Source: Eledone cirrhosa
Lineage: Eukaryota
Direction of reading: 5' to 3'
NCBI GenBank assembly: GCA_964016885.1
Contig: OZ024741.1
Span: 254,820,001 to 254,884,000 of the forward strand
DNA length: 64,000 bases
Part shown: positions 1 through 64,000 of the stretch, piece by piece
Layout: the number at the start of each line of letters is the position of its first letter
How positions within the stretch are numbered: position 1 is the first letter of the stretch
Made by a program: the position numbers and the translations under genes
Notes under the pieces: generated by a model
The model's input: the letters and a program-made list of their open reading frames with translations, nothing else
The model's database searches: none
Told to the model about the DNA's origin: nothing

Positions 1-2247
1 TTTGACTTACGGTGTTTCGGCTTACGAGTGATTAGACTTACGAGTGTTTTGACTTACGGGTGTTTTGACTTACGGGTGTTGTGAATTACGAGTGTTCCGA
101 TTTACGAGTGTTTTTACTTACGGTGTTTCGGCTTACAAGTGATTCGACTTACGAATGTTTTGACTTACGGGTGTTTCGGCTTGCGAGTGTTTCGACTTAC
201 GAGTGTTTCGGCTTATGAGTGTTTCGACTTACTAATGTTTTTACTTACGTGTGTTTCGGCGTACGAGTGTTTTGACTTACGAGTGTTTCGACTTACGAGT
301 GTTTTGACTTACGAATGTTTTGACTTACGGGTGTTTCGGCTTACGAGTGTTTCGACTTACGAGTGTTTCGGCTTGCGAGTGTTTCGACTTACTAATGTTT
401 TTACTTACGAGTGTTTCGGCGTACGAGTGTTTCGACTTACGAGTGTTTCGACTTACGGGTGTTTTGACTTACGGTGTTTCGGCTTACGAGTGTTTCGACT
501 TACGAGTGTTTTGACTTAAGGGTGTTTCGACTTACGAGTGTTTCGACTTACGAGGGTTTCGACTTACGGGTGTTTCGACTTACGAGTGTTTTGGCTTACG
601 GTGTTTCGACTTACGAGTGTTTCGACTTACGAGTGTTTTGACTTAAGGGTGTTTCGACTTACGGGTGTTTTGGCTTACGGTGTTTCGACTTACGAGTATT
701 TCGATACGAGTGTTTCGGCTTACGAGTGTTTCGACTTACGAGTGTTCTGATTTACGGATGTTTCGACATACGAGTGTTTCGACTTACGAGTGTTTCGACT
801 TACGAGTGTTTTGACTTACGGGTGTTTTGACATACGAGTGTTTCGATGCGAGTGTTTCGACTTACGAGTGTTCTGACTTACGATTGTTCTGACTTACGAG
901 CGTTCTGACTTACGAGTGTTTCGGCTTACGAGTGTTTCGGCGTACGAGTGTTTCGACTTACGAGTGTTTCGACTTACGGGTGTTTTGACTTACGGGTGTT
1001 TCGGCTTACGAGTGTTTCGACTTACGAGTGTTTCGACTTACGGGTGTTTCGATTACGAGTGTTTTGGCTTACGGTGTTTCGACCTACGAGTGTTTCGGCT
1101 TGTGAGTGTTTTGACTTAAGGGTGTTTCGACTTACGAGTGTTTCGATACGAGTGTTTCGACTTACGAGTGTTTCGGCTTACGAGTGTTTCGACTTACGGG
1201 TGTTTTGACTTAGGGGTGTTTCAGCTTACGAGTGTTTCGACTTACGAGTGTTTTGACTTAAGGGTGTTTCGACTTACGAGTGTTTCGACTTACGAGTGTT
1301 TCGAGTTACGGGTGTTTCGACTTACGAGTGTTTTGGCTTACGGTCTTTCGACTTACGAGTGTTTCGACTTACGAGTGTTTTGACTTAAGGGTGTTTCGAC
1401 TTACGAGTATTTCGATACGAGTGTTTCGGCTTACGAGTGTTTCGACTTACGAGTGTTTCGACTTACGAGTGTTCTGATTTACGGATGTTTCGACATACGA
1501 GTGTTTCGACTTACGAGTGTTTCGGCTTACGAGTGTTTCGGCGTACGAGTGTTTCGACTTACGAGTGTTTCGACTTACGGGTGTTTTGACTTACGGGTGT
1601 TTCGGCTTACGAGTGTTTCGACTTACGAGTGTTTCGACTTACGGGTGTTTCGATTACGAGTGTTTTGGCTTACGGTGTTTCGACTTACGAGTGTTTCGGC
1701 TTACGAGTGTTTTGACTTAAGGGTGTTTCGACTTACGAGTGTTTCGATACGAGTGTTTCGACTTACGAGTGTTTCGGCTTACGAGTGTTTCGACTTACGA
1801 GTGTTTCGACTTACGAGTGTTCTGATTTACGGATGTTTCGACATACGAGTGTTTCGACTTACGAGTGTTTCGACTTACGAGTGTTCTGACTTACGATTGT
1901 TCTGACTTACGAGCGTTCTGACTTACCAGTGTTTCGGCTTACGAGTGTTTCGGCTTACGAGTGTTTCGACTTACGAGTGTTTCGACTTACGAGTGTTCCG
2001 ACTTACGGGTGTTTCGACTTACGAGTGTTTTGGCTTACGGTGTTTCGACTTACGAGTGTTTCGAGTTAAGAGTGTTTTGACTTACGCGTGTTTTGACATA
2101 CGAGTGTTCTGACTTACGAGTGTTCTGACTTACGAGTATTTTGACTTACGAGTGTTCTGACTTACGAGTGTTCTGACTTACGAGTGTTCCGACTTTACGA
2201 GTGTTTCGGCTCACGAGTGTTTCGGCTTACGAGTGTTTCGACTTACG

Positions 2248-2316
2248 AAAATAACAAATAGACGCGGTTTCAAATCTCTATGCTTTTCAAATTCATTACA
2301 TTAATCTTTATTTATA
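2248..2316 (-). promoter_or_regulatory. Putative minus-strand poly(A)-signal/TATA-like motif within the linker (example copy)
   Basis: The reverse complement reads TATAAATAAA (2316-2307), then CA 24 nt after AATAAA, then TATTTGTTATTTT about 20 nt further on. This is a motif match only, in AT-rich DNA, with no functional evidence. Confidence 0.25.
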
Positions 2317-2317
2317 C
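2249..2317 (+). repeat. Reference copy of the 69-bp linker (17/69 G+C)
   Basis: AAATAACAAATAGACGCGGTTTCAAATCTCTATGCTTTTCAAATTCATTACATTAATCTTTATTTATAC. It sits inside a monomer (…ACTTACGA|linker|GTTTCGCTTTACGAG…) and contains TTTCAAAT twice. Confidence 0.96.
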
Positions 2318-5300
2318 GTTTCGCTTTACGAGTGTTTCGACTTACGAGTGTTTCGACATACGAGTGTTTCGACTTACGAATGTTTTTGCTTACGGGTGTT
2401 TCGACTTACGAATGTTTTTGCTTACGAGTGTTTCGGTTTACGAGTATTCCGACTTACGAGTGTTCCGACTTGCGAGTGTTTCGGCTTACGAGTGTTTCCA
2501 GCTTACGAGTGTTTCGACTTACGAGTGTTTCGACTTACGAGTGTTTCGAATTACGAGTGTTTCGACTTACGAGTGTTTTGACTTACGGGTGTTCTGACTT
2601 ACGAGTGTTCTGACTTACAAGTGTTCTTACTTACGAGTGTTCCGACTTACGAGTGTTCCGACTTACGAGTGTTTCGGCTTACGAGTGTTTTGATTTACGA
2701 GTGTTTTGATTTACGGGTGCTTCGATGTACGCGTGTTTCGACTTACGAGTGTTTCGACTTACGAGTGTTTCGACTTACGAGTGTTTCGGCTTACGAGTGT
2801 TTTGACTTACGAATGTTTTGACTTACGATTGTTTCGGCTTACGAGTGTTTCGACTTACGAGTGTTCTGACTACGAGTGTTCTGACTGACGGGTATTCTGA
2901 CTTACGAGTGTTCCGACTTACGAGTGTTTCGGCTTATGAGTGTTTCGACTTACGAGTGCTTCGACTTACGAGTGTTTCGGCTTACGGGTGTTTCGACTTA
3001 CGAATGTTTTTGCTTACGAGTGTTTCGGCTTACAAGTGTTTCGGCTTATGAGTGTTTCGACTTACGAGTGTTTTGACTTACGGGTGTTTTGACATACGAG
3101 TGTTTCGATACGAGTGTTCTGACTTACGAGTGTTTCCGCTTACGAGTGTTTCGGCTTACGAGTGTTTCGACTTACTAATGTTTTTACTTACGAGTGTTTC
3201 GGTGTACGAGTGTTTCGACTTAAGGATGTTTCGACTTACGGGTGTTTCGGCTTACGAGTGTTTCGACTTACGAGTGTTTTGACTTACGAGTGTTCTGACT
3301 TACGAGTGTTCTGACTTATGAGTGTTCCGACTTACGAGTGTTCCGACTTACGAGTGTTTCGGCTTATGAGTGTTTCGACTGACGAGTGTTTCGGCTTACG
3401 GGTGTTTCGACGTACGAGTATTTTTGGCTTACGAGTGTTTCGACTTACGAGTGTTTTGAATTACGATTGTTTCGGCTTACGAGTGTTTCGACTTACGAGT
3501 GTTTCGACTTACGAGTGTTTCGACTTACGAGTGTTCTGACTTACGAGTGTTCTGACTTACGAGTGTTCTGACTTACGGGTGTTCTGACTTAGGTGTGTTC
3601 CGACTTACGAGTGTTTCGGCTATGGGTGTTTCGACTTACGAGTGTTTCGACTTACAAATGTTTTGGCTTACGAGTGTTTCGGCTTACGAGTGTATCGACT
3701 TACGAATGTTTTGGCTTACGAGTGTTTCGGCTTACGGGTGTTTCGACTTACGAGTGTTTCGACTTACGAGTGTTTTGACTTACGGTGTTTCGGCTTACGA
3801 GTTATTCGACATACGAGTGTTTCAACTTACGGGTGTTTCGACTTACGGGTGTTTCGACTTACGAGTGTTTCGACTTATGAGTGTTTCGACTTACGAGTGT
3901 TCTGACTTACGAGTGTTCTGACTTACGAGTGTTCCGACTTACGAGTGTTTAGGTTTACGAGTGTTTCGACACATGAGTGTTTTGACTTACGGGTGTTTCG
4001 ACTTACGGGTGTTTCGACTTACGAGTGTTTCGGCTTACGAGTGTTTCGACTTACTAATGTTTTTACTTACGAGTGTTTCGGTGTACGAGTGTTTCGACTT
4101 AAGGATGTTTCGATTTACGAGTGTCTCGACTTACGAGTGTTTCGGCTTACGTGAGTTTCGACTTAAGAGTGTTCTGATTTACGAGTGTTCTGACTTGCGG
4201 GTGTTCTGATTTACGAGTGTTCCGACTTACGAGTGTTTCGGCTTATGAGTGTTTCGACTTACGAGTGTTTCGGCTTACGAGTGTTTCGCCTTATGGGTGT
4301 TTCGACTTACGAGTGTTTTTACTTACGGTGTTTCGGCTTCCGAGTGTTTCGACATACGAGTGTTTTGACTTACGGGTGTTTCGGCTTACGAGTGTTTCGA
4401 CTTACGAGTGTTTCGGCTTACGAGTGTTTCGACTTACTAATGTTTTTACTTACGAGTGTTTCGGCGTACGAGAGTTTTGACTTACGTGTGTTTCGGCTCA
4501 CGAGTGTTTCGACTTACGAGTGTTTCGACTTACGAGTGTTTCGACTGACGAGTGTTTCGACTTACGAGTGTTTTGACTTACTGGTGTTTTGACATACGAG
4601 TGTTTCGATACGAGTGTTTCGACTTACGAGTGTTCTGACTTACGAGTGTTCTAACTTTCGAGTGTTCTGACTTATGAGTGTTCTGACTTACGAGTGTTCC
4701 GACTTACGAGTGTTTCGGCTCACGAGTGTTTCGGCTTACGAGTGTTTCGACTTACGAAAATAACAAATAGACGCGGTTTCAAATCTCTATGCTTTTCAAA
4801 TTCATTACATTAATCTTTATTTATACGTTTCGCTTTACGAGTGTTTCGACTTACGAGTGTTTCGACTTACGAGTGTTTCGGCTTACGAGTGTTTTGACTT
4901 ACGAGTGTTTTGACTTACATGTGTTTCGACTTACGCGTGTTTCGACTTACGAGTGTTTCGACTTGCGAGTGTTTCGACTACGGGTGTTTCGACTTACGAA
5001 TGTTTTGACTTACGGATGTTTTGACTTACGGGTGTTTCGGCTTACGAGTGTTTCCACTTACGAGTGTTTCGACTTGCGAGTGTTTTCACTTCGAGTGTTT
5101 TGACTTACGGTGTTTCGGCTTACGAGTGTTTCGACTTACAAGTGTTTTGACTTACGGGTGTTTTGACATACGAGTGTTTCGATACGAGTGTTCTGACTTA
5201 CGAGTGTTCTGACTTACGAGTGTTCTGACTTACGAGTGTTCTGACTTACGAGTGTTCTGACTTACGAGTGTTCTGACATACGTGTGTTCTGACTTACGAG

Positions 5301-5427
5301 TGTTCCGATTTACGAGTGTTTCGGCTTATGAGTGTTTCGACTTACGAATGTTTTTGCTTACGGGTGTTTCGACTTACGAATGTTTTTGATTACGAGTGTT
5401 TCGGCTTACGAGTGTTTCGACTTACCA

Positions 5428-5496
5428 AAATAACAAATAGACGTGGTTTCAAATCTCTATGCTTTTCAAATTCATTACATTATTCTTTATTTACAC
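5428..5496 (+). repeat. Most divergent linker copy
   Basis: ACGTGG replaces ACGCGG, TTATTC replaces TTAATC and TTTACAC replaces TTTATAC. It is preceded by CTTACCA and lacks the usual upstream CCGACTTTAC/GGCTCAC ladder. Confidence 0.9.
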
Positions 5497-8400
5497 GTTT
5501 CGCTTTACGAGTGTTTCGACTTACGAGTGTTTCGACTTACGAGTGTTTCGACTTACGAGTGTTTCGACTTACGAGTGTTTCGACTTACGAGTGTTTCGAC
5601 TTACGAGTGTTTTGACTTACGAGTGTTCTGACTTACGAGTGTTCCGACTTACGAGTGTTTCGACTTACGAGTGTTTCGACTTACGAGTGTTTCGACTTAC
5701 GAGTGTTTTGACTTACGAGTGTTCTGACTACGAGTGTTCTGACTTACGAGTGTTTCGGCTTATGAGTGTTTCGACTTACGAGTGTTTCGGCTTATAAGTG
5801 TTTCGACTTACGAGTGTTTCGGCTTACGAGTGTTTCGACTTACGAGTGTTTCGACTTACGAGTGTTTCGACTTACGGGTGTTTCGACTTACGAGTGTTTC
5901 GACTACGAGTGTTTCGACTTACGAGTGTTTCGGCATACGAGTGTTTCGACTTACGGGTGTTTCGACTTACGAGTGTTTTGGCTTACGGTGTTTCGACTTA
6001 CGAGTGTTTCGGCTTACGAGTGTTTTGACTTAAGGGTGTTTCGACTTACGAGTGTTTCGATACGAGTGTTTCGACTTACGAGTGTTTCGGCTTACGAGTG
6101 TTTCGACTTACGAGTGTTTCGACTTACGAGTGTTCTGATTTACGGATGTTTCGACATACGAGTGTTTCGACTTACGAGTGTTTCGACTTACGAGTGTTTT
6201 GACTTACGGGTGTTTTGACATACGAGTGTTTCGATACGAGTGTTTCGACTTACGAGGGTTCTGACTTACGATTGTTCTGACTTACGAGCATTCTGACTTA
6301 CTAGTGTTTCGGCTTACGAGTGTTTCGGCTTACGAGTGTTCCGACTTACGGGTGTTTCGACTTACGAGTGTTTTGGCATACGGTGTTTCGACTTACGAGT
6401 GTTTCGAGTTAAGAGTGTTAGACTTACGCGTGTTTTGACATACGAGTGTTCTGACTTACGAGTGTTCTGACTTACGAGTGTTCTGACTTACGAGTGTTCT
6501 GACTTACGAGTGTTCCGACTTTACGAGTGTTTCGGCTCACGAGTGTTTCGGCTTACGAGTGTTTCGACTTACGAAAACAACATATAGACGCGGTTTCAAA
6601 TCTCTATGCTTTTCAAATTCATTACATTAATCTTTATTTATACGTTTCGCTTTACGAGTGTTTCGACTTACGAGTGTTTCGACTTACGAGTGTTTTGACT
6701 TACGGTGTTTCGGCTTACGAGTGATTAGACTTACGAGTGTTTTGACTTACGGGTGTTTTGACTTACGGGTGTTGTGAATTACGAGTGTTCCGATTTACGA
6801 GTGTTTTGACTTACGGTGTTTCGGCTTACAAGTGATTCGACTTACGAATGTTTTGACTTACGGGTGTTTCGGCTTGCGAGTGTTTCGATCTACGAGTGTT
6901 TCGGCTTATGAGTGTTTCGACTTACTAATGTTTTTACTTACGAGTGTTTCGGCGTACGAGTGTTTCGACTTACGAGTGTTTCGACTTACGAGTGTTTTGA
7001 CTTACGAATGTTTTGACTTACGGGTGTTTCGGCTTACGAGTGTTTCGACTTACGAGTGTTTCGGCTTGCGAGTGTTTCGACTTACTAATGTTTTTACTTA
7101 CGAGTGTTTCGGCGTACGAGTGTTTCGACTTACGAGTGTTTCGACTTACGGGTGTTTTGAATTACGGGTGTTTCGGCTTACGAGTGTTTCGACTTACGAG
7201 TGTTTTGACTTAAGGGTGTTTCGACTTACGAGTGTTTCGACTTACGAGTGTTTCGAATTACGAGTGTTTCGGGTTACGAGTGTTTTGACTTGAGGGTTTT
7301 CGACTTACGAGTGTTTCGATACGAGTGTTTCGACTTACGAGTGTTCTGACTTACGAGTGTTCTGATTTACGGATGTTTTGACACACGAGTGTTTCGAATT
7401 ACGAGTGTTTCGACTTACGAGTGTTCTGACTTACGAGTGTTTCGGCTTACGAGTGTTTCCGGCTTACGAGTGTTTCGACTTACGAGTGTTTCGACTTACG
7501 AGTGTTTTGACTTACGGTGTTTCGGCTTACGAGTGATTAGACTTACGAGTGTTTTGACTTACGGGTGTTTTGACTTACGGGTGTTGTGAATTACGAGTGT
7601 TCCGATTTACGAGTGTTTTGACTTACGGTGTTTCGGCTTACAAGTGATTCGACTTACGAATGTTTTGACTTACGGGTGTTTCGGCTTGCGAGTGTTTTGA
7701 CTTACGAGTGTTTCGGCTTATGAGTGTTTCGACTTACTAATGTTTTTACTTACGAGTGTTTCGGCGTACGAGTGTTTTGACTTACGAGTGTTTCGACTTA
7801 CGAGTGTTTTGACTTACGAATGTTTTGACTTACAGGTGTTTCGGCTTACGAGTGTTTCGACTTACGAGTGTTTCGGCTTGCGAGTGTTTCGACTTACTAA
7901 TGTTTTTACTTACGAGTGTTTCGGCGTACGAGTGTTTCGACTTACGAGTGTTTCGACTTACGGGTGTTTTGACTTAGGGGTGTTTCGGCTTACGAGTGTT
8001 TCGACTTACGAGTGTTTTGACTTAAGGGTGTTTCGACTTACGAGTGTTTCGACTTACGAGTGTTTCGACTTACGGGTGTTTCGACTTACGAGTGTTTTGG
8101 CTTACGGTGTTTCGACTTACGAGTGTTTCGACTTACGAGTGTTTCGATACGAGTGTTTCGACTTACGAGTGTTTCGGCTTACGAGTGTTTCGACTTACGA
8201 GTGTTTCGACTTACGAGTGTTCTGATTTACGGATGTTTCGACATACGAGTGTTTCGACTTACGAGCGTTTCGACTTACGAGTGTTTTGACTTACGGGTGT
8301 TTTGACATACGAGTGTTTCGATACGAGTGTTTCGACTTACGAGTGTTCTGACTTACGATTGTTCTGACTTGCGAGCGTTCTGACTTACGAGTGTTTCGGC

Positions 8401-9099
8401 TTACGAGTGTTTCGGCTTACGAGAGTTTCGACTTACGAGTGTTTCGACTTACGAGTGTTCCGACTTACGGGTGTTTCGACTTACGAGTGTTTTGGCTTAC
8501 GGTGTTTCGACTTACGAGTGTTTCGAGTTAAGAGTGTTTTGACTTACGCGTGTTTTGACATACGAGTGTTCTGACTTACGAGTGTTCTGACTTACGAGTG
8601 TTCTGACTTACGAGTGTTCCGACTTTACGAGTGTTTCGGCTCACGAGTGTTTCGGCTTACGAGTGTTTCGACTTACGAAAACAACATATAGACGCGGTTT
8701 CAAATCTCTATGCTTTTCAAATTCATTACATTAATCTTTATTTATACGTTTCGCTTTACGAGTGTTTCGACTTACGAGTGTTTCGACATACGAGTGTTTC
8801 GACTTACGAATGTTTTTGCTTACGGGTGTTTCGACTTACGAATGTTTTTGCTTACGAGTGTTTCTGTTTACGAGTGTTCCGACTTACGAGTGTTTTGACT
8901 TACGGTGTTTCTGCTTACAAGTGATTCGACTTACGAATGTTTTGACTTACGGGTGTTTCGGCTTGCGAGTGTTTCGACTTACGAGTGTTTCGGCTTATGA
9001 GTGTTTCGACTTACGCGTGTTTTGACATACGAGTGTTCTGACTTACGAGTGTTCTGACTTACGAGTGTTCCGACTTTACGAGTGTTTCGGCTCACGAGT

Positions 9100-12000
9100 G
9101 TTTCGACTTAAGAGTGTTTCGACTTACGGGTGTTTCGACTTACGAGTGTTTTGGCTTACGGTGTTTCGACTTACGAGTGTTTCGGCTTACGAGTGTTTTG
9201 ACTTAAGGGTGTTTCGACTTACGAGTGTTTTGGCTTACGGTGTTTCGACTTACGAGTGTTTCGACTTACGAGTGTTTCGATACGAGTGTTTCGACTTACG
9301 AGTGTTTCGGCTTACGAGTGTTTCGACTTACGAGTGTTTCGACTTACGAGTATTCTGATTTACGGATGTTTCGACATACGAGTGTTTCGACTTACGAGTG
9401 TTTCGACTTACGAGTGTTTTGACTTACGGGTGTTTTGACATACGAGTGTTTCGATACGAGTGTTTCGACTTACGAGTGTTCTGACTTACGATTGTTCTGA
9501 CTTACGAGCGTTCTGACTTACGAGTGTTTCGGCTTACGAGTGTTTCGGCTTACGAGTGTTTCGACTTACGAGTGTTTCGACTTACGAGTGTTCCGACTTA
9601 CGGGTGTTTCGACTTACGAGTGTTTTGGCTTACGGTGTTTCGACTTACGAGTGTTTCGAGTTAAGAGTGTTTTGACTTACGAGTGTTCTGACTTTACGAG
9701 TGTTTCGGCTCACGTGTGTTTCGGCTTACGAGTGTTTCGACTTACAAAAATAACATATAGACGCGGTTTCAAATCTCTATGCTTTTCAAATTCATTACAT
9801 TAATCTTTATTTATACGTTTCGCTTTACGAGTGTTTCGACTTACGAGTGTTTCGACATACGAGTGTTTCGACTTACGAATGTTTTTGCTACGGGTGTTTC
9901 GACTTACGAATGTTTTTGCTTACAATTGTTTCGGTTTACGAGTGTTCCGACTTACGAGTGTTCCGACTTACGAGTGTTTCGGCTTACGAGTGTTTCCGGC
10001 TTACGAGTGTTTCGACTTACGAGTGTTTCGACTTACGAGTGTTTTGACTTACGGTGTTTCGGCTTACGAGTGATTAGACTTACGAGTGTTTTGACCTACG
10101 GGTGTTTTGACTTACGGGTGTTTCGGCTTACGAGTGTTTCGACTTACGAGTGTTTCGGCTTGCGAGTGTTTCGACTTACAAATGTTTTTACTTACGAGTG
10201 TTTCGGCGTACGAGTGTTTCGACTTACGAGTGTTTCGACTTACGGGTGTTTTGACTTAGGGGTGTTTCGGCTTACGAGTGTTTCGACTTACGAGTGTTTT
10301 GACTTAAAGTGTTTCGACTTACGAGTGTTTCGACTTAAGAGTGTTTCGACTTACGGGTGTTTCGACTTACGAGTGTTTTGGCTTACGGTGTTTCGACTTA
10401 CGAGTGTTTCGATACGAGTGTTTCGGCTTACGAGTGTTTTGACTTAAGGGTGTTTCGACTTACGAGTGTTTCGATACGAGTGTTTCGACTTACGAGTGTT
10501 TCGGCTTACGAGTGTTTCGACTTACGAGTGTTTCGACTTACGAGTGTTCTGATTTACGGATGTTTCGACATACGAGTGTTTCGACTTACGAGTGTTTCGA
10601 CTTACGAGTGTTCCGACTTACGGGTGTTTCGACTTACGAGTGTTTTGGCTTACGGTGTTTCGACTTACGAGTGTTTCGAGTTAAGAGTGTTTTGACTTAC
10701 GCGTGTTTTGACATACGTGTGTTCTGACTTACGAGTGTTCTGACTTACGATTGTTCTGACTTACGAGTGTTCTGACTTACGAGTGTTCTGACTTACGAGT
10801 GTTCCGACTTTACGAGTGTTTCGGCTCACGTGTGTTTCGGCTTACGAGTGTTTCGACTTACGAAAATAACATATAGACGCGGTTTCAAATCTCTATGCTT
10901 TTCAAATTCATTACATTAATCTTTATTTATACGTTTCGCTTTACGAGTGTTTCGACTTACGAGTGTTTCGACATACGAGTGTTTCGACTTACGAATGTTT
11001 TTGCTACGGGTGTTTCGACTTACGAATATTTTGCTTACGAGTGTTTCGGTTTACGAGTGTTCCGACTTACGAGTGTTCCGACTTACGAGTGTTTCGGCTT
11101 ACGAGTGTTTCCGGCTTACGAGTGTTTCGACTTACGAGTGTTTCGACTTACGAGTGTTTTGACTTACGGTGTTTCGGCTTACGAGTGATTAGACTTACGA
11201 GTGTTTTGACTTACGCGTGTTTTGACTTACGGGTGTTGTGAATTACGAGTGTTCCGATTTACGAGTGTTTCGGTTTACAAGTGTTTTGACTTACGGTGTT
11301 TCGGCTTACAAGTGATTCGACTTACGAATGTTTTGACTTACGGGTGTTTCGGCTTGCGAGTGTTTCGACTTACGAGTGTTTCGGCTTATGAGTGTTTCGA
11401 CTTACTAATGTTTTTACTTACGAGTGTTTCGGCGTACGAGTGTTTTGACTTACGGGTGTTTCGGCTTATGAGTGTTGCGACTTACGAGTGTTTCGGCTTG
11501 CGAGTTTTTAGACTTACTAATGTTTTTACTTACAAGTGTTTCGGCGTACGAGTGTTTCGACTTACGAGTGTTTCGACTTACGGGTGTTTTGACTTACGGG
11601 TGTTTCGGCTTACGAGTGTTTCGACTTACGAGTGTTTTGACTTACGGGTGTTTCGACTTACGAGTGTTTCGACTTACGAGTGTTTCGACTTACGAGTGTT
11701 CTGACTTACGAGTGTTTTGACTTGAGGGTTTTCGGCTTACGAGTGTTTCGAGTTACGAGTGTTTTGACTTACGCGTGTTTTGACATACGAGTGTTTCGAT
11801 ACGAGTGTTCTGACTTACGAGTGTTCTGACTTACGAGTGTTCTGACTTACGAGTGTTCCGACTTTACGAGTGTTTCGGCTCACGAGTGTTTCGGCTTACG
11901 AGTGTTTCGACTTACGAAAATAACAAATAGACGCGGTTTCAAATCTCTATGCTTTTCAAATTCATTACATTAATCTTTATTTATACGTTTCGCTTTACGA

Positions 12001-15000
12001 GTGTTTCGACTTACGAGTGTTTCGACATACGAGTGTTTCGGCTTACGAGTGTTTTGATTTACGAGTGTTTTGACTTACGGGTGCTTCGACTTACGCGTGT
12101 TTCGACTTACGTGTGTTTCGACTTACGAGTGTTTCGACTTACGAGTGTTTCGGCTGGCGAGTGTTTCGACTTACGAGTGTTTTGACTTAAGGGTGTTTCG
12201 ACTTACGAGTGTTTCGACTTACGAGTGTTTCGGCGTACGAGTGTTTTGACTTACGAGTGTTTCGACTTACGAGTGTTTTGACTTACGAATGTTTTGACTT
12301 ACGGGTGTTTCGGCTTACGAGTGTTTCGACTTACGAGTGTTTCGGCTTACGAGTGTTTCGACGTACTAATGTTTTTACTTACGAGTGTTTCGGCGTACGA
12401 GTGTTTCGACTTACGAGTGTTTCGACTTACGGGTGTTTTGACTTACGGGTGTTTCGGCTTACGAGTGTTTCGACTTACGAGTGTTTCGACTTACGGGTGT
12501 TTCGATTACGAGTGTTTTGGCTTACGGTGTTTCGACTTACGAGTGTTTCGGCTTACGAGTGTTTTGACTTAAGGGTGTTTCGACTTACGAGTGTTTCGAT
12601 ACGAGTGTTTCGACTTACGAGTGTTTCGGCTTACGAGTGTTTCGACTTACGAGTGTTTCGACTTACGAGTGTTCTGATTTACGGATGTTTCGACATACGA
12701 GTGTTTCGACTTACGAGTGTTTCGACTTACGAGTGTTCTGAATTACGATTGTTCTGACTTACGAGCGTTCTGACTTACGAGTGTTTCGGCTTACGAGTGT
12801 TTCGGCTTACGAGTGTTTCGACTTACGAGTGTTTCGACTTACGAGTGTTCCGACTTACGGGTGTTTCGACTTACGAGTGTTTTGGCTTACGGTGTTTCGA
12901 TTTACGAGTGTTTCGAGTTAAGAGTGTTTTGACTTACGCGTGTTTTGACATACGAGTGTTCTGACTTACGAGTGTTCTGACTTACGAGTATTTTGACTTA
13001 CGAGTGTTCTGACTTACGAGTGTTCTGACTTACGAGTGTTCCGACTTTACGAGTGTTTCGGCTCACGAGTGTTTCGGCTTACGAGTGTTTCGACTTACGA
13101 AAATAACAAATAGACGCGGTTTCAAATCTCTATGCTTTTCAAATTCATTACATTAATCTTTATTTATACGTTTCGCTTTACGAGTGTTCCGACTTACAAG
13201 TGTTTCGACATACGAGTGTTTCGACTTACGAATGTTTTTGCTTACGGGTGTTTCGACTTACGAATGTTTTTGCTTACGAGTGTTTCGGTTTACGAGTGTT
13301 CCGACTTACGAGTGTTCCGACTTACGAGTGTTTCGGCTTACTAGTGTTTCCAGCTTACGAGTGTTTCGACTTACGAGTGTTTCGACTTACGAGTGTTTCG
13401 AATTACGAGTGTTTCGACTTACGAGTGTTTTGACTTACGGGTGTTTTGACATACGAGTGTTTCGATACGAGTGTTTCGACTTACGAGTGTTCTGACTTAC
13501 GAGTGTTCTGACTTACGAGTGTTCTGACTTACAAGTGTTCTTACTTACGAGTGTTCCGACTTACGAGTGTTCCGACTTACGAGTGTTTCGGCTTACGAAT
13601 GTTTCGACTTACGAGTGTTTCGACTTACGAGTGTTCCGACTTACGGGTGTTTCGACTTACGAGTCTTTTGGCTTACGGTGTTATGGCTTACGAGTGTTTT
13701 GACTTACGCGTGTTTTGACATACGAGTGTTTCGATACGAGTGTTCTGACTTACGAGTGTTCTGCCTTACGAGTGTTCTGACTTACGAGTGTTCTGACTTA
13801 CGAGTGTTCCGACTTTACGAGTGTTTCGGCTCACGAGTGTTTCGGCTTACGAGTGTTTCGACTTACGAAAATAACAAATAGACGCGGTTTCAAATATCTA
13901 TGCTTTTCAAATTCATTACATTAATATTTATTTATACGTTTCGCTTTACGAGTGCTTCGACTTACGAGTGTTTCGACATACGAGTGTTTCGGCTTACGAG
14001 TGTTTTGATTTACGAGTGTTTTGACTTACGGGTGCTTCGACTTACGCGTGTTTCGACTTACGAGTGTTTCGACTTACGAGTGTTTCGGCTTACGAGTGTT
14101 TTGACTTACGAATGTTTTGACTTACGATTGTTTCGGCTTACGAGTGTTTCGACTTACGAGTGTTCTGACTACGAGTGTTCTGACTTACGGGTGTTCTGAC
14201 TTACGAGTGTTCCGACTTACGAGTGTTTCGGCTTATGAGTGTTTCGACTTACGAGTGTTCTGACTACGAGTGTTTCGACTTACGAGTGTTCTGACTACGA
14301 GTGTTCTGACTTACGGGTGTTCTGACTTACGAGTGTTCCGACTTACGAGTGCTTCGACTTACGAGTGTTTCGGCTTACGGGTGTTTCGACTTACGAATGT
14401 TTTTGCTTACGAGTGTTTCGGCTTACGAGTGTTTCGGCTTATGAGTGTTTCGACTTACGAGTGTTTTGACTTACGGGTGTTTTGACATACGAGTGTTTCG
14501 ATACGAGTGTTCTGACTTACGAGTGTTTCCGCTTACGAGTGTTTCGGCTTACGAGTGTTGCGACTTACTAATGTTTTTACTTACGAGTGTTTCGGTGTAA
14601 GAGTGTTTCGACTTAACGATGTTTCGACTTACGAGTGTTTCGACTTACGAGTGTTTCGACTTACGATTGTTCCGACTTACGAGTGTTTCGGGTTATGAGT
14701 GTTTCGACTTACGGGCGTTTCGACTTACGGGTGTTTCGACTTACGAGTGTTTTAACTTACGAGTGTTCTGACTTACGAGTGTTCTGACTTACGAGTGTTC
14801 CGACTTACGACTGTTTCGACTTACGAGTGTTTTGACTTACGAGTGTTCCGACTTACGAGTGTTTCGGCTTACGGGTGTTTCGACGTACGAGTATTTTTGG
14901 CTTACGAGTGTTCCGACTTACGAGTGTCTCGGCTTACGAGTGTTTCGGCTTACGAGTGTTTCGACTTACGAGTGTTTCGACTTACGAGTGTTCCGACTTA

Positions 15001-18000
15001 CGGGTGTTTCGACTTACGAGTGTTTTGGCTTACGGTGTTTCGACTTACGAGTGTTTCGGCTTACGAGTGTTTTGACTTAAGGGTGTTTCGACTTACGAGT
15101 GTTTCGATACGAGTGTTTCGACTTACGAGTGTTTCGGCTTACGAGTGTTTCGACTTACGAGTGTTTCGACTTACGAGTGTTCTGATTTACGGATGTTTCG
15201 ACATACGAGTGTTTCGACTTACGAGTGTTTCGACTTACGAGTGTTTTGACTTACGTGTGTTTTGACATACGAGTGTTTCGATACGAGTGTTTCGACTTAC
15301 GATTGTTCTGACTTACGATTGTACTGACTTACGAGCGTTCTGACTTACGAGTGTTTCGGCTTACGAGTGTTTCGGCTTACGAGTGTTTCGACTTACGAGT
15401 GTTTCGACTTACGAGTGTTCCGACTTACGGGTGTTTCGACTTACGAGTGTTTTAGCTTACGGTGTTTCGACTTACGAGTGTTTCGAGTTAAGAGTGTTTT
15501 GACTTACGCGTGTTTTGACATACGAGTGTTCTGACTTACGAGTGTTCTGACTTACGAGTGTTCTGACTTACGAGTGTTCTGACTTACGAGTGTTCCGACT
15601 TTACGAGTGTTTCGGCTCACGAGTGTTTCGGCTTACGAGTGTTTCCTCTTACGAAAATAACAACTAGACGCGGTTTCAAATCTCTATGCTTTTCAAATTC
15701 ATTACATTAATCTTTATTTATACGTTTCGCTTTACGAGTGTTTCGACTTACGAGTGTTTCGACATACGAGTGTTTCGACTTACGAATGTTTTTGCTTACG
15801 GGTGTTTCGACTTACGAATGTTTTTGCTTACGAGTGTTTCGGTTTACGAGTGTTCCGACTTACGAGTGTTCCGACTTACGAGTGTTTCGGCTTACGAGTG
15901 TTTCCGGCTTACGAGTGTTTCGACTTACGAGTGTTTCGACTTACGAGTGTTTTGACTTACGGTGTTTCGGCTTACGAGTGATTAGACTTACGAGTGTTTT
16001 GACTTACGGGTGTTTTGACTTACGGGTGTTGTGAATTACGAGTGTTCCGATTTACGAGTGTTTTGACTTACGGTGTTTCGGCTTACAAGTGATTCGACTT
16101 ACGAATGTTTTGACTTACGGGTGTTTCGGCTTGCGAGTATTTCGACTTACGAGTGTTTCGGCTTATGAGTGTTTCGACTTACTAATGTTTTTACTTACGA
16201 GTGTTTCGGCGTACGAGTGTTTTGACTTACGAGTGTTTCGACTTACGAGTGTTTTGACTTACGAATGTTTTGACTTACGGGTGTTTCGGCTTACGAGTGT
16301 TTCGACTTACGAGTGTTTCGGCTTGCGAGTGTTTCGACTTACTAATGTTTTTACTTACGAGTGTTTCGGCGTACGAGTGTTTCGACTTACGAGTGTTTCG
16401 ACTTACGGGTGTTTTGACTTACGGGTGTTTCGGCTTACGAGTGTTTCGACTTACGAGTGTTTTGACTTAAGGGTGTTTCGACTTACGAGTGTTTCGACTT
16501 ACGAGTGTTTCGACTTACGGGTGTTTCGACTTACGAGTGTTCTGACTTACGAGTGTTCTGATTTACGGATGTTTCGACACACGAGTGTTTCGAATTACGA
16601 GTGTTTCGACTTACAAGTGTTTTGGCTTACGGTGTTTCGGCTTACGAGTGTTTCGAGTTACGAGTGTTTTGACTTACGCGTGTTTTGACATACGAGTGTT
16701 TCGATACGAGTGTTCTGACTTACGAGTGTTCTGACTTACGAGTGTTCTGACTTACGAGTGTTCCGACGTTACGAGTGTTTCGGCTCACGAGTGTTTCGGC
16801 TTACGAGTGTTTCGACTTACGAAAATAACAAATAGACGCGGTTTCAAATCTCTATGCTTTTCAAATTCATTACATTAATCTTTATTTATACGTTTCGCTT
16901 TACGAGTGTTTCGACTTACGAGTGTTTCGGCTGGCGAGTGTTTCGACTTACGAGTGTTTTGACTTAAGGGTGTTTCGACTTACGAGTGTTTCGACTTACG
17001 AGTGTTTCGGCGTACGAGTGTTTTGACTTACGAGTGTTTCGACTTACGAGTGTTTTGACTTACGAATGTTTTGACTTACAGGTGTTTCGGCTTACGAGTG
17101 TTTCGACTTACGAGTGTTTCGGCTTACGAGTGTTTCGACTTACTAATGTTTTTACTTACGAGTGTTTCGGCGTACGAGTGTTTCGACTTACGAGTGTTTC
17201 GACTTACGGGTGTTTTGACTTACGGGTGTTTCGGCTTACGAGTGTTTCGACTTACGAGTGTTTCGACTTACGGGTGTTTCGATTACGAGTGTTTTGGCTT
17301 ACGGTGTTTCGACTTACGAGTGTTTCGGCTTACGAGTGTTTTGACTTAAGGGTGTTTCGACTTACGAGTGTTTCGATACGAGTGTTTCGACTTACGAGTG
17401 TTTCGGCTTACGAGTGTTTCGACTTACGAGTGTTTCGACTTACGAGTGTTCTGATTTACGGATGTTTCGACATACGAGTGTTTCGACTTACGAGTGTTTC
17501 GACTTACGAGTGTTCTGACTTACGATTGTTCTGACTTACGAGCGTTCTGACTTACGAGTGTTTCGGCTTACGAGTGTTTCGGCTTACGAGTGTTTCGACT
17601 TACGAGTGTTTCGACTTACGAGTGTTCCGACTTACGGGTGTTTCGACTTACGAGTGTTTTGGCTTACGGTGTTTCGATTTACGAGTGTTTCGAGTTAAGA
17701 GTGTTTTGACTTACGCGTGTTTTAACATACGAGTGTTCTGACTTACGAGTGTTCTGACTTACGAGTATTTTGACTTACGAGTGTTCTGACTTACGAGTGT
17801 TCTGACTTACGAGTGTTCCGACTTTACGAGTGTTTCGGCTCACGAGTGTTTCGGCTTACGAGTGTTTCGACTTACGAAAATAACAAATAGACGCGGTTTC
17901 AAATCTCTATGCTTTTCAAATTCATTACATTAATCTTTATTTATACGTTTCGCTTTACGAGTGTTTCGACTTACAAGTGTTTCGACATACGAGTGTTTCG

Positions 18001-21000
18001 ACTTACGAATGTTTTTGCTTACGGGTGTTTCGACTTACGAATGTTTTTGCTTACGAGTGTTTCTGTTTACGAGTGTTCCGACTTACGAGTGTTCCGACTT
18101 ACGAGTGTTTCGGCTTACGAGTGTTTCCGGCTTACGAGTGTTTCGACTTACGAGTGTTTCGACTTACGAGTGTTTTGACTTACGGTGTTTCGGCTTACGA
18201 GTGATTAGACTTACGAGTGTTTTGACTTACGGGTGTTTTGACTTACGGGTGTTTTGACTTACGGGTGTTGTGAATTACGAGTGTTCCTATTTACGAGTGT
18301 TTTGACTTACGGTGTTTCGGCTTACAAGTGATTCGACTTACGAATGTTTTGACTTACGGGTGTTTCGGCTTGCGAGTGTTTCGACTTACGAGTGTTTCGG
18401 CTTATGAGTGTTTCGACTTACTAATGTTTTTACTTACGAGTGTTTCGGCGTACGAGTGTTTTGACTTACGAGTGTTTCGACTTACGAGTGTTTTGACTTA
18501 CGAATGTTTTGACTTACGGGTGTTTCGGCTTACGAGTGTTTTGACTTAAAGTGTTTCGACTTACGAGTGTTTCGACTTAAGAGTGTTTCGACTTACGGGT
18601 GTTTCGACTTACGAGTGTTTTGGCTTACGGCGTTTCGACTTACGAGTGTTTCGGCTTACGAGTGTTTTGACTTAAGGGTGTTTCGACTTACGAGTGTTTC
18701 GATACGAGTGTTTCGACTTACGAGTGTTTCGGCTTACGAGTGTTTCGACTTACGAGTGTTTCGACTTACGAGTATTCTGATTTACGGATGTTTCGACATA
18801 CGAGTGTTTCGACTTACGAGTGTTTCGACTTACGAGTGTTTTGACTTACGGGTGTTTTGACATACGAGTGTTTCGATACGAGTGTTTCGACTTACGAGTG
18901 TTCTGACTTACGATTGTTCTGACTTACGAGCGTTCTGACTTACGAGTGTTTCGGCTTACGAGTGTTTCGGCTTACGAGTGTTTCGACTTACGAGTGTTTC
19001 GACTTACGAGTGTTCCGACTTACGGGTGTTTCGACTTACGAGTGTTTTGGCTTACGGTGTTTCGACTTACGAGTGTTTCGAGTTAAGAGTGTTTTGACTT
19101 ACGCGTGTTTTGACATACGAGTGTTCTGACTTACGAGTGTTCTGACTTACGAGTGTTCTGACTTACGAGTGTTCTGACTTACGAGTGTTCTGACTTTACG
19201 AGTGTTTCGGCTCACGTGTGTTTCGGCTTACGAGTGTTTCGACTTACAAAAATAACATATAGACGCGGTTTCAAATCTCTATGCTTTTCAAATTCATTAT
19301 ATTAATCTTTATTTATACGTTTCGCTTTACGAGTGTTTCGACTTACGAGTGTTTCGACATACGAGTGTTTCGACTTACGAATGTTTTTGCTACGGGTGTT
19401 TCGACTTACGAATGTTTTTGCTTACAATTGTTTCGGTTTACGAGTGTTCCGACTTACGAGTGTTCCGACTTACGAGTGTTTCGGCTTACGAGTGTTTCCG
19501 GCTTACGAGTGTTTCGACTTACGAGTGTTTCGACTTACGAGTGTTTTGACTTACGGTGTTTCGGCTTACGAGTGATTAGACTTACGAGTGTTTTGACTTA
19601 CGGGTGTTTTGACTTACGGGTGTTTCGGCTTACGAGTGTTTCGACTTACGAGTGTTTCGGCTTGCGAGTGTTTCGACTTACTAATGTTTTTACTTACGAG
19701 TGTTTCGGCGTACGAGTGTTTCGACTTACGAGTGTTTCGACTTACGGGTGTTTTGACTTAGGGGTGTTTCGGCTTACGAGTGTTTCGACTTATGAGTGTT
19801 TTGACTTAAAGTGTTTCGACTTACGAGTGTTTCGACTTAAGAGTGTTTCGACTTACGGGTGTTTCGACTTACGAGTGTTTTGGCTTACGGTGTTTCGACT
19901 TACGAGTGTTTCGGCTTACGAGTGTTTTGACTTAAGGGTGTTTCGACTTACGAGTGTTTCGATGCGAGTGTTTCGACTTACGAGTGTTTCGGCTTACGAG
20001 TGTTTCGACTTACGAGTGTTTCGACTTACGAGTGTTCTGATTTACGGATGTTTCGACATACGAGTGTTTCGACTTACGAGTGTTTCGACTTACGAGTGTT
20101 CCGACTTACGGGTGTTTCGTCTTACGAGTGTTTTGGCTTACGGTGTTTCGACTTACGAGTGTTTCGAGTTAAGAGTGTTTTGACTTACGCGTGTTTTGAC
20201 ATACGAGTGTTCTGACTTACGAGTGTTCTGACTTACGAGTGTTCTGACTTACGAGTGTTCTGACTTACGAGTGTTCTGACTTACGAGTGTTCCGACTTTA
20301 CGAGTGTTTCGGCTCACGTGTGTTTCGGCTTACGAGTGTTTCGACTTACGAAAATAACATATAGACGCGGTTTCAAATCTCTATGCTTTTCAAATTCATT
20401 ACATTAATCTTTATTTATACGTTTCGCTTTACGAGTGTTTCGACTTACGAGTGTTTCGACATACGAGTGTTTCGACTTACGAATGTTTTTGCTACGGGTG
20501 TTTCGACTTACGAATATTTTGCTTACGAGTGTTTCGGTTTACGAGTGTTCCGACTTACGAGTGTTCCGACTTACGAGTGTTTCGGCTTACGAGTGTTTCC
20601 GGCTTACGAGTGTTTCGACTTACGAGTGTTTCGACTTACGAGTGTTTTGACTTACGGTGTTTCGGCTTACGAGTGATTAGACTTACGAGTGTTTCGGTTT
20701 ACGAGTGTTTTGACTTACGGTGTTTCGGCTTACAAGTGATTCGACTTACGAATGTTTTGACTTACGGGTGTTTCGGCTTGCGAGTGTTTCGACTTACGAG
20801 TGTTTCGGCTTATGAGTGTTTCGACTTACTAATGTTTTTACTTACGAGTGTTTCGGCGTACGAGTGTTTTGACTTACGGGTGTTTCGGCTTATGAGTGTT
20901 GCGACTTACGAGTGTTTCGGCTTGCGAGTTTTTAGACTTACTAATGTTTTTACTTACGAGTGTTTCGGCGTACGAGTGTTTCGACTTACGAGTGTTTCGA

Positions 21001-24000
21001 CTTACGGGTGTTTTGACTTACGGGTGTTTCGGCTTACGAGTGTTTCGACTTACGAGTGTTTTGACTTACGAGTGTTTTGACTTGAGGGTTTTCGACTTAC
21101 GAGTGTTTCGTTACGAGTGTTTCGACTTACGAGTGTTCTGACTTACGAGTGTTTTGGCTTACGGTGTTTCGGCTTACGAGTGTTTCGAGTTACGAGTGTT
21201 TTGACTTACGCGTGTTTTGACATACGAGTGTTTCGATACGAGTGTTCTGACTTACGAGTGTTCTGACTTACGAGTGTTCTGACTTACGAGTGTTCTGACT
21301 TACGAGTGTTCCGACTTTACGAGTGTTTCGGCTCACGAGTGTTTCGGCTTACGAGTGTTTCGACTTACGAAAATAACAAATAGACGCGGTTTCAAATCTC
21401 TATGCTTTTCAAATTCATTACATTAATCTTTATTTATACGTTTCGCTTTACGAGTGTTTCGACTTACGAGTGTTTCGACATACGAGTGTTTCGGCTTACG
21501 AGTGTTTTGATTTACGAGTGTTTTGACTTACGGGTGCTTCGACTTACGCGTGTTTCGACTTACGTGTGTTTCGACTTACGAGTGTTTCGACTTACGAGTG
21601 TTTCGGCTGGCGAGTGTTTCGACTTACGAGTGTTTTGACTTAAGTGTGTTTCGACTTACGAGTGTTTCGACTTACGAGTGTTTCGGCGTACGAGTGTTTT
21701 GACTTACGAGTGTTTCGACTTACGAGTGTTTTGACTTACGAATGTTTTGACTTACGGGTGTTTCGGCTTACGACTGTTTCGACTTACGAGTGTTTCGGCT
21801 TACGAGTGTTTCGACGTACTAATGTTTTTACTTACGAGTGTTTCGGCGTACGAGTGTTTCGACTTACGAGTGTTTCGACTTACGGGTGTTTTGACTTACG
21901 GGTGTTTCGGCTTACGAGTGTTTCGACTTACGAGTGTTTCGACTTACGGGTGTTTCGATTACGAGTGTTTTGGCTTACGGTGTTTCGACTTACGAGTGTT
22001 TCGGCTTACGAGTGTTTTGACTTAAGGGTGTTTCGACTTACGAGTGTTTCGATACGAGTGTTTCGACTTACGAGTGTTTCGGCTTACGAGTGTTTCGACG
22101 TACGAGTGTTTCGACTTACGAGTGTTCTGATTTACGGATGTTTCGACATACGAGTGTTTCGACTTACGAGTGTTTCGACTTACGAGTGTTCTGACTTACG
22201 ATTGTTCTGACTTACGAGCGTTCTGACTTACGAGTGTTTCGGCTTACGAGTGTTTCGGCTTACGAGTGTTTCGACTTACGAGTGTTTCGACTTACGAGTG
22301 TTCCGACTTACGGGTGTTTCGACTTACGAGTGTTTTGGCTTACGGTGTTTCGATTTACGAGTGTTTCGAGTTAAGAGTGTTTTGACTTACGCGTGTTTTG
22401 ACATACGAGTGTTCTGACTTACGAGTGTTCTGACTTACGAGTATTTTGACTTACGAGTGTTCTGACTTACGAGTGTTCTGACTTACGAGTGTTCCGACTT
22501 TACGAGTGTTTCGGCTCACGAGTGTTTCGGCTTACGAGTGTTTCGACTTACGAAAATAACAAATAGACGCGGTTTCAAATCTCTATGCTTTTCAAATTCA
22601 TTACATTAATCTTTATTTATACGTTTCGCTTTACGAGTGTTCCGACTTACAAGTGTTTCGACATACGAGTGTTTCGACTTACGAATGTTTTTGCTTACGG
22701 GTGTTTCGACTTACGAATGTTTTTGCTTACGAGTGTTTCGGTTTACGAGTGTTCCGACTTACGAGTGTTTCGACTTACGAGTGTTTCGAATTACGAGTGT
22801 TTCGACTTACGAGTGTTTTGACTTACGGGTGTTTTGACATACGAGTGTTTCGATACGAGTGTTTCGACTTACGAGTGTTCTGACTTACGAGTGTTCTGAC
22901 TTACGAGTGTTCTGACTTACAAGTGTTCTTACTTACGAGTGTTCCGACTTACGAGTGTTCCGACTTACGAGTGTTTCGGCTTACGAATGTTTCGACTTAC
23001 GAGTGTTTCGACTTACGAGTGTTCCGACTTACGGGTGTTTCGACTTACGAGTGTATTGGCTTACGGTGTTATAGCTTACGAGTGTTTTGACTTACGCGTG
23101 TTTTGACATACGAGTGTTTCGATACGAGTGTTCTGACTTACGAGTGTTCTGCCTTACGAGTGTTCTGACTTACGAGTGTTCTGACTTACGAGTGTTCCGA
23201 CTTTACGAGTGTTTCGGCTCACGAGTGTTTCGGCTTACGAGTGTTTCGACTTACGAAAATAACAAATAGACGCGGTTTCAAATATCTATGCTTTTCAAAT
23301 TCATTACATTAATCTTTATTTATACGTTTCGCTTTACGAGTGCTTCGACTTACGAGTGTTTCGACATACGAGTGTTTCGGCTTACGAGTGTTTTGATTTA
23401 CGAGTGTTTTGACTTACGGGTGCTTCGACTTACGCGTGTTTCGACTTACGAGTGTTTCGACTTACGAGTGTTTCGGCTTACGAGTGTTTTGACTTACGAA
23501 TGTTTTGACTTACGATTGTTTCGGCTTACGAGTGTTTCGACTTACGAGTGTTCTGACTACGAGTGTTCTGACTTACGGGTGTTCTGACTTACGAGTGTTC
23601 CGACTTACGAGTGTTTCGGCTTATGAGTGTTTCGACTTACGAGTGTTCTGACTACGAGTGTTTCGACTTACGAGTGTTCTGACTACGAGTGTTCTGACTT
23701 ACGGGTGTTCTGACTTACGAGTGTTCCGACTTACGAGTGCTTCGACTTACGAGTGTTTCGGCTTACGGGTGTTTCGACTTACGAATGTTTTTGCTTACGA
23801 GTGTTTCGGCTTACGAGTGTTTCGGCTTATGAGTGTTTCGACTTACGAGTGTTTTGACTTACGGGTGTTTTGACATACGAGTGTTTCGATACGAGTGTTC
23901 TGACTTACGAGTGTTTCCGCTTACGAGTGTTTCGGCTTACGAGTGTTGCGACTTACTAATGTTTTTACTTACGAGTGTTTCGGTGTAAGAGTGTTTCGAC

Positions 24001-27000
24001 TTAACGATGTTTCGACTTACGAGTGTTTCGACTTACGAGTGTTTCGACTTACGATTGTTCCGACTTACGAGTGTTTCGGCTTATGAGTGTTTCGACTTAC
24101 GGGCGTTTCGACTTACGGGTGTTTCGACTTACGAGTGTTTCGGCTTATGAGTGTTTCGACTTACGAGTGTCTTGACTTACGGGTGTTTTGACATACGAGT
24201 GTTTCGATACGAGTGTTCTGACTTACGAGTGTTTCCGCTTACGAGTGTTTCGGCTTACGAGTGTTTCGACTTACTAATGTTTTTACTTACGAGTGTTTCG
24301 GTGTAAGAGTGTTTCGACTTAACGATGTTTCGACTTACGAGTGTTTCGACTTACGAGTGTTTCGACTTACGAGTGTTCCGACTTACGAGTGTTTCGGCTT
24401 ATGAGTGTTTCGACTTACGGGCGTTTCGACTTACGGGTGTTTCGACTTACGAGTGTTTTAACTTACGAGTGTTCTGACTTACGAGTCTTCTGACTTACGA
24501 GTGTTCCGACTTACGACTGTTTCGACTTACGAGTGTTTTGACTTACGAGTGTTCCGACTTACGAGTGTTTCGGCTTACGGGTGTTTCGACGTACGAGTAT
24601 TTTTGGCTTACGAGTGTTCCGACTTACGAGTGTCTCGGCTTACGAGTGTTTCGGCTTACGAGTGTTTCGACTTACGAGTGTTTCGACTTACGAGTGTTCC
24701 GACTTACGGGTGTTTCGACTTACGAGTGTTTTGGCTTACGGTGTTTCGACTTACGAGTGTTTCGGCTTACGAGTGTTTTGACTTAAGGGTGTTTCGACTT
24801 ACGAGTGTTTCGATACGAGTGTTTCGACTTACGAGTGTTTCGGCTTACGAGTGTTTTGACTTACGAGTGTTTCGACTTACGAGTGTTCTGATTTACGGAT
24901 GTTTCGACATACGAGTGTTTCGACTTACGAGTGTTTCGACTTACGAGTGTTTTGACTTACGTGTGTTTTGACATACGAGTGTTTCGATACGAGTGTTTCG
25001 ACTTACGATTGTTCTGACTTACGATTGTACTGACTTACGAGCGTTCTGACTTACGAGTGTTTCGGCTTACGAGTGTTTCGGCTTACGAGTGTTTCGACTT
25101 ACGAGTGTTTCGACTTACGAGTGTTCCGACTTACGGGTGTTTCGACTTACGAGTGTTTTAGCTTACGGTGTTTCGACTTACGAGTGTTTCGAGTTAAGAG
25201 TGTTTTGACTTACGCGTGTTTTGACATACGAGTGTTCTGACTTACGAGTGTTCTGACTTACGAGTGTTCTGACTTACGAGTGTTCTGACTTACGAGTGTT
25301 CCGACTTTACGAGTGTTTCGGCTCACGAGTGTTTCGGCTTACGAGTGTTTCCTCTTACGAAAATAACAAATAGACGCGGTTTCAAATCTCTATGCTTTTC
25401 AAATTCATTACATTAATCTTTATTTATACGTTTCGCTTTACGAGTGTTTCGACTTACGAGTGTTTCGACATACGAGTGTTTCGACTTACGAATGTTTTTG
25501 CTTACGGGTGTTTCGACTTACGAATGTTTTTGCTTACGAGTGTTTCGGTTTACGAGTGTTCCGACTTACGAGTGTTCCGACTTACGAGTGTTTCGGCTTA
25601 CGAGTGTTTCCGGCTTACGAGTGTTTCGACTTACGAGTGTTTCGACTTACGAGTGTTTTGACTTACGGTGTTTCGGCTTACGAGTGATTAGACTTACGAG
25701 TGTTTTGACTTACGGGTGTTTTGACTTACGGGTGTTGTGAATTACGAGTGTTCCGATTTACGAGTGTTTTGACTTACGGTGTTTCGGCTTACAAGTGATT
25801 CGACTTACGAATGTTTTGACTTACGGGTGTTTCGGCTTGCGAGTATTTCGACTTACGAGTGTTTCGGCTTATGAGTGTTTCGACTTACTAATGTTTTTAC
25901 TTACGAGTGTTTCGGCGTACGAGTGTTTTGACTTACGAGTGTTTCGACTTACGAGTGTTTTGACTTACGAATGTTTTGACTTACGGGTGTTTCGGCTTAC
26001 GAGTGTTTCGACTTACGAGTGTTTCGGCTTGCGAGTGTTTCGACTTACTAATGTTTTTACTTACGAGTGTTTCGGCGTACGAGTGTTTCGACTTACGAGT
26101 GTTTCGACTTACGGGTGTTTTGACTTACGGGTGTTTCGGCTTACGAGTGTTTCGACTTACGAGTGTTTTGACTTAAGGGTGTTTCGACTTACGAGTGTTT
26201 CGACTTACGAGTGTTTCGACTTACGGGTGTTTCGACTTACGAGTGTTCTGACTTACGAGTGTTCTGATTTACGGATGTTTCGACACACGAGTGTTTCGAA
26301 TTACGAGTGTTTCGACTTACAAGTGTTTTGGCTTACGGTGTTTCGGCTTACGAGTGTTTCGAGTTACGAGTGTTTTGACTTACGCGTGTTTTGACATACG
26401 AGTGTTTCGATACGAGTGTTCTGACTTACGAGTGTTCTGACTTACGAGTGTTCTGACTTACGAGTGTTCCGACGTTACGAGTGTTTCGGCTCACGAGTGT
26501 TTCGGCTTACGAGTGTTTCGACTTACGAAAATAACAAATAGACGCGGTTTCAAATCTCTATGCTTTTCAAATTCATTACATTAATCTTTATTTATACGTT
26601 TCGCTTTACGAGTGTTTCGACTTACGAGTGTTTCGGCTGGCGAGTGTTTCGACTTACGAGTGTTTTGACTTAAGGGTGTTTCGACTTACGAGTGTTTCGA
26701 CTTACGAGTGTTTCGGCGTACGAGTGTTTTGACTTACGAGTGTTTCGACTTACGAGTGTTTTGACTTACGAATGTTTTGACTTACGGGTGTTTCGGCTTA
26801 CGAGTGTTTCGACTTACGAGTGTTTCGGCTTACGAGTGTTTCGACTTACTAATGTTTTTACTTACGAGTGTTTCGGCGTACGAGTGTTTCGACTTACGAG
26901 TGTTTCGACTTACGGGTGTTTTGACTTACGGGTGTTTCGGCTTACGAGTGTTTCGACTTACGAGTGTTTCGACTTACGGGTGTTTCGATTACGAGTGTTT

Positions 27001-27700
27001 TGGCTTACGGTGTTTCGACTTACGAGTGTTTCGGCTTACGAGTGTTTTGACTTAAGGGTGTTTCGACTTACGAGTGTTTCGATACGAGTGTTTCGACTTA
27101 CGAGTGTTTCGGCTTACGAGTGTTTCGACTTACGAGTGTTTCGACTTACGAGTGTTCTGATTTACGGATGTTTCGACATACGAGTGTTTCGACTTACGAG
27201 TGTTTCGACTTACGAGTGTTCTGATTTACGATTGTTCTGACTTACGAGCGTTCTGACTTACGAGTGTTTCGGCTTACGAGTGTTTCGGCTTACGAGTGTT
27301 TCGACTTACGAGTGTTTCGACTTACGAGTGTTCCGACTTACGGGTGTTTCGACTTACGAGTGTTTTGGCTTACGGTGTTTCGATTTACGAGTGTTTCGAG
27401 TTAAGAGTGTTTTGACTTACGCGTGTTTTGACATACGAGTGTTCTGACTTACGAGTGTTCTGACTTACGAGTATTTTGACTTACGAGTGTTCTGACTTAC
27501 GAGTGTTCTGACTTACGAGTGTTCCGACTTTACGAGTGTTTCGGCTCACGAGTGTTTCGGCTTACGAGTGTTTCGACTTACGAAAATAACAAATAGACGC
27601 GGTTTCAAATCTCTATGCTTTTCAAATTCATTACATTAATCTTTATTTATACGTTTCGCTTTACGAGTGTTTCGACTTACAAGTGTTTCGACATACGAGT
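9100..27700 (+). repeat. Imperfect tandem duplication of an approximately 9.5-kb unit (about 9.1-18.0 kb vs 18.55-27.7 kb)
   Basis: Eight consecutive linkers recur at offsets of 9388-9706 bp. Shared rare variants: CTTACAAAAATAACATATAG (9741/19243), CAAATATCTA within the linker (13891/23279), TTTCCTCTTACGAAAA (15642/25348), CCGACGTTAC (16763/26469). Boundaries are approximate. Confidence 0.85.
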
Positions 27701-30700
27701 GTTTCGACTTACGAATGTTTTTGCTTACGGGTGTTTCGACTTACGAATGTTTTTGCTTACGAGTGTTTCGGTTTACGAGTGTTCCGACTTACGAGTGTTC
27801 CGACTTACGAGTGTTTCGGCTTACGAGTGTTTCCAGCTTACGAGTGTTTCGACTTACTAGTGTTTCGACTTACGAGTGTTTCGAATTACGAGTGTTTCGA
27901 CTTACGAGTGTTTTGACTTACGGGTGTTTTGACATACGAGTGTTTCGATACGAGTGTTTCGACTTACGAGTGTTCTGACTTACGAGTGTTCTGACTTACG
28001 AGTGTTCTGACTTACAAGTGTTCTTACTTACGAGTGTTCCGACTTACGAGTGTTCCGACTTACGAGTGTTTCGGCTTACGAATGTTTCGACTTACGAGTG
28101 TTTCGACTTACGAGTGTTCCGACTTACGGGTGTTTCGACTTACGAGTGTTTTGGCTTACGGTGTTTCGGCTTACGAGTGTTTCGAGTTACGAGTGTTTTG
28201 ACTTACGCGTGTTTTGACATACGAGTGTTTCGATACGAGTGTTCTGACTTACGAGTGTTCTGCCTTACGAGTGTTCTGACTTACGAGTGTTCTGACTTAC
28301 GAGTGTTCCGACTTTACGAGTGTTTCGGCTCACGAGTGTTTCGGCTTACGAGTGTTTCGACTTACGAAAATAACAAATAGACGCGGTTTCAAATCTCTAT
28401 GCTTTTCAAATTCATTACATTAATCTTTATTTATACGTTTCGCTTTACGAGTGTTTCGACTTACGAGTGTTTCGACATACGAGTGTTTCGGCTTACGAGT
28501 GTTTTGATTTACGAGTGTTTTGACTTACGGGTGCTTCGACTTACGCGTGTTTCGACTTACGAGTGTTTCGACTTACGAGTGTTTCGGCTTACGAGTGTTT
28601 TGACTTACGAATGTTTTGACTTACGATTGTTTCGGCTTACAAGTGTTTCGACTTACGAGTGTTCTGACTACGAGTGTTCTGACTTACGGGTGTTTCGGCT
28701 TATGAGTGTTTCGACTTACGAGTGTTCTGACTACGAGTGTTTCGACTTACGAGTGTTCTGACTACGAGTGTTCTGACTTACGGGTGTTCTGACTTACGAG
28801 TGTTCCGACTTACGAGTGCTTCGACTTACGAGTGTTTCGGCTTACGGGTGTTTCGACTTACGAATGTTTTTGCTTACGAGTGTTTCGGCTTACGAGTGTT
28901 TCGGCTTATGAGTGTTTCGACTTACGAGTGTTTTGACTTACGGGTGTTTTGACATACGAGTGTTTCGATACGAGTGTTCTGAGTTACGAGTGTTTCCGCT
29001 TACGAGTGTTTCGGCTTACGAGTGTTGCGACTTACTAATGTTTTTACTTATGAGTGTTTCGGTGTAAGAGTGTTTCGACTTAACGATGTTTCGACTTACG
29101 AGTGTTTCGACTTACGAGTGTTTCGACTTACGATTGTTCCGACTTACGAGTGTTTCGGCTTATGAGTGTTTCGACTTACGGGCGTTTCGACTTACGGGTG
29201 TTTCGACTTACGAGTGTTTCGACTTACGAGTGTTTCGACTTACGAGTGTTTCGACTTACGAGTGTTCTGATTTACGGATGTTTCGACATACGAGTGTTTC
29301 GACTTACGAGTGTTTCGACTTACGAGTGTTTTGACTTACGTGTGTTTTGACATACGAGTGTTTCGATACGAGTGTTTCGACTTACGATTGTTCTGACTTA
29401 CGATTGTACTGACTTACGAGCGTTCTGACTTACGAGTGTTTCGGCTTACGAGTGTTTCGGCTTACGAGTGTTTCGACTTACGAGTGTTTCGACTTACGAG
29501 TGTTCCGACTTACGGGTGTTTCGACTTACGAGTGTTTTAGCTTACGGTGTTTCGACTTACGAGTGTTTCGAGTTAAGAGTGTTTTGACTTACGCGTGTTT
29601 TGACATAGGAGTGTTCTGACTTACGAGTGTTCTGACTTACGAGTGTTCTGACTTACGAGTGTTCTGACTTACGAGTGTTCCGACTTTACGAGTGTTTCGG
29701 CTCACGAGTGTTTCGGCTTACGAGTGTTTCGACTTACGAAAATAACAAATAGACGCGGTTTCAAATCTCTATGCTTTTCAAATTCATTACATTAATCTTT
29801 ATTTATACGTTTCGCTTTACGAGTGTTTCGACTTACGAGTGTTTCGACATACGAGTGTTTCGACTTACGAATGTTTTTGCTTACGGGTGTTTCGACTTAC
29901 GAATGTTTTTGCTTACGAGTGTTTCGGTTTACGAGTGTTCCGACTTACGAGTGTTCCGACTTACGAGTGTTTCGGCTTACGAGTGTTTCCGGCTTACGAG
30001 TGTTTCGACTTACGAGTGTTTCGACTTACGAGTGTTTTGACTTACGGTGTTTCGGCTTACGAGTGATTAGACTTACGAGTGTTTTGACTTACGGGTGTTT
30101 TGACTTACGGGTGTTGTGAATTACGAGTGTTCCGATTTACGAGTGTTTTGACTTACGGTGTTTCGGCTTACAAGTGATTCGACTTACGAATGTTTTGACT
30201 TACGGGTGTTTCGGCTTGCGAGTATTTCGACTTACGAGTGTTTCGGCTTATGAGTGTTTCGACTTACTAATGTTTTTACTTACGAGTGTTTCGGCGTACG
30301 AATGTTTTGACTTACGAGTGTTTCGACTTACGAGTGTTTTGACTTACGAATGTTTTGACTTACGGGTGTTTCGGCTTACGAGTGTTTCGACTTACGAGTG
30401 TTTCGGCTTGCGAGTGTTTCGACTTACTAATGTTTTTACTTACGAGTGTTTCGGCGTACGAGTGTTTCGACTTACGAGTGTTTCGACTTACGGGTGTTTT
30501 GACTTACGGGTGTTTCGGCTTACGAGTGTTTCGACTTACGAGTGTTTTGACTTAAGGGTGTTTCGACTTACGAGTGTTTCGACTTACGAGTGTTTCGACT
30601 TACGGCTGTTTCGACTTACGAGTGTTCTGACTTACGAGTGTTCTGATTTACGGATGTTTCGACACACGAGTGTTTCGGCTTACGAGTGTTTCGAGTTACG

Positions 30701-33700
30701 AGTGTTTTGACTTACGCGTGTTTTGACATACGAGTGTTTCGATACGAGTGTTCTGACTTACGAGTGTTCTGACTTACGAGTGTTCTGACTTACGAGTGTT
30801 CCGACTTTACGAGTGTTTCGGCTCACGAGTGTTTCGGCTTACGAGTGTTTCGACTTACGAAAATAACAAATAGACGCGGTTTCAAATCTCTATGCTTTTC
30901 AAATTCATTACATTAATCTTTATTTATACGTTTCGCTTTACGAGTGTTTCGACTTACGAGTGTTTCGACATACGAGTGTTTCGGCTTACGAGTGTTTTGA
31001 TTTACGAGTGTTTTGACTTACGGGTGCTTCGACTTACGCGTGTTTCGACTTACGTGTGTTTCGACTTACGAGTGTTTCGACTTACGAGTGTTTCGGCTGG
31101 CGAGTGTTTCGACTTACGAGTGTTTTGACTTAAGGGTGTTTCGACTTACGAGTGTTTCGACTTACGAGTGTTTCGGCGTACGAGTGTTTTGACTTACGAG
31201 TGTTTCGACTTACGAGTGTTTTGACTTACGAATGTTTTGACTTACGGGTGTTTCGGCTTACGAGTGTTTCGACTTACGAGTGTTTCGGCTTACGAGTGTT
31301 TCGACTTACTAATGTTTTTACTTACGAGTGTTTCGGCGTACGAGTGTTTCGACTTACGAGTGTTTCGACTTACGGGTGTTTTGACTTACGGGTGTTTCGG
31401 CTTACGAGTGTTTCGACTTACGAGTGTTTCGACTTACGGGTGTTTCGATTACGAGTGTTTTGGCTTACGGTGTTTCGACTTACGAGTGTTTCGGCTTACG
31501 AGTGTTTTGACTTAAGGGTGTTTCGACTTACGAGTGTTTCGATACGAGTGTTTCGACTTACGAGTGTTTCGGCTTACGAGTGTTTCGACTTACGAGTGTT
31601 TCGACTTACGAGTGTTCTGATTTACGGATGTTTCGACATACGAGTGTTTCGACTTACGAGTGTTTCGACTTACGAGTGTTCTGACTTACGATTGTTCTGA
31701 CTTACGAGCGTTCTGACTTACGAGTGTTTCGGCTTACGAGTGTTTCGGCTTACGAGTGTTTCGACTTACGAGTGTTTCGACTTACGAGTGTTCCGACTTA
31801 CGGGTGTTTCGACTTACGAGTGTTTTGGCTTACGGTGTTTCGATTTACGAGTGTTTCGAGTTAAGAGTGTTTTGACTTACGCGTGTTTTGACATACGAGT
31901 GTTCTGACTTACGAGTGTTCTGACTTACGAGTATTTTGACTTACGAGTGTTCTGACTTACGAGTGTTCTGACTTAAGAGTGTTCCGACTTTACGAGTGTT
32001 TCGGCTCACGAGTGTTTCGGCTTACGAGTGTTTCGACTTACGAAAATAACAAATAGACGCGGTTTCAAATCTCTATGCTTTTCAAATTCATTACATTAAT
32101 CTTTATTTATACGTTTCGCTTTACGTGTGTTTCGACTTACAAGTGTTTCGACATACGAGTGTTTCGACTTACGAATGTTTTTGCTTACGGGTGTTTCGAC
32201 TTACGAATGTTTTTGCTTACGAGTGTTTCGGTTTACGAGTGTTCCGACTTACGAGTGTTCCGACTTACGAGTGTTTCGGCTTACGAGTGTTTCCAGCTTA
32301 CGAGTGTTTCGACTTACGAGTGTTTCGACTTACGAGTGTTTCGAATTACGAGTGTTTCGACTTACGAGTGTTTTGACTTACGGGTGTTTTGACATACGAG
32401 TGTTTCGATACGAGTGTTTCGACTTACGAGTGTTCTGACTTACGAGTGTTCTGACTTACGAGTGTTCTGACTTACAAGTGTTCTTACTTACGAGTGTTCC
32501 GACTTACGAGTGTTCCGACTTACGAGTGTTTCGGCTTACGAATGTTTCGACTTACGAGTGTTTCGACTTACGAGTGTTCCGACTTACGGGTGTTTCGACT
32601 TACGAGTGTTTTGGCTTACGGTGTTTCGGCTTACGAGTGTTTCGAGTTACGAGTATTTTGACTTACGCGTGTTTTGACATACGAGTGTTTCGATACGAGT
32701 GTTCTGACTTACGAGTGTTCTGCCTTACAAGTGTTCTGACTTACGAGTGTTCTGACTTACGAGTGTTCCGACTTTACGAGTGTTTCGGCTCACGAGTGTT
32801 TCGGCTTACGAGTGTTTCGACTTACGAAAATAACAAATAGACGCGGTTTCAAATCTCTATGCTTTTCAAATTCATTACATTAATCTTTATTTATACGTTT
32901 CGCTTTACGAGTGTTTCGACTTACGAGTGTTTCGACATACGAGTGTATCGGCTTACGCGGCTTACGAGTGTTTTGATTTACGAGTGTTTTGACTTACGGG
33001 TGCTTCGACTTACGCGTGTTTCGACTTACGAGTGTTTCGACTTACGAGTGTTTCGGCTTACGAGTGTTTTGACTTACGAATGTTTTGACTTACGATTGTT
33101 TCGGCTTACGAGTGTTTCGACTTACGAGTGTTCTGACTACGAGTGTTCTGACTTACGGGTGTTCTGACTTACGAGTGTTCCGACTTACGAGTGTTTCGGC
33201 TTATGAGTGTTTCGACTTACGAGTGTTCTGACTACGAGTGTTTCGACTTACGAGTGTTCTGACTACGAGTGTTCTGACTTACGGGTGTTCTGACTTACGA
33301 GTGTTCCGACTTACGAGTGCTTCGACTTACGAGTGTTTCGGCTTACGGGTGTTTCGACTTACGAATGTTTTTGCTTACGAGTGTTTCGGCTTACGAGTGT
33401 TTCGGCTTATGAGTGTTTTGACATACGAGTGTTTCGATACGAGTGTTCTGAGTTACGAGTGTTTCCGCTTACGAGTGTTTCGGCTTACGAGTGTTTCGAC
33501 TTACTAATGTTTTTACTTACGAGTGTTTCGGTGTAAGAGTGTTTCGACTTAACGATGTTTCGACTTACGAGTGTTTCGACTTACGAGTGTTTCGACTTAC
33601 GAGTGTTCCGACTTACGAGTGTTTGGGCTTATGAGTGTTTCGACTTACGGGCGTTTCGACTTACGGGTGTTTCGACTTACGAGTGTTTTGACTTACGAGT

Positions 33701-34590
33701 GTTCTGACTTACGAGTGTTCTGACTTACGAGTGTTCCGACTTACGACTGTTTCGACTTACGAGTGTTTTGACTTACGAGTGTTCCGACTTACGAGTGTTT
33801 CGGCTTACGGGTGTTTCGACGTACGAGTATTTTTGGCTTACGAGTGTTCCGACTTACGAGTGTCTCGGCTTACGAGTGTTTCGGCTTACGAGTGTTTCGA
33901 CTTACGAGTGTTTCGACTTACGAGTGTTCCGACTTACGGGTGTTTCGACTTACGAGTGTTTTGGCTTACGGTGTTTCGACTTACGAGTGTTTCGGCTTAC
34001 GAGTGTTTTGACTTAAGGGTGTTTCGACTTACGAGTGTTTCGATACGAGTGTTTCGACTTACGAGTGTTTCGGCTTACGAGTGTTTCGACTTACAAGTGT
34101 TTCGACTTACGAGTGTTCTGATTTACGGATGTTTCGACATACGAGTGTTTCGACTTACGAGTGTTTCGACTTACGAGTGTTTTGACTTACGTGTGTTTTG
34201 ACATACGAGTGTTTCGATACGAGTGTTTCGACTTACGATTGTTCTGACTTACGATTGTACTGACTTACGAGCGTTCTGACTTACGAGTGTTTCGGCTTAC
34301 GAGTGTTTCGGCTTACGAGTGTTTCGACTTACGGGTGTTTCGACTTACGAGTGTTCCGACTTACGGGTGTTTCGACTTACGAGTGTTTTGGCTTACGGTG
34401 TTTCGACTTACGAGTGTTTCGAGTTAAGAGTGTTTTGACTTACGCGTGTTTTGACATACGAGTGTTCTGACTTACGAGTGTTCTGACTTACGAGTGTTCT
34501 GACTTACGAGTGTTCTGACTTACGAGTGATTCGACTTTACGAGTGTTTCGGCTCACGAGTGTTTCGGCTTACGAGTGTTTCGACTTACGA
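10864..34590 (+). repeat. Four-block higher-order repeat A-B-C-D (about 4.4-5.0 kb per cycle)
   Basis: Markers: A = GTGATTAGAC/GTTGTGAATTAC; B = GGCTGGCGAG; C = short 703-784 bp block with TTTCCAGC and/or ACAAGTGTTCTTAC; D = CTGACTACGAG plus GGTGTAAGAG…TTAACGATG. Complete cycles start at linkers 10864, 20352, 25361 and 29740, and again at 45310 (5772 bp). Confidence 0.85.
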
Positions 34591-36011
34591 AAATAACAAA
34601 TAGACGCGGTTTCAAATCTCTATGCTTTTCAAATTCATTACATTAATCTTTATTTATACGTTTCGCTTTACGAGTGTTTCGACTTACGAGTGTTTCGACA
34701 TACGAGTGTTTCGACTTACGAATGTTTTTGCTTACGGGTGTTTCGACTTACGAATGTTTTTGCTTACGAGTGTTTCGGTTTACGAGTGTTCCGACTTACG
34801 AGTGTTCCGACTTACGAGTGTTTCGGCTTACGAGTGTTTCCGGCTTACGAGTGTTTCGACTTACGAGTGTTTCGACTTACGAGTGTTTTGACTTACGGTG
34901 TTTCGGCTTACGAGTGATTAGACTTACGAGTGTTTTGACTTACGGGTGTTTTGACTTACGGGTGTTGTGAATTACGAGTGTTCCGATTTACGAGTGTTTT
35001 GACTTACGGTGTTTCGGCTTACAAGTGATTCGACTTACGAATGTTTTGACTTACGGGTGTTTCGGCTTGCGAGTATTTCGACTTACGAGTGTTTCGGCTT
35101 ATGAGTGTTTCGACTTACTAATGTTTTTACTTACGAGTGTTTCGGCGTACGAGTGTTTCGACTTACGAGTGTTTCGACTTACGGGTGTTTTGACTTACGG
35201 GTGTTTCGGCTTATGAGTGTTTCGACTTACTAATGTTTTTACTTACGAGTGTTTCGGCGTACGAGTGTTTGACTTACGAGTGTTTTGACTTACGAGTGTT
35301 TTGACTTACGAATGTTTTGACTTACGGGTGTTTCGGCTTACGAGTGTTTCGACTTACGAGTGTTTCGGCTTGCGAGTGTTTCGACTTACTAATGTTTTTA
35401 CTTACGAGTGTTTCGGCGTACGAGTGTTTCGACTTACGAGTGTTTCGACTTACGGGTGTTTTGACTTACGGGTGTTTCGGCTTACGAGTGTTTCGACTTA
35501 CGAGTGTTTTGACTTAAGGGTGTTTCGACTTACGAGTGTTTCGACTTAGGAGTAATTTGACTTACGGGTGTTTTGACATACGAGTGTTTCGATACGAGTG
35601 TTTCGACTTACGAGTGTTCTGACTTACGAGTGTTCTGACTTACGAGTGTCCTGACTTACAAGTGTTCTTACTTACGAGTGTTCCGACTTACGAGTGTTCC
35701 GACTTACGAGTGTTTCGGCTTACGAATGTTTCGACTTACGAGTGTTTCGACTTACGAGTGTTCCGACTTACGGGTGTTTCGACTTACGAGTGTTTTGGCT
35801 TACGGTGTTTCGGCTTACGAGTGTTTCGAGTTACGAGTGTTTTGACTTACGCGTGTTTTGACATACGAGTGTTTCGATACGAGTGTTCTGACTTACGAGT
35901 GTTCTGCCTTACGAGTGTTCTGACTTACGAGTGTTCTGACTTACGAGTGTTCCGACTTTACGAGTGTTTCGGCTCACGAGTGTTTCGGCTTACGAGTGTT
36001 TCGACTTACGA

Positions 36012-39000
36012 AAATAACAAATAGACGCGGTTTCAAATCTCTATGCTTTTCAAATTCATTACATTAATCTTTATTTATACGTTTCGCTTTACGAGTGTTT
36101 CGACTTACGAGTGTTTCGACATACGAGTGTTTCGGCTTACGAGTGTTTTGATTTACCAGTGTTTTGACTTACGGGTGCTTCGACTTACGCGTGTTTCGAA
36201 TTACGAGTGTTTCGACTTACGAGTGTTTCGGCTTACGAGTGTTTTGACTTACGAATGTTTTGACTTACGATTGTTTCGGCTTACGAGTGTTTCGACTTAC
36301 GAGTGTTCTGACTACGAGTGTTCTGACTTACGGGTGTTCTGACTTACGAGTGTTCCGACTTACGAGTGTTTCGGCTTATGAGTGTTTCGACTTACGAGTG
36401 TTCTGACTACGAGTGTTTCGACTTACGAGTGTTCTGACTACGAGTGTTCTGACTTACGGGTGTTCTGACTTACGAGTGTTCCGACTTACGAGTGCTTCGA
36501 CTTACGAGTGTTTCGGCTTACGGGTGTTTCGACGTACGAATGTTTTTGCTTACGAGTGTTTCGGCTTACGAGTGTTTCGGCTTATGAGTGTTTCGACTTA
36601 CGAGTGTTTTGACTTACGGGTGTTTTGACATACGAGTGTTTCGATACGAGTGTTCTGACTTACGAGTGTTTCCGCTTACGAGTGTTTCGGCTTACGAGTG
36701 TTGCGACTTACTAATGTTTTTACTTACGAGTGTTTCGGTGTAAGAGTGTTTCGACTTAACGATGTTTTGACTTACGAGTGTTTCGACTTACGAGTGTTTC
36801 GACTTACGATTGTTCCGACTTACGAGTGTTTCGGCTTATGAGTGTTTCGACTTACGGGCGTTTCGACTTACGGGTGTTTCGACTTACGAGTGTTTAGGCT
36901 TATGAGTGTTTCGATTTACGAGTGTTTTGACTTACGGGTGTTTTGACATACGAGTGTTTCGATACGAGTGTTCTGACTTACGAGTGTTTCCGCTTACGAG
37001 TGTTTCGGCTTACGAGTGTTTCGACTTACTAATGTTTTTACTTACGAGTGTTTCGGTGTAAGAGTGTTTCTACTTAACGATGTTTCGACTTACGAGTGTT
37101 TCGACTTACGAGTGTTTCGACTTACGAGTGTTCCGACTTACGAGTGTTTCGGCATATGAGTGTTTCGACTTACGGGCGTTTCGACTTACGGGTGTTTCGA
37201 CTTACGAGTGTTTTGACTTACGAGTATTCTGACTTACCAGTGTTCTGACTTACGAGTGTTCCGACTTACGACTGTTTCGACTTACGAGTGTTTTGACTTA
37301 CGAGTGTTCCGACTTACGAGTGTTTCGGCTTACGGGTGTTTCGACGTACGAGTATTTTTGGCTTACGAGTGTTCCGACTTACGAGTGTCTCGGCTTACGA
37401 GTGTTTCGGCTTACGAGTGTTTCGACTTACAAGTGTTTCGACTTACGAGTGTTCCGACTTACGTGTGTTTCGACTTACGAGTGTTTTGGCTTACGGTGTT
37501 TCGACTTACGAGTGTTTCGGCTTACGAGTGTTTTGAGTTAAGGGTGTTTCGACTTACGAGTGTTTCGATACGAGTGTTTCGACTTACGAGTGTTTCGGCT
37601 TACGAGTGTTTCGACTTACGAGTGTTTCGACTTACGAGTGTTCTCATTTACGGATGTTTCGACATACGAGTGCTTCGACTTACGAGTGTTTCGACTTACG
37701 AGTGTTTTGACTTACGTGTGTTTTGACATACGAGTGTTTCGATACGAGTGTTTCGACTTACGATTGTTCTGACTTACGATTGTACTGACTTACGAGCGTT
37801 CTGACTTACGAGTGTTTCGGCTTACGAGTGTTTCGGCTTACAAGTGTTCTTACTTACGAGTGTTCCGACTTACGGGTGTTTCGACTTACGAGTGTTTTGG
37901 CTTACGGTGTTATGGCTTACGAGTGTTTCGAGTTACGAGTGTTTTGACTTACGCGTGTTTTGACATACGAGTGTTTCGATACGAGTGTTCTGACTTACGA
38001 GTGTTCTGCCTTACGAGTGTTCTGACTTACGAGTGTTCTGACTTACGAGTGTTCCGACTTTACGAGTGTTTCGGCTCACGAGTGTTTCGGCTTACGAGTG
38101 TTTCGACTTACGAAAATAACAAATAGACGCGGTTTCAAATCTCTATGCTTTTCAAATTCATTACATTAATCTTTATTTATACGTTTCGCTTTACGAGTGT
38201 TTCGACTTACGAGTGTTTCGACATACGAGTGTTTCGACTTACGAATGTTTTTGCTTACGGGTGTTTCGACTTACGAATGTTTTTGCTTACGAGTGTTTCG
38301 GTTTACGAGTGTTCCGACTTACGAGTGTTCCGACTTACGAGTGTTTCGGCTTACGAGTGTTTCCGGCTTACGAGTGTTTCGACTTACGAGTGTTTCGACT
38401 TACGAGTGTTTTGACTTACGGTGTTTCGGCTTACGAGTGATTAGACTTACGAGTGTTTTGACTTACGGGTGTTTAGACTTACGGGTGTTGTGAATTACGA
38501 GTGTTCCGATTTACGAGTGTTTTGACTTACGGTGTTTCGGCTTACAAGTGATTCGACTTACGAATGTTTTGACTTACGGGTGTTTCGGCTTGCGAGTATT
38601 TCGACTTACGAGTGTTTCGGCTTATGAGTGTTTCGACTTACTAATGTTTTTACTTACGAGTGTTTCGGCGTACGAGTGTTTTGACTTACGAGTGTTTCGA
38701 CTTACGAGTGTTTTGACTTACGAATGTTTTGACTTACGGGTGTTTCGGCTTACGAGTGTTTCGACTTACGAGTGTTTCGGCTTGCGAGTGTTTCGACTTA
38801 CTAATGTTTTTACTTACGAGTGTTTCGGCGTACGAGTGTTTCGACTTACGAGTGTTTCGACTTACGGGTGTTTTGACTTACGGGTGTTTCGGCTTACGAG
38901 TGTTTCGACTTACGAGTGTTTTGACTTAAGGGTGTTTCGACTTACGAGTGTTTCGACTTAGGAGTGTTTTGACTTACGGGTGTTTTGACATACGAGTGTT

Positions 39001-42000
39001 CCGACTTACGAGTGTTCCGACTTACGAGTGTTTCGGCTTACGAATGTTTCGACTTACGAGTGTTTCGACTTACGAGTGTTCCGACTTACGGGTGTTTCGA
39101 CTTACGAGTGTTTTGGCTTACGGTGTTTCGGCTTACGAGTGTTTCGAGTTACGAGTGTTTTGACTTACGCGTGTTTTGACATACGAGTGTTTCGATACGA
39201 GTGTTCTGACTTACGAGTGTTCTGCCTTACGAGTGTTCTGACTTACGAGTGTTCTGACTTACGAGTGTTCCGACTTTACGAGTGTTTCGGCTCACGAGTG
39301 TTTCGGCTTACGAGTGTTTCGACTTACGAAAATAACAAATAGACGCGGTTTCAAATCTCTATGCTTTTCAAATTCATTACATTAATCTTTATTTATACGT
39401 TTCGCTTTACGAGTGTTTCGACTTACGAGTGTTTCGACATACGAGTGTTTCGGCTTACGAGTGTTTTGATTTACCAGTGTTTTGACTTACGGGTGCTTCG
39501 ACTTACGCGTGTTTCGAATTACGAGTGTTTCGACTTACGAGTGTTTCGGCTTACGAGTGTTTTGACTTACGAATGTTTTGACTTACGATTGTTTCGGCTT
39601 ACGAGTGTTTCGACTTACGAGTGTTCTGACTACGAGTGTTCTGACTTACGGGTGTTCTGACTTACGAGTGTTCCGACTTACGAGTGTTTCGGCTTATGAG
39701 TGTTTCGACTTACGAGTGTTCTGACTACGAGTGTTTCGACTTACGAGTGTTCTGACTACGAGTGTTCTGACTTACGGGTGTTCTGACTTACGAGTGTTCC
39801 GACTTACGAGTGCTTCGACTTACGAGTGTTTCGGCTTACGGGTGTTTCGACTTACGAATGTTTTTGCTTACGAGTGTTTCGGCTTACGAGTGTTTCGGCT
39901 TATGAGTGTTTCGACTTACGAGTGTTTTGACTTACGGGTGTTTTGACATACGAGTGTTTCGATACGAGTGTTCTGACTTACGAGTGTTTCCGCTTACGAG
40001 TGTTTCGGCTTACGAGTGTTGCGACTTACTAATGTTTTTACTTACGAGTGTTTCGGTGTAAGAGTGTTTCGACTTAACGATGTTTTGACTTACGAGTGTT
40101 TCGACTTACGAGTGTTTCGACTTACGATTGTTCCGACTTACGAGTGTTTCGGCTTATGAGTGTTTCGACTTACGGGCGTTTCGACTTACGGGTGTTTCGA
40201 CTTACGAGTGTTTAGGCTTATGAGTGTTTCGATTTACGAGTGTTTTGACTTACGGGTGTTTTGACATACGAGTGTTTCGATACGAGTGTTCTGACTTACG
40301 AGTGTTTCCGCTTACGAGTGTTTCGGCTTACGAGTGTTTCGACTTACTAATGTTTTTACTTACGAGTGTTTCGGTGTAAGAGTGTTTCTACTTAACGATG
40401 TTTCGACTTACGAGTGTTTCGACTTACGAGTGTTTCGACTTACGAGTGTTCCGACTTACGAGTGTTTCGGCATATGAGTGTTTCGACTTACGGGCGTTTC
40501 GACTTACGGGTGTTTCGACTTACGAGTGTTTTGACTTACGAGTGTTCTGACTTACGAGTGTTCTGACTTACGAGTGTTCCGACTTACGACTGTTTCGACT
40601 TACGAGTGTTTTGACTTACGAGTGTTCCGACTTACGAGTCTTTCGGCTTACGGGTGTTTCGACGTACGAGTATTTTTGGCTTACGAGTGTTCCGACTTAC
40701 GAGTGTCTCGGCTTACGAGTGTTTCGGCTTACGAGTGTTTCGACTTACAAGTGTTTCGACTTACGAGTGTTCCGACTTACGTGTGTTTCGACTTACGAGT
40801 GTTTTGGCTTACGGTGTTTCGACTTACGAGTGTTTCGGCTTACGAGTGTTTTGACTTAAGGGTGTTTCGACTTACGAGTGTTTCGATACGAGTGTTTCGA
40901 CTTACGAGTGTTTCGGCTTACGAGTGTTTCGACTTACGAGTGTTTCGACTTACGAGTGTTCTGATTTACGGATGTTTCGACATACGAGTGTTTCGACTTA
41001 CGAGTGTTTCGACTTACGAGTGTTTTGACTTACGTGTGTTTTGACATACGAGTGTTTCGATACGAGTGTTTCGACTTACGATTGTTCTGACTTACGCTTG
41101 TACTGACTTACGAGCGTTCTGACTTACGAGTGTTTCGGCTTACGAGTGTTTCGGCTTACAAGTGTTCTTACTTACGAGTGTTCCGACTTACGGGTGTTTC
41201 GACTTACGAGTGTTTTGGCTTACGGTGTTATGGCTTACGAGTGTTTCGAGTTACGAGTGTTTTGACTTACGCGTGTTTTGACATACGAGTGTTTCGATAC
41301 GAGTGTTCTGACTTACGAGTGTTCTGCCTTACGAGTGTTCTGACTTACGAGTGTTCTGACTTACGAGTGTTCCGACTTTACGAGTGTTTCGGCTCACGAG
41401 TGTTTCGGCTTACGAGTGTTTCGACTTACGAAAATAACAAATAGACGCGGTTTCAAATCTCTATGCTTTTCAAATTCATTACATTAATCTTTATTTATAC
41501 GTTTCGCTTTACGAGTGTTTCGACTTACGAGTGTTTCGACATACGAGTGTTTCGACTTACGAATGTTTTTGCTTACGGGTGTTTCGACTTACGAATGTTT
41601 TTGCTTACGAGTGTTTCGGTTTACGAGTGTTCCGACTTACGAGTGTTCCGACTTACGAGTGTTTCGGCTTACGAGTGTTTCCGGCTTACGAGTGTTTCGA
41701 CTTACGAGTGTTTCGACTTACGAGTGTTTTGACTTACGGTGTTTCGGCTTACGAGTGATTAGACTTACGAGTGTTTTGACTTACGGGTGTTTTGACTTAC
41801 GGGTGTTGTGAATTACGAGTGTTCCGATTTACGAGTGTTTTGACTTACGGTGTTTCGGCTTACAAGTGATTCGACTTACGAATGTTTTGACTTACGGGTG
41901 TTTCGGCTTGCGAGTATTTCGACTTACGAGTGTTTCGGCTTATGAGTGTTTCGACTTACTAATGTTTTTACTTACGAGTGTTTCGGCGTACGAGTGTTTT

Positions 42001-42647
42001 GACTTACGAGTGTTTCGACTTACGAGTGTTTTGACTTACGAATGTTTTGACTTACGGGTGTTTCGGCTTACGAGTGTTTCGACTTACGAGTGTTTCGGCT
42101 TGCGAGTGTTTCGACTTACTAATGTTTTTACTTACGAGTGTTTCGGCGTACGAGTGTTTCGACTTACGAGTGTTTCGACTTACGGGTGTTTTGACTTACG
42201 GGTGTTTCGGCTTACGAGTGTTTCGACTTACGAGTGTTTTGACTTAAGGGTGTTTCGACTTACGAGTGTTTCGACTTAGGAGTGTTTTGACTTACGGGTG
42301 TTTTGACATACGAGTGTTCCGACTTACGAGTGTTCCGACTTACGAGTGTTTCGGCTTACGAATGTTTCGACTTACGAGTGTTTCGACTTACGAGTGTTCC
42401 GACTTACGGGTGTTTCGACTTACGAGTGTTTTGGCTTACGGTGTTTCGGCTTACGAGTGTTTCGAGTTACGAGTGTTTTGACTTACGCGTGTTTTGACAT
42501 ACGACTGTTTCGATACGAGTGTTCTGACTTACGAGTGTTCTGCCTTACGAGTGTTCTGACTTACGAGTGTTCTGACTTACGAGTGTTCCGACTTTACGAG
42601 TGTTTCGGCTCACGAGTGTTTCGGCTTACGAGTGTTTCGACTTACGA
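36012..42647 (+). repeat. Two tandem copies of a 3318-bp higher-order repeat (D' 2102 bp + A' 1216 bp)
   Basis: Linker spacings are 2102, 1216, 2102, 1216. ORF-track entries recur at exactly +3318 (36043/39361, 37256/40574, 38145/41463, 38948/42266). Confidence 0.93.
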
Positions 42648-43199
42648 AAATAACAAATAGACGCGGTTTCAAATCTCTATGCTTTTCAAATTCATTACAT
42701 TAATCTTTATTTATACGTTTCGCTTTACGAGTGTTTCGACTTACGAGTGTTTCGACATACGAGTGTTTCGGCTTACGAGTGTTTTGATTTACGAGTGTTT
42801 TGACTTACGGGTGCCTCGACTTACGCGTGTTTCGACTTACGAGTGTTTCGACTTACGAGTGTTTCGGCTTACGAGTGTTTTGACTTACGAATGTTTTGAC
42901 TTACGATTGTTTCGGCTTACGAGTGGTTCGACTTACGAGTGTTCTGACTACGAGTGTTCTGACTTACGGGTGTTCTGACTTACGAGTGTTCCGACTTACG
43001 AGTGTTTCGGCTTATGAGTGTTTCGACTTACGAGTGTTCTGACTACGAGTGTTTCGACTTACGAGTGTTCTGACTACGAGTGTTCTGACTTACGGGTGTT
43101 CTGACTTACGAGTGTTCCGACTTACGAGTGCTTCGACTTACGAGTGTTTCGGCTTACGGGTGTTTCGACTTACGAATGTTTTTGCTTACGAGTGTTTCG

Positions 43200-44400
43200 G
43201 CTTACGAGTGTTTCGGCTTATGAGTGTTTCGACTTACGAGTGTTTTGACTTACGGGTGTTTTGACATACGAGTGTTTCGATACGAGTGTTCTGACTTACG
43301 AGTGTTTCCGCTTACGAGTGTTTCGGCTTACGAGTGTTGCGACTTACTAATGTTTTTACTTACGAGTGTTTCGGTGTAAGAGTGTTTCGACTTAACGATG
43401 TTTCGACTTACGAGTGTTTCGACTTACGAGTGTTTCGACTTACGATTGTTCCGACTTACGAGTGTTTCGGCTTATGAGTGTTTCGACTTACGGGCGTTTC
43501 GACTTACGGGTGTTTCGACTTACGAGTGTTTCGGCTTATGAGTGTTTCGACTTACGAGTGTTTTGACTTACGGGTGTTTTGACATACGAGTGTTTCGATA
43601 CGAGTGTTCTGACTTACGAGTGTTTCCGCTTACGAGCGTTTCGGCTTACGAGTGTTTCGACTTACTAATGTTTTTACTTACGAGTGTTTCGGTGTAAGAG
43701 TGTTTCGACTTAACGATGTTTCGACTTACGAGTGTTTCGACTCACGAGTGTTTCGGCTTACGAGTGTTTCGGCTTATGAGTGTTTCGACTTACGAGTGTT
43801 TTGACTTACGGGTGTTTTGACATACGAGTGTTTCGATACGAGTGTTCTGACTTACGAGTGTTTCCGCTTACGAGTGTTTCGGCTTACGAGTGTTGCGACT
43901 TACTAATGTTTTTACTTACGAGTGTTTCGGTGTAAGAGTGTTTCGACTTAACGATGTTTCGACTTACGAGTGTTTCGACTTACGAGTGTTTCGACTTACG
44001 ATTGTTCCGACTTACGAGTGTTTCGGCTTATGAGTGTTTCGACTTACGGGCGTTTCGACTTACGGGTGTTTCGACTTACGAGTGTTTCGGCTTATGAGTG
44101 TTTCGACTTACGAGTGTCTTGACTTACGGGTGTTTTGACATACGAGTGTTTCGATACGAGTGTTCTGACTTACGAGTGTTTCCGCTTACGAGTGTTTCGG
44201 CTTACGAGTGTTTCGACTTACTAATGTTTTTACTTACGAGTGTTTCGGTGTAAGAGTGTTTCGACTTAACGATGTTTCGACTTACGAGTGTTTCGACTTA
44301 CGAGTGTTTCGACTTACGAGTGTTCCGACTTACGAGTGTTTCGGCTTATGAGTGTTTCGACTTACGGGCGTTTCGACTTACGGGTGTTTCGACTTACGAG
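43200..44400 (+). repeat. Internal 318/238-bp sub-repeat expanded to four copies within a D block
   Basis: The marker GGTGTAAGAGTGTTTCGACTTAACGATG occurs at 43373, 43691, 43929 and 44247 (spacings 318, 238, 318). Confidence 0.9.
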
Positions 44401-47400
44401 TGTTTTAACTTACGAGTGTTCTGACTTACGAGTGTTCTGACTTACGAGTGTTCCGACTTACGACTGTTTCGACTTACGAGTGTTTTGACTTACGAGTGTT
44501 CCGACTTACGAGTGTTTCGGCTTACGGGTGTTTCGACGTACGAGTATTTTTGGCTTACGAGTGTTCCGACTTACGAGTGTCTCGGCTTACGAGTGTTTCG
44601 GCTTACGAGTGTTTCGACTTACGAGTGTTTCGACTTACGAGTGTTCCGACTTACGGGTGTTTCGACTTACGAGTGTTTTGGCTTACGGTGTTTCGACTTA
44701 CGAGTGTTTCGGCTTACGAGTGTTTTGACTTAAGGGTGTTTCGACTTACGAGTGTTTCGATACGAGTGTTTCGACTTACGAGTGTTTCGGCTTACGAGTG
44801 TTTCGACTTACGAGTGTTTCGACTTACGAGTGTTCTGATTTACGGATGTTTCGACATACGAGTGTTTCGACTTACGAGTGTTTCGACTTACGAGTGTTTT
44901 GACTTACGTGTGTTTTGACATACGAGTGTTTCGACTTACGAGTGTTTCGACTTACGATTGTTCTGACTTACGATTGTACTGACTTACGAGCGTTCTGACT
45001 TACGAGTGTTTCGGCTTACGAGTGTTTCGGCTTACGAGTGTTTCGACTTACGAGTGTTTCGACTTACGAGTGTTCCGACTTACGGGTGTTTCGACTTACG
45101 AGTGTTTTAGCTTACGGTGTTTCGACTTACGAGTGTTTCGAGTTAAGAGTGTTTTGACTTACGCGTGTTTTGACATACGAGTGTTCTGACTTACGAGTGT
45201 TCTGACTTACGAGTGTTCTGACTTACGAGTGTTCTGACTTACGAGTGTTCCGACTTTACGAGTGTTTCGGCTCACGAGTGTTTCGGCTTACGAGTGTTTC
45301 CTCTTACGAAAATAACAAATAGACGCGGTTTCAAATCTCTATGCTTTTCAAATTCATTACATTAATCTTTATTCATACGTTTCGCTTTACGAGTGTTTCG
45401 ACTTACGAGTGTTTCGACATACGAGTGTTTCGACTTACGAATGTTTTTGCTTACGGGTGTTTCGACTTACGAATGTTTTTGCTTACGAGTGTTTCGGTTT
45501 ACGAGTGTTCCGACTTACGAGTGTTCCGACTTACGAGTGTTTCGGCTTACGAGTGTTTTCGGCTTACGAGTGTTTCGACTTACGAGTGTTTTGACTTACG
45601 GTGTTTCGGCTTACGAGTGATTAGACTTACGAGTGTTTTGACTTACGGGTGTTTTGACTTACGGGTGTTGTGAATTACGAGTGTTCCGATTTACGAGTGT
45701 TTTGACTTACGGTGTTTCGGCTTACAAGTGATTTGACTTACGAATGTTTTGACTTACGGGTGTTTCGGCTTGCGAGTATTTCGACTTACGAGTGTTTCGG
45801 CTTATGAGTGTTTCGACTTACTAATGTTTTTACTTACGAGTGTTTCGGCGTACGAGTGTTTTGACTTACGAGTGTTTCGACTTACGAGTGTTTTGACTTA
45901 CGAATGTTTTGACTTACGGGTGTTTCGGCTTACGAGTGTTTCGACTTACGAGTGTTTCGGCTTGCGAGTGTTTCGACTTACTAATGTTTTTACTTACGAG
46001 TGTTTCGGCGTACGAGTGTTTCGACTTACGAGTGTTTCGACTTACGGGTGTTTTGACTTACGGGTGTTTCGGCTTACGAGTGTTTCGACTTACGAGTGTT
46101 TTGACTTAAGGGTGTTTCGACTTACGAGTGTTTCGACTTACGAGTGTTTCGACTTACGGGTGTTTCGACTTACGAGTGTTCTGACTTACGAGTGTTCTGA
46201 TTTACGGATGTTTCGACACACGAGTGTTTCGAATTACGAGTGTTTCGACTTACAAGTGTTTTGGCTTACGGTGTTTCGGCTTACAAGTGTTTCGAGTTAC
46301 GAGTGTTTTGACTTACGCGTGTTTTGACATACGAGTGTTTCGATACGAGTGTTCTGACTTACGAGTGTTCTGACTTACGAGTGTTCTGACTTACGAGTGT
46401 TCCGACTTTACGAGTGTTTCGGCTCACGAGTGTTTCGGCTTACGAGTGTTTCGACTTACGAAAATAACAAATAGACGCGGTTTCAAATCTCTATGCTTTT
46501 CAAATTCATTACATTAATCTTTATTTATACGTTTCGCTTTACGAGTGTTTCGACTTACGAGTGTTTCGACATACGAGTGTTTCGGCTTACGAGTGTTTTG
46601 ATTTACGAGTGTTTTGACTTACGGGTGCTTCGACTTACGCGTGTTTCGACTTACGTGTGTTTCGACTTACGAGTGTTTCGACTTACGAGTGTTTCGGCTG
46701 GCGAGTGTTTCGACTTACGAGTGTTTTGACTTAAGGGTGTTTCGACTTACGAGTGTTTCGACTTACGAGTGTTTCGGCGTACGAGTGTTTTGACTTACGA
46801 GTGTTTCGACTTACGCGTGTTTTGACTTACGAATGTTTTGACTTACGGGTGTTTCGGCTTACGAGTGTTTCGACTTACGAGTGTTTCGGCTTACGAGTGT
46901 TTCGACTTACTAATGTTTTTACTTACGAGTGTTTCGGCGTACGAGTGTTTCGACTTACGAGTGTTTCGACTTACGGGTGTTTTGACTTACGGGTGTTTCG
47001 GCTTACGAGTGTTTCGACTTACGAGTGTTTCGACTTACGGGTGTTTCGATTACGAGTGTTTTGGCTTACGGTGTTTCGACTTACGAGTGTTTCGGCTTAC
47101 GAGTGTTTTGACTTAAGGGTGTTTCGACTTACGAGTGTTTCGATACGAGTGTTTCGACTTACGAGTGTTTCGGCTTACGAGTGTTTCGACTTACGAGTGT
47201 TTCGACTTACGAGTGTTCTGATTTACGGATGTTTCGACATACGAGTGTTTCGACTTACGAGTGTTTCGACTTACGAGTGTTCTGATTTACGATTGTTCTG
47301 ACTTACGAGCGTTCTGACTTACGAGTGTTTCGGCTTACGAGTGTTTCGGCTTACGAGTGTTTCGACTTACGAGTGTTTCGACTTACGAGTGTTCCGACTT

Positions 47401-48989
47401 ACGGGTGTTTCGACTTACGAGTGTTTTGGCTTACGGTGTTTCGATTTACGAGTGTTTCGAGTTAAGAGTGTTTTGACTTACGCGTGTTTTGACATACGAG
47501 TGTTCTGACTTACGAGTGTTCTGACTTACGAGTATTTTGACTTACGAGTGTTCTGACTTACGAGTGTTCTGACTTAAGAGTGTTCCGACTTTACGAGTGT
47601 TTCGGCTCACGAGTGTTTCGGCTTACGAGTGTTTCGACTTACGAAAATAACAAATAGACGCGGTTTCAAATCTCTATGCTTTTCAAATTCATTACATTAA
47701 TCTTTATTTATACGTTTCGCTTTACGTGTGTTTCGACTTACAAGTGTTTCGACATACGAGTGTTTCGACTTACGAATGTTTTTGCTTACGGGTGTTTCGA
47801 CTTACGAATGTTTTTGCTTACGAGTGTTTCGGTTTACGAGTGTTCCGACTTACGAGTGTTCCGACTTACGAGTGTTTCGGCTTACGAGTGTTTCCAGCTT
47901 ACGAGTGTTTCGACTTACGAGTGTTTCGACTTACGAGTGTTTCGAATTACGAGTGTTTCGACTTACGAGTGTTTTGACTTACGGGTGTTTTGACATACGA
48001 GTGTTTCGATACGAGTGTTTCGACTTACGAGTGTTCTGACTTACGAGTGTTCTGACTTACGAGTGTTCTGACTTACAAGTGTTCTTACTTACGAGTGTTC
48101 CGACTTACGAGTGTTCCGACTTACGAGTGTTTCGGCTTACGAATGTTTCGACTTACGAGTGTTTCGACTTACGAGTGTTCCGACTTACGGGTGTTTCGAC
48201 TTACGAGTGTTTTGGCTTACGGTGTTTCGGCTTACGAGTGTTTCGAGTTACGAGTGTTTTGACTTACGCGTGTTTTGACATACGAGTGTTTCGATACGAG
48301 TGTTCTGACTTACGAGTGTTCTGCCTTACAAGTGTTCTGACTTACGAGTGTTCTGACTTACGAGTGTTCCGACTTTACGAGTGTTTCGGCTCACGAGTGT
48401 TTCGGCTTACGAGTGTTTCGACTTACGAAAATAACAAATAGACGCGGTTTCAAATCTCTATGCTTTTCAAATTCATTACATTAATCTTTATTTATACGTT
48501 TCGCTTTACGAGTGTTTCGACTTACGAGTGTTTCGACATACGAGTGTATCGGCTTACGCGGCTTACGAGTGTTTTGATTTACGAGTGTTTTGACTTACGG
48601 GTGCTTCGACTTACGCGTGTTTCGACTTACGAGTGTTTCGACTTACGAGTGTTTCGGCTTACGAGTGTTTTGACTTACGAATGTTTTGACTTACGATTGT
48701 TTCGGCTTACGAGTGTTTCGACTTACGAGTGTTCTGACTACGAGTGTTCTGACTTACGGGTGTTCTGACTTACGAGTGTTCCGACTTACGAGTGTTTCGG
48801 CTTATGAGTGTTTCGACTTACGAGTGTTCTGACTACGAGTGTTTCGACTTACGAGTGTTCTGACTACGAGTGTTCTGACTTACGGGTGTTCTGACTTACG
48901 AGTGTTCCGACTTACGAGTGCTTCGACTTACGAGTGTTTCGGCTTACGGGTGTTTCGACTTACGAATGTTTTTGCTTACGAGTGTTTCG

Positions 48990-50190
48990 GCTTACGAGTG
49001 TTTCGGCTTATGAGTGTTTCGACTTACGAGTGTTTTGACTTACGGGTGTTTTGACATACGAGTGTTTCGATACGAGTGTTCTCACTTACGAGTGTTTCCG
49101 CTTACGAGTGTTTCGGCTTACGAGTGTTGCGACTTACTAATGTTTTTACTTACGAGTGTTTCGGTGTAAGAGTGTTTCGACTTAACGATGTTTCGACTTA
49201 CGAGTGTTTCGACTTACGAGTGTTTCGACTTACGATTGTTCCGACTTACGAGTGTTTCGGCTTATGAGTGTTTCGACTTACGGGCGTTTCGACTTACGGG
49301 TGTTTCGACTTACGAGTGTTTCGGCTTATGAGTGTTTCGACTTACGAGTGTTTTGACTTACGGGTGTTTTGACATACGAGTGTTTCGATACGAGTGTTCT
49401 GACTTACGAGTGTTTCCGCTTACGAGCGTTTCGGCTTACGAGTGTTTCGACTTACTAATGTTTTTACTTACGAGTGTTTCGGTGTAAGAGTGTTTCGACT
49501 TAACGATGTTTCGACTTACGAGTGTTTCGACTCACGAGTGTTTCGGCTTACGAGTGTTTCGGCTTATGAGTGTTTCGACTTACGAGTGTTTTGACTTACG
49601 GGTGTTTTGACATACGAGTGTTTCGATACGAGTGTTCTGACTTACGAGTGTTTCCGCTTACGAGTGTTTCGGCTTACGAGTGTTGCGACTTACTAATGTT
49701 TTTACTTACGAGTGTTTCGGTGTAAGAGTGTTTCGACTTAACGATGTTTCGACTTACGAGTGTTTCGACTTACGAGTGTTTCGACTTACGATTGTTCCGA
49801 CTTACGAGTGTTTCGGCTTATGAGTGTTTCGACTTACGGGCGTTTCGACTTACGGGTGTTTCGACTTACGAGTGTTTCGGCTTATGAGTATTTCGACTTA
49901 CGAGTGTCTTGACTTACGGGTGTTTTGACATACGAGTGTTTCGATACGAGTGTTCTGACTTACGAGTGTTTCCGCTTACGAGTGTTTCGGCTTACGAGTG
50001 TTTCGACTTACTAATGTTTTTACTTACGAGTGTTTCGGTGTAAGAGTGTTTCGACTTAACGATGTTTCGACTTACGAGTGTTTCGACTTACGAGTGTTTC
50101 GACTTACGAGTGTTCCGACTTACGAGTGTTTCGGCTTATGAGTGTTTCGACTTACGGGCGTTTCGACTTACGGGTGTTTCGACTTACGAG
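48990..50190 (+). repeat. Second four-copy 318/238-bp sub-repeat D block
   Basis: The same marker occurs at 49163, 49481, 49719 and 50037, i.e. +5790 from the previous set. Confidence 0.9.
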
Positions 50191-52137
50191 TGTTTTAACT
50201 TACGAGTGTTCTGACTTACGAGTGTTCTGACTTACGAGTGTTCCGACTTACGACTGTTTCGACTTACGAGTGTTTTGACTTACGAGTGTTCCGACTTACG
50301 AGTGTTTCGGCTTACGGGTGTTTCGACGTACGAGTATTTTTGGCTTACGAGTGTTCCGACTTACGAGTGTCTCGGCTTACGAGTGTTTCGGCTTACGAGT
50401 GTTTCGACTTACGAGTGTTTCGACTTACGAGTGTTCCGACTTACGGGTGTTTCGACTTACGAGTGTTTTGGCTTACGGTGTTTCGACTTACGAGTGTTTC
50501 GGCTTACGAGTGTTTTGACTTAAGGGTGTTTCGACTTACGAGTGTTTCGATACGAGTGTTTCGACTTACGAGTGTTTCGGCTTACGAGTGTTTCGACTTA
50601 CGAGTGTTTCGACTTACGAGTGTTCTGATTTACGGATGTTTCGACATACGAGTGTTTCGACTTACGAGTGTTTCGACTTACGAGTGTTTTGACTTACGTG
50701 TGTTTTGACATACGAGTGTTTCGATACGAGTGTTTCGACTTACGATTGTTCTGACTTACGATTGTACTGACTTACGAGCGTTCTGGCTTACGAGTGTTTC
50801 GGCTTACGAGTGTTTCGGCTTACGAGTGTTTCGACTTACGAGTGTTTCGACTTACGAGTGTTCCGACTTACGGGTGTTTCGACTTACGAGTGTTTTAGCT
50901 TACGGTGTTTAGACTTACGGGTGTTTCGAGTTAAGAGTGTTTTGACTTACGCGTGTTTTGACATACGAGTGTTCTGACTTACGAGTGTTCTGACTTACGA
51001 GTGTTCTGACTTACGAGTGTTCCGACTTTACGAGTGTTTCGGCTCACGAGTGTTTCGGCTTACGAGTGTTTCCTCTTACGAAAATAACAAATAGACGCGG
51101 TTTCAAATCTCTATGCTTTTCAAATTCATTACATTAATCTTTATTTATACGTTTCGCTTTACGAGTGTTTCGACTTACGAGTGTTTCGACATACGAGTGT
51201 TTCGACTTACGAACGTTTTTGCTTACGGGTGTTTCGACTTACGAATGTTTTTGCTTACGAGTGTTTCGGTTTACGAGTGTTCCGACTTACGAGTGTTCCG
51301 ACTTACGAGTGTTTCGGCTTACGAGTGTTTCCGGCTTACGAGTGTTTCGACTTACGAGTGTTTCGACTTACGAGTGTTTTGACTTACGGTGTTTCGGCTT
51401 ACGAGTGATTAGACTTACGAGTGTTTTGACTTACGGGTGTTTTGACTTACGGGTGTTGTGAATTACGAGTGTTCCGATTTACGAGTGTTTTGACTTACGG
51501 TGTTTCGGCTTACAAGTGATTCGACTTACGAATGTTTTGACTTACGGGTGTTTCGGCTTGCGAGTATTTCGACTTACGAGTGTTTCGGCTTATGAGTGTT
51601 TCGACTTACTAATGTTTTTACTTACGAGTGTTTCGGCGTACGAGTGTTTTGACTTACGAGTGTTTCGACTTACGAGTGTTTTGACTTACGAATGTTTTGA
51701 CTTACGGGTGTTTCGGCTTACGAGTGTTTCGACTTACGAGTGTTTCGGCTTGCGAGTGTTTCGACTTACTAATGTTTTTACTTACGAGTGTTTCGGCGTA
51801 CGAGTGTTTCGACTTACGAGTGTTTCGACTTACGGGTGTTTTGACTTACGAGTGTTCTGACTTACGAGTGTTCTGATTTACGGATGTTTCGACACACGAG
51901 TGTTTCGAATTACGAGTGTTTCGACTTACAAGTGTTTTGGCTTACGGTGTTTCGGCTTACAAGTGTTTCGAGTTACGAGTGTTTTGACTTACGCGTGTTT
52001 TGACATACGAGTGTTTCGATACGAGTGTTCTGACTTACGAGTGTTCTGACTTACGAGTGTTCTGACTTACGAGTGTTCCGACTTTACGAGTGTTTCGGCT
52101 CACGAGTGTTTCGGCTTACGAGTGTTTCGACTTACGA

Positions 52138-55100
52138 AAATAACAAATAGACGCGGTTTCAAATCTCTATGCTTTTCAAATTCATTACATTAATCTTTTT
52201 TTATACGTTTCGCTTTACGAGTGTTTCGACTTACGAGTGTTTCGACATACGAGTGTTTCGGCTTACGAGTGTTTTGATTTACGAGTGTTTTGACTTACGG
52301 GTGCTTCGACTTACGCGTGTTTCGACTTACGTGTGTTTCGACTTACGAGTGTGTCGACTTACGAGTGTTTCGGCTGGCGAGTGTTTCGACTTACGAGTGT
52401 TTTGACTTAAGGGTGTTTCGACTTACGAGTGTTTCGACTTACGAGTGTTTCGGCGTACGAGTGTTTTGACTTACGAGTGTTTCGACTTACGCGTGTTTTG
52501 ACTTACGAATGTTTTGACTTACGAGTGTTTCGGCTTGCGAGTGTTTCGACTTACTAATGTTTTTACTTACGAGTGTTTCGGCGTACGAGTGTTTCGACTT
52601 ACGAGTGTTTCGACTTACGGGTGTTTTGACTTACGGGTGTTTCGGCTTACGAGTGTTTCGACTTACGAGTGTTTTGACTTAAGGGTGTTTCGACTTACGA
52701 GTGTTTCGACTTAGGAGTAATTTGACTTACGGGTGTTTTGACATACGAGTGTTTCGATACGAGTGTTTCGACTTACGAGTGTTCTGACTTACGAGTGTTC
52801 TGACTTACGAGTGTTCTGACTTACAAGTGTTCTTACTTACGAGTGTTCCGACTTACGAGTGTTCCGACTTACGAGTGTTTCGGCTTACGAATGTTTCGAC
52901 TTACGAGTGTTTCGACTTACGAGTGTTCCGACTTACGGGTGTTTCGACTTACGAGTGTTTTGGCTTACGGTGTTTCGGCTTACGAGTGTTTCGAGTTACG
53001 AGTGTTTTGACTTACGCGTGTTTTGACATACGAGTGTTTCGATACGAGTGTTCTGACTTACGAGTGTTCTGCCTTACGAGTGTTCTGACTTACGAGTGTT
53101 CTGACTTACGAGTGTTCCGACTTTACGAGTGTTTCGGCTCACGAGTGTTTCGGCTTACGAGTGTTTCGACTTACGAAAATAACAAATAGACGCGGTTTCA
53201 AATCTCTATGCTTTTCAAATTCATTACATTAATCTTTATTTATACGTTTCGCTTTACGAGTGTTTCGACTTACGAGTGTTTCGACATACGAGTGTTTCGG
53301 CTTACGAGTGTTTTGATTTACCAGTGTTTTGACTTACGGGTGCTTCGACTTACGCGTGTTTCGAATTACGAGTGTTTCGACTTACGAGTGTTTCGGCTTA
53401 CGAGTGTTTTGACTTACGAATGTTTTGACTTACGATTGTTTCGGCTTACGAGTGTTTCGACTTACGAGTGTTCTGACTACGAGTGTTCTGACTTACGGGT
53501 GTTCTGACTTACGAGTGTTCCGACTTACGAGTGTTTCGGCTTATGAGTGTTTCGACTGACGAGTGTTCTGACTACGAGTGTTTCGACTTACGAGTGTTCT
53601 GACTACGAGTGTTCTGACTTACGGGTGTTCTGACTTACGAGTGTTCCGACTTACGAGTGCTTCGACTTACGAGTGTTTCGGCTTACGGGTGTTTCGACGT
53701 ACGAATGTTTTTGCTTACGAGTGTTTCGGCTTACGAGTGTTTCGGCTTATGAGTGTTTCGACTTACGAGTGTTTTGACTTACGGGTGTTTTGACATACGA
53801 GTGTTTCGATACGAGTGTTCTGACTTACGAGTGTTTCCGCTTACGAGTGTTTCGGCTTACGAGTGTTGCGACTTACTAATGTTTTTACTTACGAGTGTTT
53901 CGGTGTAAGAGTGTTTCGACTTAACGATGTTTTGACTTACGAGTGTTTCGACTTACGAGTGTTTCGACTTACGATTGTTCCGACTTACGAGTGTTTCGGC
54001 TTATGAGTGTTTCGACTTACGGGCGTTTCGACTTACGGGTGTTTCGACTTACGAGTGTTTAGGCTTATGAGTGTTTCGATTTACGAGTGTTTTGACTTAC
54101 GGGTGTTTTGACATACGAGTGTTTCGATACGAGTGTTCTGACTTACGAGTGTTTCCGCTTACGAGTGTTTCGGCTTACGAGTGTTTCGACTTACTAATGT
54201 TTTTACTTACGAGTGTTTCGGTGTAAGAGTGTTTCTACTTAACGATGTTTCGACTTACGAGTGTTTCGACTTACGAGTGTTTCGACTTACGAGTGTTCCG
54301 ACTTACGAGTGTTTCGGCATATGAGTGTTTCGACTTACGGGCGTTTCGACTTACGGGTGTTTCGACTTACGAGTGTTTTGACTTACGAGTATTCTGACTT
54401 ACCAGTGTTCTGACTTACGAGTGTTCCGACTTACGACTGTTTCGACTTACGAGTGTTTTGACTTACGAGTGTTCCGACTTACGAGTGTTTCGGCTTACGG
54501 GTGTTTCGACGTACGAGTATTTTTGGCTTACGAGTGTTCCGACTTACGAGTGTCTCGGCTTACGAGTGTTTCGGCTTACGAGTGTTTCGACTTACAAGTG
54601 TTTCGACTTACGAGTGTTCCGACTTACGTGTGTTTCGACTTACGAGTGTTTTGGCTTACGGTGTTTCGACTTACGAGTGTTTCGGCTTACGAGTGTTTTG
54701 ACTTAAGGGTGTTTCGACTTACGAGTGTTTCGATACGAGTGTTTCGACTTACGAGTGTTTCGGCTTACGAGTGTTTCGACTTACGAGTGTTTCGACTTAC
54801 GAGTGTTCTGATTTACGGATGTTTCGACATACGAGTGTTTCGACTTACGAGTGTTTCGACTTACGAGTGTTTTGACTTACGTGTGTTTTGACATACGAGT
54901 GTTTCGATACGAGTGTTTCGACTTACGATTGTTCTGACTTACGATTGTACTGACTTACGAGCGTTCTGACTTACGAGTGTTTCGGCTTACGAGTGTTTCG
55001 GCTTACAAGTGTTCTTACTTACGAGTGTTCCGACTTACGGGTGTTTCGACTTACGAGTGTTTTGGCTTACGGTGTTATGGCTTACGAGTGTTTCGAGTTA

Positions 55101-58100
55101 CGAGTGTTTTGACTTACGCGTGTTTTGACATACGAGTGTTTCGATACGAGTGTTCTGACTTACGAGTGTTCTGCCTTACGAGTGTTCTGACTTACGAGTG
55201 TTCTGACTTACGAGTGTTCCGACTTTACGAGTGTTTCGGCTCACGAGTGTTTCGGCTTACGAGTGTTTCGACTTACGAAAATAACAAATAGACGCGGTTT
55301 CAAATCTCTATGCTTTTCAAATTCATTACATTAATCTTTATTTATACGTTTCGCTTTACGAGTGTTTCGACTTACGAGTGTTTCGACATACGAGTGTTTC
55401 GACTTACGAATGTTTTTGCTTACGGGTGTTTCGACTTACGAATGTTTTTGCTTACGAGTGTTTCGGTTTACGAGTGTTCCGACTTACGAGTGTTCCGACT
55501 TACGAGTGTTTCGGCTTACGAGTGTTTCCGGCTTACGAGTGTTTCGACTTACGAGTGTTTCGACTTACGAGTGTTTTGACTTACGGTGTTTCGGCTTAAG
55601 AGTGATTAGACTTACGAGTGTTTTGACTTACGGGTGTTTAGACTTACGGGTGTTGTGAATTACGAGTGTTCCGATTTACGAGTGTTTTGACTTACGGTGT
55701 TTCGGCTTACAAGTGATTCGACTTACGAATGTTTTGACTTACGGGTGTTTCGGCTTGCGAGTATTTCGACTTACGAGTGTTTCGGCTTATGAGTGTTTCG
55801 ACTTACTAATGTTTTTACTTACGAGTGTTTCGGCGTACGAGTGTTTTGACTTACGAGTGTTTCGACTTACGAGTGTTTTGACTTACGAATGTTTTGACTT
55901 ACGGGTGTTTCGGCTTACGAGTGTTTCGACTTACGAGTGTTTCGGCTTGCGAGTGTTTCGACTTACTAATGTTTTTACTTACGAGTGTTTCGGCGTACGA
56001 GTGTTTCGACTTACGAGTGTTTCGACTTACGGGTGTTTTGACTTACGGGTGTTTCGGCTTACGAGTGTTTCGACTTACGAGTGTTTTGACTTAAGGGTGT
56101 TTCGACTTACGAGTGTTTCGACTTAGGAGTGTTTTGACTTACGGGTGTTTTGACATACGAGTGTTCCGACTTACGAGTGTTCCGACTTACGAGTGTTTCG
56201 GCTTACGAATGTTTCGACTTACGAGTGTTTCGACTTACGAGTGTTCCGACATACGGGTGTTTCGACTTACGAGTGTTTTGGCTTACGGTGTTTCGGCTTA
56301 CGAGTGTTTCGAGTTACGAGTGTTTTGACTTACGCGTGTTTTGACATACGAGTGTTTCGATACGAGTGTTCTGACTTACGAGTGTTCTGACTTACGAGTG
56401 TTCTGACTTACGAGTGTTCCGACTTTACGAGTGTTTCGGCTCACGAGTGTTTCGGCTTACGAGTGTTTCGACTTACGAAAATAACAAATAGACGCGGTTT
56501 CAAATCTCTATGCTTTTCAAATTCATTACATTAATCTTTATTTATACGTTTCGCTTTACGAGTGTTTCGACTTACGAGTGTTTCGACATACGAGTGTTTC
56601 GGCTTACGAGTGTTTTGATTTACGAGTGTTTTGACTTACGGGTGCTTCGACTTACGCGTGTTTCGACTTACGTGTGTTTCGACTTACGAGTGTGTCGACT
56701 TACGAGTGTTTCGGCTGGCGAGTGTTTCGACTTACGAGTGTTTTGACTTAAGGGTGTTTCGACTTACGAGTGTTTCGACTTACGAGTGTTTCGGCGTACG
56801 AGTGTTTTGACTTACGAGTGTTTCGACTTACGCGTGTTTTGACTTACGAATGTTTTGACTTACGAGTGTTTCGGCTTGCGAGTGTTTCGACTTACTAATG
56901 TTTTTACTTACGAGTGTTTCGGCGTACGAGTGTTTCGACTTACGAGTGTTTCGACTTACGGGTGTTTTGACTTACGGGTGTTTCGGCTTACGAGTGTTTC
57001 GACTTACGAGTGTTTTGACTTAAGGGTGTTTCGACTTACGAGTGTTTCGACTTAGGAGTAATTTGACTTACGGGTGTTTTGACATACGAGTGTTTCGATA
57101 CGAGTGTTTCGACTTACGAGTGTTCTGACTTACGAGTGTTCTGACTTACGAGTGTTCTGACTTACAAGTGTTCTTACTTACGAGTGTTCCGACTTACGAG
57201 TGTTCCGACTTACGAGTGTTTCGGCTTACGAATGTTTCGACTTACGAGTGTTTCGACTTACGAGTGTTCCGACTTACGGGTGTTTCGACTTACGAGTGTT
57301 TTGGCTTACGGTGTTTCGGCTTACGAGTGTTTCGAGTTACGAGTGTTTTGACTTACGCGTGTTTTGACATACGAGTGTTTCGATACGAGTGTTCTGACTT
57401 ACGAGTGTTCTGCCTTACGAGTGTTCTGACTTACGAGTGTTCTGACTTACGAGTGTTCCGACTTTACGAGTGTTTCGGCTCACGAGTGTTTCGGCTTACG
57501 AGTGTTTCGACTTACGAAAATAACAAATAGACGCGGTTTCAAATCTCTATGCTTTTCAAATTCATTACATTAATCTTTATTTATACGTTTCGCTTTACGA
57601 GTGTTTCGACTTACGAGTGTTTCGACATACGAGTGTTTCGGCTTACGAGTGTTTTGATTTACCAGTGTTTTGACTTACGGGTGCTTCGACTTACGCGTGT
57701 TTCGAATTACGAGTGTTTCGACTTACGAGTGTTTCGGCTTACGAGTGTTTTGACTTACGAATGTTTTGACTTACGATTGTTTCGGCTTACGAGTGTTTCG
57801 ACTTACGAGTGTTCTGACTACGAGTGTTCTGACTTACGGGTGTTCTGACTTACGAGTGTTCCGACTTACGAGTGTTTCGGCTTATGAGTGTTTCGACTTA
57901 CGAGTGTTCTGACTACGAGTGTTTCGACTTACGAGTGTTCTGACTACGAGTGTTCTGACTTACGGGTGTTCTGACTTACGAGTGTTCCGACTTACGAGTG
58001 CTTCGACTTACGAGTGTTTCGGCTTACGGGTGTTTCGACGTACGAATGTTTTTGCTTACGAGTGTTTCGGCTTACGAGTGTTTCGGCTTATGAGTGTTTC

Positions 58101-60730
58101 GACTTACGAGTGTTTTGACTTACGGGTGTTTTGACATACGAGTGTTTCGATACGAGTGTTCTGACTTACGAGTGTTTCCGCTTACGAGTGTTTCGGCTTA
58201 CGAGTGTTGCGACTTACTAATGTTTTTACTTACGAGTGTTTCGGTGTAAGAGTGTTTCGACTTAACGATGTTTTGACTTACGAGTGTTTCGACTTACGAG
58301 TGTTTCGACTTACGATTGTTCCGACTTACGAGTGTTTCGGCTTATGAGTGTTTCGACTTACGGGCGTTTCGACTTACGGGTGTTTCGACTTACGAGTGTT
58401 TAGGCTTATGAGTGTTTCGATTTACGAGTGTTTTGACTTACGGGTGTTTTGACATACGAGTGTTTCGATACGAGTGTTCTGACTTACGAGTGTTTCCGCT
58501 TACGAGTGTTTCGGCTTACGAGTGTTTCGACTTACTAATGTTTTTACTTACGAGTGTTTCGGTGTAAGAGTGTTTCTACTTAACGATGTTTCGACTTACG
58601 AGTGTTTCGACTTACGAGTGTTTCGACTTACGAGTGTTCCGACTTACGAGTGTTTCGGCATATGAGTGTTTCGACTTACGGGCGTTTCGACTTACGGGTG
58701 TTTCGACTTACGAGTGTTTTGACTTACGAGTATTCTGACTTACCAGTGTTCTGACTTACGAGTGTTCCGACTTACGACTGTTTCGACTTACGAGTGTTTT
58801 GACTTACGAGTGTTCCGACTTACGAGTGTTTCGGCTTACGGGTGTTTCGACGTACGAGTATTTTTGGCTTACGAGTGTTCCGACTTACGAGTGTCTCGGC
58901 TTACGAGTGTTTCGGCTTACGAGTGTTTCGACTTACAAGTGTTTCGACTTACGAGTGTTCCGACTTACGTGTGTTTCGACTTACGAGTGTTTTGGCTTAC
59001 GGTGTTTCGACTTACGAGTGTTTCGGCTTACGAGTGTTTTGACTTAAGGGTGTTTCGACTTACGAGTGTTTCGATACGAGTGTTTCGACTTACGAGTGTT
59101 TCGGCTTACGAGTGTTTCGACTTACGAGTGTTTCGACTTACGAGTGTTCTGATTTACGGATGTTTCGACATACGAGTGTTTCGACTTACGAGTGTTTCGA
59201 CTTACGAGTGTTTTGACTTACGTGTGTTTTGACATACGAGTGTTTCGATACGAGTGTTTCGACTTACGATTGTTCTGACTTACGATTGTACTGACTTACG
59301 AGCGTTCTGACTTACGAGTGTTTCGGCTTACGAGTGTTTCGGCTTACAAGTGTTCTTACTTACGAGTGTTCCGACTTACGGGTGTTTCGACTTACGAGTG
59401 TTTTGGCTTACGGTGTTATGGCTTACGAGTGTTTCGAGTTACGAGTGTTTTGACTTACGCGTGTTTTGACATACGAGTGTTTCGATACGAGTGTTCTGAC
59501 TTACGAGTGTTCTGCCTTACGAGTGTTCTGACTTACGAGTGTTCTGACTTACGAGTGTTCCGACTTTACGAGTGTTTCGGCTCACGAGTGTTTCGGCTTA
59601 CGAGTGTTTCGACTTACGAAAATAACAAATAGACGCGGTTTCAAATCTCTATGCTTTTCAAATTCATTACATTAATCTTTATTTATACGTTTCGCTTTAC
59701 GAGTGTTTCGACTTACGAGTGTTTCGACATACGAGTGTTTCGACTTACGAATGTTTTTGCTTACGGGTGTTTCGACTTACGAATGTTTTTGCTTACGAGT
59801 GTTTCGGTTTACGAGTGTTCCGACTTACGAGTGTTCCGACTTACGAGTGTTTCGGCTTACGAGTGTTTCCGGCTTACGAGTGTTTCGACTTACGAGTGTT
59901 TCGACTTACGAGTGTTTTGACTTACGGTGTTTCGGCTTAAGAGTGATTAGACTTACGAGTGTTTTGACTTACGGGTGTTTAGACTTACGGGTGTTGTGAA
60001 TTACGAGTGTTCCGATTTACGAGTGTTTTGACTTACGGTGTTTCGGCTTACAAGTGATTCGACTTACGAATGTTTTGACTTACGGGTGTTTCGGCTTGCG
60101 AGTATTTCGACTTACGAGTGTTTCGGCTTATGAGTGTTTCGACTTACTAATGTTTTTACTTACGAGTGTTTCGGCGTACGAGTGTTTTGACTTACGAGTG
60201 TTTCGACTTACGAGTGTTTTGACTTACGAATGTTTTGACTTACGGGTGTTTCGGCTTACGAGTGTTTCGACTTACGAGTGTTTCGGCTTGCGAGTGTTTC
60301 GACTTACTAATGTTTTTACTTACGAGTGTTTCGGCGTACGAGTGTTTCGACTTACGAGTGTTTCGACTTACGGGTGTTTTGACTTACGGGTGTTTCGGCT
60401 TACGAGTGTTTCGACTTACGAGTGTTTTGACTTAAGGGTGTTTCGACTTACGAGTGTTTCGACTTAGGAGTGTTTTGACTTACGGGTGTTTTGACATACG
60501 AGTGTTCCGACTTACGAGTGTTCCGACTTACGAGTGTTTCGGCTTACGAATGTTTCGACTTACGAGTGTTTCGACTTACGAGTGTTCCGACTTACGGGTG
60601 TTTCGACTTACGAGTGTTTTGGCTTACGGTGTTTCGGCTTACGAGTGTTTCGAGTTACGAGTGTTTTGACTTACGCGTGTTTTGACATACGAGTGTTTCG
60701 ATACGAGTGTTCTGACTTACGAGTGTTCTG
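52138..60730 (+). repeat. Tandem 4341-bp higher-order repeat (B/C hybrid 1039 + D' 2102 + A' 1200)
   Basis: ORF-track entries recur at exactly +4341 (52169/56510, 53208/57549, 54421/58762, 55310/59651). Rare variants GTGTGTCGAC and TTAGGAGTAATTTGAC are shared. Confidence 0.92.
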
Positions 60731-63700
60731 CCTTACGAGTGTTCTGACTTACGAGTGTTCTGACTTACGAGTGTTCCGACTTTACGAGTGTTTCGGCTCA
60801 CGAGTGTTTCGGCTTACGAATGTTTCGACTTACGAAAATAACAAATAGACGCGGTTTCAAATCTCTATGCTTTTCAAATTCATTACATTAATCTTTATTT
60901 ATACGTTTCGCTTTACGAGTGTTTCGACTTACGAGTGTTTCGACATACGAGTGTTTCGGCTTACGAGTGTTTTGATTTACCAGTGTTTTGACTTACGGGT
61001 GCTTCGACTTACGCGTGTTTCGAATTACGAGTGTTTCGACTTACGAGTGTTTCGGCTTACGAGTGTTTTGACTTACGAATGTTTTGACTTACGATTGTTT
61101 CGGCTTACGAGTGTTTCGACTTACGAGTGTTCTGACTACGAGTGTTCTGACTTACGGGTGTTCTGACTTACGAGTGTTCCGACTTACGAGTGTTTCGGCT
61201 TATGAGTGTTTCGACTTACGAGTGTTCTGACTACGAGTGTTTCGACTTACGAGTGTTCTGACTACGAGTGTTCTGACTTACGGGTGTTCTGACTTACGAG
61301 TGTTCCGACTTACGAGTGCTTCGACTTACGAGTGTTTCGGCTTACGGGTGTTTCGACGTACGAATGTTTTTGCTTACGAGTGTTTCGGCTTACGAGTGTT
61401 TCGGCTTATGAGTGTTTCGACTTACGAGTGTTTTGACTTACGGGTGTTTTGACATACGAGTGTTTCGATACGAGTGTTCTGACTTACGAGTGTTTCCGCT
61501 TACGAGTGTTTCGGCTTACGAGTGTTGCGACTTACTAATGTTTTTACTTACGAGTGTTTCGGTGTAAGAGTGTTTCGACTTAACGATGTTTTGACTTACG
61601 AGTGTTTCGACTTACGAGTGTTTCGACTTACGATTGTTCCGACTTACGAGTGTTTCGGCTTATGAGTGTTTCGACTTACGGGCGTTTCGACTTACGGGTG
61701 TTTCGACTTACGAGTGTTTAGGCTTATGAGTGTTTCGATTTACGAGTGTTTTGACTTACGGGTGTTTTGACATACGAGTGTTTCGATACGAGTGTTCTGA
61801 CTTACGAGTGTTTCCGCTTACGAGTGTTTCGGCTTACGAGTGTTTCGACTTACTAATGTTTTTACTTACGAGTGTTTCGGTGTAAGAGTGTTTCTACTTA
61901 ACGATGTTTCGACTTACGAGTGTTTCGACTTACGAGTGTTTCGACTTACGAGTGTTCCGACTTACGAGTGTTTCGGCATATGAGTGTTTCGACTTACGGG
62001 CGTTTCGACTTACGGGTGTTTCGACTTACGAGTGTTTTGACTTACGAGTATTCTGACTTACCAGTGTTCTGACTTACGAGTGTTCCGACTTACGACTGTT
62101 TCGACTTACGAGTGTTTTGACTTACGAGTGTTCCGACTTACGAGTGTTTCGGCTTACGGGTGTTTCGACGTACGAGTATTTTTGGCTTACGAGTGTTCCG
62201 ACTTACGAGTGTCTCGGCTTACGAGTGTTTCGGCTTACGAGTGTTTCGACTTACAAGTGTTTCGACTTACGAGTGTTCCGACTTACGTGTGTTTCGACTT
62301 ACGAGTGTTTTGGCTTACGGTGTTTCGACTTACGAGTGTTTCGGCTTACGAGTGTTTTGACTTAAGGGTGTTTCGACTTACGAGTGTTTCGATACGAGTG
62401 TTTCGACTTACGAGTGTTTCGGCTTACGAGTGTTTCGACTTACGAGTGTTTCGACTTACGAGTGTTCTGATTTACGGATGTTTCGACATACGAGTGTTTC
62501 GACTTACGAGTGTTTCGACTTACGAGTGTTTTGACTTACGTGTGTTTTGACATACGAGTGTTTCGATACGAGTGTTTCGACTTACGATTGTTCTGACTTA
62601 CGATTGTACTGACTTACGAGCGTTCTGACTTACGAGTGTTTCGGCTTACGAGTGTTTCGGCTTACAAGTGTTCTTACTTACGAGTGTTCCGACTTACGGG
62701 TGTTTCGACTTACGAGTGTTTTGGCTTACGGTGTTATGGCTTACGAGTGTTTCGAGTTACGAGTGTTTTGACTTACGCGTGTTTTGACATACGAGTGTTT
62801 CGATACGAGTGTTCTGACTTACGAGTGTTCTGCCTTACGAGTGTTCTGACTTACGAGTGTTCTGACTTACGAGTGTTCCGACTTTACGAGTGTTTCGGCT
62901 CACGAGTGTTTCGGCTTACGAGTGTTTCGACTTACGAAAATAACAAATAGACGCGGTTTCAAATCTCTATGCTTTTCAAATTCATTACATTAATCTTTAT
63001 TTATACGTTTCGCTTTACGAGTGTTTCGACTTACGAGTGTTTCGACATACGAGTGTTTCGACTTACGAATGTTTTTGCTTACGGGTGTTTCGACTTACGA
63101 ATGTTTTTGCTTACGAGTGTTTCGGTTTACGAGTGTTCCGACTTACGAGTGTTCCGACTTACGAGTGTTTCGGCTTACGAGTGTTTCCGGCTTACGAGTG
63201 TTTCGACTTACGAGTGTTTCGACTTACGAGTGTTTTGACTTACGGTGTTTCGGCTTAAGAGTGATTAGACTTACGAGTGTTTTGACTTACGGGTGTTTAG
63301 ACTTACGGGTGTTGTGAATTACGAGTGTTCCGATTTACGAGTGTTTTGACTTACGGTGTTTCGGCTTACAAGTGATTCGACTTACGAATGTTTTGACTTA
63401 CGGGTGTTTCGGCTTGCGAGTATTTCGACTTACGAGTGTTTCGGCTTATGAGTGTTTCGACTTACTAATGTTTTTACTTACGAGTGTTTCGGCGTACGAG
63501 TGTTTTGACTTACGAGTGTTTCGACTTACGAGTGTTTTGACTTACGAATGTTTTGACTTACGGGTGTTTCGGCTTACGAGTGTTTCGACTTACGAGTGTT
63601 TCGGCTTGCGAGTGTTTCGACTTACTAATGTTTTTACTTACGAGTGTTTCGGCGTACGAGTGTTTCGACTTACGAGTGTTTCGACTTACGGGTGTTTTGA

Positions 63701-64000
63701 CTTACGGGTGTTTCGGCTTACGAGTGTTTCGACTTACGAGTGTTTTGACTTAAGGGTGTTTCGACTTACGAGTGTTTCGACTTAGGAGTGTTTTGACTTA
63801 CGGGTGTTTTGACATACGAGTGTTCCGACTTACGAGTGTTCCGACTTACGAGTGTTTCGGCTTACGAATGTTTCGACTTACGAGTGTTTCGACTTACGAG
63901 TTTTCCGACTTACGGGTGTTTCGACTTACGAGTGTTTTGGCTTACGGTGTTTCGGCTTACGAGTGTTTCGAGTTACGAGTGTTTTGACTTACGCGTGTTT
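57518..64000 (+). repeat. Second run of the 3318-bp D'A' higher-order repeat, continuing past the window end
   Basis: Exact +3318 recurrence: 57549/60867, 58762/62080, 59651/62969, 60454/63772. Confidence 0.93.

What the first reader, a model, noticed from the sequence alone, without database searches (positions are those of the whole stretch)
1..64000. Monomer resembles pogo/Tigger terminal-repeat motifs and has CENP-B-box-like CpG geometry
Seen: the minus strand reads GTCG-AAAC-A-CT-CGTA. This matches 6 of the 9 essential CENP-B box positions (TTCG-nnnn-A-nn-CGGG) with the same 9-bp CpG spacing, and 7 of 9 in the TTTCGAATTAC variant. The common + strand variant TTCG-ACTT-A-CGGG is that core minus 2 nt. 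Established: CENP-B is a domesticated pogo-family transposase, and satellites can arise from DNA-transposon subterminal repeats. From memory, not verified: many pogo/Tigger-like elements have ends of the form CAGTGG(T/A)ACCTCGACTTACGA with internal repeats of TCGACTTACGAG. Inference: this may be an amplified transposase-binding site, and so a candidate centromeric or heterochromatic array read by a convergently domesticated pogo protein. It is not a canonical mammalian CENP-B box.
Basis: partly seen in the sequence, partly recalled or inferred. Interest (0 to 1): 0.75.

Follow-up and report, generated by a model that had tools for sequence, protein, structure and literature searches.

The report
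Satellite grown from a Helitron's inner repeat
This window is a long run of a 16-letter DNA repeat that likely expanded from a tiny repeat inside a rolling-circle jumping gene; its likeness to the mammalian centromere-protein site is no better than chance, although it does match the end motif of a second jumping-gene family in the same genome.

Summary
The whole window is a 16-bp satellite (consensus TTTCGACTTACGAGTG, 4011 units) with 45 copies of a 71-bp linker. The CENP-B-box likeness is at chance level: 6 of 9 is reached by 22-36% of shuffled monomers, and no full essential box occurs on either strand.

The pogo recall held up in part. The motif has 0 exact hits in the host but 190 at up to 2 mismatches (1 in the control). 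The main form is the inverted end repeat of TA-flanked Tigger-like elements, whose ends match the satellite 14/15 and 30/36 in 16-bp phase.

The array did not grow from that element. The linker plus 3-4 monomers sit inside a young, dispersed ~510-bp non-autonomous Helitron-type element (about 220 copies) built like the HINE/DINE-1 elements. That element's head lies at the left end of this 329-kb block. Intermediates of 13 monomers and of 4 kb exist.

This is a transposon-derived satellite of a known kind (Drosophila DINE-TR1, oyster Cg_HINE). It lies in a ~8.6-Mb multi-satellite domain of contig C2. Large arrays were seen only on C1 and C2. A centromere role and a pogo-derived reader protein remain untested.

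The parts
1..64000 (+). 16-bp satellite array, consensus TTTCGACTTACGAGTG. It is an inner part of a ~329-kb block (C2:~254,735,08x to ~255,064,235).
   Evidence: TRF. Wrap-around segmentation gave 4011 units, 3515 of them 16 nt long; 779 are the exact consensus and there are 248 distinct forms. Block ends.
2248..2318 (+). First of 45 copies of the 71-bp linker (AAAATAACAAATAGACGCGG...TTTATTTATACG). This is the spacer of the Helitron-type element, carried into the array. The other copies end at 4827, 5497, 6644, 8748, 9817, 10933, 11987, 13170, 13938, 15724, 16892, 17947, 19319, 20421, 21440, 22623, 23326, 25430, 26598, 27653, 28437, 29809, 30930, 32113, 32897, 34660, 36081, 38183, 39399, 41501, 42717, 45379, 46531, 47714, 48498, 51151, 52207, 53246, 55348, 56548, 57587, 59689, 60905 and 63007.
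   Evidence: Each copy is followed by TTTCGCTTTACGAGTG (43 copies) or TTTCGCTTTACGTGTG (2 copies), the same first monomer as in the dispersed element.
36001..44000 (+). Very recent local duplication with a 3318-bp unit (two linkers, spacings 2102 + 1216). Identity at lag 3318 is 0.80-1.00 here and again at about 57-60 kb.
51001..60300 (+). Very recent local duplication with a 4341-bp unit (identity at lag 4341 is 0.81-1.00).

Best explanation
The window is part of a 16-bp satellite that most likely grew in place, by repeated unequal exchange or slippage, out of the short central tandem repeat of one copy of a ~510-bp non-autonomous Helitron-type transposon built like the HINE/DINE-1 elements.

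Shown:
- The dispersed element has this order: head TCTACTTATAATATATAATGGGC, a (GTCT)n-type microsatellite, a spacer (the 'linker'), 3-4 monomers (TTTCGCTTTACGAGTG, TTTCGACTTACGAGTG, TTTCGGCTTA...), a right module, and a 13-bp-stem hairpin ending in CTAG.
- It is young and scattered over many contigs.
- The left end of this very block is such a head. It carries a 10-bp deletion variant of the spacer, and all array linkers share that variant.
- Copies with 13 monomers, and with a 4-kb array that ends in the element's tail, exist elsewhere.

Inferred:
- Direction (element to satellite).
- Mechanism: duplication of a unit that spans spacer plus monomers, then multi-kb segmental duplications.
- No sequence-specific function beyond building a satellite-rich, probably heterochromatic domain.
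- The 16-bp unit may itself descend from the terminal repeat motif of host Tigger-type elements (about 35%).
For: - The linker core (46 nt) has 2670 hits at up to 3 mismatches and 0 in the control, many of them single sites spread over C1 and C2.
- The junction found only in dispersed copies (AATGCCAAGGAAACAAATAGACGCGG...) has 220 hits, 116 forward and 104 reverse, on C1-C5 and beyond.
- All 14 dispersed copies fetched lie in the same element, with 3 or 4 monomers each. Fifteen complete copies have a median pairwise identity of 97.7%.
- The 3' hairpin folds at -14.1 kcal/mol, z = -6.5, and 0 of 200 shuffles fold as well. Its stem is 13 nt and perfect.
- The architecture fits the HINE description in PMC7492417: a left flank with a GTCY-type microsatellite, a variable spacer, central tandem repeats, and a right flank with a palindrome (passages read).
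- The left end of the block (L100 ~7084-7215) is the element's head, then GTAAAAAATAACAAATAGACGCGG, the linker, TTTCGCTTTACGAGTG, and the array. Array linkers begin ACGAAAATAACAAATAG, the same deletion variant.
- Intermediates: L098 is a complete copy with 13 perfect monomers. L099 is a 4-kb array with 6 array-type linkers that ends in the element's right module and hairpin.
- A related element next to L066 and L069 carries the linker sequence, so the linker is element backbone.
- RepHel genes are abundant in the genome: 150 of 150 scored candidates pass the cut-off, out of 3704 candidates. One 1718-aa open frame holds STPR, Helitron_like_N and PIF1 domains.
- Near-100% identical 3.3-kb and 4.3-kb duplications in the window, and 96-97% identical 601-bp stretches 20-85 kb apart, show ongoing local amplification.
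Against: - The right end of the block abuts another satellite directly, with no element tail. Both ends of the C1 array are also abrupt. No single array shows head and tail together.
- No autonomous partner was found. Six RepHel loci (20 kb each) share nothing with the element at E <= 1e-3.
- The target site and the absence of a target-site duplication were not tested with empty sites. Eight of 13 heads follow the same other module, so the true unit could be larger. The base before the head is A in 5 of 13 and G in 8 of 13; the base after CTAG is T in all copies that have a tail.
- Subterminal inverted repeats are weak (9 nt, 89%, AT-rich).
- The fetched dispersed copies were picked by an exact 46-nt match, which biases them towards young copies.
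- Only one genome could be searched, so age and direction rest on structure alone.
Confidence: 0.8

Rival explanations
1. The 16-bp unit descends from the terminal or subterminal repeat (the likely transposase-binding motif) of a Tigger/pogo element. A fragment of such an end would have become the central repeat of the Helitron-type element and was then amplified. This adds an earlier step to the main explanation rather than replacing it.
For: - The host Tigger-type family (here called Tigger-A) has a perfect 25-nt TIR, CAGTGGTACCTTGACTTACGAGTGT, with TA flanks.
- Its inner 15 nt equal the monomer variant TTTTGACTTACGAGTG (57 copies) and differ from the consensus only by TG for CG.
- Its right end matches 2.25 satellite units at 30/36 without gaps and in 16-bp phase. 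None of 3000 shuffled monomers reach 14/15 or 30/36.
- In 216,836 positions of fetched non-array loci, every window scoring 26/36 or more lies in the Helitron-type micro-arrays or in pogo-type ends.
- A second small non-autonomous transposon (MITE) family, TIR CAGTGGAACCTCGGCTYACGAAC, holds TTTCGGCTTACGAACA TTTCGGGTAATGAACG. That is a 16-bp tandem with 13/16 identity to the second commonest monomer.
- The Tigger-A MITE copies are older (median identity 92.2%, 6 copies) than the Helitron-type copies (97.7%, 15 copies).
Against: - Only the 16-bp motif is shared. There is no CAGTGGTACC remnant and no other Tigger sequence next to the micro-array.
- A 14/15 match to some transposon end is about what chance gives over all transposon ends of a 3-Gb genome (my estimate, not a call). 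The second and third units are not independent evidence, because they are copies of the first.
- The loci scanned were chosen for these elements, so they are a weak background.
Confidence: 0.35
2. Reverse direction: the satellite with its linker came first, and a Helitron-type element captured a linker plus 3-4 monomers and spread them.
For: Helitrons are known to capture host DNA (general knowledge). All dispersed copies carry the same short piece.
Against: - The linker continues leftwards into the element's own spacer, microsatellite and head at the array's left end.
- A related element carries the linker sequence.
- Central tandem repeats are a regular part of HINE architecture (PMC7492417).
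- The array linkers carry a derived 10-bp deletion that is present in the boundary copy but absent from the 220 dispersed copies.
Confidence: 0.08
3. One reading: the array is a centromeric or pericentromeric satellite whose units are bound by a pogo-derived (CENP-B-like) protein.
For: - The array lies in a ~8.6-Mb domain of several satellites at 61-63% of a 416-Mb contig.
- The unit resembles a pogo end motif.
- The genome has many pogo-type DNA-binding domains: 70 CENP-B_N matches, including a cluster at C4:234.67-234.83 Mb, and 510- and 514-aa open frames, the latter with HTH_Tnp_Tc5 and DDE_1.
Against: - The CENP-B-box likeness is at chance level and no full box occurs.
- Long arrays appeared only on C1 and C2: 25 of 25 hits of six perfect monomers are on C2, and all listed DNA matches are on C1 or C2, although only 40 of 2571 candidates were scored.
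- No open full-length Tigger-A reading frame was seen; the listed copies closest to the query have frames of 155-265 aa or carry stop codons.
- The intact relatives have a different TIR, CAGTGATACCTTGAGATACGAG.
- The four CENP-B_N loci fetched match the intact Tigger relative at only 25-28% identity (two of the four) and do not match Tigger-A's DNA-binding N-terminal fragment.
- The CENP-B_N model also rings in 2 of 14 bacterial controls.
Confidence: 0.08

Closest known systems
HINE / DINE-1-type non-autonomous Helitron-superfamily elements with central tandem repeats that give rise to satellites (oyster Cg_HINE and Cg170, PMC7492417; Drosophila DINE-TR1, Dias et al. 2015 as cited in PMC6947457)
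   Same: The order of parts is the same: head, GTCY-type microsatellite, variable spacer, central tandem repeats in one fixed orientation, right module ending in a palindrome. The same repeats occur both as short arrays in dispersed copies and as long satellite arrays.
   Different: The unit here is only 16 bp. The expansion reaches hundreds of kb per block and several Mb on one contig, and a piece of the spacer is carried along as a linker. Subterminal inverted repeats are not clear, and the ends look like a canonical Helitron (5' TC, 3' CTAG). No autonomous partner was found.
Mammalian CENP-B box in alpha-satellite, and its noted likeness to pogo/Tigger inverted end repeats (review PMC6947457, passages read; its reference 79 was not seen and is recalled as Kipling and Warburton 1997)
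   Same: A satellite unit resembles the end motif of a pogo-family transposon. It has two CpGs with a 9-bp start-to-start spacing.
   Different: The essential box is absent (0 occurrences; the consensus matches 7/9 at best). The CGGG half is missing. No CENP-B orthologue or binding is shown, and the array arose inside a Helitron-type element.
Host Tigger/pogo-type elements (here called Tigger-A, about 600-bp MITE form; and a MITE family with TIR CAGTGGAACCTCGGCTYACGAAC)
   Same: They share the motif YTCGRCTTACGA(G) and a 16-bp spacing of repeated units near the ends.
   Different: The satellite lacks the outer TIR half (CAGTGGTACC), the TA flanks and all inner Tigger sequence. The linker is not in these elements.

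Membership tests
CENP-B box | 17-bp box with nine essential positions, TTCG-N4-A-N2-CGGG | tested here: not met
0 occurrences on either strand of the window. The consensus matches 7/9 at best, and 29 positions reach 8/9.
CENP-B box | Bound by CENP-B or an orthologous pogo-derived protein at centromeres | not testable with these tools
   There are no binding or ChIP data. CENP-B_N-type domains do exist in the genome (70 matches).
Satellite derived directly from a pogo/Tigger element | The host has a TA-flanked TIR element of the pogo clade carrying the motif | tested here: met
   190 hits against 1 in the control. TA flanks and a 25-nt perfect TIR. HTH_Tnp_Tc5 at E = 8.3e-6 in the element's gene remnant; DDE_1 at E = 2.6e-37 in a 69%-identical relative.
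Satellite derived directly from a pogo/Tigger element | The array is continuous with the element (outer TIR half or inner sequence at an array end, or copies with expanded end repeats) | tested here: not met
   The TIR-to-second-monomer pattern gave 0 exact hits; all 40 hits at 1 mismatch are the plain TIR. The array's left end is a Helitron-type head and its right end abuts another satellite.
   blastn-short of linker plus flanks against all fetched loci gave only 11-15-nt matches (13 nt or less within the linker itself, the rest in the flanking monomer motif). The linker lies in the Helitron-type element.
Helitron-superfamily non-autonomous element (HINE/DINE-1-like) | 3' terminal palindrome or hairpin just before the end; 5' TC and 3' CTRR | tested here: met
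   CTAGCAGAAAACC / GGTTTTCTGCTAG, a 13-nt perfect stem at the 3' end, -14.1 kcal/mol, z = -6.5. Copies begin TCTAC and end CTAG.
Helitron-superfamily non-autonomous element (HINE/DINE-1-like) | Left flank with a (GTCY)n microsatellite, a variable spacer, central tandem repeats, and a right flank | tested here: met
   TTTGTTTGTCTGTCTGTCCGTCTG, then the spacer/linker, then 3-4 16-mers, then the right module, in 14 of 14 copies (one cut at its 5' end, one at its 3' end). The description is from PMC7492417.
Helitron-superfamily non-autonomous element (HINE/DINE-1-like) | No target-site duplication; insertion between A|T or T|T, shown by empty sites | tested here: inconclusive
   The base before the head is A in 5 of 13 and G in 8 of 13, the latter after a shared upstream module. 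The base after CTAG is T in all copies with a tail. No empty sites were examined.
Helitron-superfamily non-autonomous element (HINE/DINE-1-like) | Subterminal inverted repeats; an autonomous RepHel partner with the same ends | tested here: inconclusive
   Only a 9-nt, 89%, AT-rich inverted match links the two ends. RepHel genes are abundant, but 6 RepHel loci share nothing with the element.
Transposon-derived satellite by expansion of central repeats | Same monomers in dispersed copies and in long arrays; an array end keeps the element's flank; intermediates exist | tested here: met
Centromeric satellite | A major array at one place on each chromosome; CENP-A occupancy | tested here: inconclusive
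   Arrays were seen only on C1 (~100 kb, beside a 200-N gap) and C2 (several Mb), but only 40 of 2571 candidates were scored. CENP-A occupancy is not testable here.

The most novel reading that the evidence does not exclude
A transposase-binding end motif of Tigger/pogo elements was picked up as the central repeat of a Helitron-type element and blown up to several megabases. This made hundreds of thousands of potential docking sites for pogo-type DNA-binding domains in the main satellite domain of a large octopus-type chromosome. It would be an independent replay, by a two-transposon route, of the link between pogo end repeats, the CENP-B box and centromeric satellites. A neighbouring 19-bp satellite that resembles the very tip of another pogo end repeat would be a second case at the matching place on C1.
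Probability: 0.1. Interest if true: 0.7.

Novelty: new member of a known kind. Interest (0 to 1): 0.35.

Why it matters
The case shows, with both array boundary and intermediates in hand, how a multi-megabase satellite can be born from a few 16-bp units inside a small rolling-circle transposon. This route is documented in flies and oysters. As far as my paper searches show (listings only), it has not been described for cephalopods.

It also removes a tempting but unsupported CENP-B-box reading. One testable question remains: do pogo-type DNA-binding domains of this animal bind the unit, and does this satellite domain hold the centromere?

Tried and rejected
- The exact recalled TIR motif gave 0 hits.
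- The TIR-plus-second-monomer junction gave 0 exact hits.
- Linker against Tigger copies gave nothing beyond 13 nt within the linker itself; 15-nt matches lay only in the flanking monomer motif.
- A search for an autonomous partner among 6 RepHel loci gave no similarity.
- A full-text paper search for the monomer string CGACTTACGAG found 2 papers, both unrelated by title.
- A paper search for octopus + satellite DNA + centromere found 13 papers (11 listed). By title and abstract start, none is on cephalopod centromeres.
- A paper search for cephalopod + Helitron + tandem repeats + satellite found 7 papers. By listing, none describes such a satellite.
- A look-up of earlier findings by sequence found nothing.
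- Domesticated pogo heads as readers: the four CENP-B_N loci fetched do not match the Tigger-A N-terminal fragment. The idea is not excluded, only unsupported.
- The right end of the block was mapped in the hope of finding the element's tail. It abuts another satellite instead.
- Pan-chromosomal distribution could not be mapped, because listings stop at 100-150 rows and only the best candidates are scored.

Full report
WHAT IS THERE. The whole window is one head-to-tail array of period 16 (4..64000, 4010.9 copies, 81% matches, 3% indels). GC content is flat at 0.43-0.44 and GC and AT skew keep the same sign throughout.

A wrap-around alignment cuts the window into 4011 units:
- 3515 are 16 nt long.
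- 779 are the exact consensus TTTCGACTTACGAGTG.
- 337 are TTTCGGCTTACGAGTG.
- 256 are TTCTGACTTACGAGTG.
- 151 are TTTTGACTTACGGGTG.
- There are 248 distinct forms.

The most variable position is the C of the first CpG (68% C, 31% T). Its G partner and the second CpG stay at 93-95%. That pattern points to amplified variants, not to even decay.

The array is broken 45 times by a 71-bp linker, first copy at 2248-2318, at spacings of 0.7-2.7 kb. Parts of the window are near-100% identical at lags of 3318 and 4341 bp. Stretches of 601 bp recur at 96-97% identity 20-85 kb away. Amplification is therefore recent and local.

CHECK OF THE OBSERVATION.
- GTCGAAACACTCGTA occurs 709 times on the minus strand.
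- TTCGACTTACGGG occurs 96 times.
- The TTTCGAATTAC variant occurs only 17 times.
- CpG spacings are 9 and 7.

The CENP-B-box likeness does not exceed chance. A score of 6/9 is reached by 22% of shuffled monomers, or 36% if two CpGs are kept. The best alignment is 7/9 (3-7.5%). The full essential box occurs 0 times.

THE POGO LEAD. The window is G000:C2:254820001-254884000, in a 3.0-Gb genome. The recalled end motif has no exact hit there. At up to 2 mismatches it has 190 hits against 1 for the reversed control, mostly CAGTGGTACCTTGACTTACGA.

These hits are the inverted end repeats of TA-flanked elements, which I call Tigger-A:
- ~600-bp non-autonomous copies hold the remnant of a transposase N-terminus.
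- One 6.1-kb copy has perfect 25-nt TIRs and is broken by a nested LTR element.
- The gene remnant matches HTH_Tnp_Tc5.
- A 69%-identical relative has a 514-aa open frame with DDE_1 and HTH_Tnp_Tc5, but a different TIR.

The inner 15 nt of the Tigger-A TIR equal a monomer variant, 14/15 to the consensus. The right end reads as 2.25 diverged units in 16-bp phase, 30/36. None of 3000 shuffled monomers reach either score. A second MITE family has a 16-bp tandem, TTTCGGCTTACGAACA TTTCGGGT..., near its end.

The resemblance to host pogo ends is therefore real. Its weight is limited. Only the 16-bp motif is shared. Over all transposon ends of a 3-Gb genome, one 14/15 match is roughly what chance gives (my estimate). 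The loci scanned were chosen for these elements.

WHERE THE ARRAY REALLY COMES FROM. A pattern joining the TIR to a second monomer has no exact hit, and the linker is not in the Tigger copies. The linker core, in contrast, has 2670 hits in the genome, many as single scattered sites.

All fourteen such sites fetched lie in one ~510-bp element. Its parts, in order:
- head TCTACTTATAATATATAATGGGC;
- a GTCT-type microsatellite;
- the spacer (the linker);
- TTTCGCTTTACGAGTG, TTTCGACTTACGAGTG, an optional TTTCGGCTTACGAGTG, then TTTCGGCTTA;
- a right module;
- a 13-bp-stem hairpin ending in CTAG.

The junction found only in dispersed copies occurs 220 times, on both strands and on many contigs. Complete copies are 97.7% alike. 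This is the layout given for HINE elements of the Helitron superfamily, including the GTCY microsatellite (PMC7492417, passages read). RepHel genes are abundant in the genome, although six of them share nothing with this element.

The left end of this very block, about 85 kb before the window, is such a head followed by the spacer and then the array. Its spacer has a 10-bp deletion that all array linkers share. A full copy with 13 perfect monomers lies at C2:80.56 Mb. A 4-kb array with array-type linkers, ending in the element's tail and hairpin, lies at C2:240.96 Mb. The right end of the block abuts another satellite with no tail.

SETTING. Samples along C2 show the 16-mer in both orientations alternating with a ~36-39-bp satellite and a few non-satellite islands, from 254.42 to at least 263.0 Mb. 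Samples at 254.15-254.30 and at 263.5-264.7 Mb hold neither satellite. That is 61-63% of the way along a 416-Mb contig.

Exact consensus dimers number 15,253 in the genome against 171 in the window. At equal density that is about 5.7 Mb (an inference). Six perfect units in a row occur 25 times, all on C2. All listed DNA matches are on C2 or on a ~100-kb array at C1:279.30-279.39 Mb, but only 40 of 2571 candidates were scored. The C1 array lies among other satellites and beside a 200-N gap.

VERDICT. This is a transposon-derived satellite of a known kind: expansion of the central repeats of a Helitron-type non-autonomous element. The same route is known for Drosophila DINE-TR1 and oyster Cg_HINE (PMC6947457 and PMC7492417, passages read). 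PMC8268682, PMC12628747 and PMC10048060 were seen only as search listings.

The pogo-end likeness of the unit is genuine and may mark an older capture (about 35%). The CENP-B-box reading fails. A centromere role and a pogo-type reader protein are untested. Earlier notes of this scan call the genome octopus-type and report another Helitron-derived satellite elsewhere in it. I confirmed only that RepHel Helitrons are abundant.

Noticed in passing
G000:C1:279,407,8xx onward (L154 1424-3037; L132): A 19-bp satellite, AACCTCGACTTGGAGTGA(G/A), has 15,882 exact dimers, all on one strand. It starts right after a 200-N assembly gap, next to the C1 array of the 16-mer. Its unit resembles the very tip of the second pogo-type TIR (CAGTGGAACCTCGACTC...).
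   Followed up: partly
G000:C2:254.42-254.73, 255.07-255.30, 258.68, 260.2 Mb (L002, L003, L010, L013, L080-L083, L096, L118-L121): A second satellite, unit about 36-39 bp (CAACACTGGCACTGACAGAGAAAACAGCAACAA...), flanks the 16-mer blocks in both orientations. The junction with the 16-mer at C2:~255,064,236 is abrupt.
   Followed up: partly
G000:C25:19.2-25.4 Mb: Dozens of Tigger-A copies, many sharing the same TAG stops, are packed into about 6 Mb of one contig. This suggests the element is part of a larger amplified unit there.
   Followed up: no
L059 1700-1790, and the same place in L060-L063: Copies of the intact Tigger relative (514-aa frame) are joined on their 5' side to TTAGGG/CCCTAA-type repeats at the same position, and no 5' TIR was seen.
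   Followed up: no
window, + strand, all three frames: The consensus has no stop codon on the + strand, so open frames run up to 306 codons, against at most 57 on the minus strand. This follows from the 16-bp unit and is not a sign of coding.
   Followed up: yes
window, monomer positions 4-5: The first CpG shows C-to-T in 31% of units, but G-to-A in its partner in only 0.3-1.5%. The second CpG is 93-95% kept. Overall CpG observed/expected is 2.19.
   Followed up: partly
L142-L153 (six RepHel loci): (GTCT)n-type runs lie close to the RepHel reading frames. The 1718-aa frame starts with seven STPR repeats ahead of Helitron_like_N and PIF1.
   Followed up: no
G000:C4:234.67-234.83 Mb (L156-L158): Five CENP-B_N matches with open frames cluster within 165 kb. 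They are only 25-28% identical to the intact Tigger relative.
   Followed up: partly
L048 1270-5778: An LTR retrotransposon with 231-nt LTRs (98% alike) is nested in the 6.1-kb Tigger-A copy.
   Followed up: no
L064 -600..-400, L069, L075: tRNA-like SINE copies sit inside or beside the Helitron-type element copies. One interrupts L069 just after the micro-array.
   Followed up: no

What the first reader, a model, noticed from the sequence alone, without database searches (positions are those of the whole stretch)
2249..63006. Composite 'punctuated' satellite: an invariant 69-bp AT-rich linker every 0.7-2.7 kb within a 16-bp array
Seen: 45 copies of one unrelated 69-bp sequence (25% GC versus 44% for the monomer consensus), all at the same point in the monomer and in the same orientation. 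I saw no length change in any copy and at most 3 substitutions, while the monomer tracts between linkers vary about 4-fold in length and belong to clearly different block types. No gap between linkers is shorter than 670 bp or longer than 2662 bp. Inference: the true unit is [linker + variable minisatellite tract]. The linker could be a functional landmark (protein-binding site, nucleosome-free gap, origin or transcription signal) or a passenger from the element or flank that founded the array.
Basis: partly seen in the sequence, partly recalled or inferred. Interest (0 to 1): 0.8.

Follow-up and report, generated by a model that had tools for sequence, protein, structure and literature searches.

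The report
Helitron remnant riding its own satellite
The 69-bp 'linker' is a piece from near the start of a small dispersed element with Helitron-type ends; that element's internal 16-bp repeat likely grew into a satellite of an estimated 7 Mb and likely carried the piece along as a passenger, since the piece is no better conserved than the repeats touching it and its spacing runs from 0.24 to 68 kb outside this window.

Summary
Observation confirmed: 45 linkers, 0-3 substitutions, one joint, spacing 670-2662 bp. The functional reading is not supported. The linker is about nt 61-129 of a non-autonomous Helitron-like module (5' TC, linker, 2-6 copies of the 16-mer, hairpin-CTAG), found at 20 of 20 dispersed C1 sites. 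The 329-kb array holding the window begins with this module's 5' end. A complete copy on C4 holds 3 linkers and about 124 monomers. One monomer|linker joint was copied to 2139 places. Linker divergence equals that of adjacent monomer bases (89/9108 vs 50/5280). In the same array spacing runs 386-67,946 bp; 27 of 90 intervals outside the window break the claimed bounds. The module's 3' end punctuates other sub-arrays the same way. A neutral model reproduces regular spacing when exchange needs local identity, not otherwise. Helitron-born satellites are known; the nested punctuation, size and preserved intermediates are a variant. Unexplained: expanded tracts are 6-8% from the ancestral monomers, against about 1% for all other parts of the element.

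The parts
1..64000 (+). 16-bp minisatellite array, the middle part of a 329-kb array (C2:254,735,084-255,064,225) that begins with the element's 5' end 85 kb upstream of the window and ends against a second, 36-39-bp satellite
   Evidence: TRF; array ends; 226 distinct monomer variants among 3583 parsed
2249..63006 (+). 45 linkers of 69 bp, starting at 2249, 4758, 5428, 6575, 8679, 9748, 10864, 11918, 13101, 13869, 15655, 16823, 17878, 19250, 20352, 21371, 22554, 23257, 25361, 26529, 27584, 28368, 29740, 30861, 32044, 32828, 34591, 36012, 38114, 39330, 41432, 42648, 45310, 46462, 47645, 48429, 51082, 52138, 53177, 55279, 56479, 57518, 59620, 60836, 62938; each is about nt 61-129 of the Helitron-like module
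   Evidence: positions; match to the module's 5' part
2248..2252 (+). Monomer|linker joint (example copy): a monomer is joined into the A-run at about nt 60 of the element, with one shared A; the 5' TC terminus is left out of the repeat unit
   Evidence: array start vs joint; same joint in other arrays; 2139 genome-wide, control 1
2201..2357 (+). Conserved island (example copy): linker plus about 3 monomers upstream and 8 bp plus 2 monomers downstream, copied as one block
   Evidence: 0-1.7% divergence from -48 to +109 across 45 copies, rising to 14-25% beyond +125
35644..43768 (+). Higher-order repeat, period 3318 bp (2102 + 1216), 99.4% identical over 4807 bp
51896..60770 (+). Higher-order repeat, period 4341 bp, 99.7% identical over 4534 bp
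14406..27891 (+). Pair of duplicated blocks 9706 bp apart, 99.5% identical over 3780 bp

Best explanation
The linker is the 5'-subterminal part of a dispersed, non-coding element with Helitron-type ends, and it was likely carried as a passenger when that element's internal 16-bp repeat likely expanded into a multi-megabase satellite. Step 1 (shown): a module of about 514 bp with 2-6 monomers behind the linker lies dispersed in the genome, fused with similar modules into composite Helitron-like elements. Step 2 (inferred): in one lineage the tract grew to tens of monomers. Step 3 (joint shown, single origin inferred): one break-and-join event linked a monomer to about nt 60 of the element, making [linker + tract] a tandem unit without the TC terminus. 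Step 4 (duplicates shown, mechanism inferred): unequal exchange between near-identical blocks built higher-order repeats, keeping spacing regular where exchange was in register and producing linker-free deserts where it was not. Step 5 (inferred): pieces spread by segmental duplication on C2, by ectopic insertion to C1 without element ends, and in the C4 case possibly by transposition of a whole composite. The origin of the linker is close to certain; the stated confidence covers direction and mechanism as well.
For: 20 of 20 dispersed C1 sites with the exact linker core are the module: TC start 65-69 bp before the linker in 20, hairpin-CTAG end found in 18. The array starts with the module's 5' end. 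Only 4 array-type 5' starts exist: three on C2 share their flank, one is on C4. The C4 copy is complete: 2644 bp, 3 linkers, about 124 monomers, inside a 4310-bp composite bounded A|TC...CTAG|T. A 4-kb array with 6 linkers ends in the module's 3' end. Both dispersed 5' types have short tracts, and 6 of 6 array-linked 3' ends carry a derived base that 0 of 23 dispersed copies carry, so short is likely ancestral. Linker vs adjacent 40 monomer bases: 18/3105 vs 18/1800 in the window, 89/9108 vs 50/5280 in 132 linkers of the array. Spacing 386-67,946 bp in the array, 243 bp in another. The module's 3' end is a second passenger: 89 of the 100 listed hits (102 in all) lie inside the C2 domain. A neutral model requiring 3-8 matching monomers gave max/min spacing of 4 or less in 93-100% of scored windows, and also arrays that lost nearly all linkers.
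Against: A neutral model without a homology rule gave 0 of 174 windows as regular as this one, and both models have free parameters. Among 24 dispersed copies the linker outside the search key is less diverged than the rest of the element (5/908 vs 114/8696, p=0.056). In 72 linkers outside the array the downstream 24 bases vary more than the linker (72/1728 vs 71/4968), though the upstream 16 do not (13/1152). Expanded tracts lie 6.0-8.3% from the two ancestral monomer types while unique parts and dispersed tracts lie near 1%, which plain expansion at a uniform rate does not explain. No empty target site was found, and 0 of 6 RepHel loci examined share the module's ends.
Confidence: 0.72

Rival explanations
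1. The monomer pool is older than the element family. A young Helitron-like copy recombined with, or was cut down from, an older long tract, so the linker is a young intruder in an old satellite. It is still a passenger, but the direction is reversed.
For: Monomers in expanded tracts are 6-8% from the ancestral types, against 1.1% (10/928) in dispersed tracts and 4/378 in the C4 element's unique DNA. Linker-free stretches of 10-68 kb exist. Such hybrids are proposed for oyster (PMC8268682, passages).
Against: Both dispersed 5' types have 1-6 monomers. No stand-alone tract appears in the first 279 Mb of C1. The 65-kb linker-free stretch has fewer variants (159 vs 219) and shares 31 of its 32 common variants with the window, as expected of a derivative. 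Tracts in three duplicated array starts already differ about 4 times more than their flank (28/1866 vs 17/4383).
Confidence: 0.12
2. The array is a rolling-circle concatemer made by Helitron transposase from a circle that had lost its 3' terminator, as proposed for plant centromeric Helitrons.
For: Many 5'-side pieces and far fewer 3' ends (2139 joints vs 102 array-type 3' hits). The genome holds at least 150 Helitron Rep matches. The mechanism is described in PMC12628747 (passages).
Against: Units do not start at the 5' TC; about the first 60 nt are missing from every joint. Tract lengths and types vary widely, and duplications are nested at many periods, which fits stepwise exchange. The C1 array has no element end on either side.
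Confidence: 0.1
3. The linker is a selected landmark (protein site, nucleosome gap, origin) whose sequence and spacing are maintained.
For: The window covers the most regular part of the array (CV 0.36-0.39 vs 0.44-1.13 elsewhere). The linker is 75% AT. There is a borderline deficit of changes among dispersed copies.
Against: Not more conserved than touching monomers. Spacing 243 bp to 68 kb. 16 linker haplotypes in one array, and more joints (2139) than exact 30-bp cores (1541, dispersed copies included). Another piece of the same element punctuates neighbouring sub-arrays.
Confidence: 0.05
4. The pattern is an assembly artefact.
For: Highly repetitive region; exact copy numbers and order cannot be checked here.
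Against: Contigs of public runs from four other studies bridge the joint (X4, X5, X6; X8), and run X1 shows the joint as well. Copies carry nested private variants.
Confidence: 0.01

Closest known systems
Oyster Cg_HINE / Helitron-N elements with central satellite repeats, e.g. Cg170/HindIII (PMC7492417, PMC8268682; abstracts and passages seen)
   Same: Non-autonomous rolling-circle-type element: 5' flank with a GTCT-type microsatellite, a conserved segment, central tandem repeats in fixed orientation, 3' palindrome; element-linked and stand-alone arrays coexist.
   Different: Oyster monomers are 140-180 bp, arrays are mostly short and scattered, and Cg_HINE have subTIRs. Here the monomer is 16 bp, ends are TC/CTAG, and the arrays reach hundreds of kb with the flank segment repeated inside them.
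Tandem arrays of truncated Helitrons in plant centromeres (Xiong et al. 2016; seen only as described in the review PMC12628747)
   Same: Many 5'-side pieces, few 3' ends, up to hundreds of units.
   Different: Here the unit omits the 5' terminus and about 95% of it is a variable-length minisatellite with higher-order structure.
Meloidogyne centromeric holo-units: repeat arrays separated by non-autonomous Helitrons (PMC13404089; abstract and passages seen)
   Same: Short-repeat arrays of up to about 2 kb alternating with Helitron-derived spacers over hundreds of kb.
   Different: There the spacers are mainly 1.5-3.5 kb with Helitron end features and the repeats are tied to CenH3. Here the spacer is a 69-bp internal fragment, the repeat lies inside the element itself, and centromere status is untested.
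Xenopus Heli2Xen minisatellites (PMC12001565, passages) and Drosophila DINE-TR1 (Dias et al. 2015; title seen in a reference list, content recalled)
   Same: A Helitron as birthplace and carrier of a tandem repeat.
   Different: Heli2Xen arrays are 2-7 copies of 166 bp; no periodic retention of a flank piece was seen in the passages read.

Membership tests
Canonical Helitron (non-autonomous) | 5' TC terminus | tested here: met
   20 of 20 dispersed modules; C4 composite. Feature list from PMC4067079 passages.
Canonical Helitron (non-autonomous) | 3' CTRR terminus | tested here: met
   CTAG in 18 of 20 modules (not found in L018, L026) and at the C4 composite end.
Canonical Helitron (non-autonomous) | 16-20-nt palindrome about 11 bp before the 3' end | tested here: inconclusive
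   Module: 18-nt arms, 94% complementary, but the stem includes the terminal CTAG, with no spacer. C4 composite end: weak 16-nt hairpin (-4.4 kcal/mol) about 12 nt from the end.
Canonical Helitron (non-autonomous) | Insertion between A and T without target duplication | tested here: inconclusive
   C4 composite is flanked A|...|T. Modules are followed by T in 18 of 18 but preceded by A in only 6 of 20, being fused into composites. No empty site in the part of the 40-kb flank comparison that was shown.
Canonical Helitron (non-autonomous) | Autonomous RepHel partner with the same ends | tested here: inconclusive
   150 scored PF14214 matches of 3704 candidates; 0 of 6 long-ORF loci examined have the module's ends at their own ends.
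Helentron / HINE / DINE-1 | Subterminal inverted repeats near both ends | tested here: not met
   None of 16 inverted pairs in one module joins the 5' and 3' subterminal regions (1 copy tested).
Helentron / HINE / DINE-1 | TT target site | tested here: not met
   C4 composite flanks are A and T (1 site).
Rolling-circle tandem Helitron array | Units begin at the element's 5' end | tested here: not met
   All 45 window joints enter at about nt 60; only 4 array-type 5' starts genome-wide.
Centromeric satellite | CENP-A occupancy | not testable with these tools
   No chromatin data.
Centromeric satellite | One large block per chromosome | tested here: inconclusive
   An 8.3-Mb mixed-satellite domain on C2 and one 97-kb array among other satellites on C1. 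Listings stop at 100 places, so other chromosomes were not mapped for monomers.
Centromeric satellite | CENP-B-box-like motif (recalled consensus) | tested here: not met
   0 matches on either strand of the window; the box is not expected outside some mammals (recalled).
Selected functional spacer | Lower divergence than linked flanking bases | tested here: not met
   89/9108 vs 50/5280, p=0.93; borderline in dispersed copies.
Selected functional spacer | Constrained spacing | tested here: not met
   386-67,946 bp in one array.

The most novel reading that the evidence does not exclude
The linker, as the Helitron's own 5'-subterminal segment, is still recognised by RepHel or a host factor and seeds amplification. 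The transposon thereby built about 7 Mb of satellite in the time its other sequences changed by 1%, by error-prone synthesis that left expanded tracts 5-8 times more mutated than the same element's unique DNA, and this satellite now forms the centromere of chromosome C2.
Probability: 0.08. Interest if true: 0.75.

Novelty: new variant of a known kind. Interest (0 to 1): 0.36.

Why it matters
As a functional landmark the finding falls. What remains is an unusually complete record of satellite birth in one genome: copies with 1-6 monomers, a whole element with about 124 monomers and 3 linkers, a 4-kb array, a 97-kb array without ends, and a multi-Mb domain, all tied by one joint and shared derived changes. 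The linker and the 3' end serve as internal clocks. They show expanded tracts 5-8 times further from their ancestor than the DNA beside them, which makes a standing question testable: whether tandem-repeat expansion is itself mutagenic, or whether the repeat pool is older than its carrier.

Tried and rejected
Search for array 3' ends by an exact run of three monomers plus the 3' flank: 1 hit only, too strict. A short variant monomer first seen at array 3' ends is no end marker: 611 hits, and only 1 of 30 loci examined has an element end. Repeated exact-core hits at C2:86.7 Mb are not an array; the 4 examined are short-tract modules. Linker as homologue of the neighbouring module's 5' region: alignment score 27.5, reached by 28% of 500 shuffles, so not shown. 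Rfam on one dispersed locus: 0 matches. Autonomous partner: not found in 6 loci. Empty site for the C4 insertion: not seen nearby. Unbiased sample of dispersed linkers through the 3' key: only 4 of 30 loci carry the linker, too few. Public runs: no RNA holder listed. Runs labelled as other organisms hold the joint and window-type variants at depth 2.5-10 with 0-2 differences in X4, X5, X6 and X8, and 6 differences plus 5 gaps in the X7 contig; X4, X5 and X8 do not cover the module's 5' end outside its microsatellite. I read this as probable trace carry-over and do not use it as evidence of cross-species conservation. Earlier findings: none for this genome. A cephalopod host was guessed from a recalled SINE likeness, was not tested, and its literature search gave nothing on this repeat. 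Searches for an identical punctuated architecture found none in their listings; subscription journals are not covered and no supplements were read.
Full report
OBSERVATION. The window is one 16-bp array. An ungapped scan finds 45 copies of the 69-mer with 0-3 substitutions, and nothing else within 38 mismatches on either strand; spacing is 670-2662 bp. The window lies at C2:254,820,001-254,884,000 of a 3.0-Gb genome.

PARENT ELEMENT. A 30-bp linker core has 1541 exact matches genome-wide, control 0. I fetched all 20 dispersed C1 matches in that listing. In 20 of 20 the linker lies 65-69 bp behind a TC start with a GTCT-type microsatellite and is followed by 2-6 monomers; in 18 of 20 a hairpin ending in CTAG follows, giving a module of 482-735 bp, most often 514. 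The modules are fused head to tail with similar modules into composites. Scaling C1 gives roughly 135 dispersed copies (inference). The 3' half is shared with a larger family: 720 exact hits, of which 4 of 30 examined carry the linker. The genome holds at least 150 Helitron Rep matches, but none of 6 examined shares the module's ends. The element therefore works like a non-autonomous Helitron; membership is likely, with target site and partner unproven.

FROM ELEMENT TO ARRAY. The array containing the window runs from C2:254,735,084 to 255,064,225 and holds 135 linkers. It begins with the module's own 5' end, minus the first 8 bases. That 5' type lacks 8 bases present in most dispersed copies and occurs 4 times. 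Three are on C2 with a shared flank (17 substitutions in about 4385 bases in each of two comparisons). The fourth, at C4:114.05 Mb, is a complete 2644-bp module with 3 linkers and about 124 monomers inside a 4310-bp composite bounded A|TC...CTAG|T. A 4-kb array at C2:240.96 Mb has 6 linkers and the module's 3' end. A 97-kb array on C1 has no element end and sits between two other satellites. The joint is the same in all regions sampled and occurs 2139 times. It enters the element at about nt 60 with one shared base, so the unit lacks the TC terminus. Polarity: a sibling 5' type also has three monomers in its 5 full copies among 10 hits, and 6 of 6 array-linked 3' ends carry a base found in 0 of 23 dispersed copies, 5 of the 6 also a 16-bp deletion. 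Short tracts are thus likely ancestral. The monomer pattern has 187,765 matches, about 7.0 Mb when scaled by its density in the window. Monomers were found in probes from 254.74 to 263.01 Mb of C2 (10 of 14 roughly evenly spread probes) and in none of 6 probes from 263.25 to 266 Mb.

IS THE LINKER SPECIAL? Conservation: in the window the linker differs from its consensus at 18 of 3105 bases, the 40 touching monomer bases at 18 of 1800 (p=0.12). Over 132 of the 135 linkers (the native first copy and two with a 1-bp deletion left out) the figures are 89/9108 and 50/5280 (p=0.93). Copies are related, so these p-values are descriptive. What is conserved is an island from about -48 to +109, including rare monomer variants upstream, which decays with distance as expected for linked DNA. 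Two results lean the other way: among 24 dispersed copies the linker outside the search key is at 5/908 against 114/8696 for the rest (p=0.056), and in 72 linkers outside the array the downstream 24 bases vary more (72/1728) than the linker (71/4968), though the upstream 16 do not (13/1152).

Spacing: 386-6041 bp upstream of the window, 548-67,946 bp downstream; 27 of 90 outside intervals break the claimed bounds; 243 bp occurs at C2:240.96 Mb. Sliding windows show that this one covers the most regular part. Its intervals come from multi-kb duplications at 99.4-99.7% identity. A neutral model with breakpoints anywhere gave 0 of 174 windows this regular. When exchange required matching monomers, max/min was 4 or less in 9-15% of 110 windows for one match and in 93-100% of 140 windows for 3-8 matches, while many simulated arrays lost nearly all linkers; only windows with 10 or more linkers were scored, and two of eight settings gave none. 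This shows sufficiency, not proof. Finally, the module's 3' end with part of its neighbour punctuates other sub-arrays: 89 of 100 listed hits lie at C2 256.6-261.7 Mb, many 2-6 kb apart. Whatever unique DNA touched the tract was amplified with it.

WHAT IS NOT EXPLAINED. Monomers lie 7.1% (first unit), 6.2% (C4), 6.0% (240.96 Mb) and 8.3% (window) from the two ancestral types, and non-CpG sites alone 4.8-6.7%. Dispersed tracts lie at 1.1% (10/928) and the C4 element's unique DNA at 4/378 from a dispersed copy. Array-linked 3' ends are 0.5% from their own consensus (28/5697), and tracts of the duplicated starts differ about 4 times more than their flank. Amplified variants are counted many times, so the excess is an average over related copies. 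Either expanded tracts mutate several times faster, or the monomer pool is older than its carrier. A 4.1-fold excess of variation is reported for human centromeres (PMC11062924, passages), but that would not spare the linker.

REAL DNA. Contigs of public runs bridge the joint (X4, X5, X6; X8 and X1), so it is not an assembly product. Their meaning for other species is unclear.

COMPARISON. Satellites arising from Helitron central repeats are described as common (review PMC12628747, passages), with cases in oyster (PMC7492417, PMC8268682; passages) and Xenopus (PMC12001565, passages). Arrays alternating with Helitron-derived spacers form Meloidogyne centromeric regions (PMC13404089, abstract and passages). 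Four searches for this exact architecture listed no match, judged from titles and abstract openings only.

VERDICT. Real, correctly described, and explained as a transposon remnant in a satellite born from that transposon. New variant of a known kind. Interest 0.36, carried by the preserved intermediates and the tract-versus-linker divergence gap, not by a function of the linker.

Noticed in passing
L052, L049, window: Expanded monomer tracts are 6-8% from the ancestral monomers, while the same element's unique DNA and dispersed short tracts are near 1%.
   Followed up: partly
L037-L039, L041, L045, L235, L242, L246 (C2 254.3-260.2 Mb): A second satellite of 36-39 bp with internal TGT triplets interleaves with the 16-mer arrays; 12,263 exact hits, none on C1, first at C2:254.307 Mb.
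   Followed up: partly
L234 (C2:254.30 Mb) and L090 (C1:279.39 Mb): The same AT-rich 11-bp-based satellite borders both the C2 domain and the C1 array, suggesting related satellite blocks on two chromosomes.
   Followed up: no
L250, L251, L143, L089: Further satellites of 57, 97 and 18 bp at C2 263.25, 263.5 and 266 Mb, and one of about 23 bp at C1:279.29 Mb.
   Followed up: no
L046, L101, L149-L173: Sub-arrays punctuated by the module's 3' end plus part of the next module (insert of about 830 bp in L101), a second passenger.
   Followed up: partly
L009-L028, L174-L203: Helitron-like modules are stacked head to tail (CTAG followed at once by the next TC in most), and new 5' ends are inserted at several different points of one composite, also into a sibling's linker.
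   Followed up: partly
C20:3.5-5.2 Mb, C27:13.1-15.5 Mb, C16:0.5-0.8 Mb, C19:35-40 Mb: The best Helitron Rep matches cluster on small chromosomes, many about 100-130 kb apart with the same 362-aa open frame, which suggests Helitron genes inside very large tandem units.
   Followed up: no
L222-L223 (C2:315.526 Mb): An uninterrupted 1718-aa frame over a Helitron Rep match, a candidate intact autonomous Helitron.
   Followed up: partly
C2 258.9-259.9 Mb (L046, L047, L243-L245): About 1 Mb of the 16-mer satellite lies on the opposite strand within the domain.
   Followed up: no
public runs X4-X8: Runs labelled as five other organisms hold the joint or window-type variants at trace depth; probably carry-over, not resolved.
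   Followed up: partly
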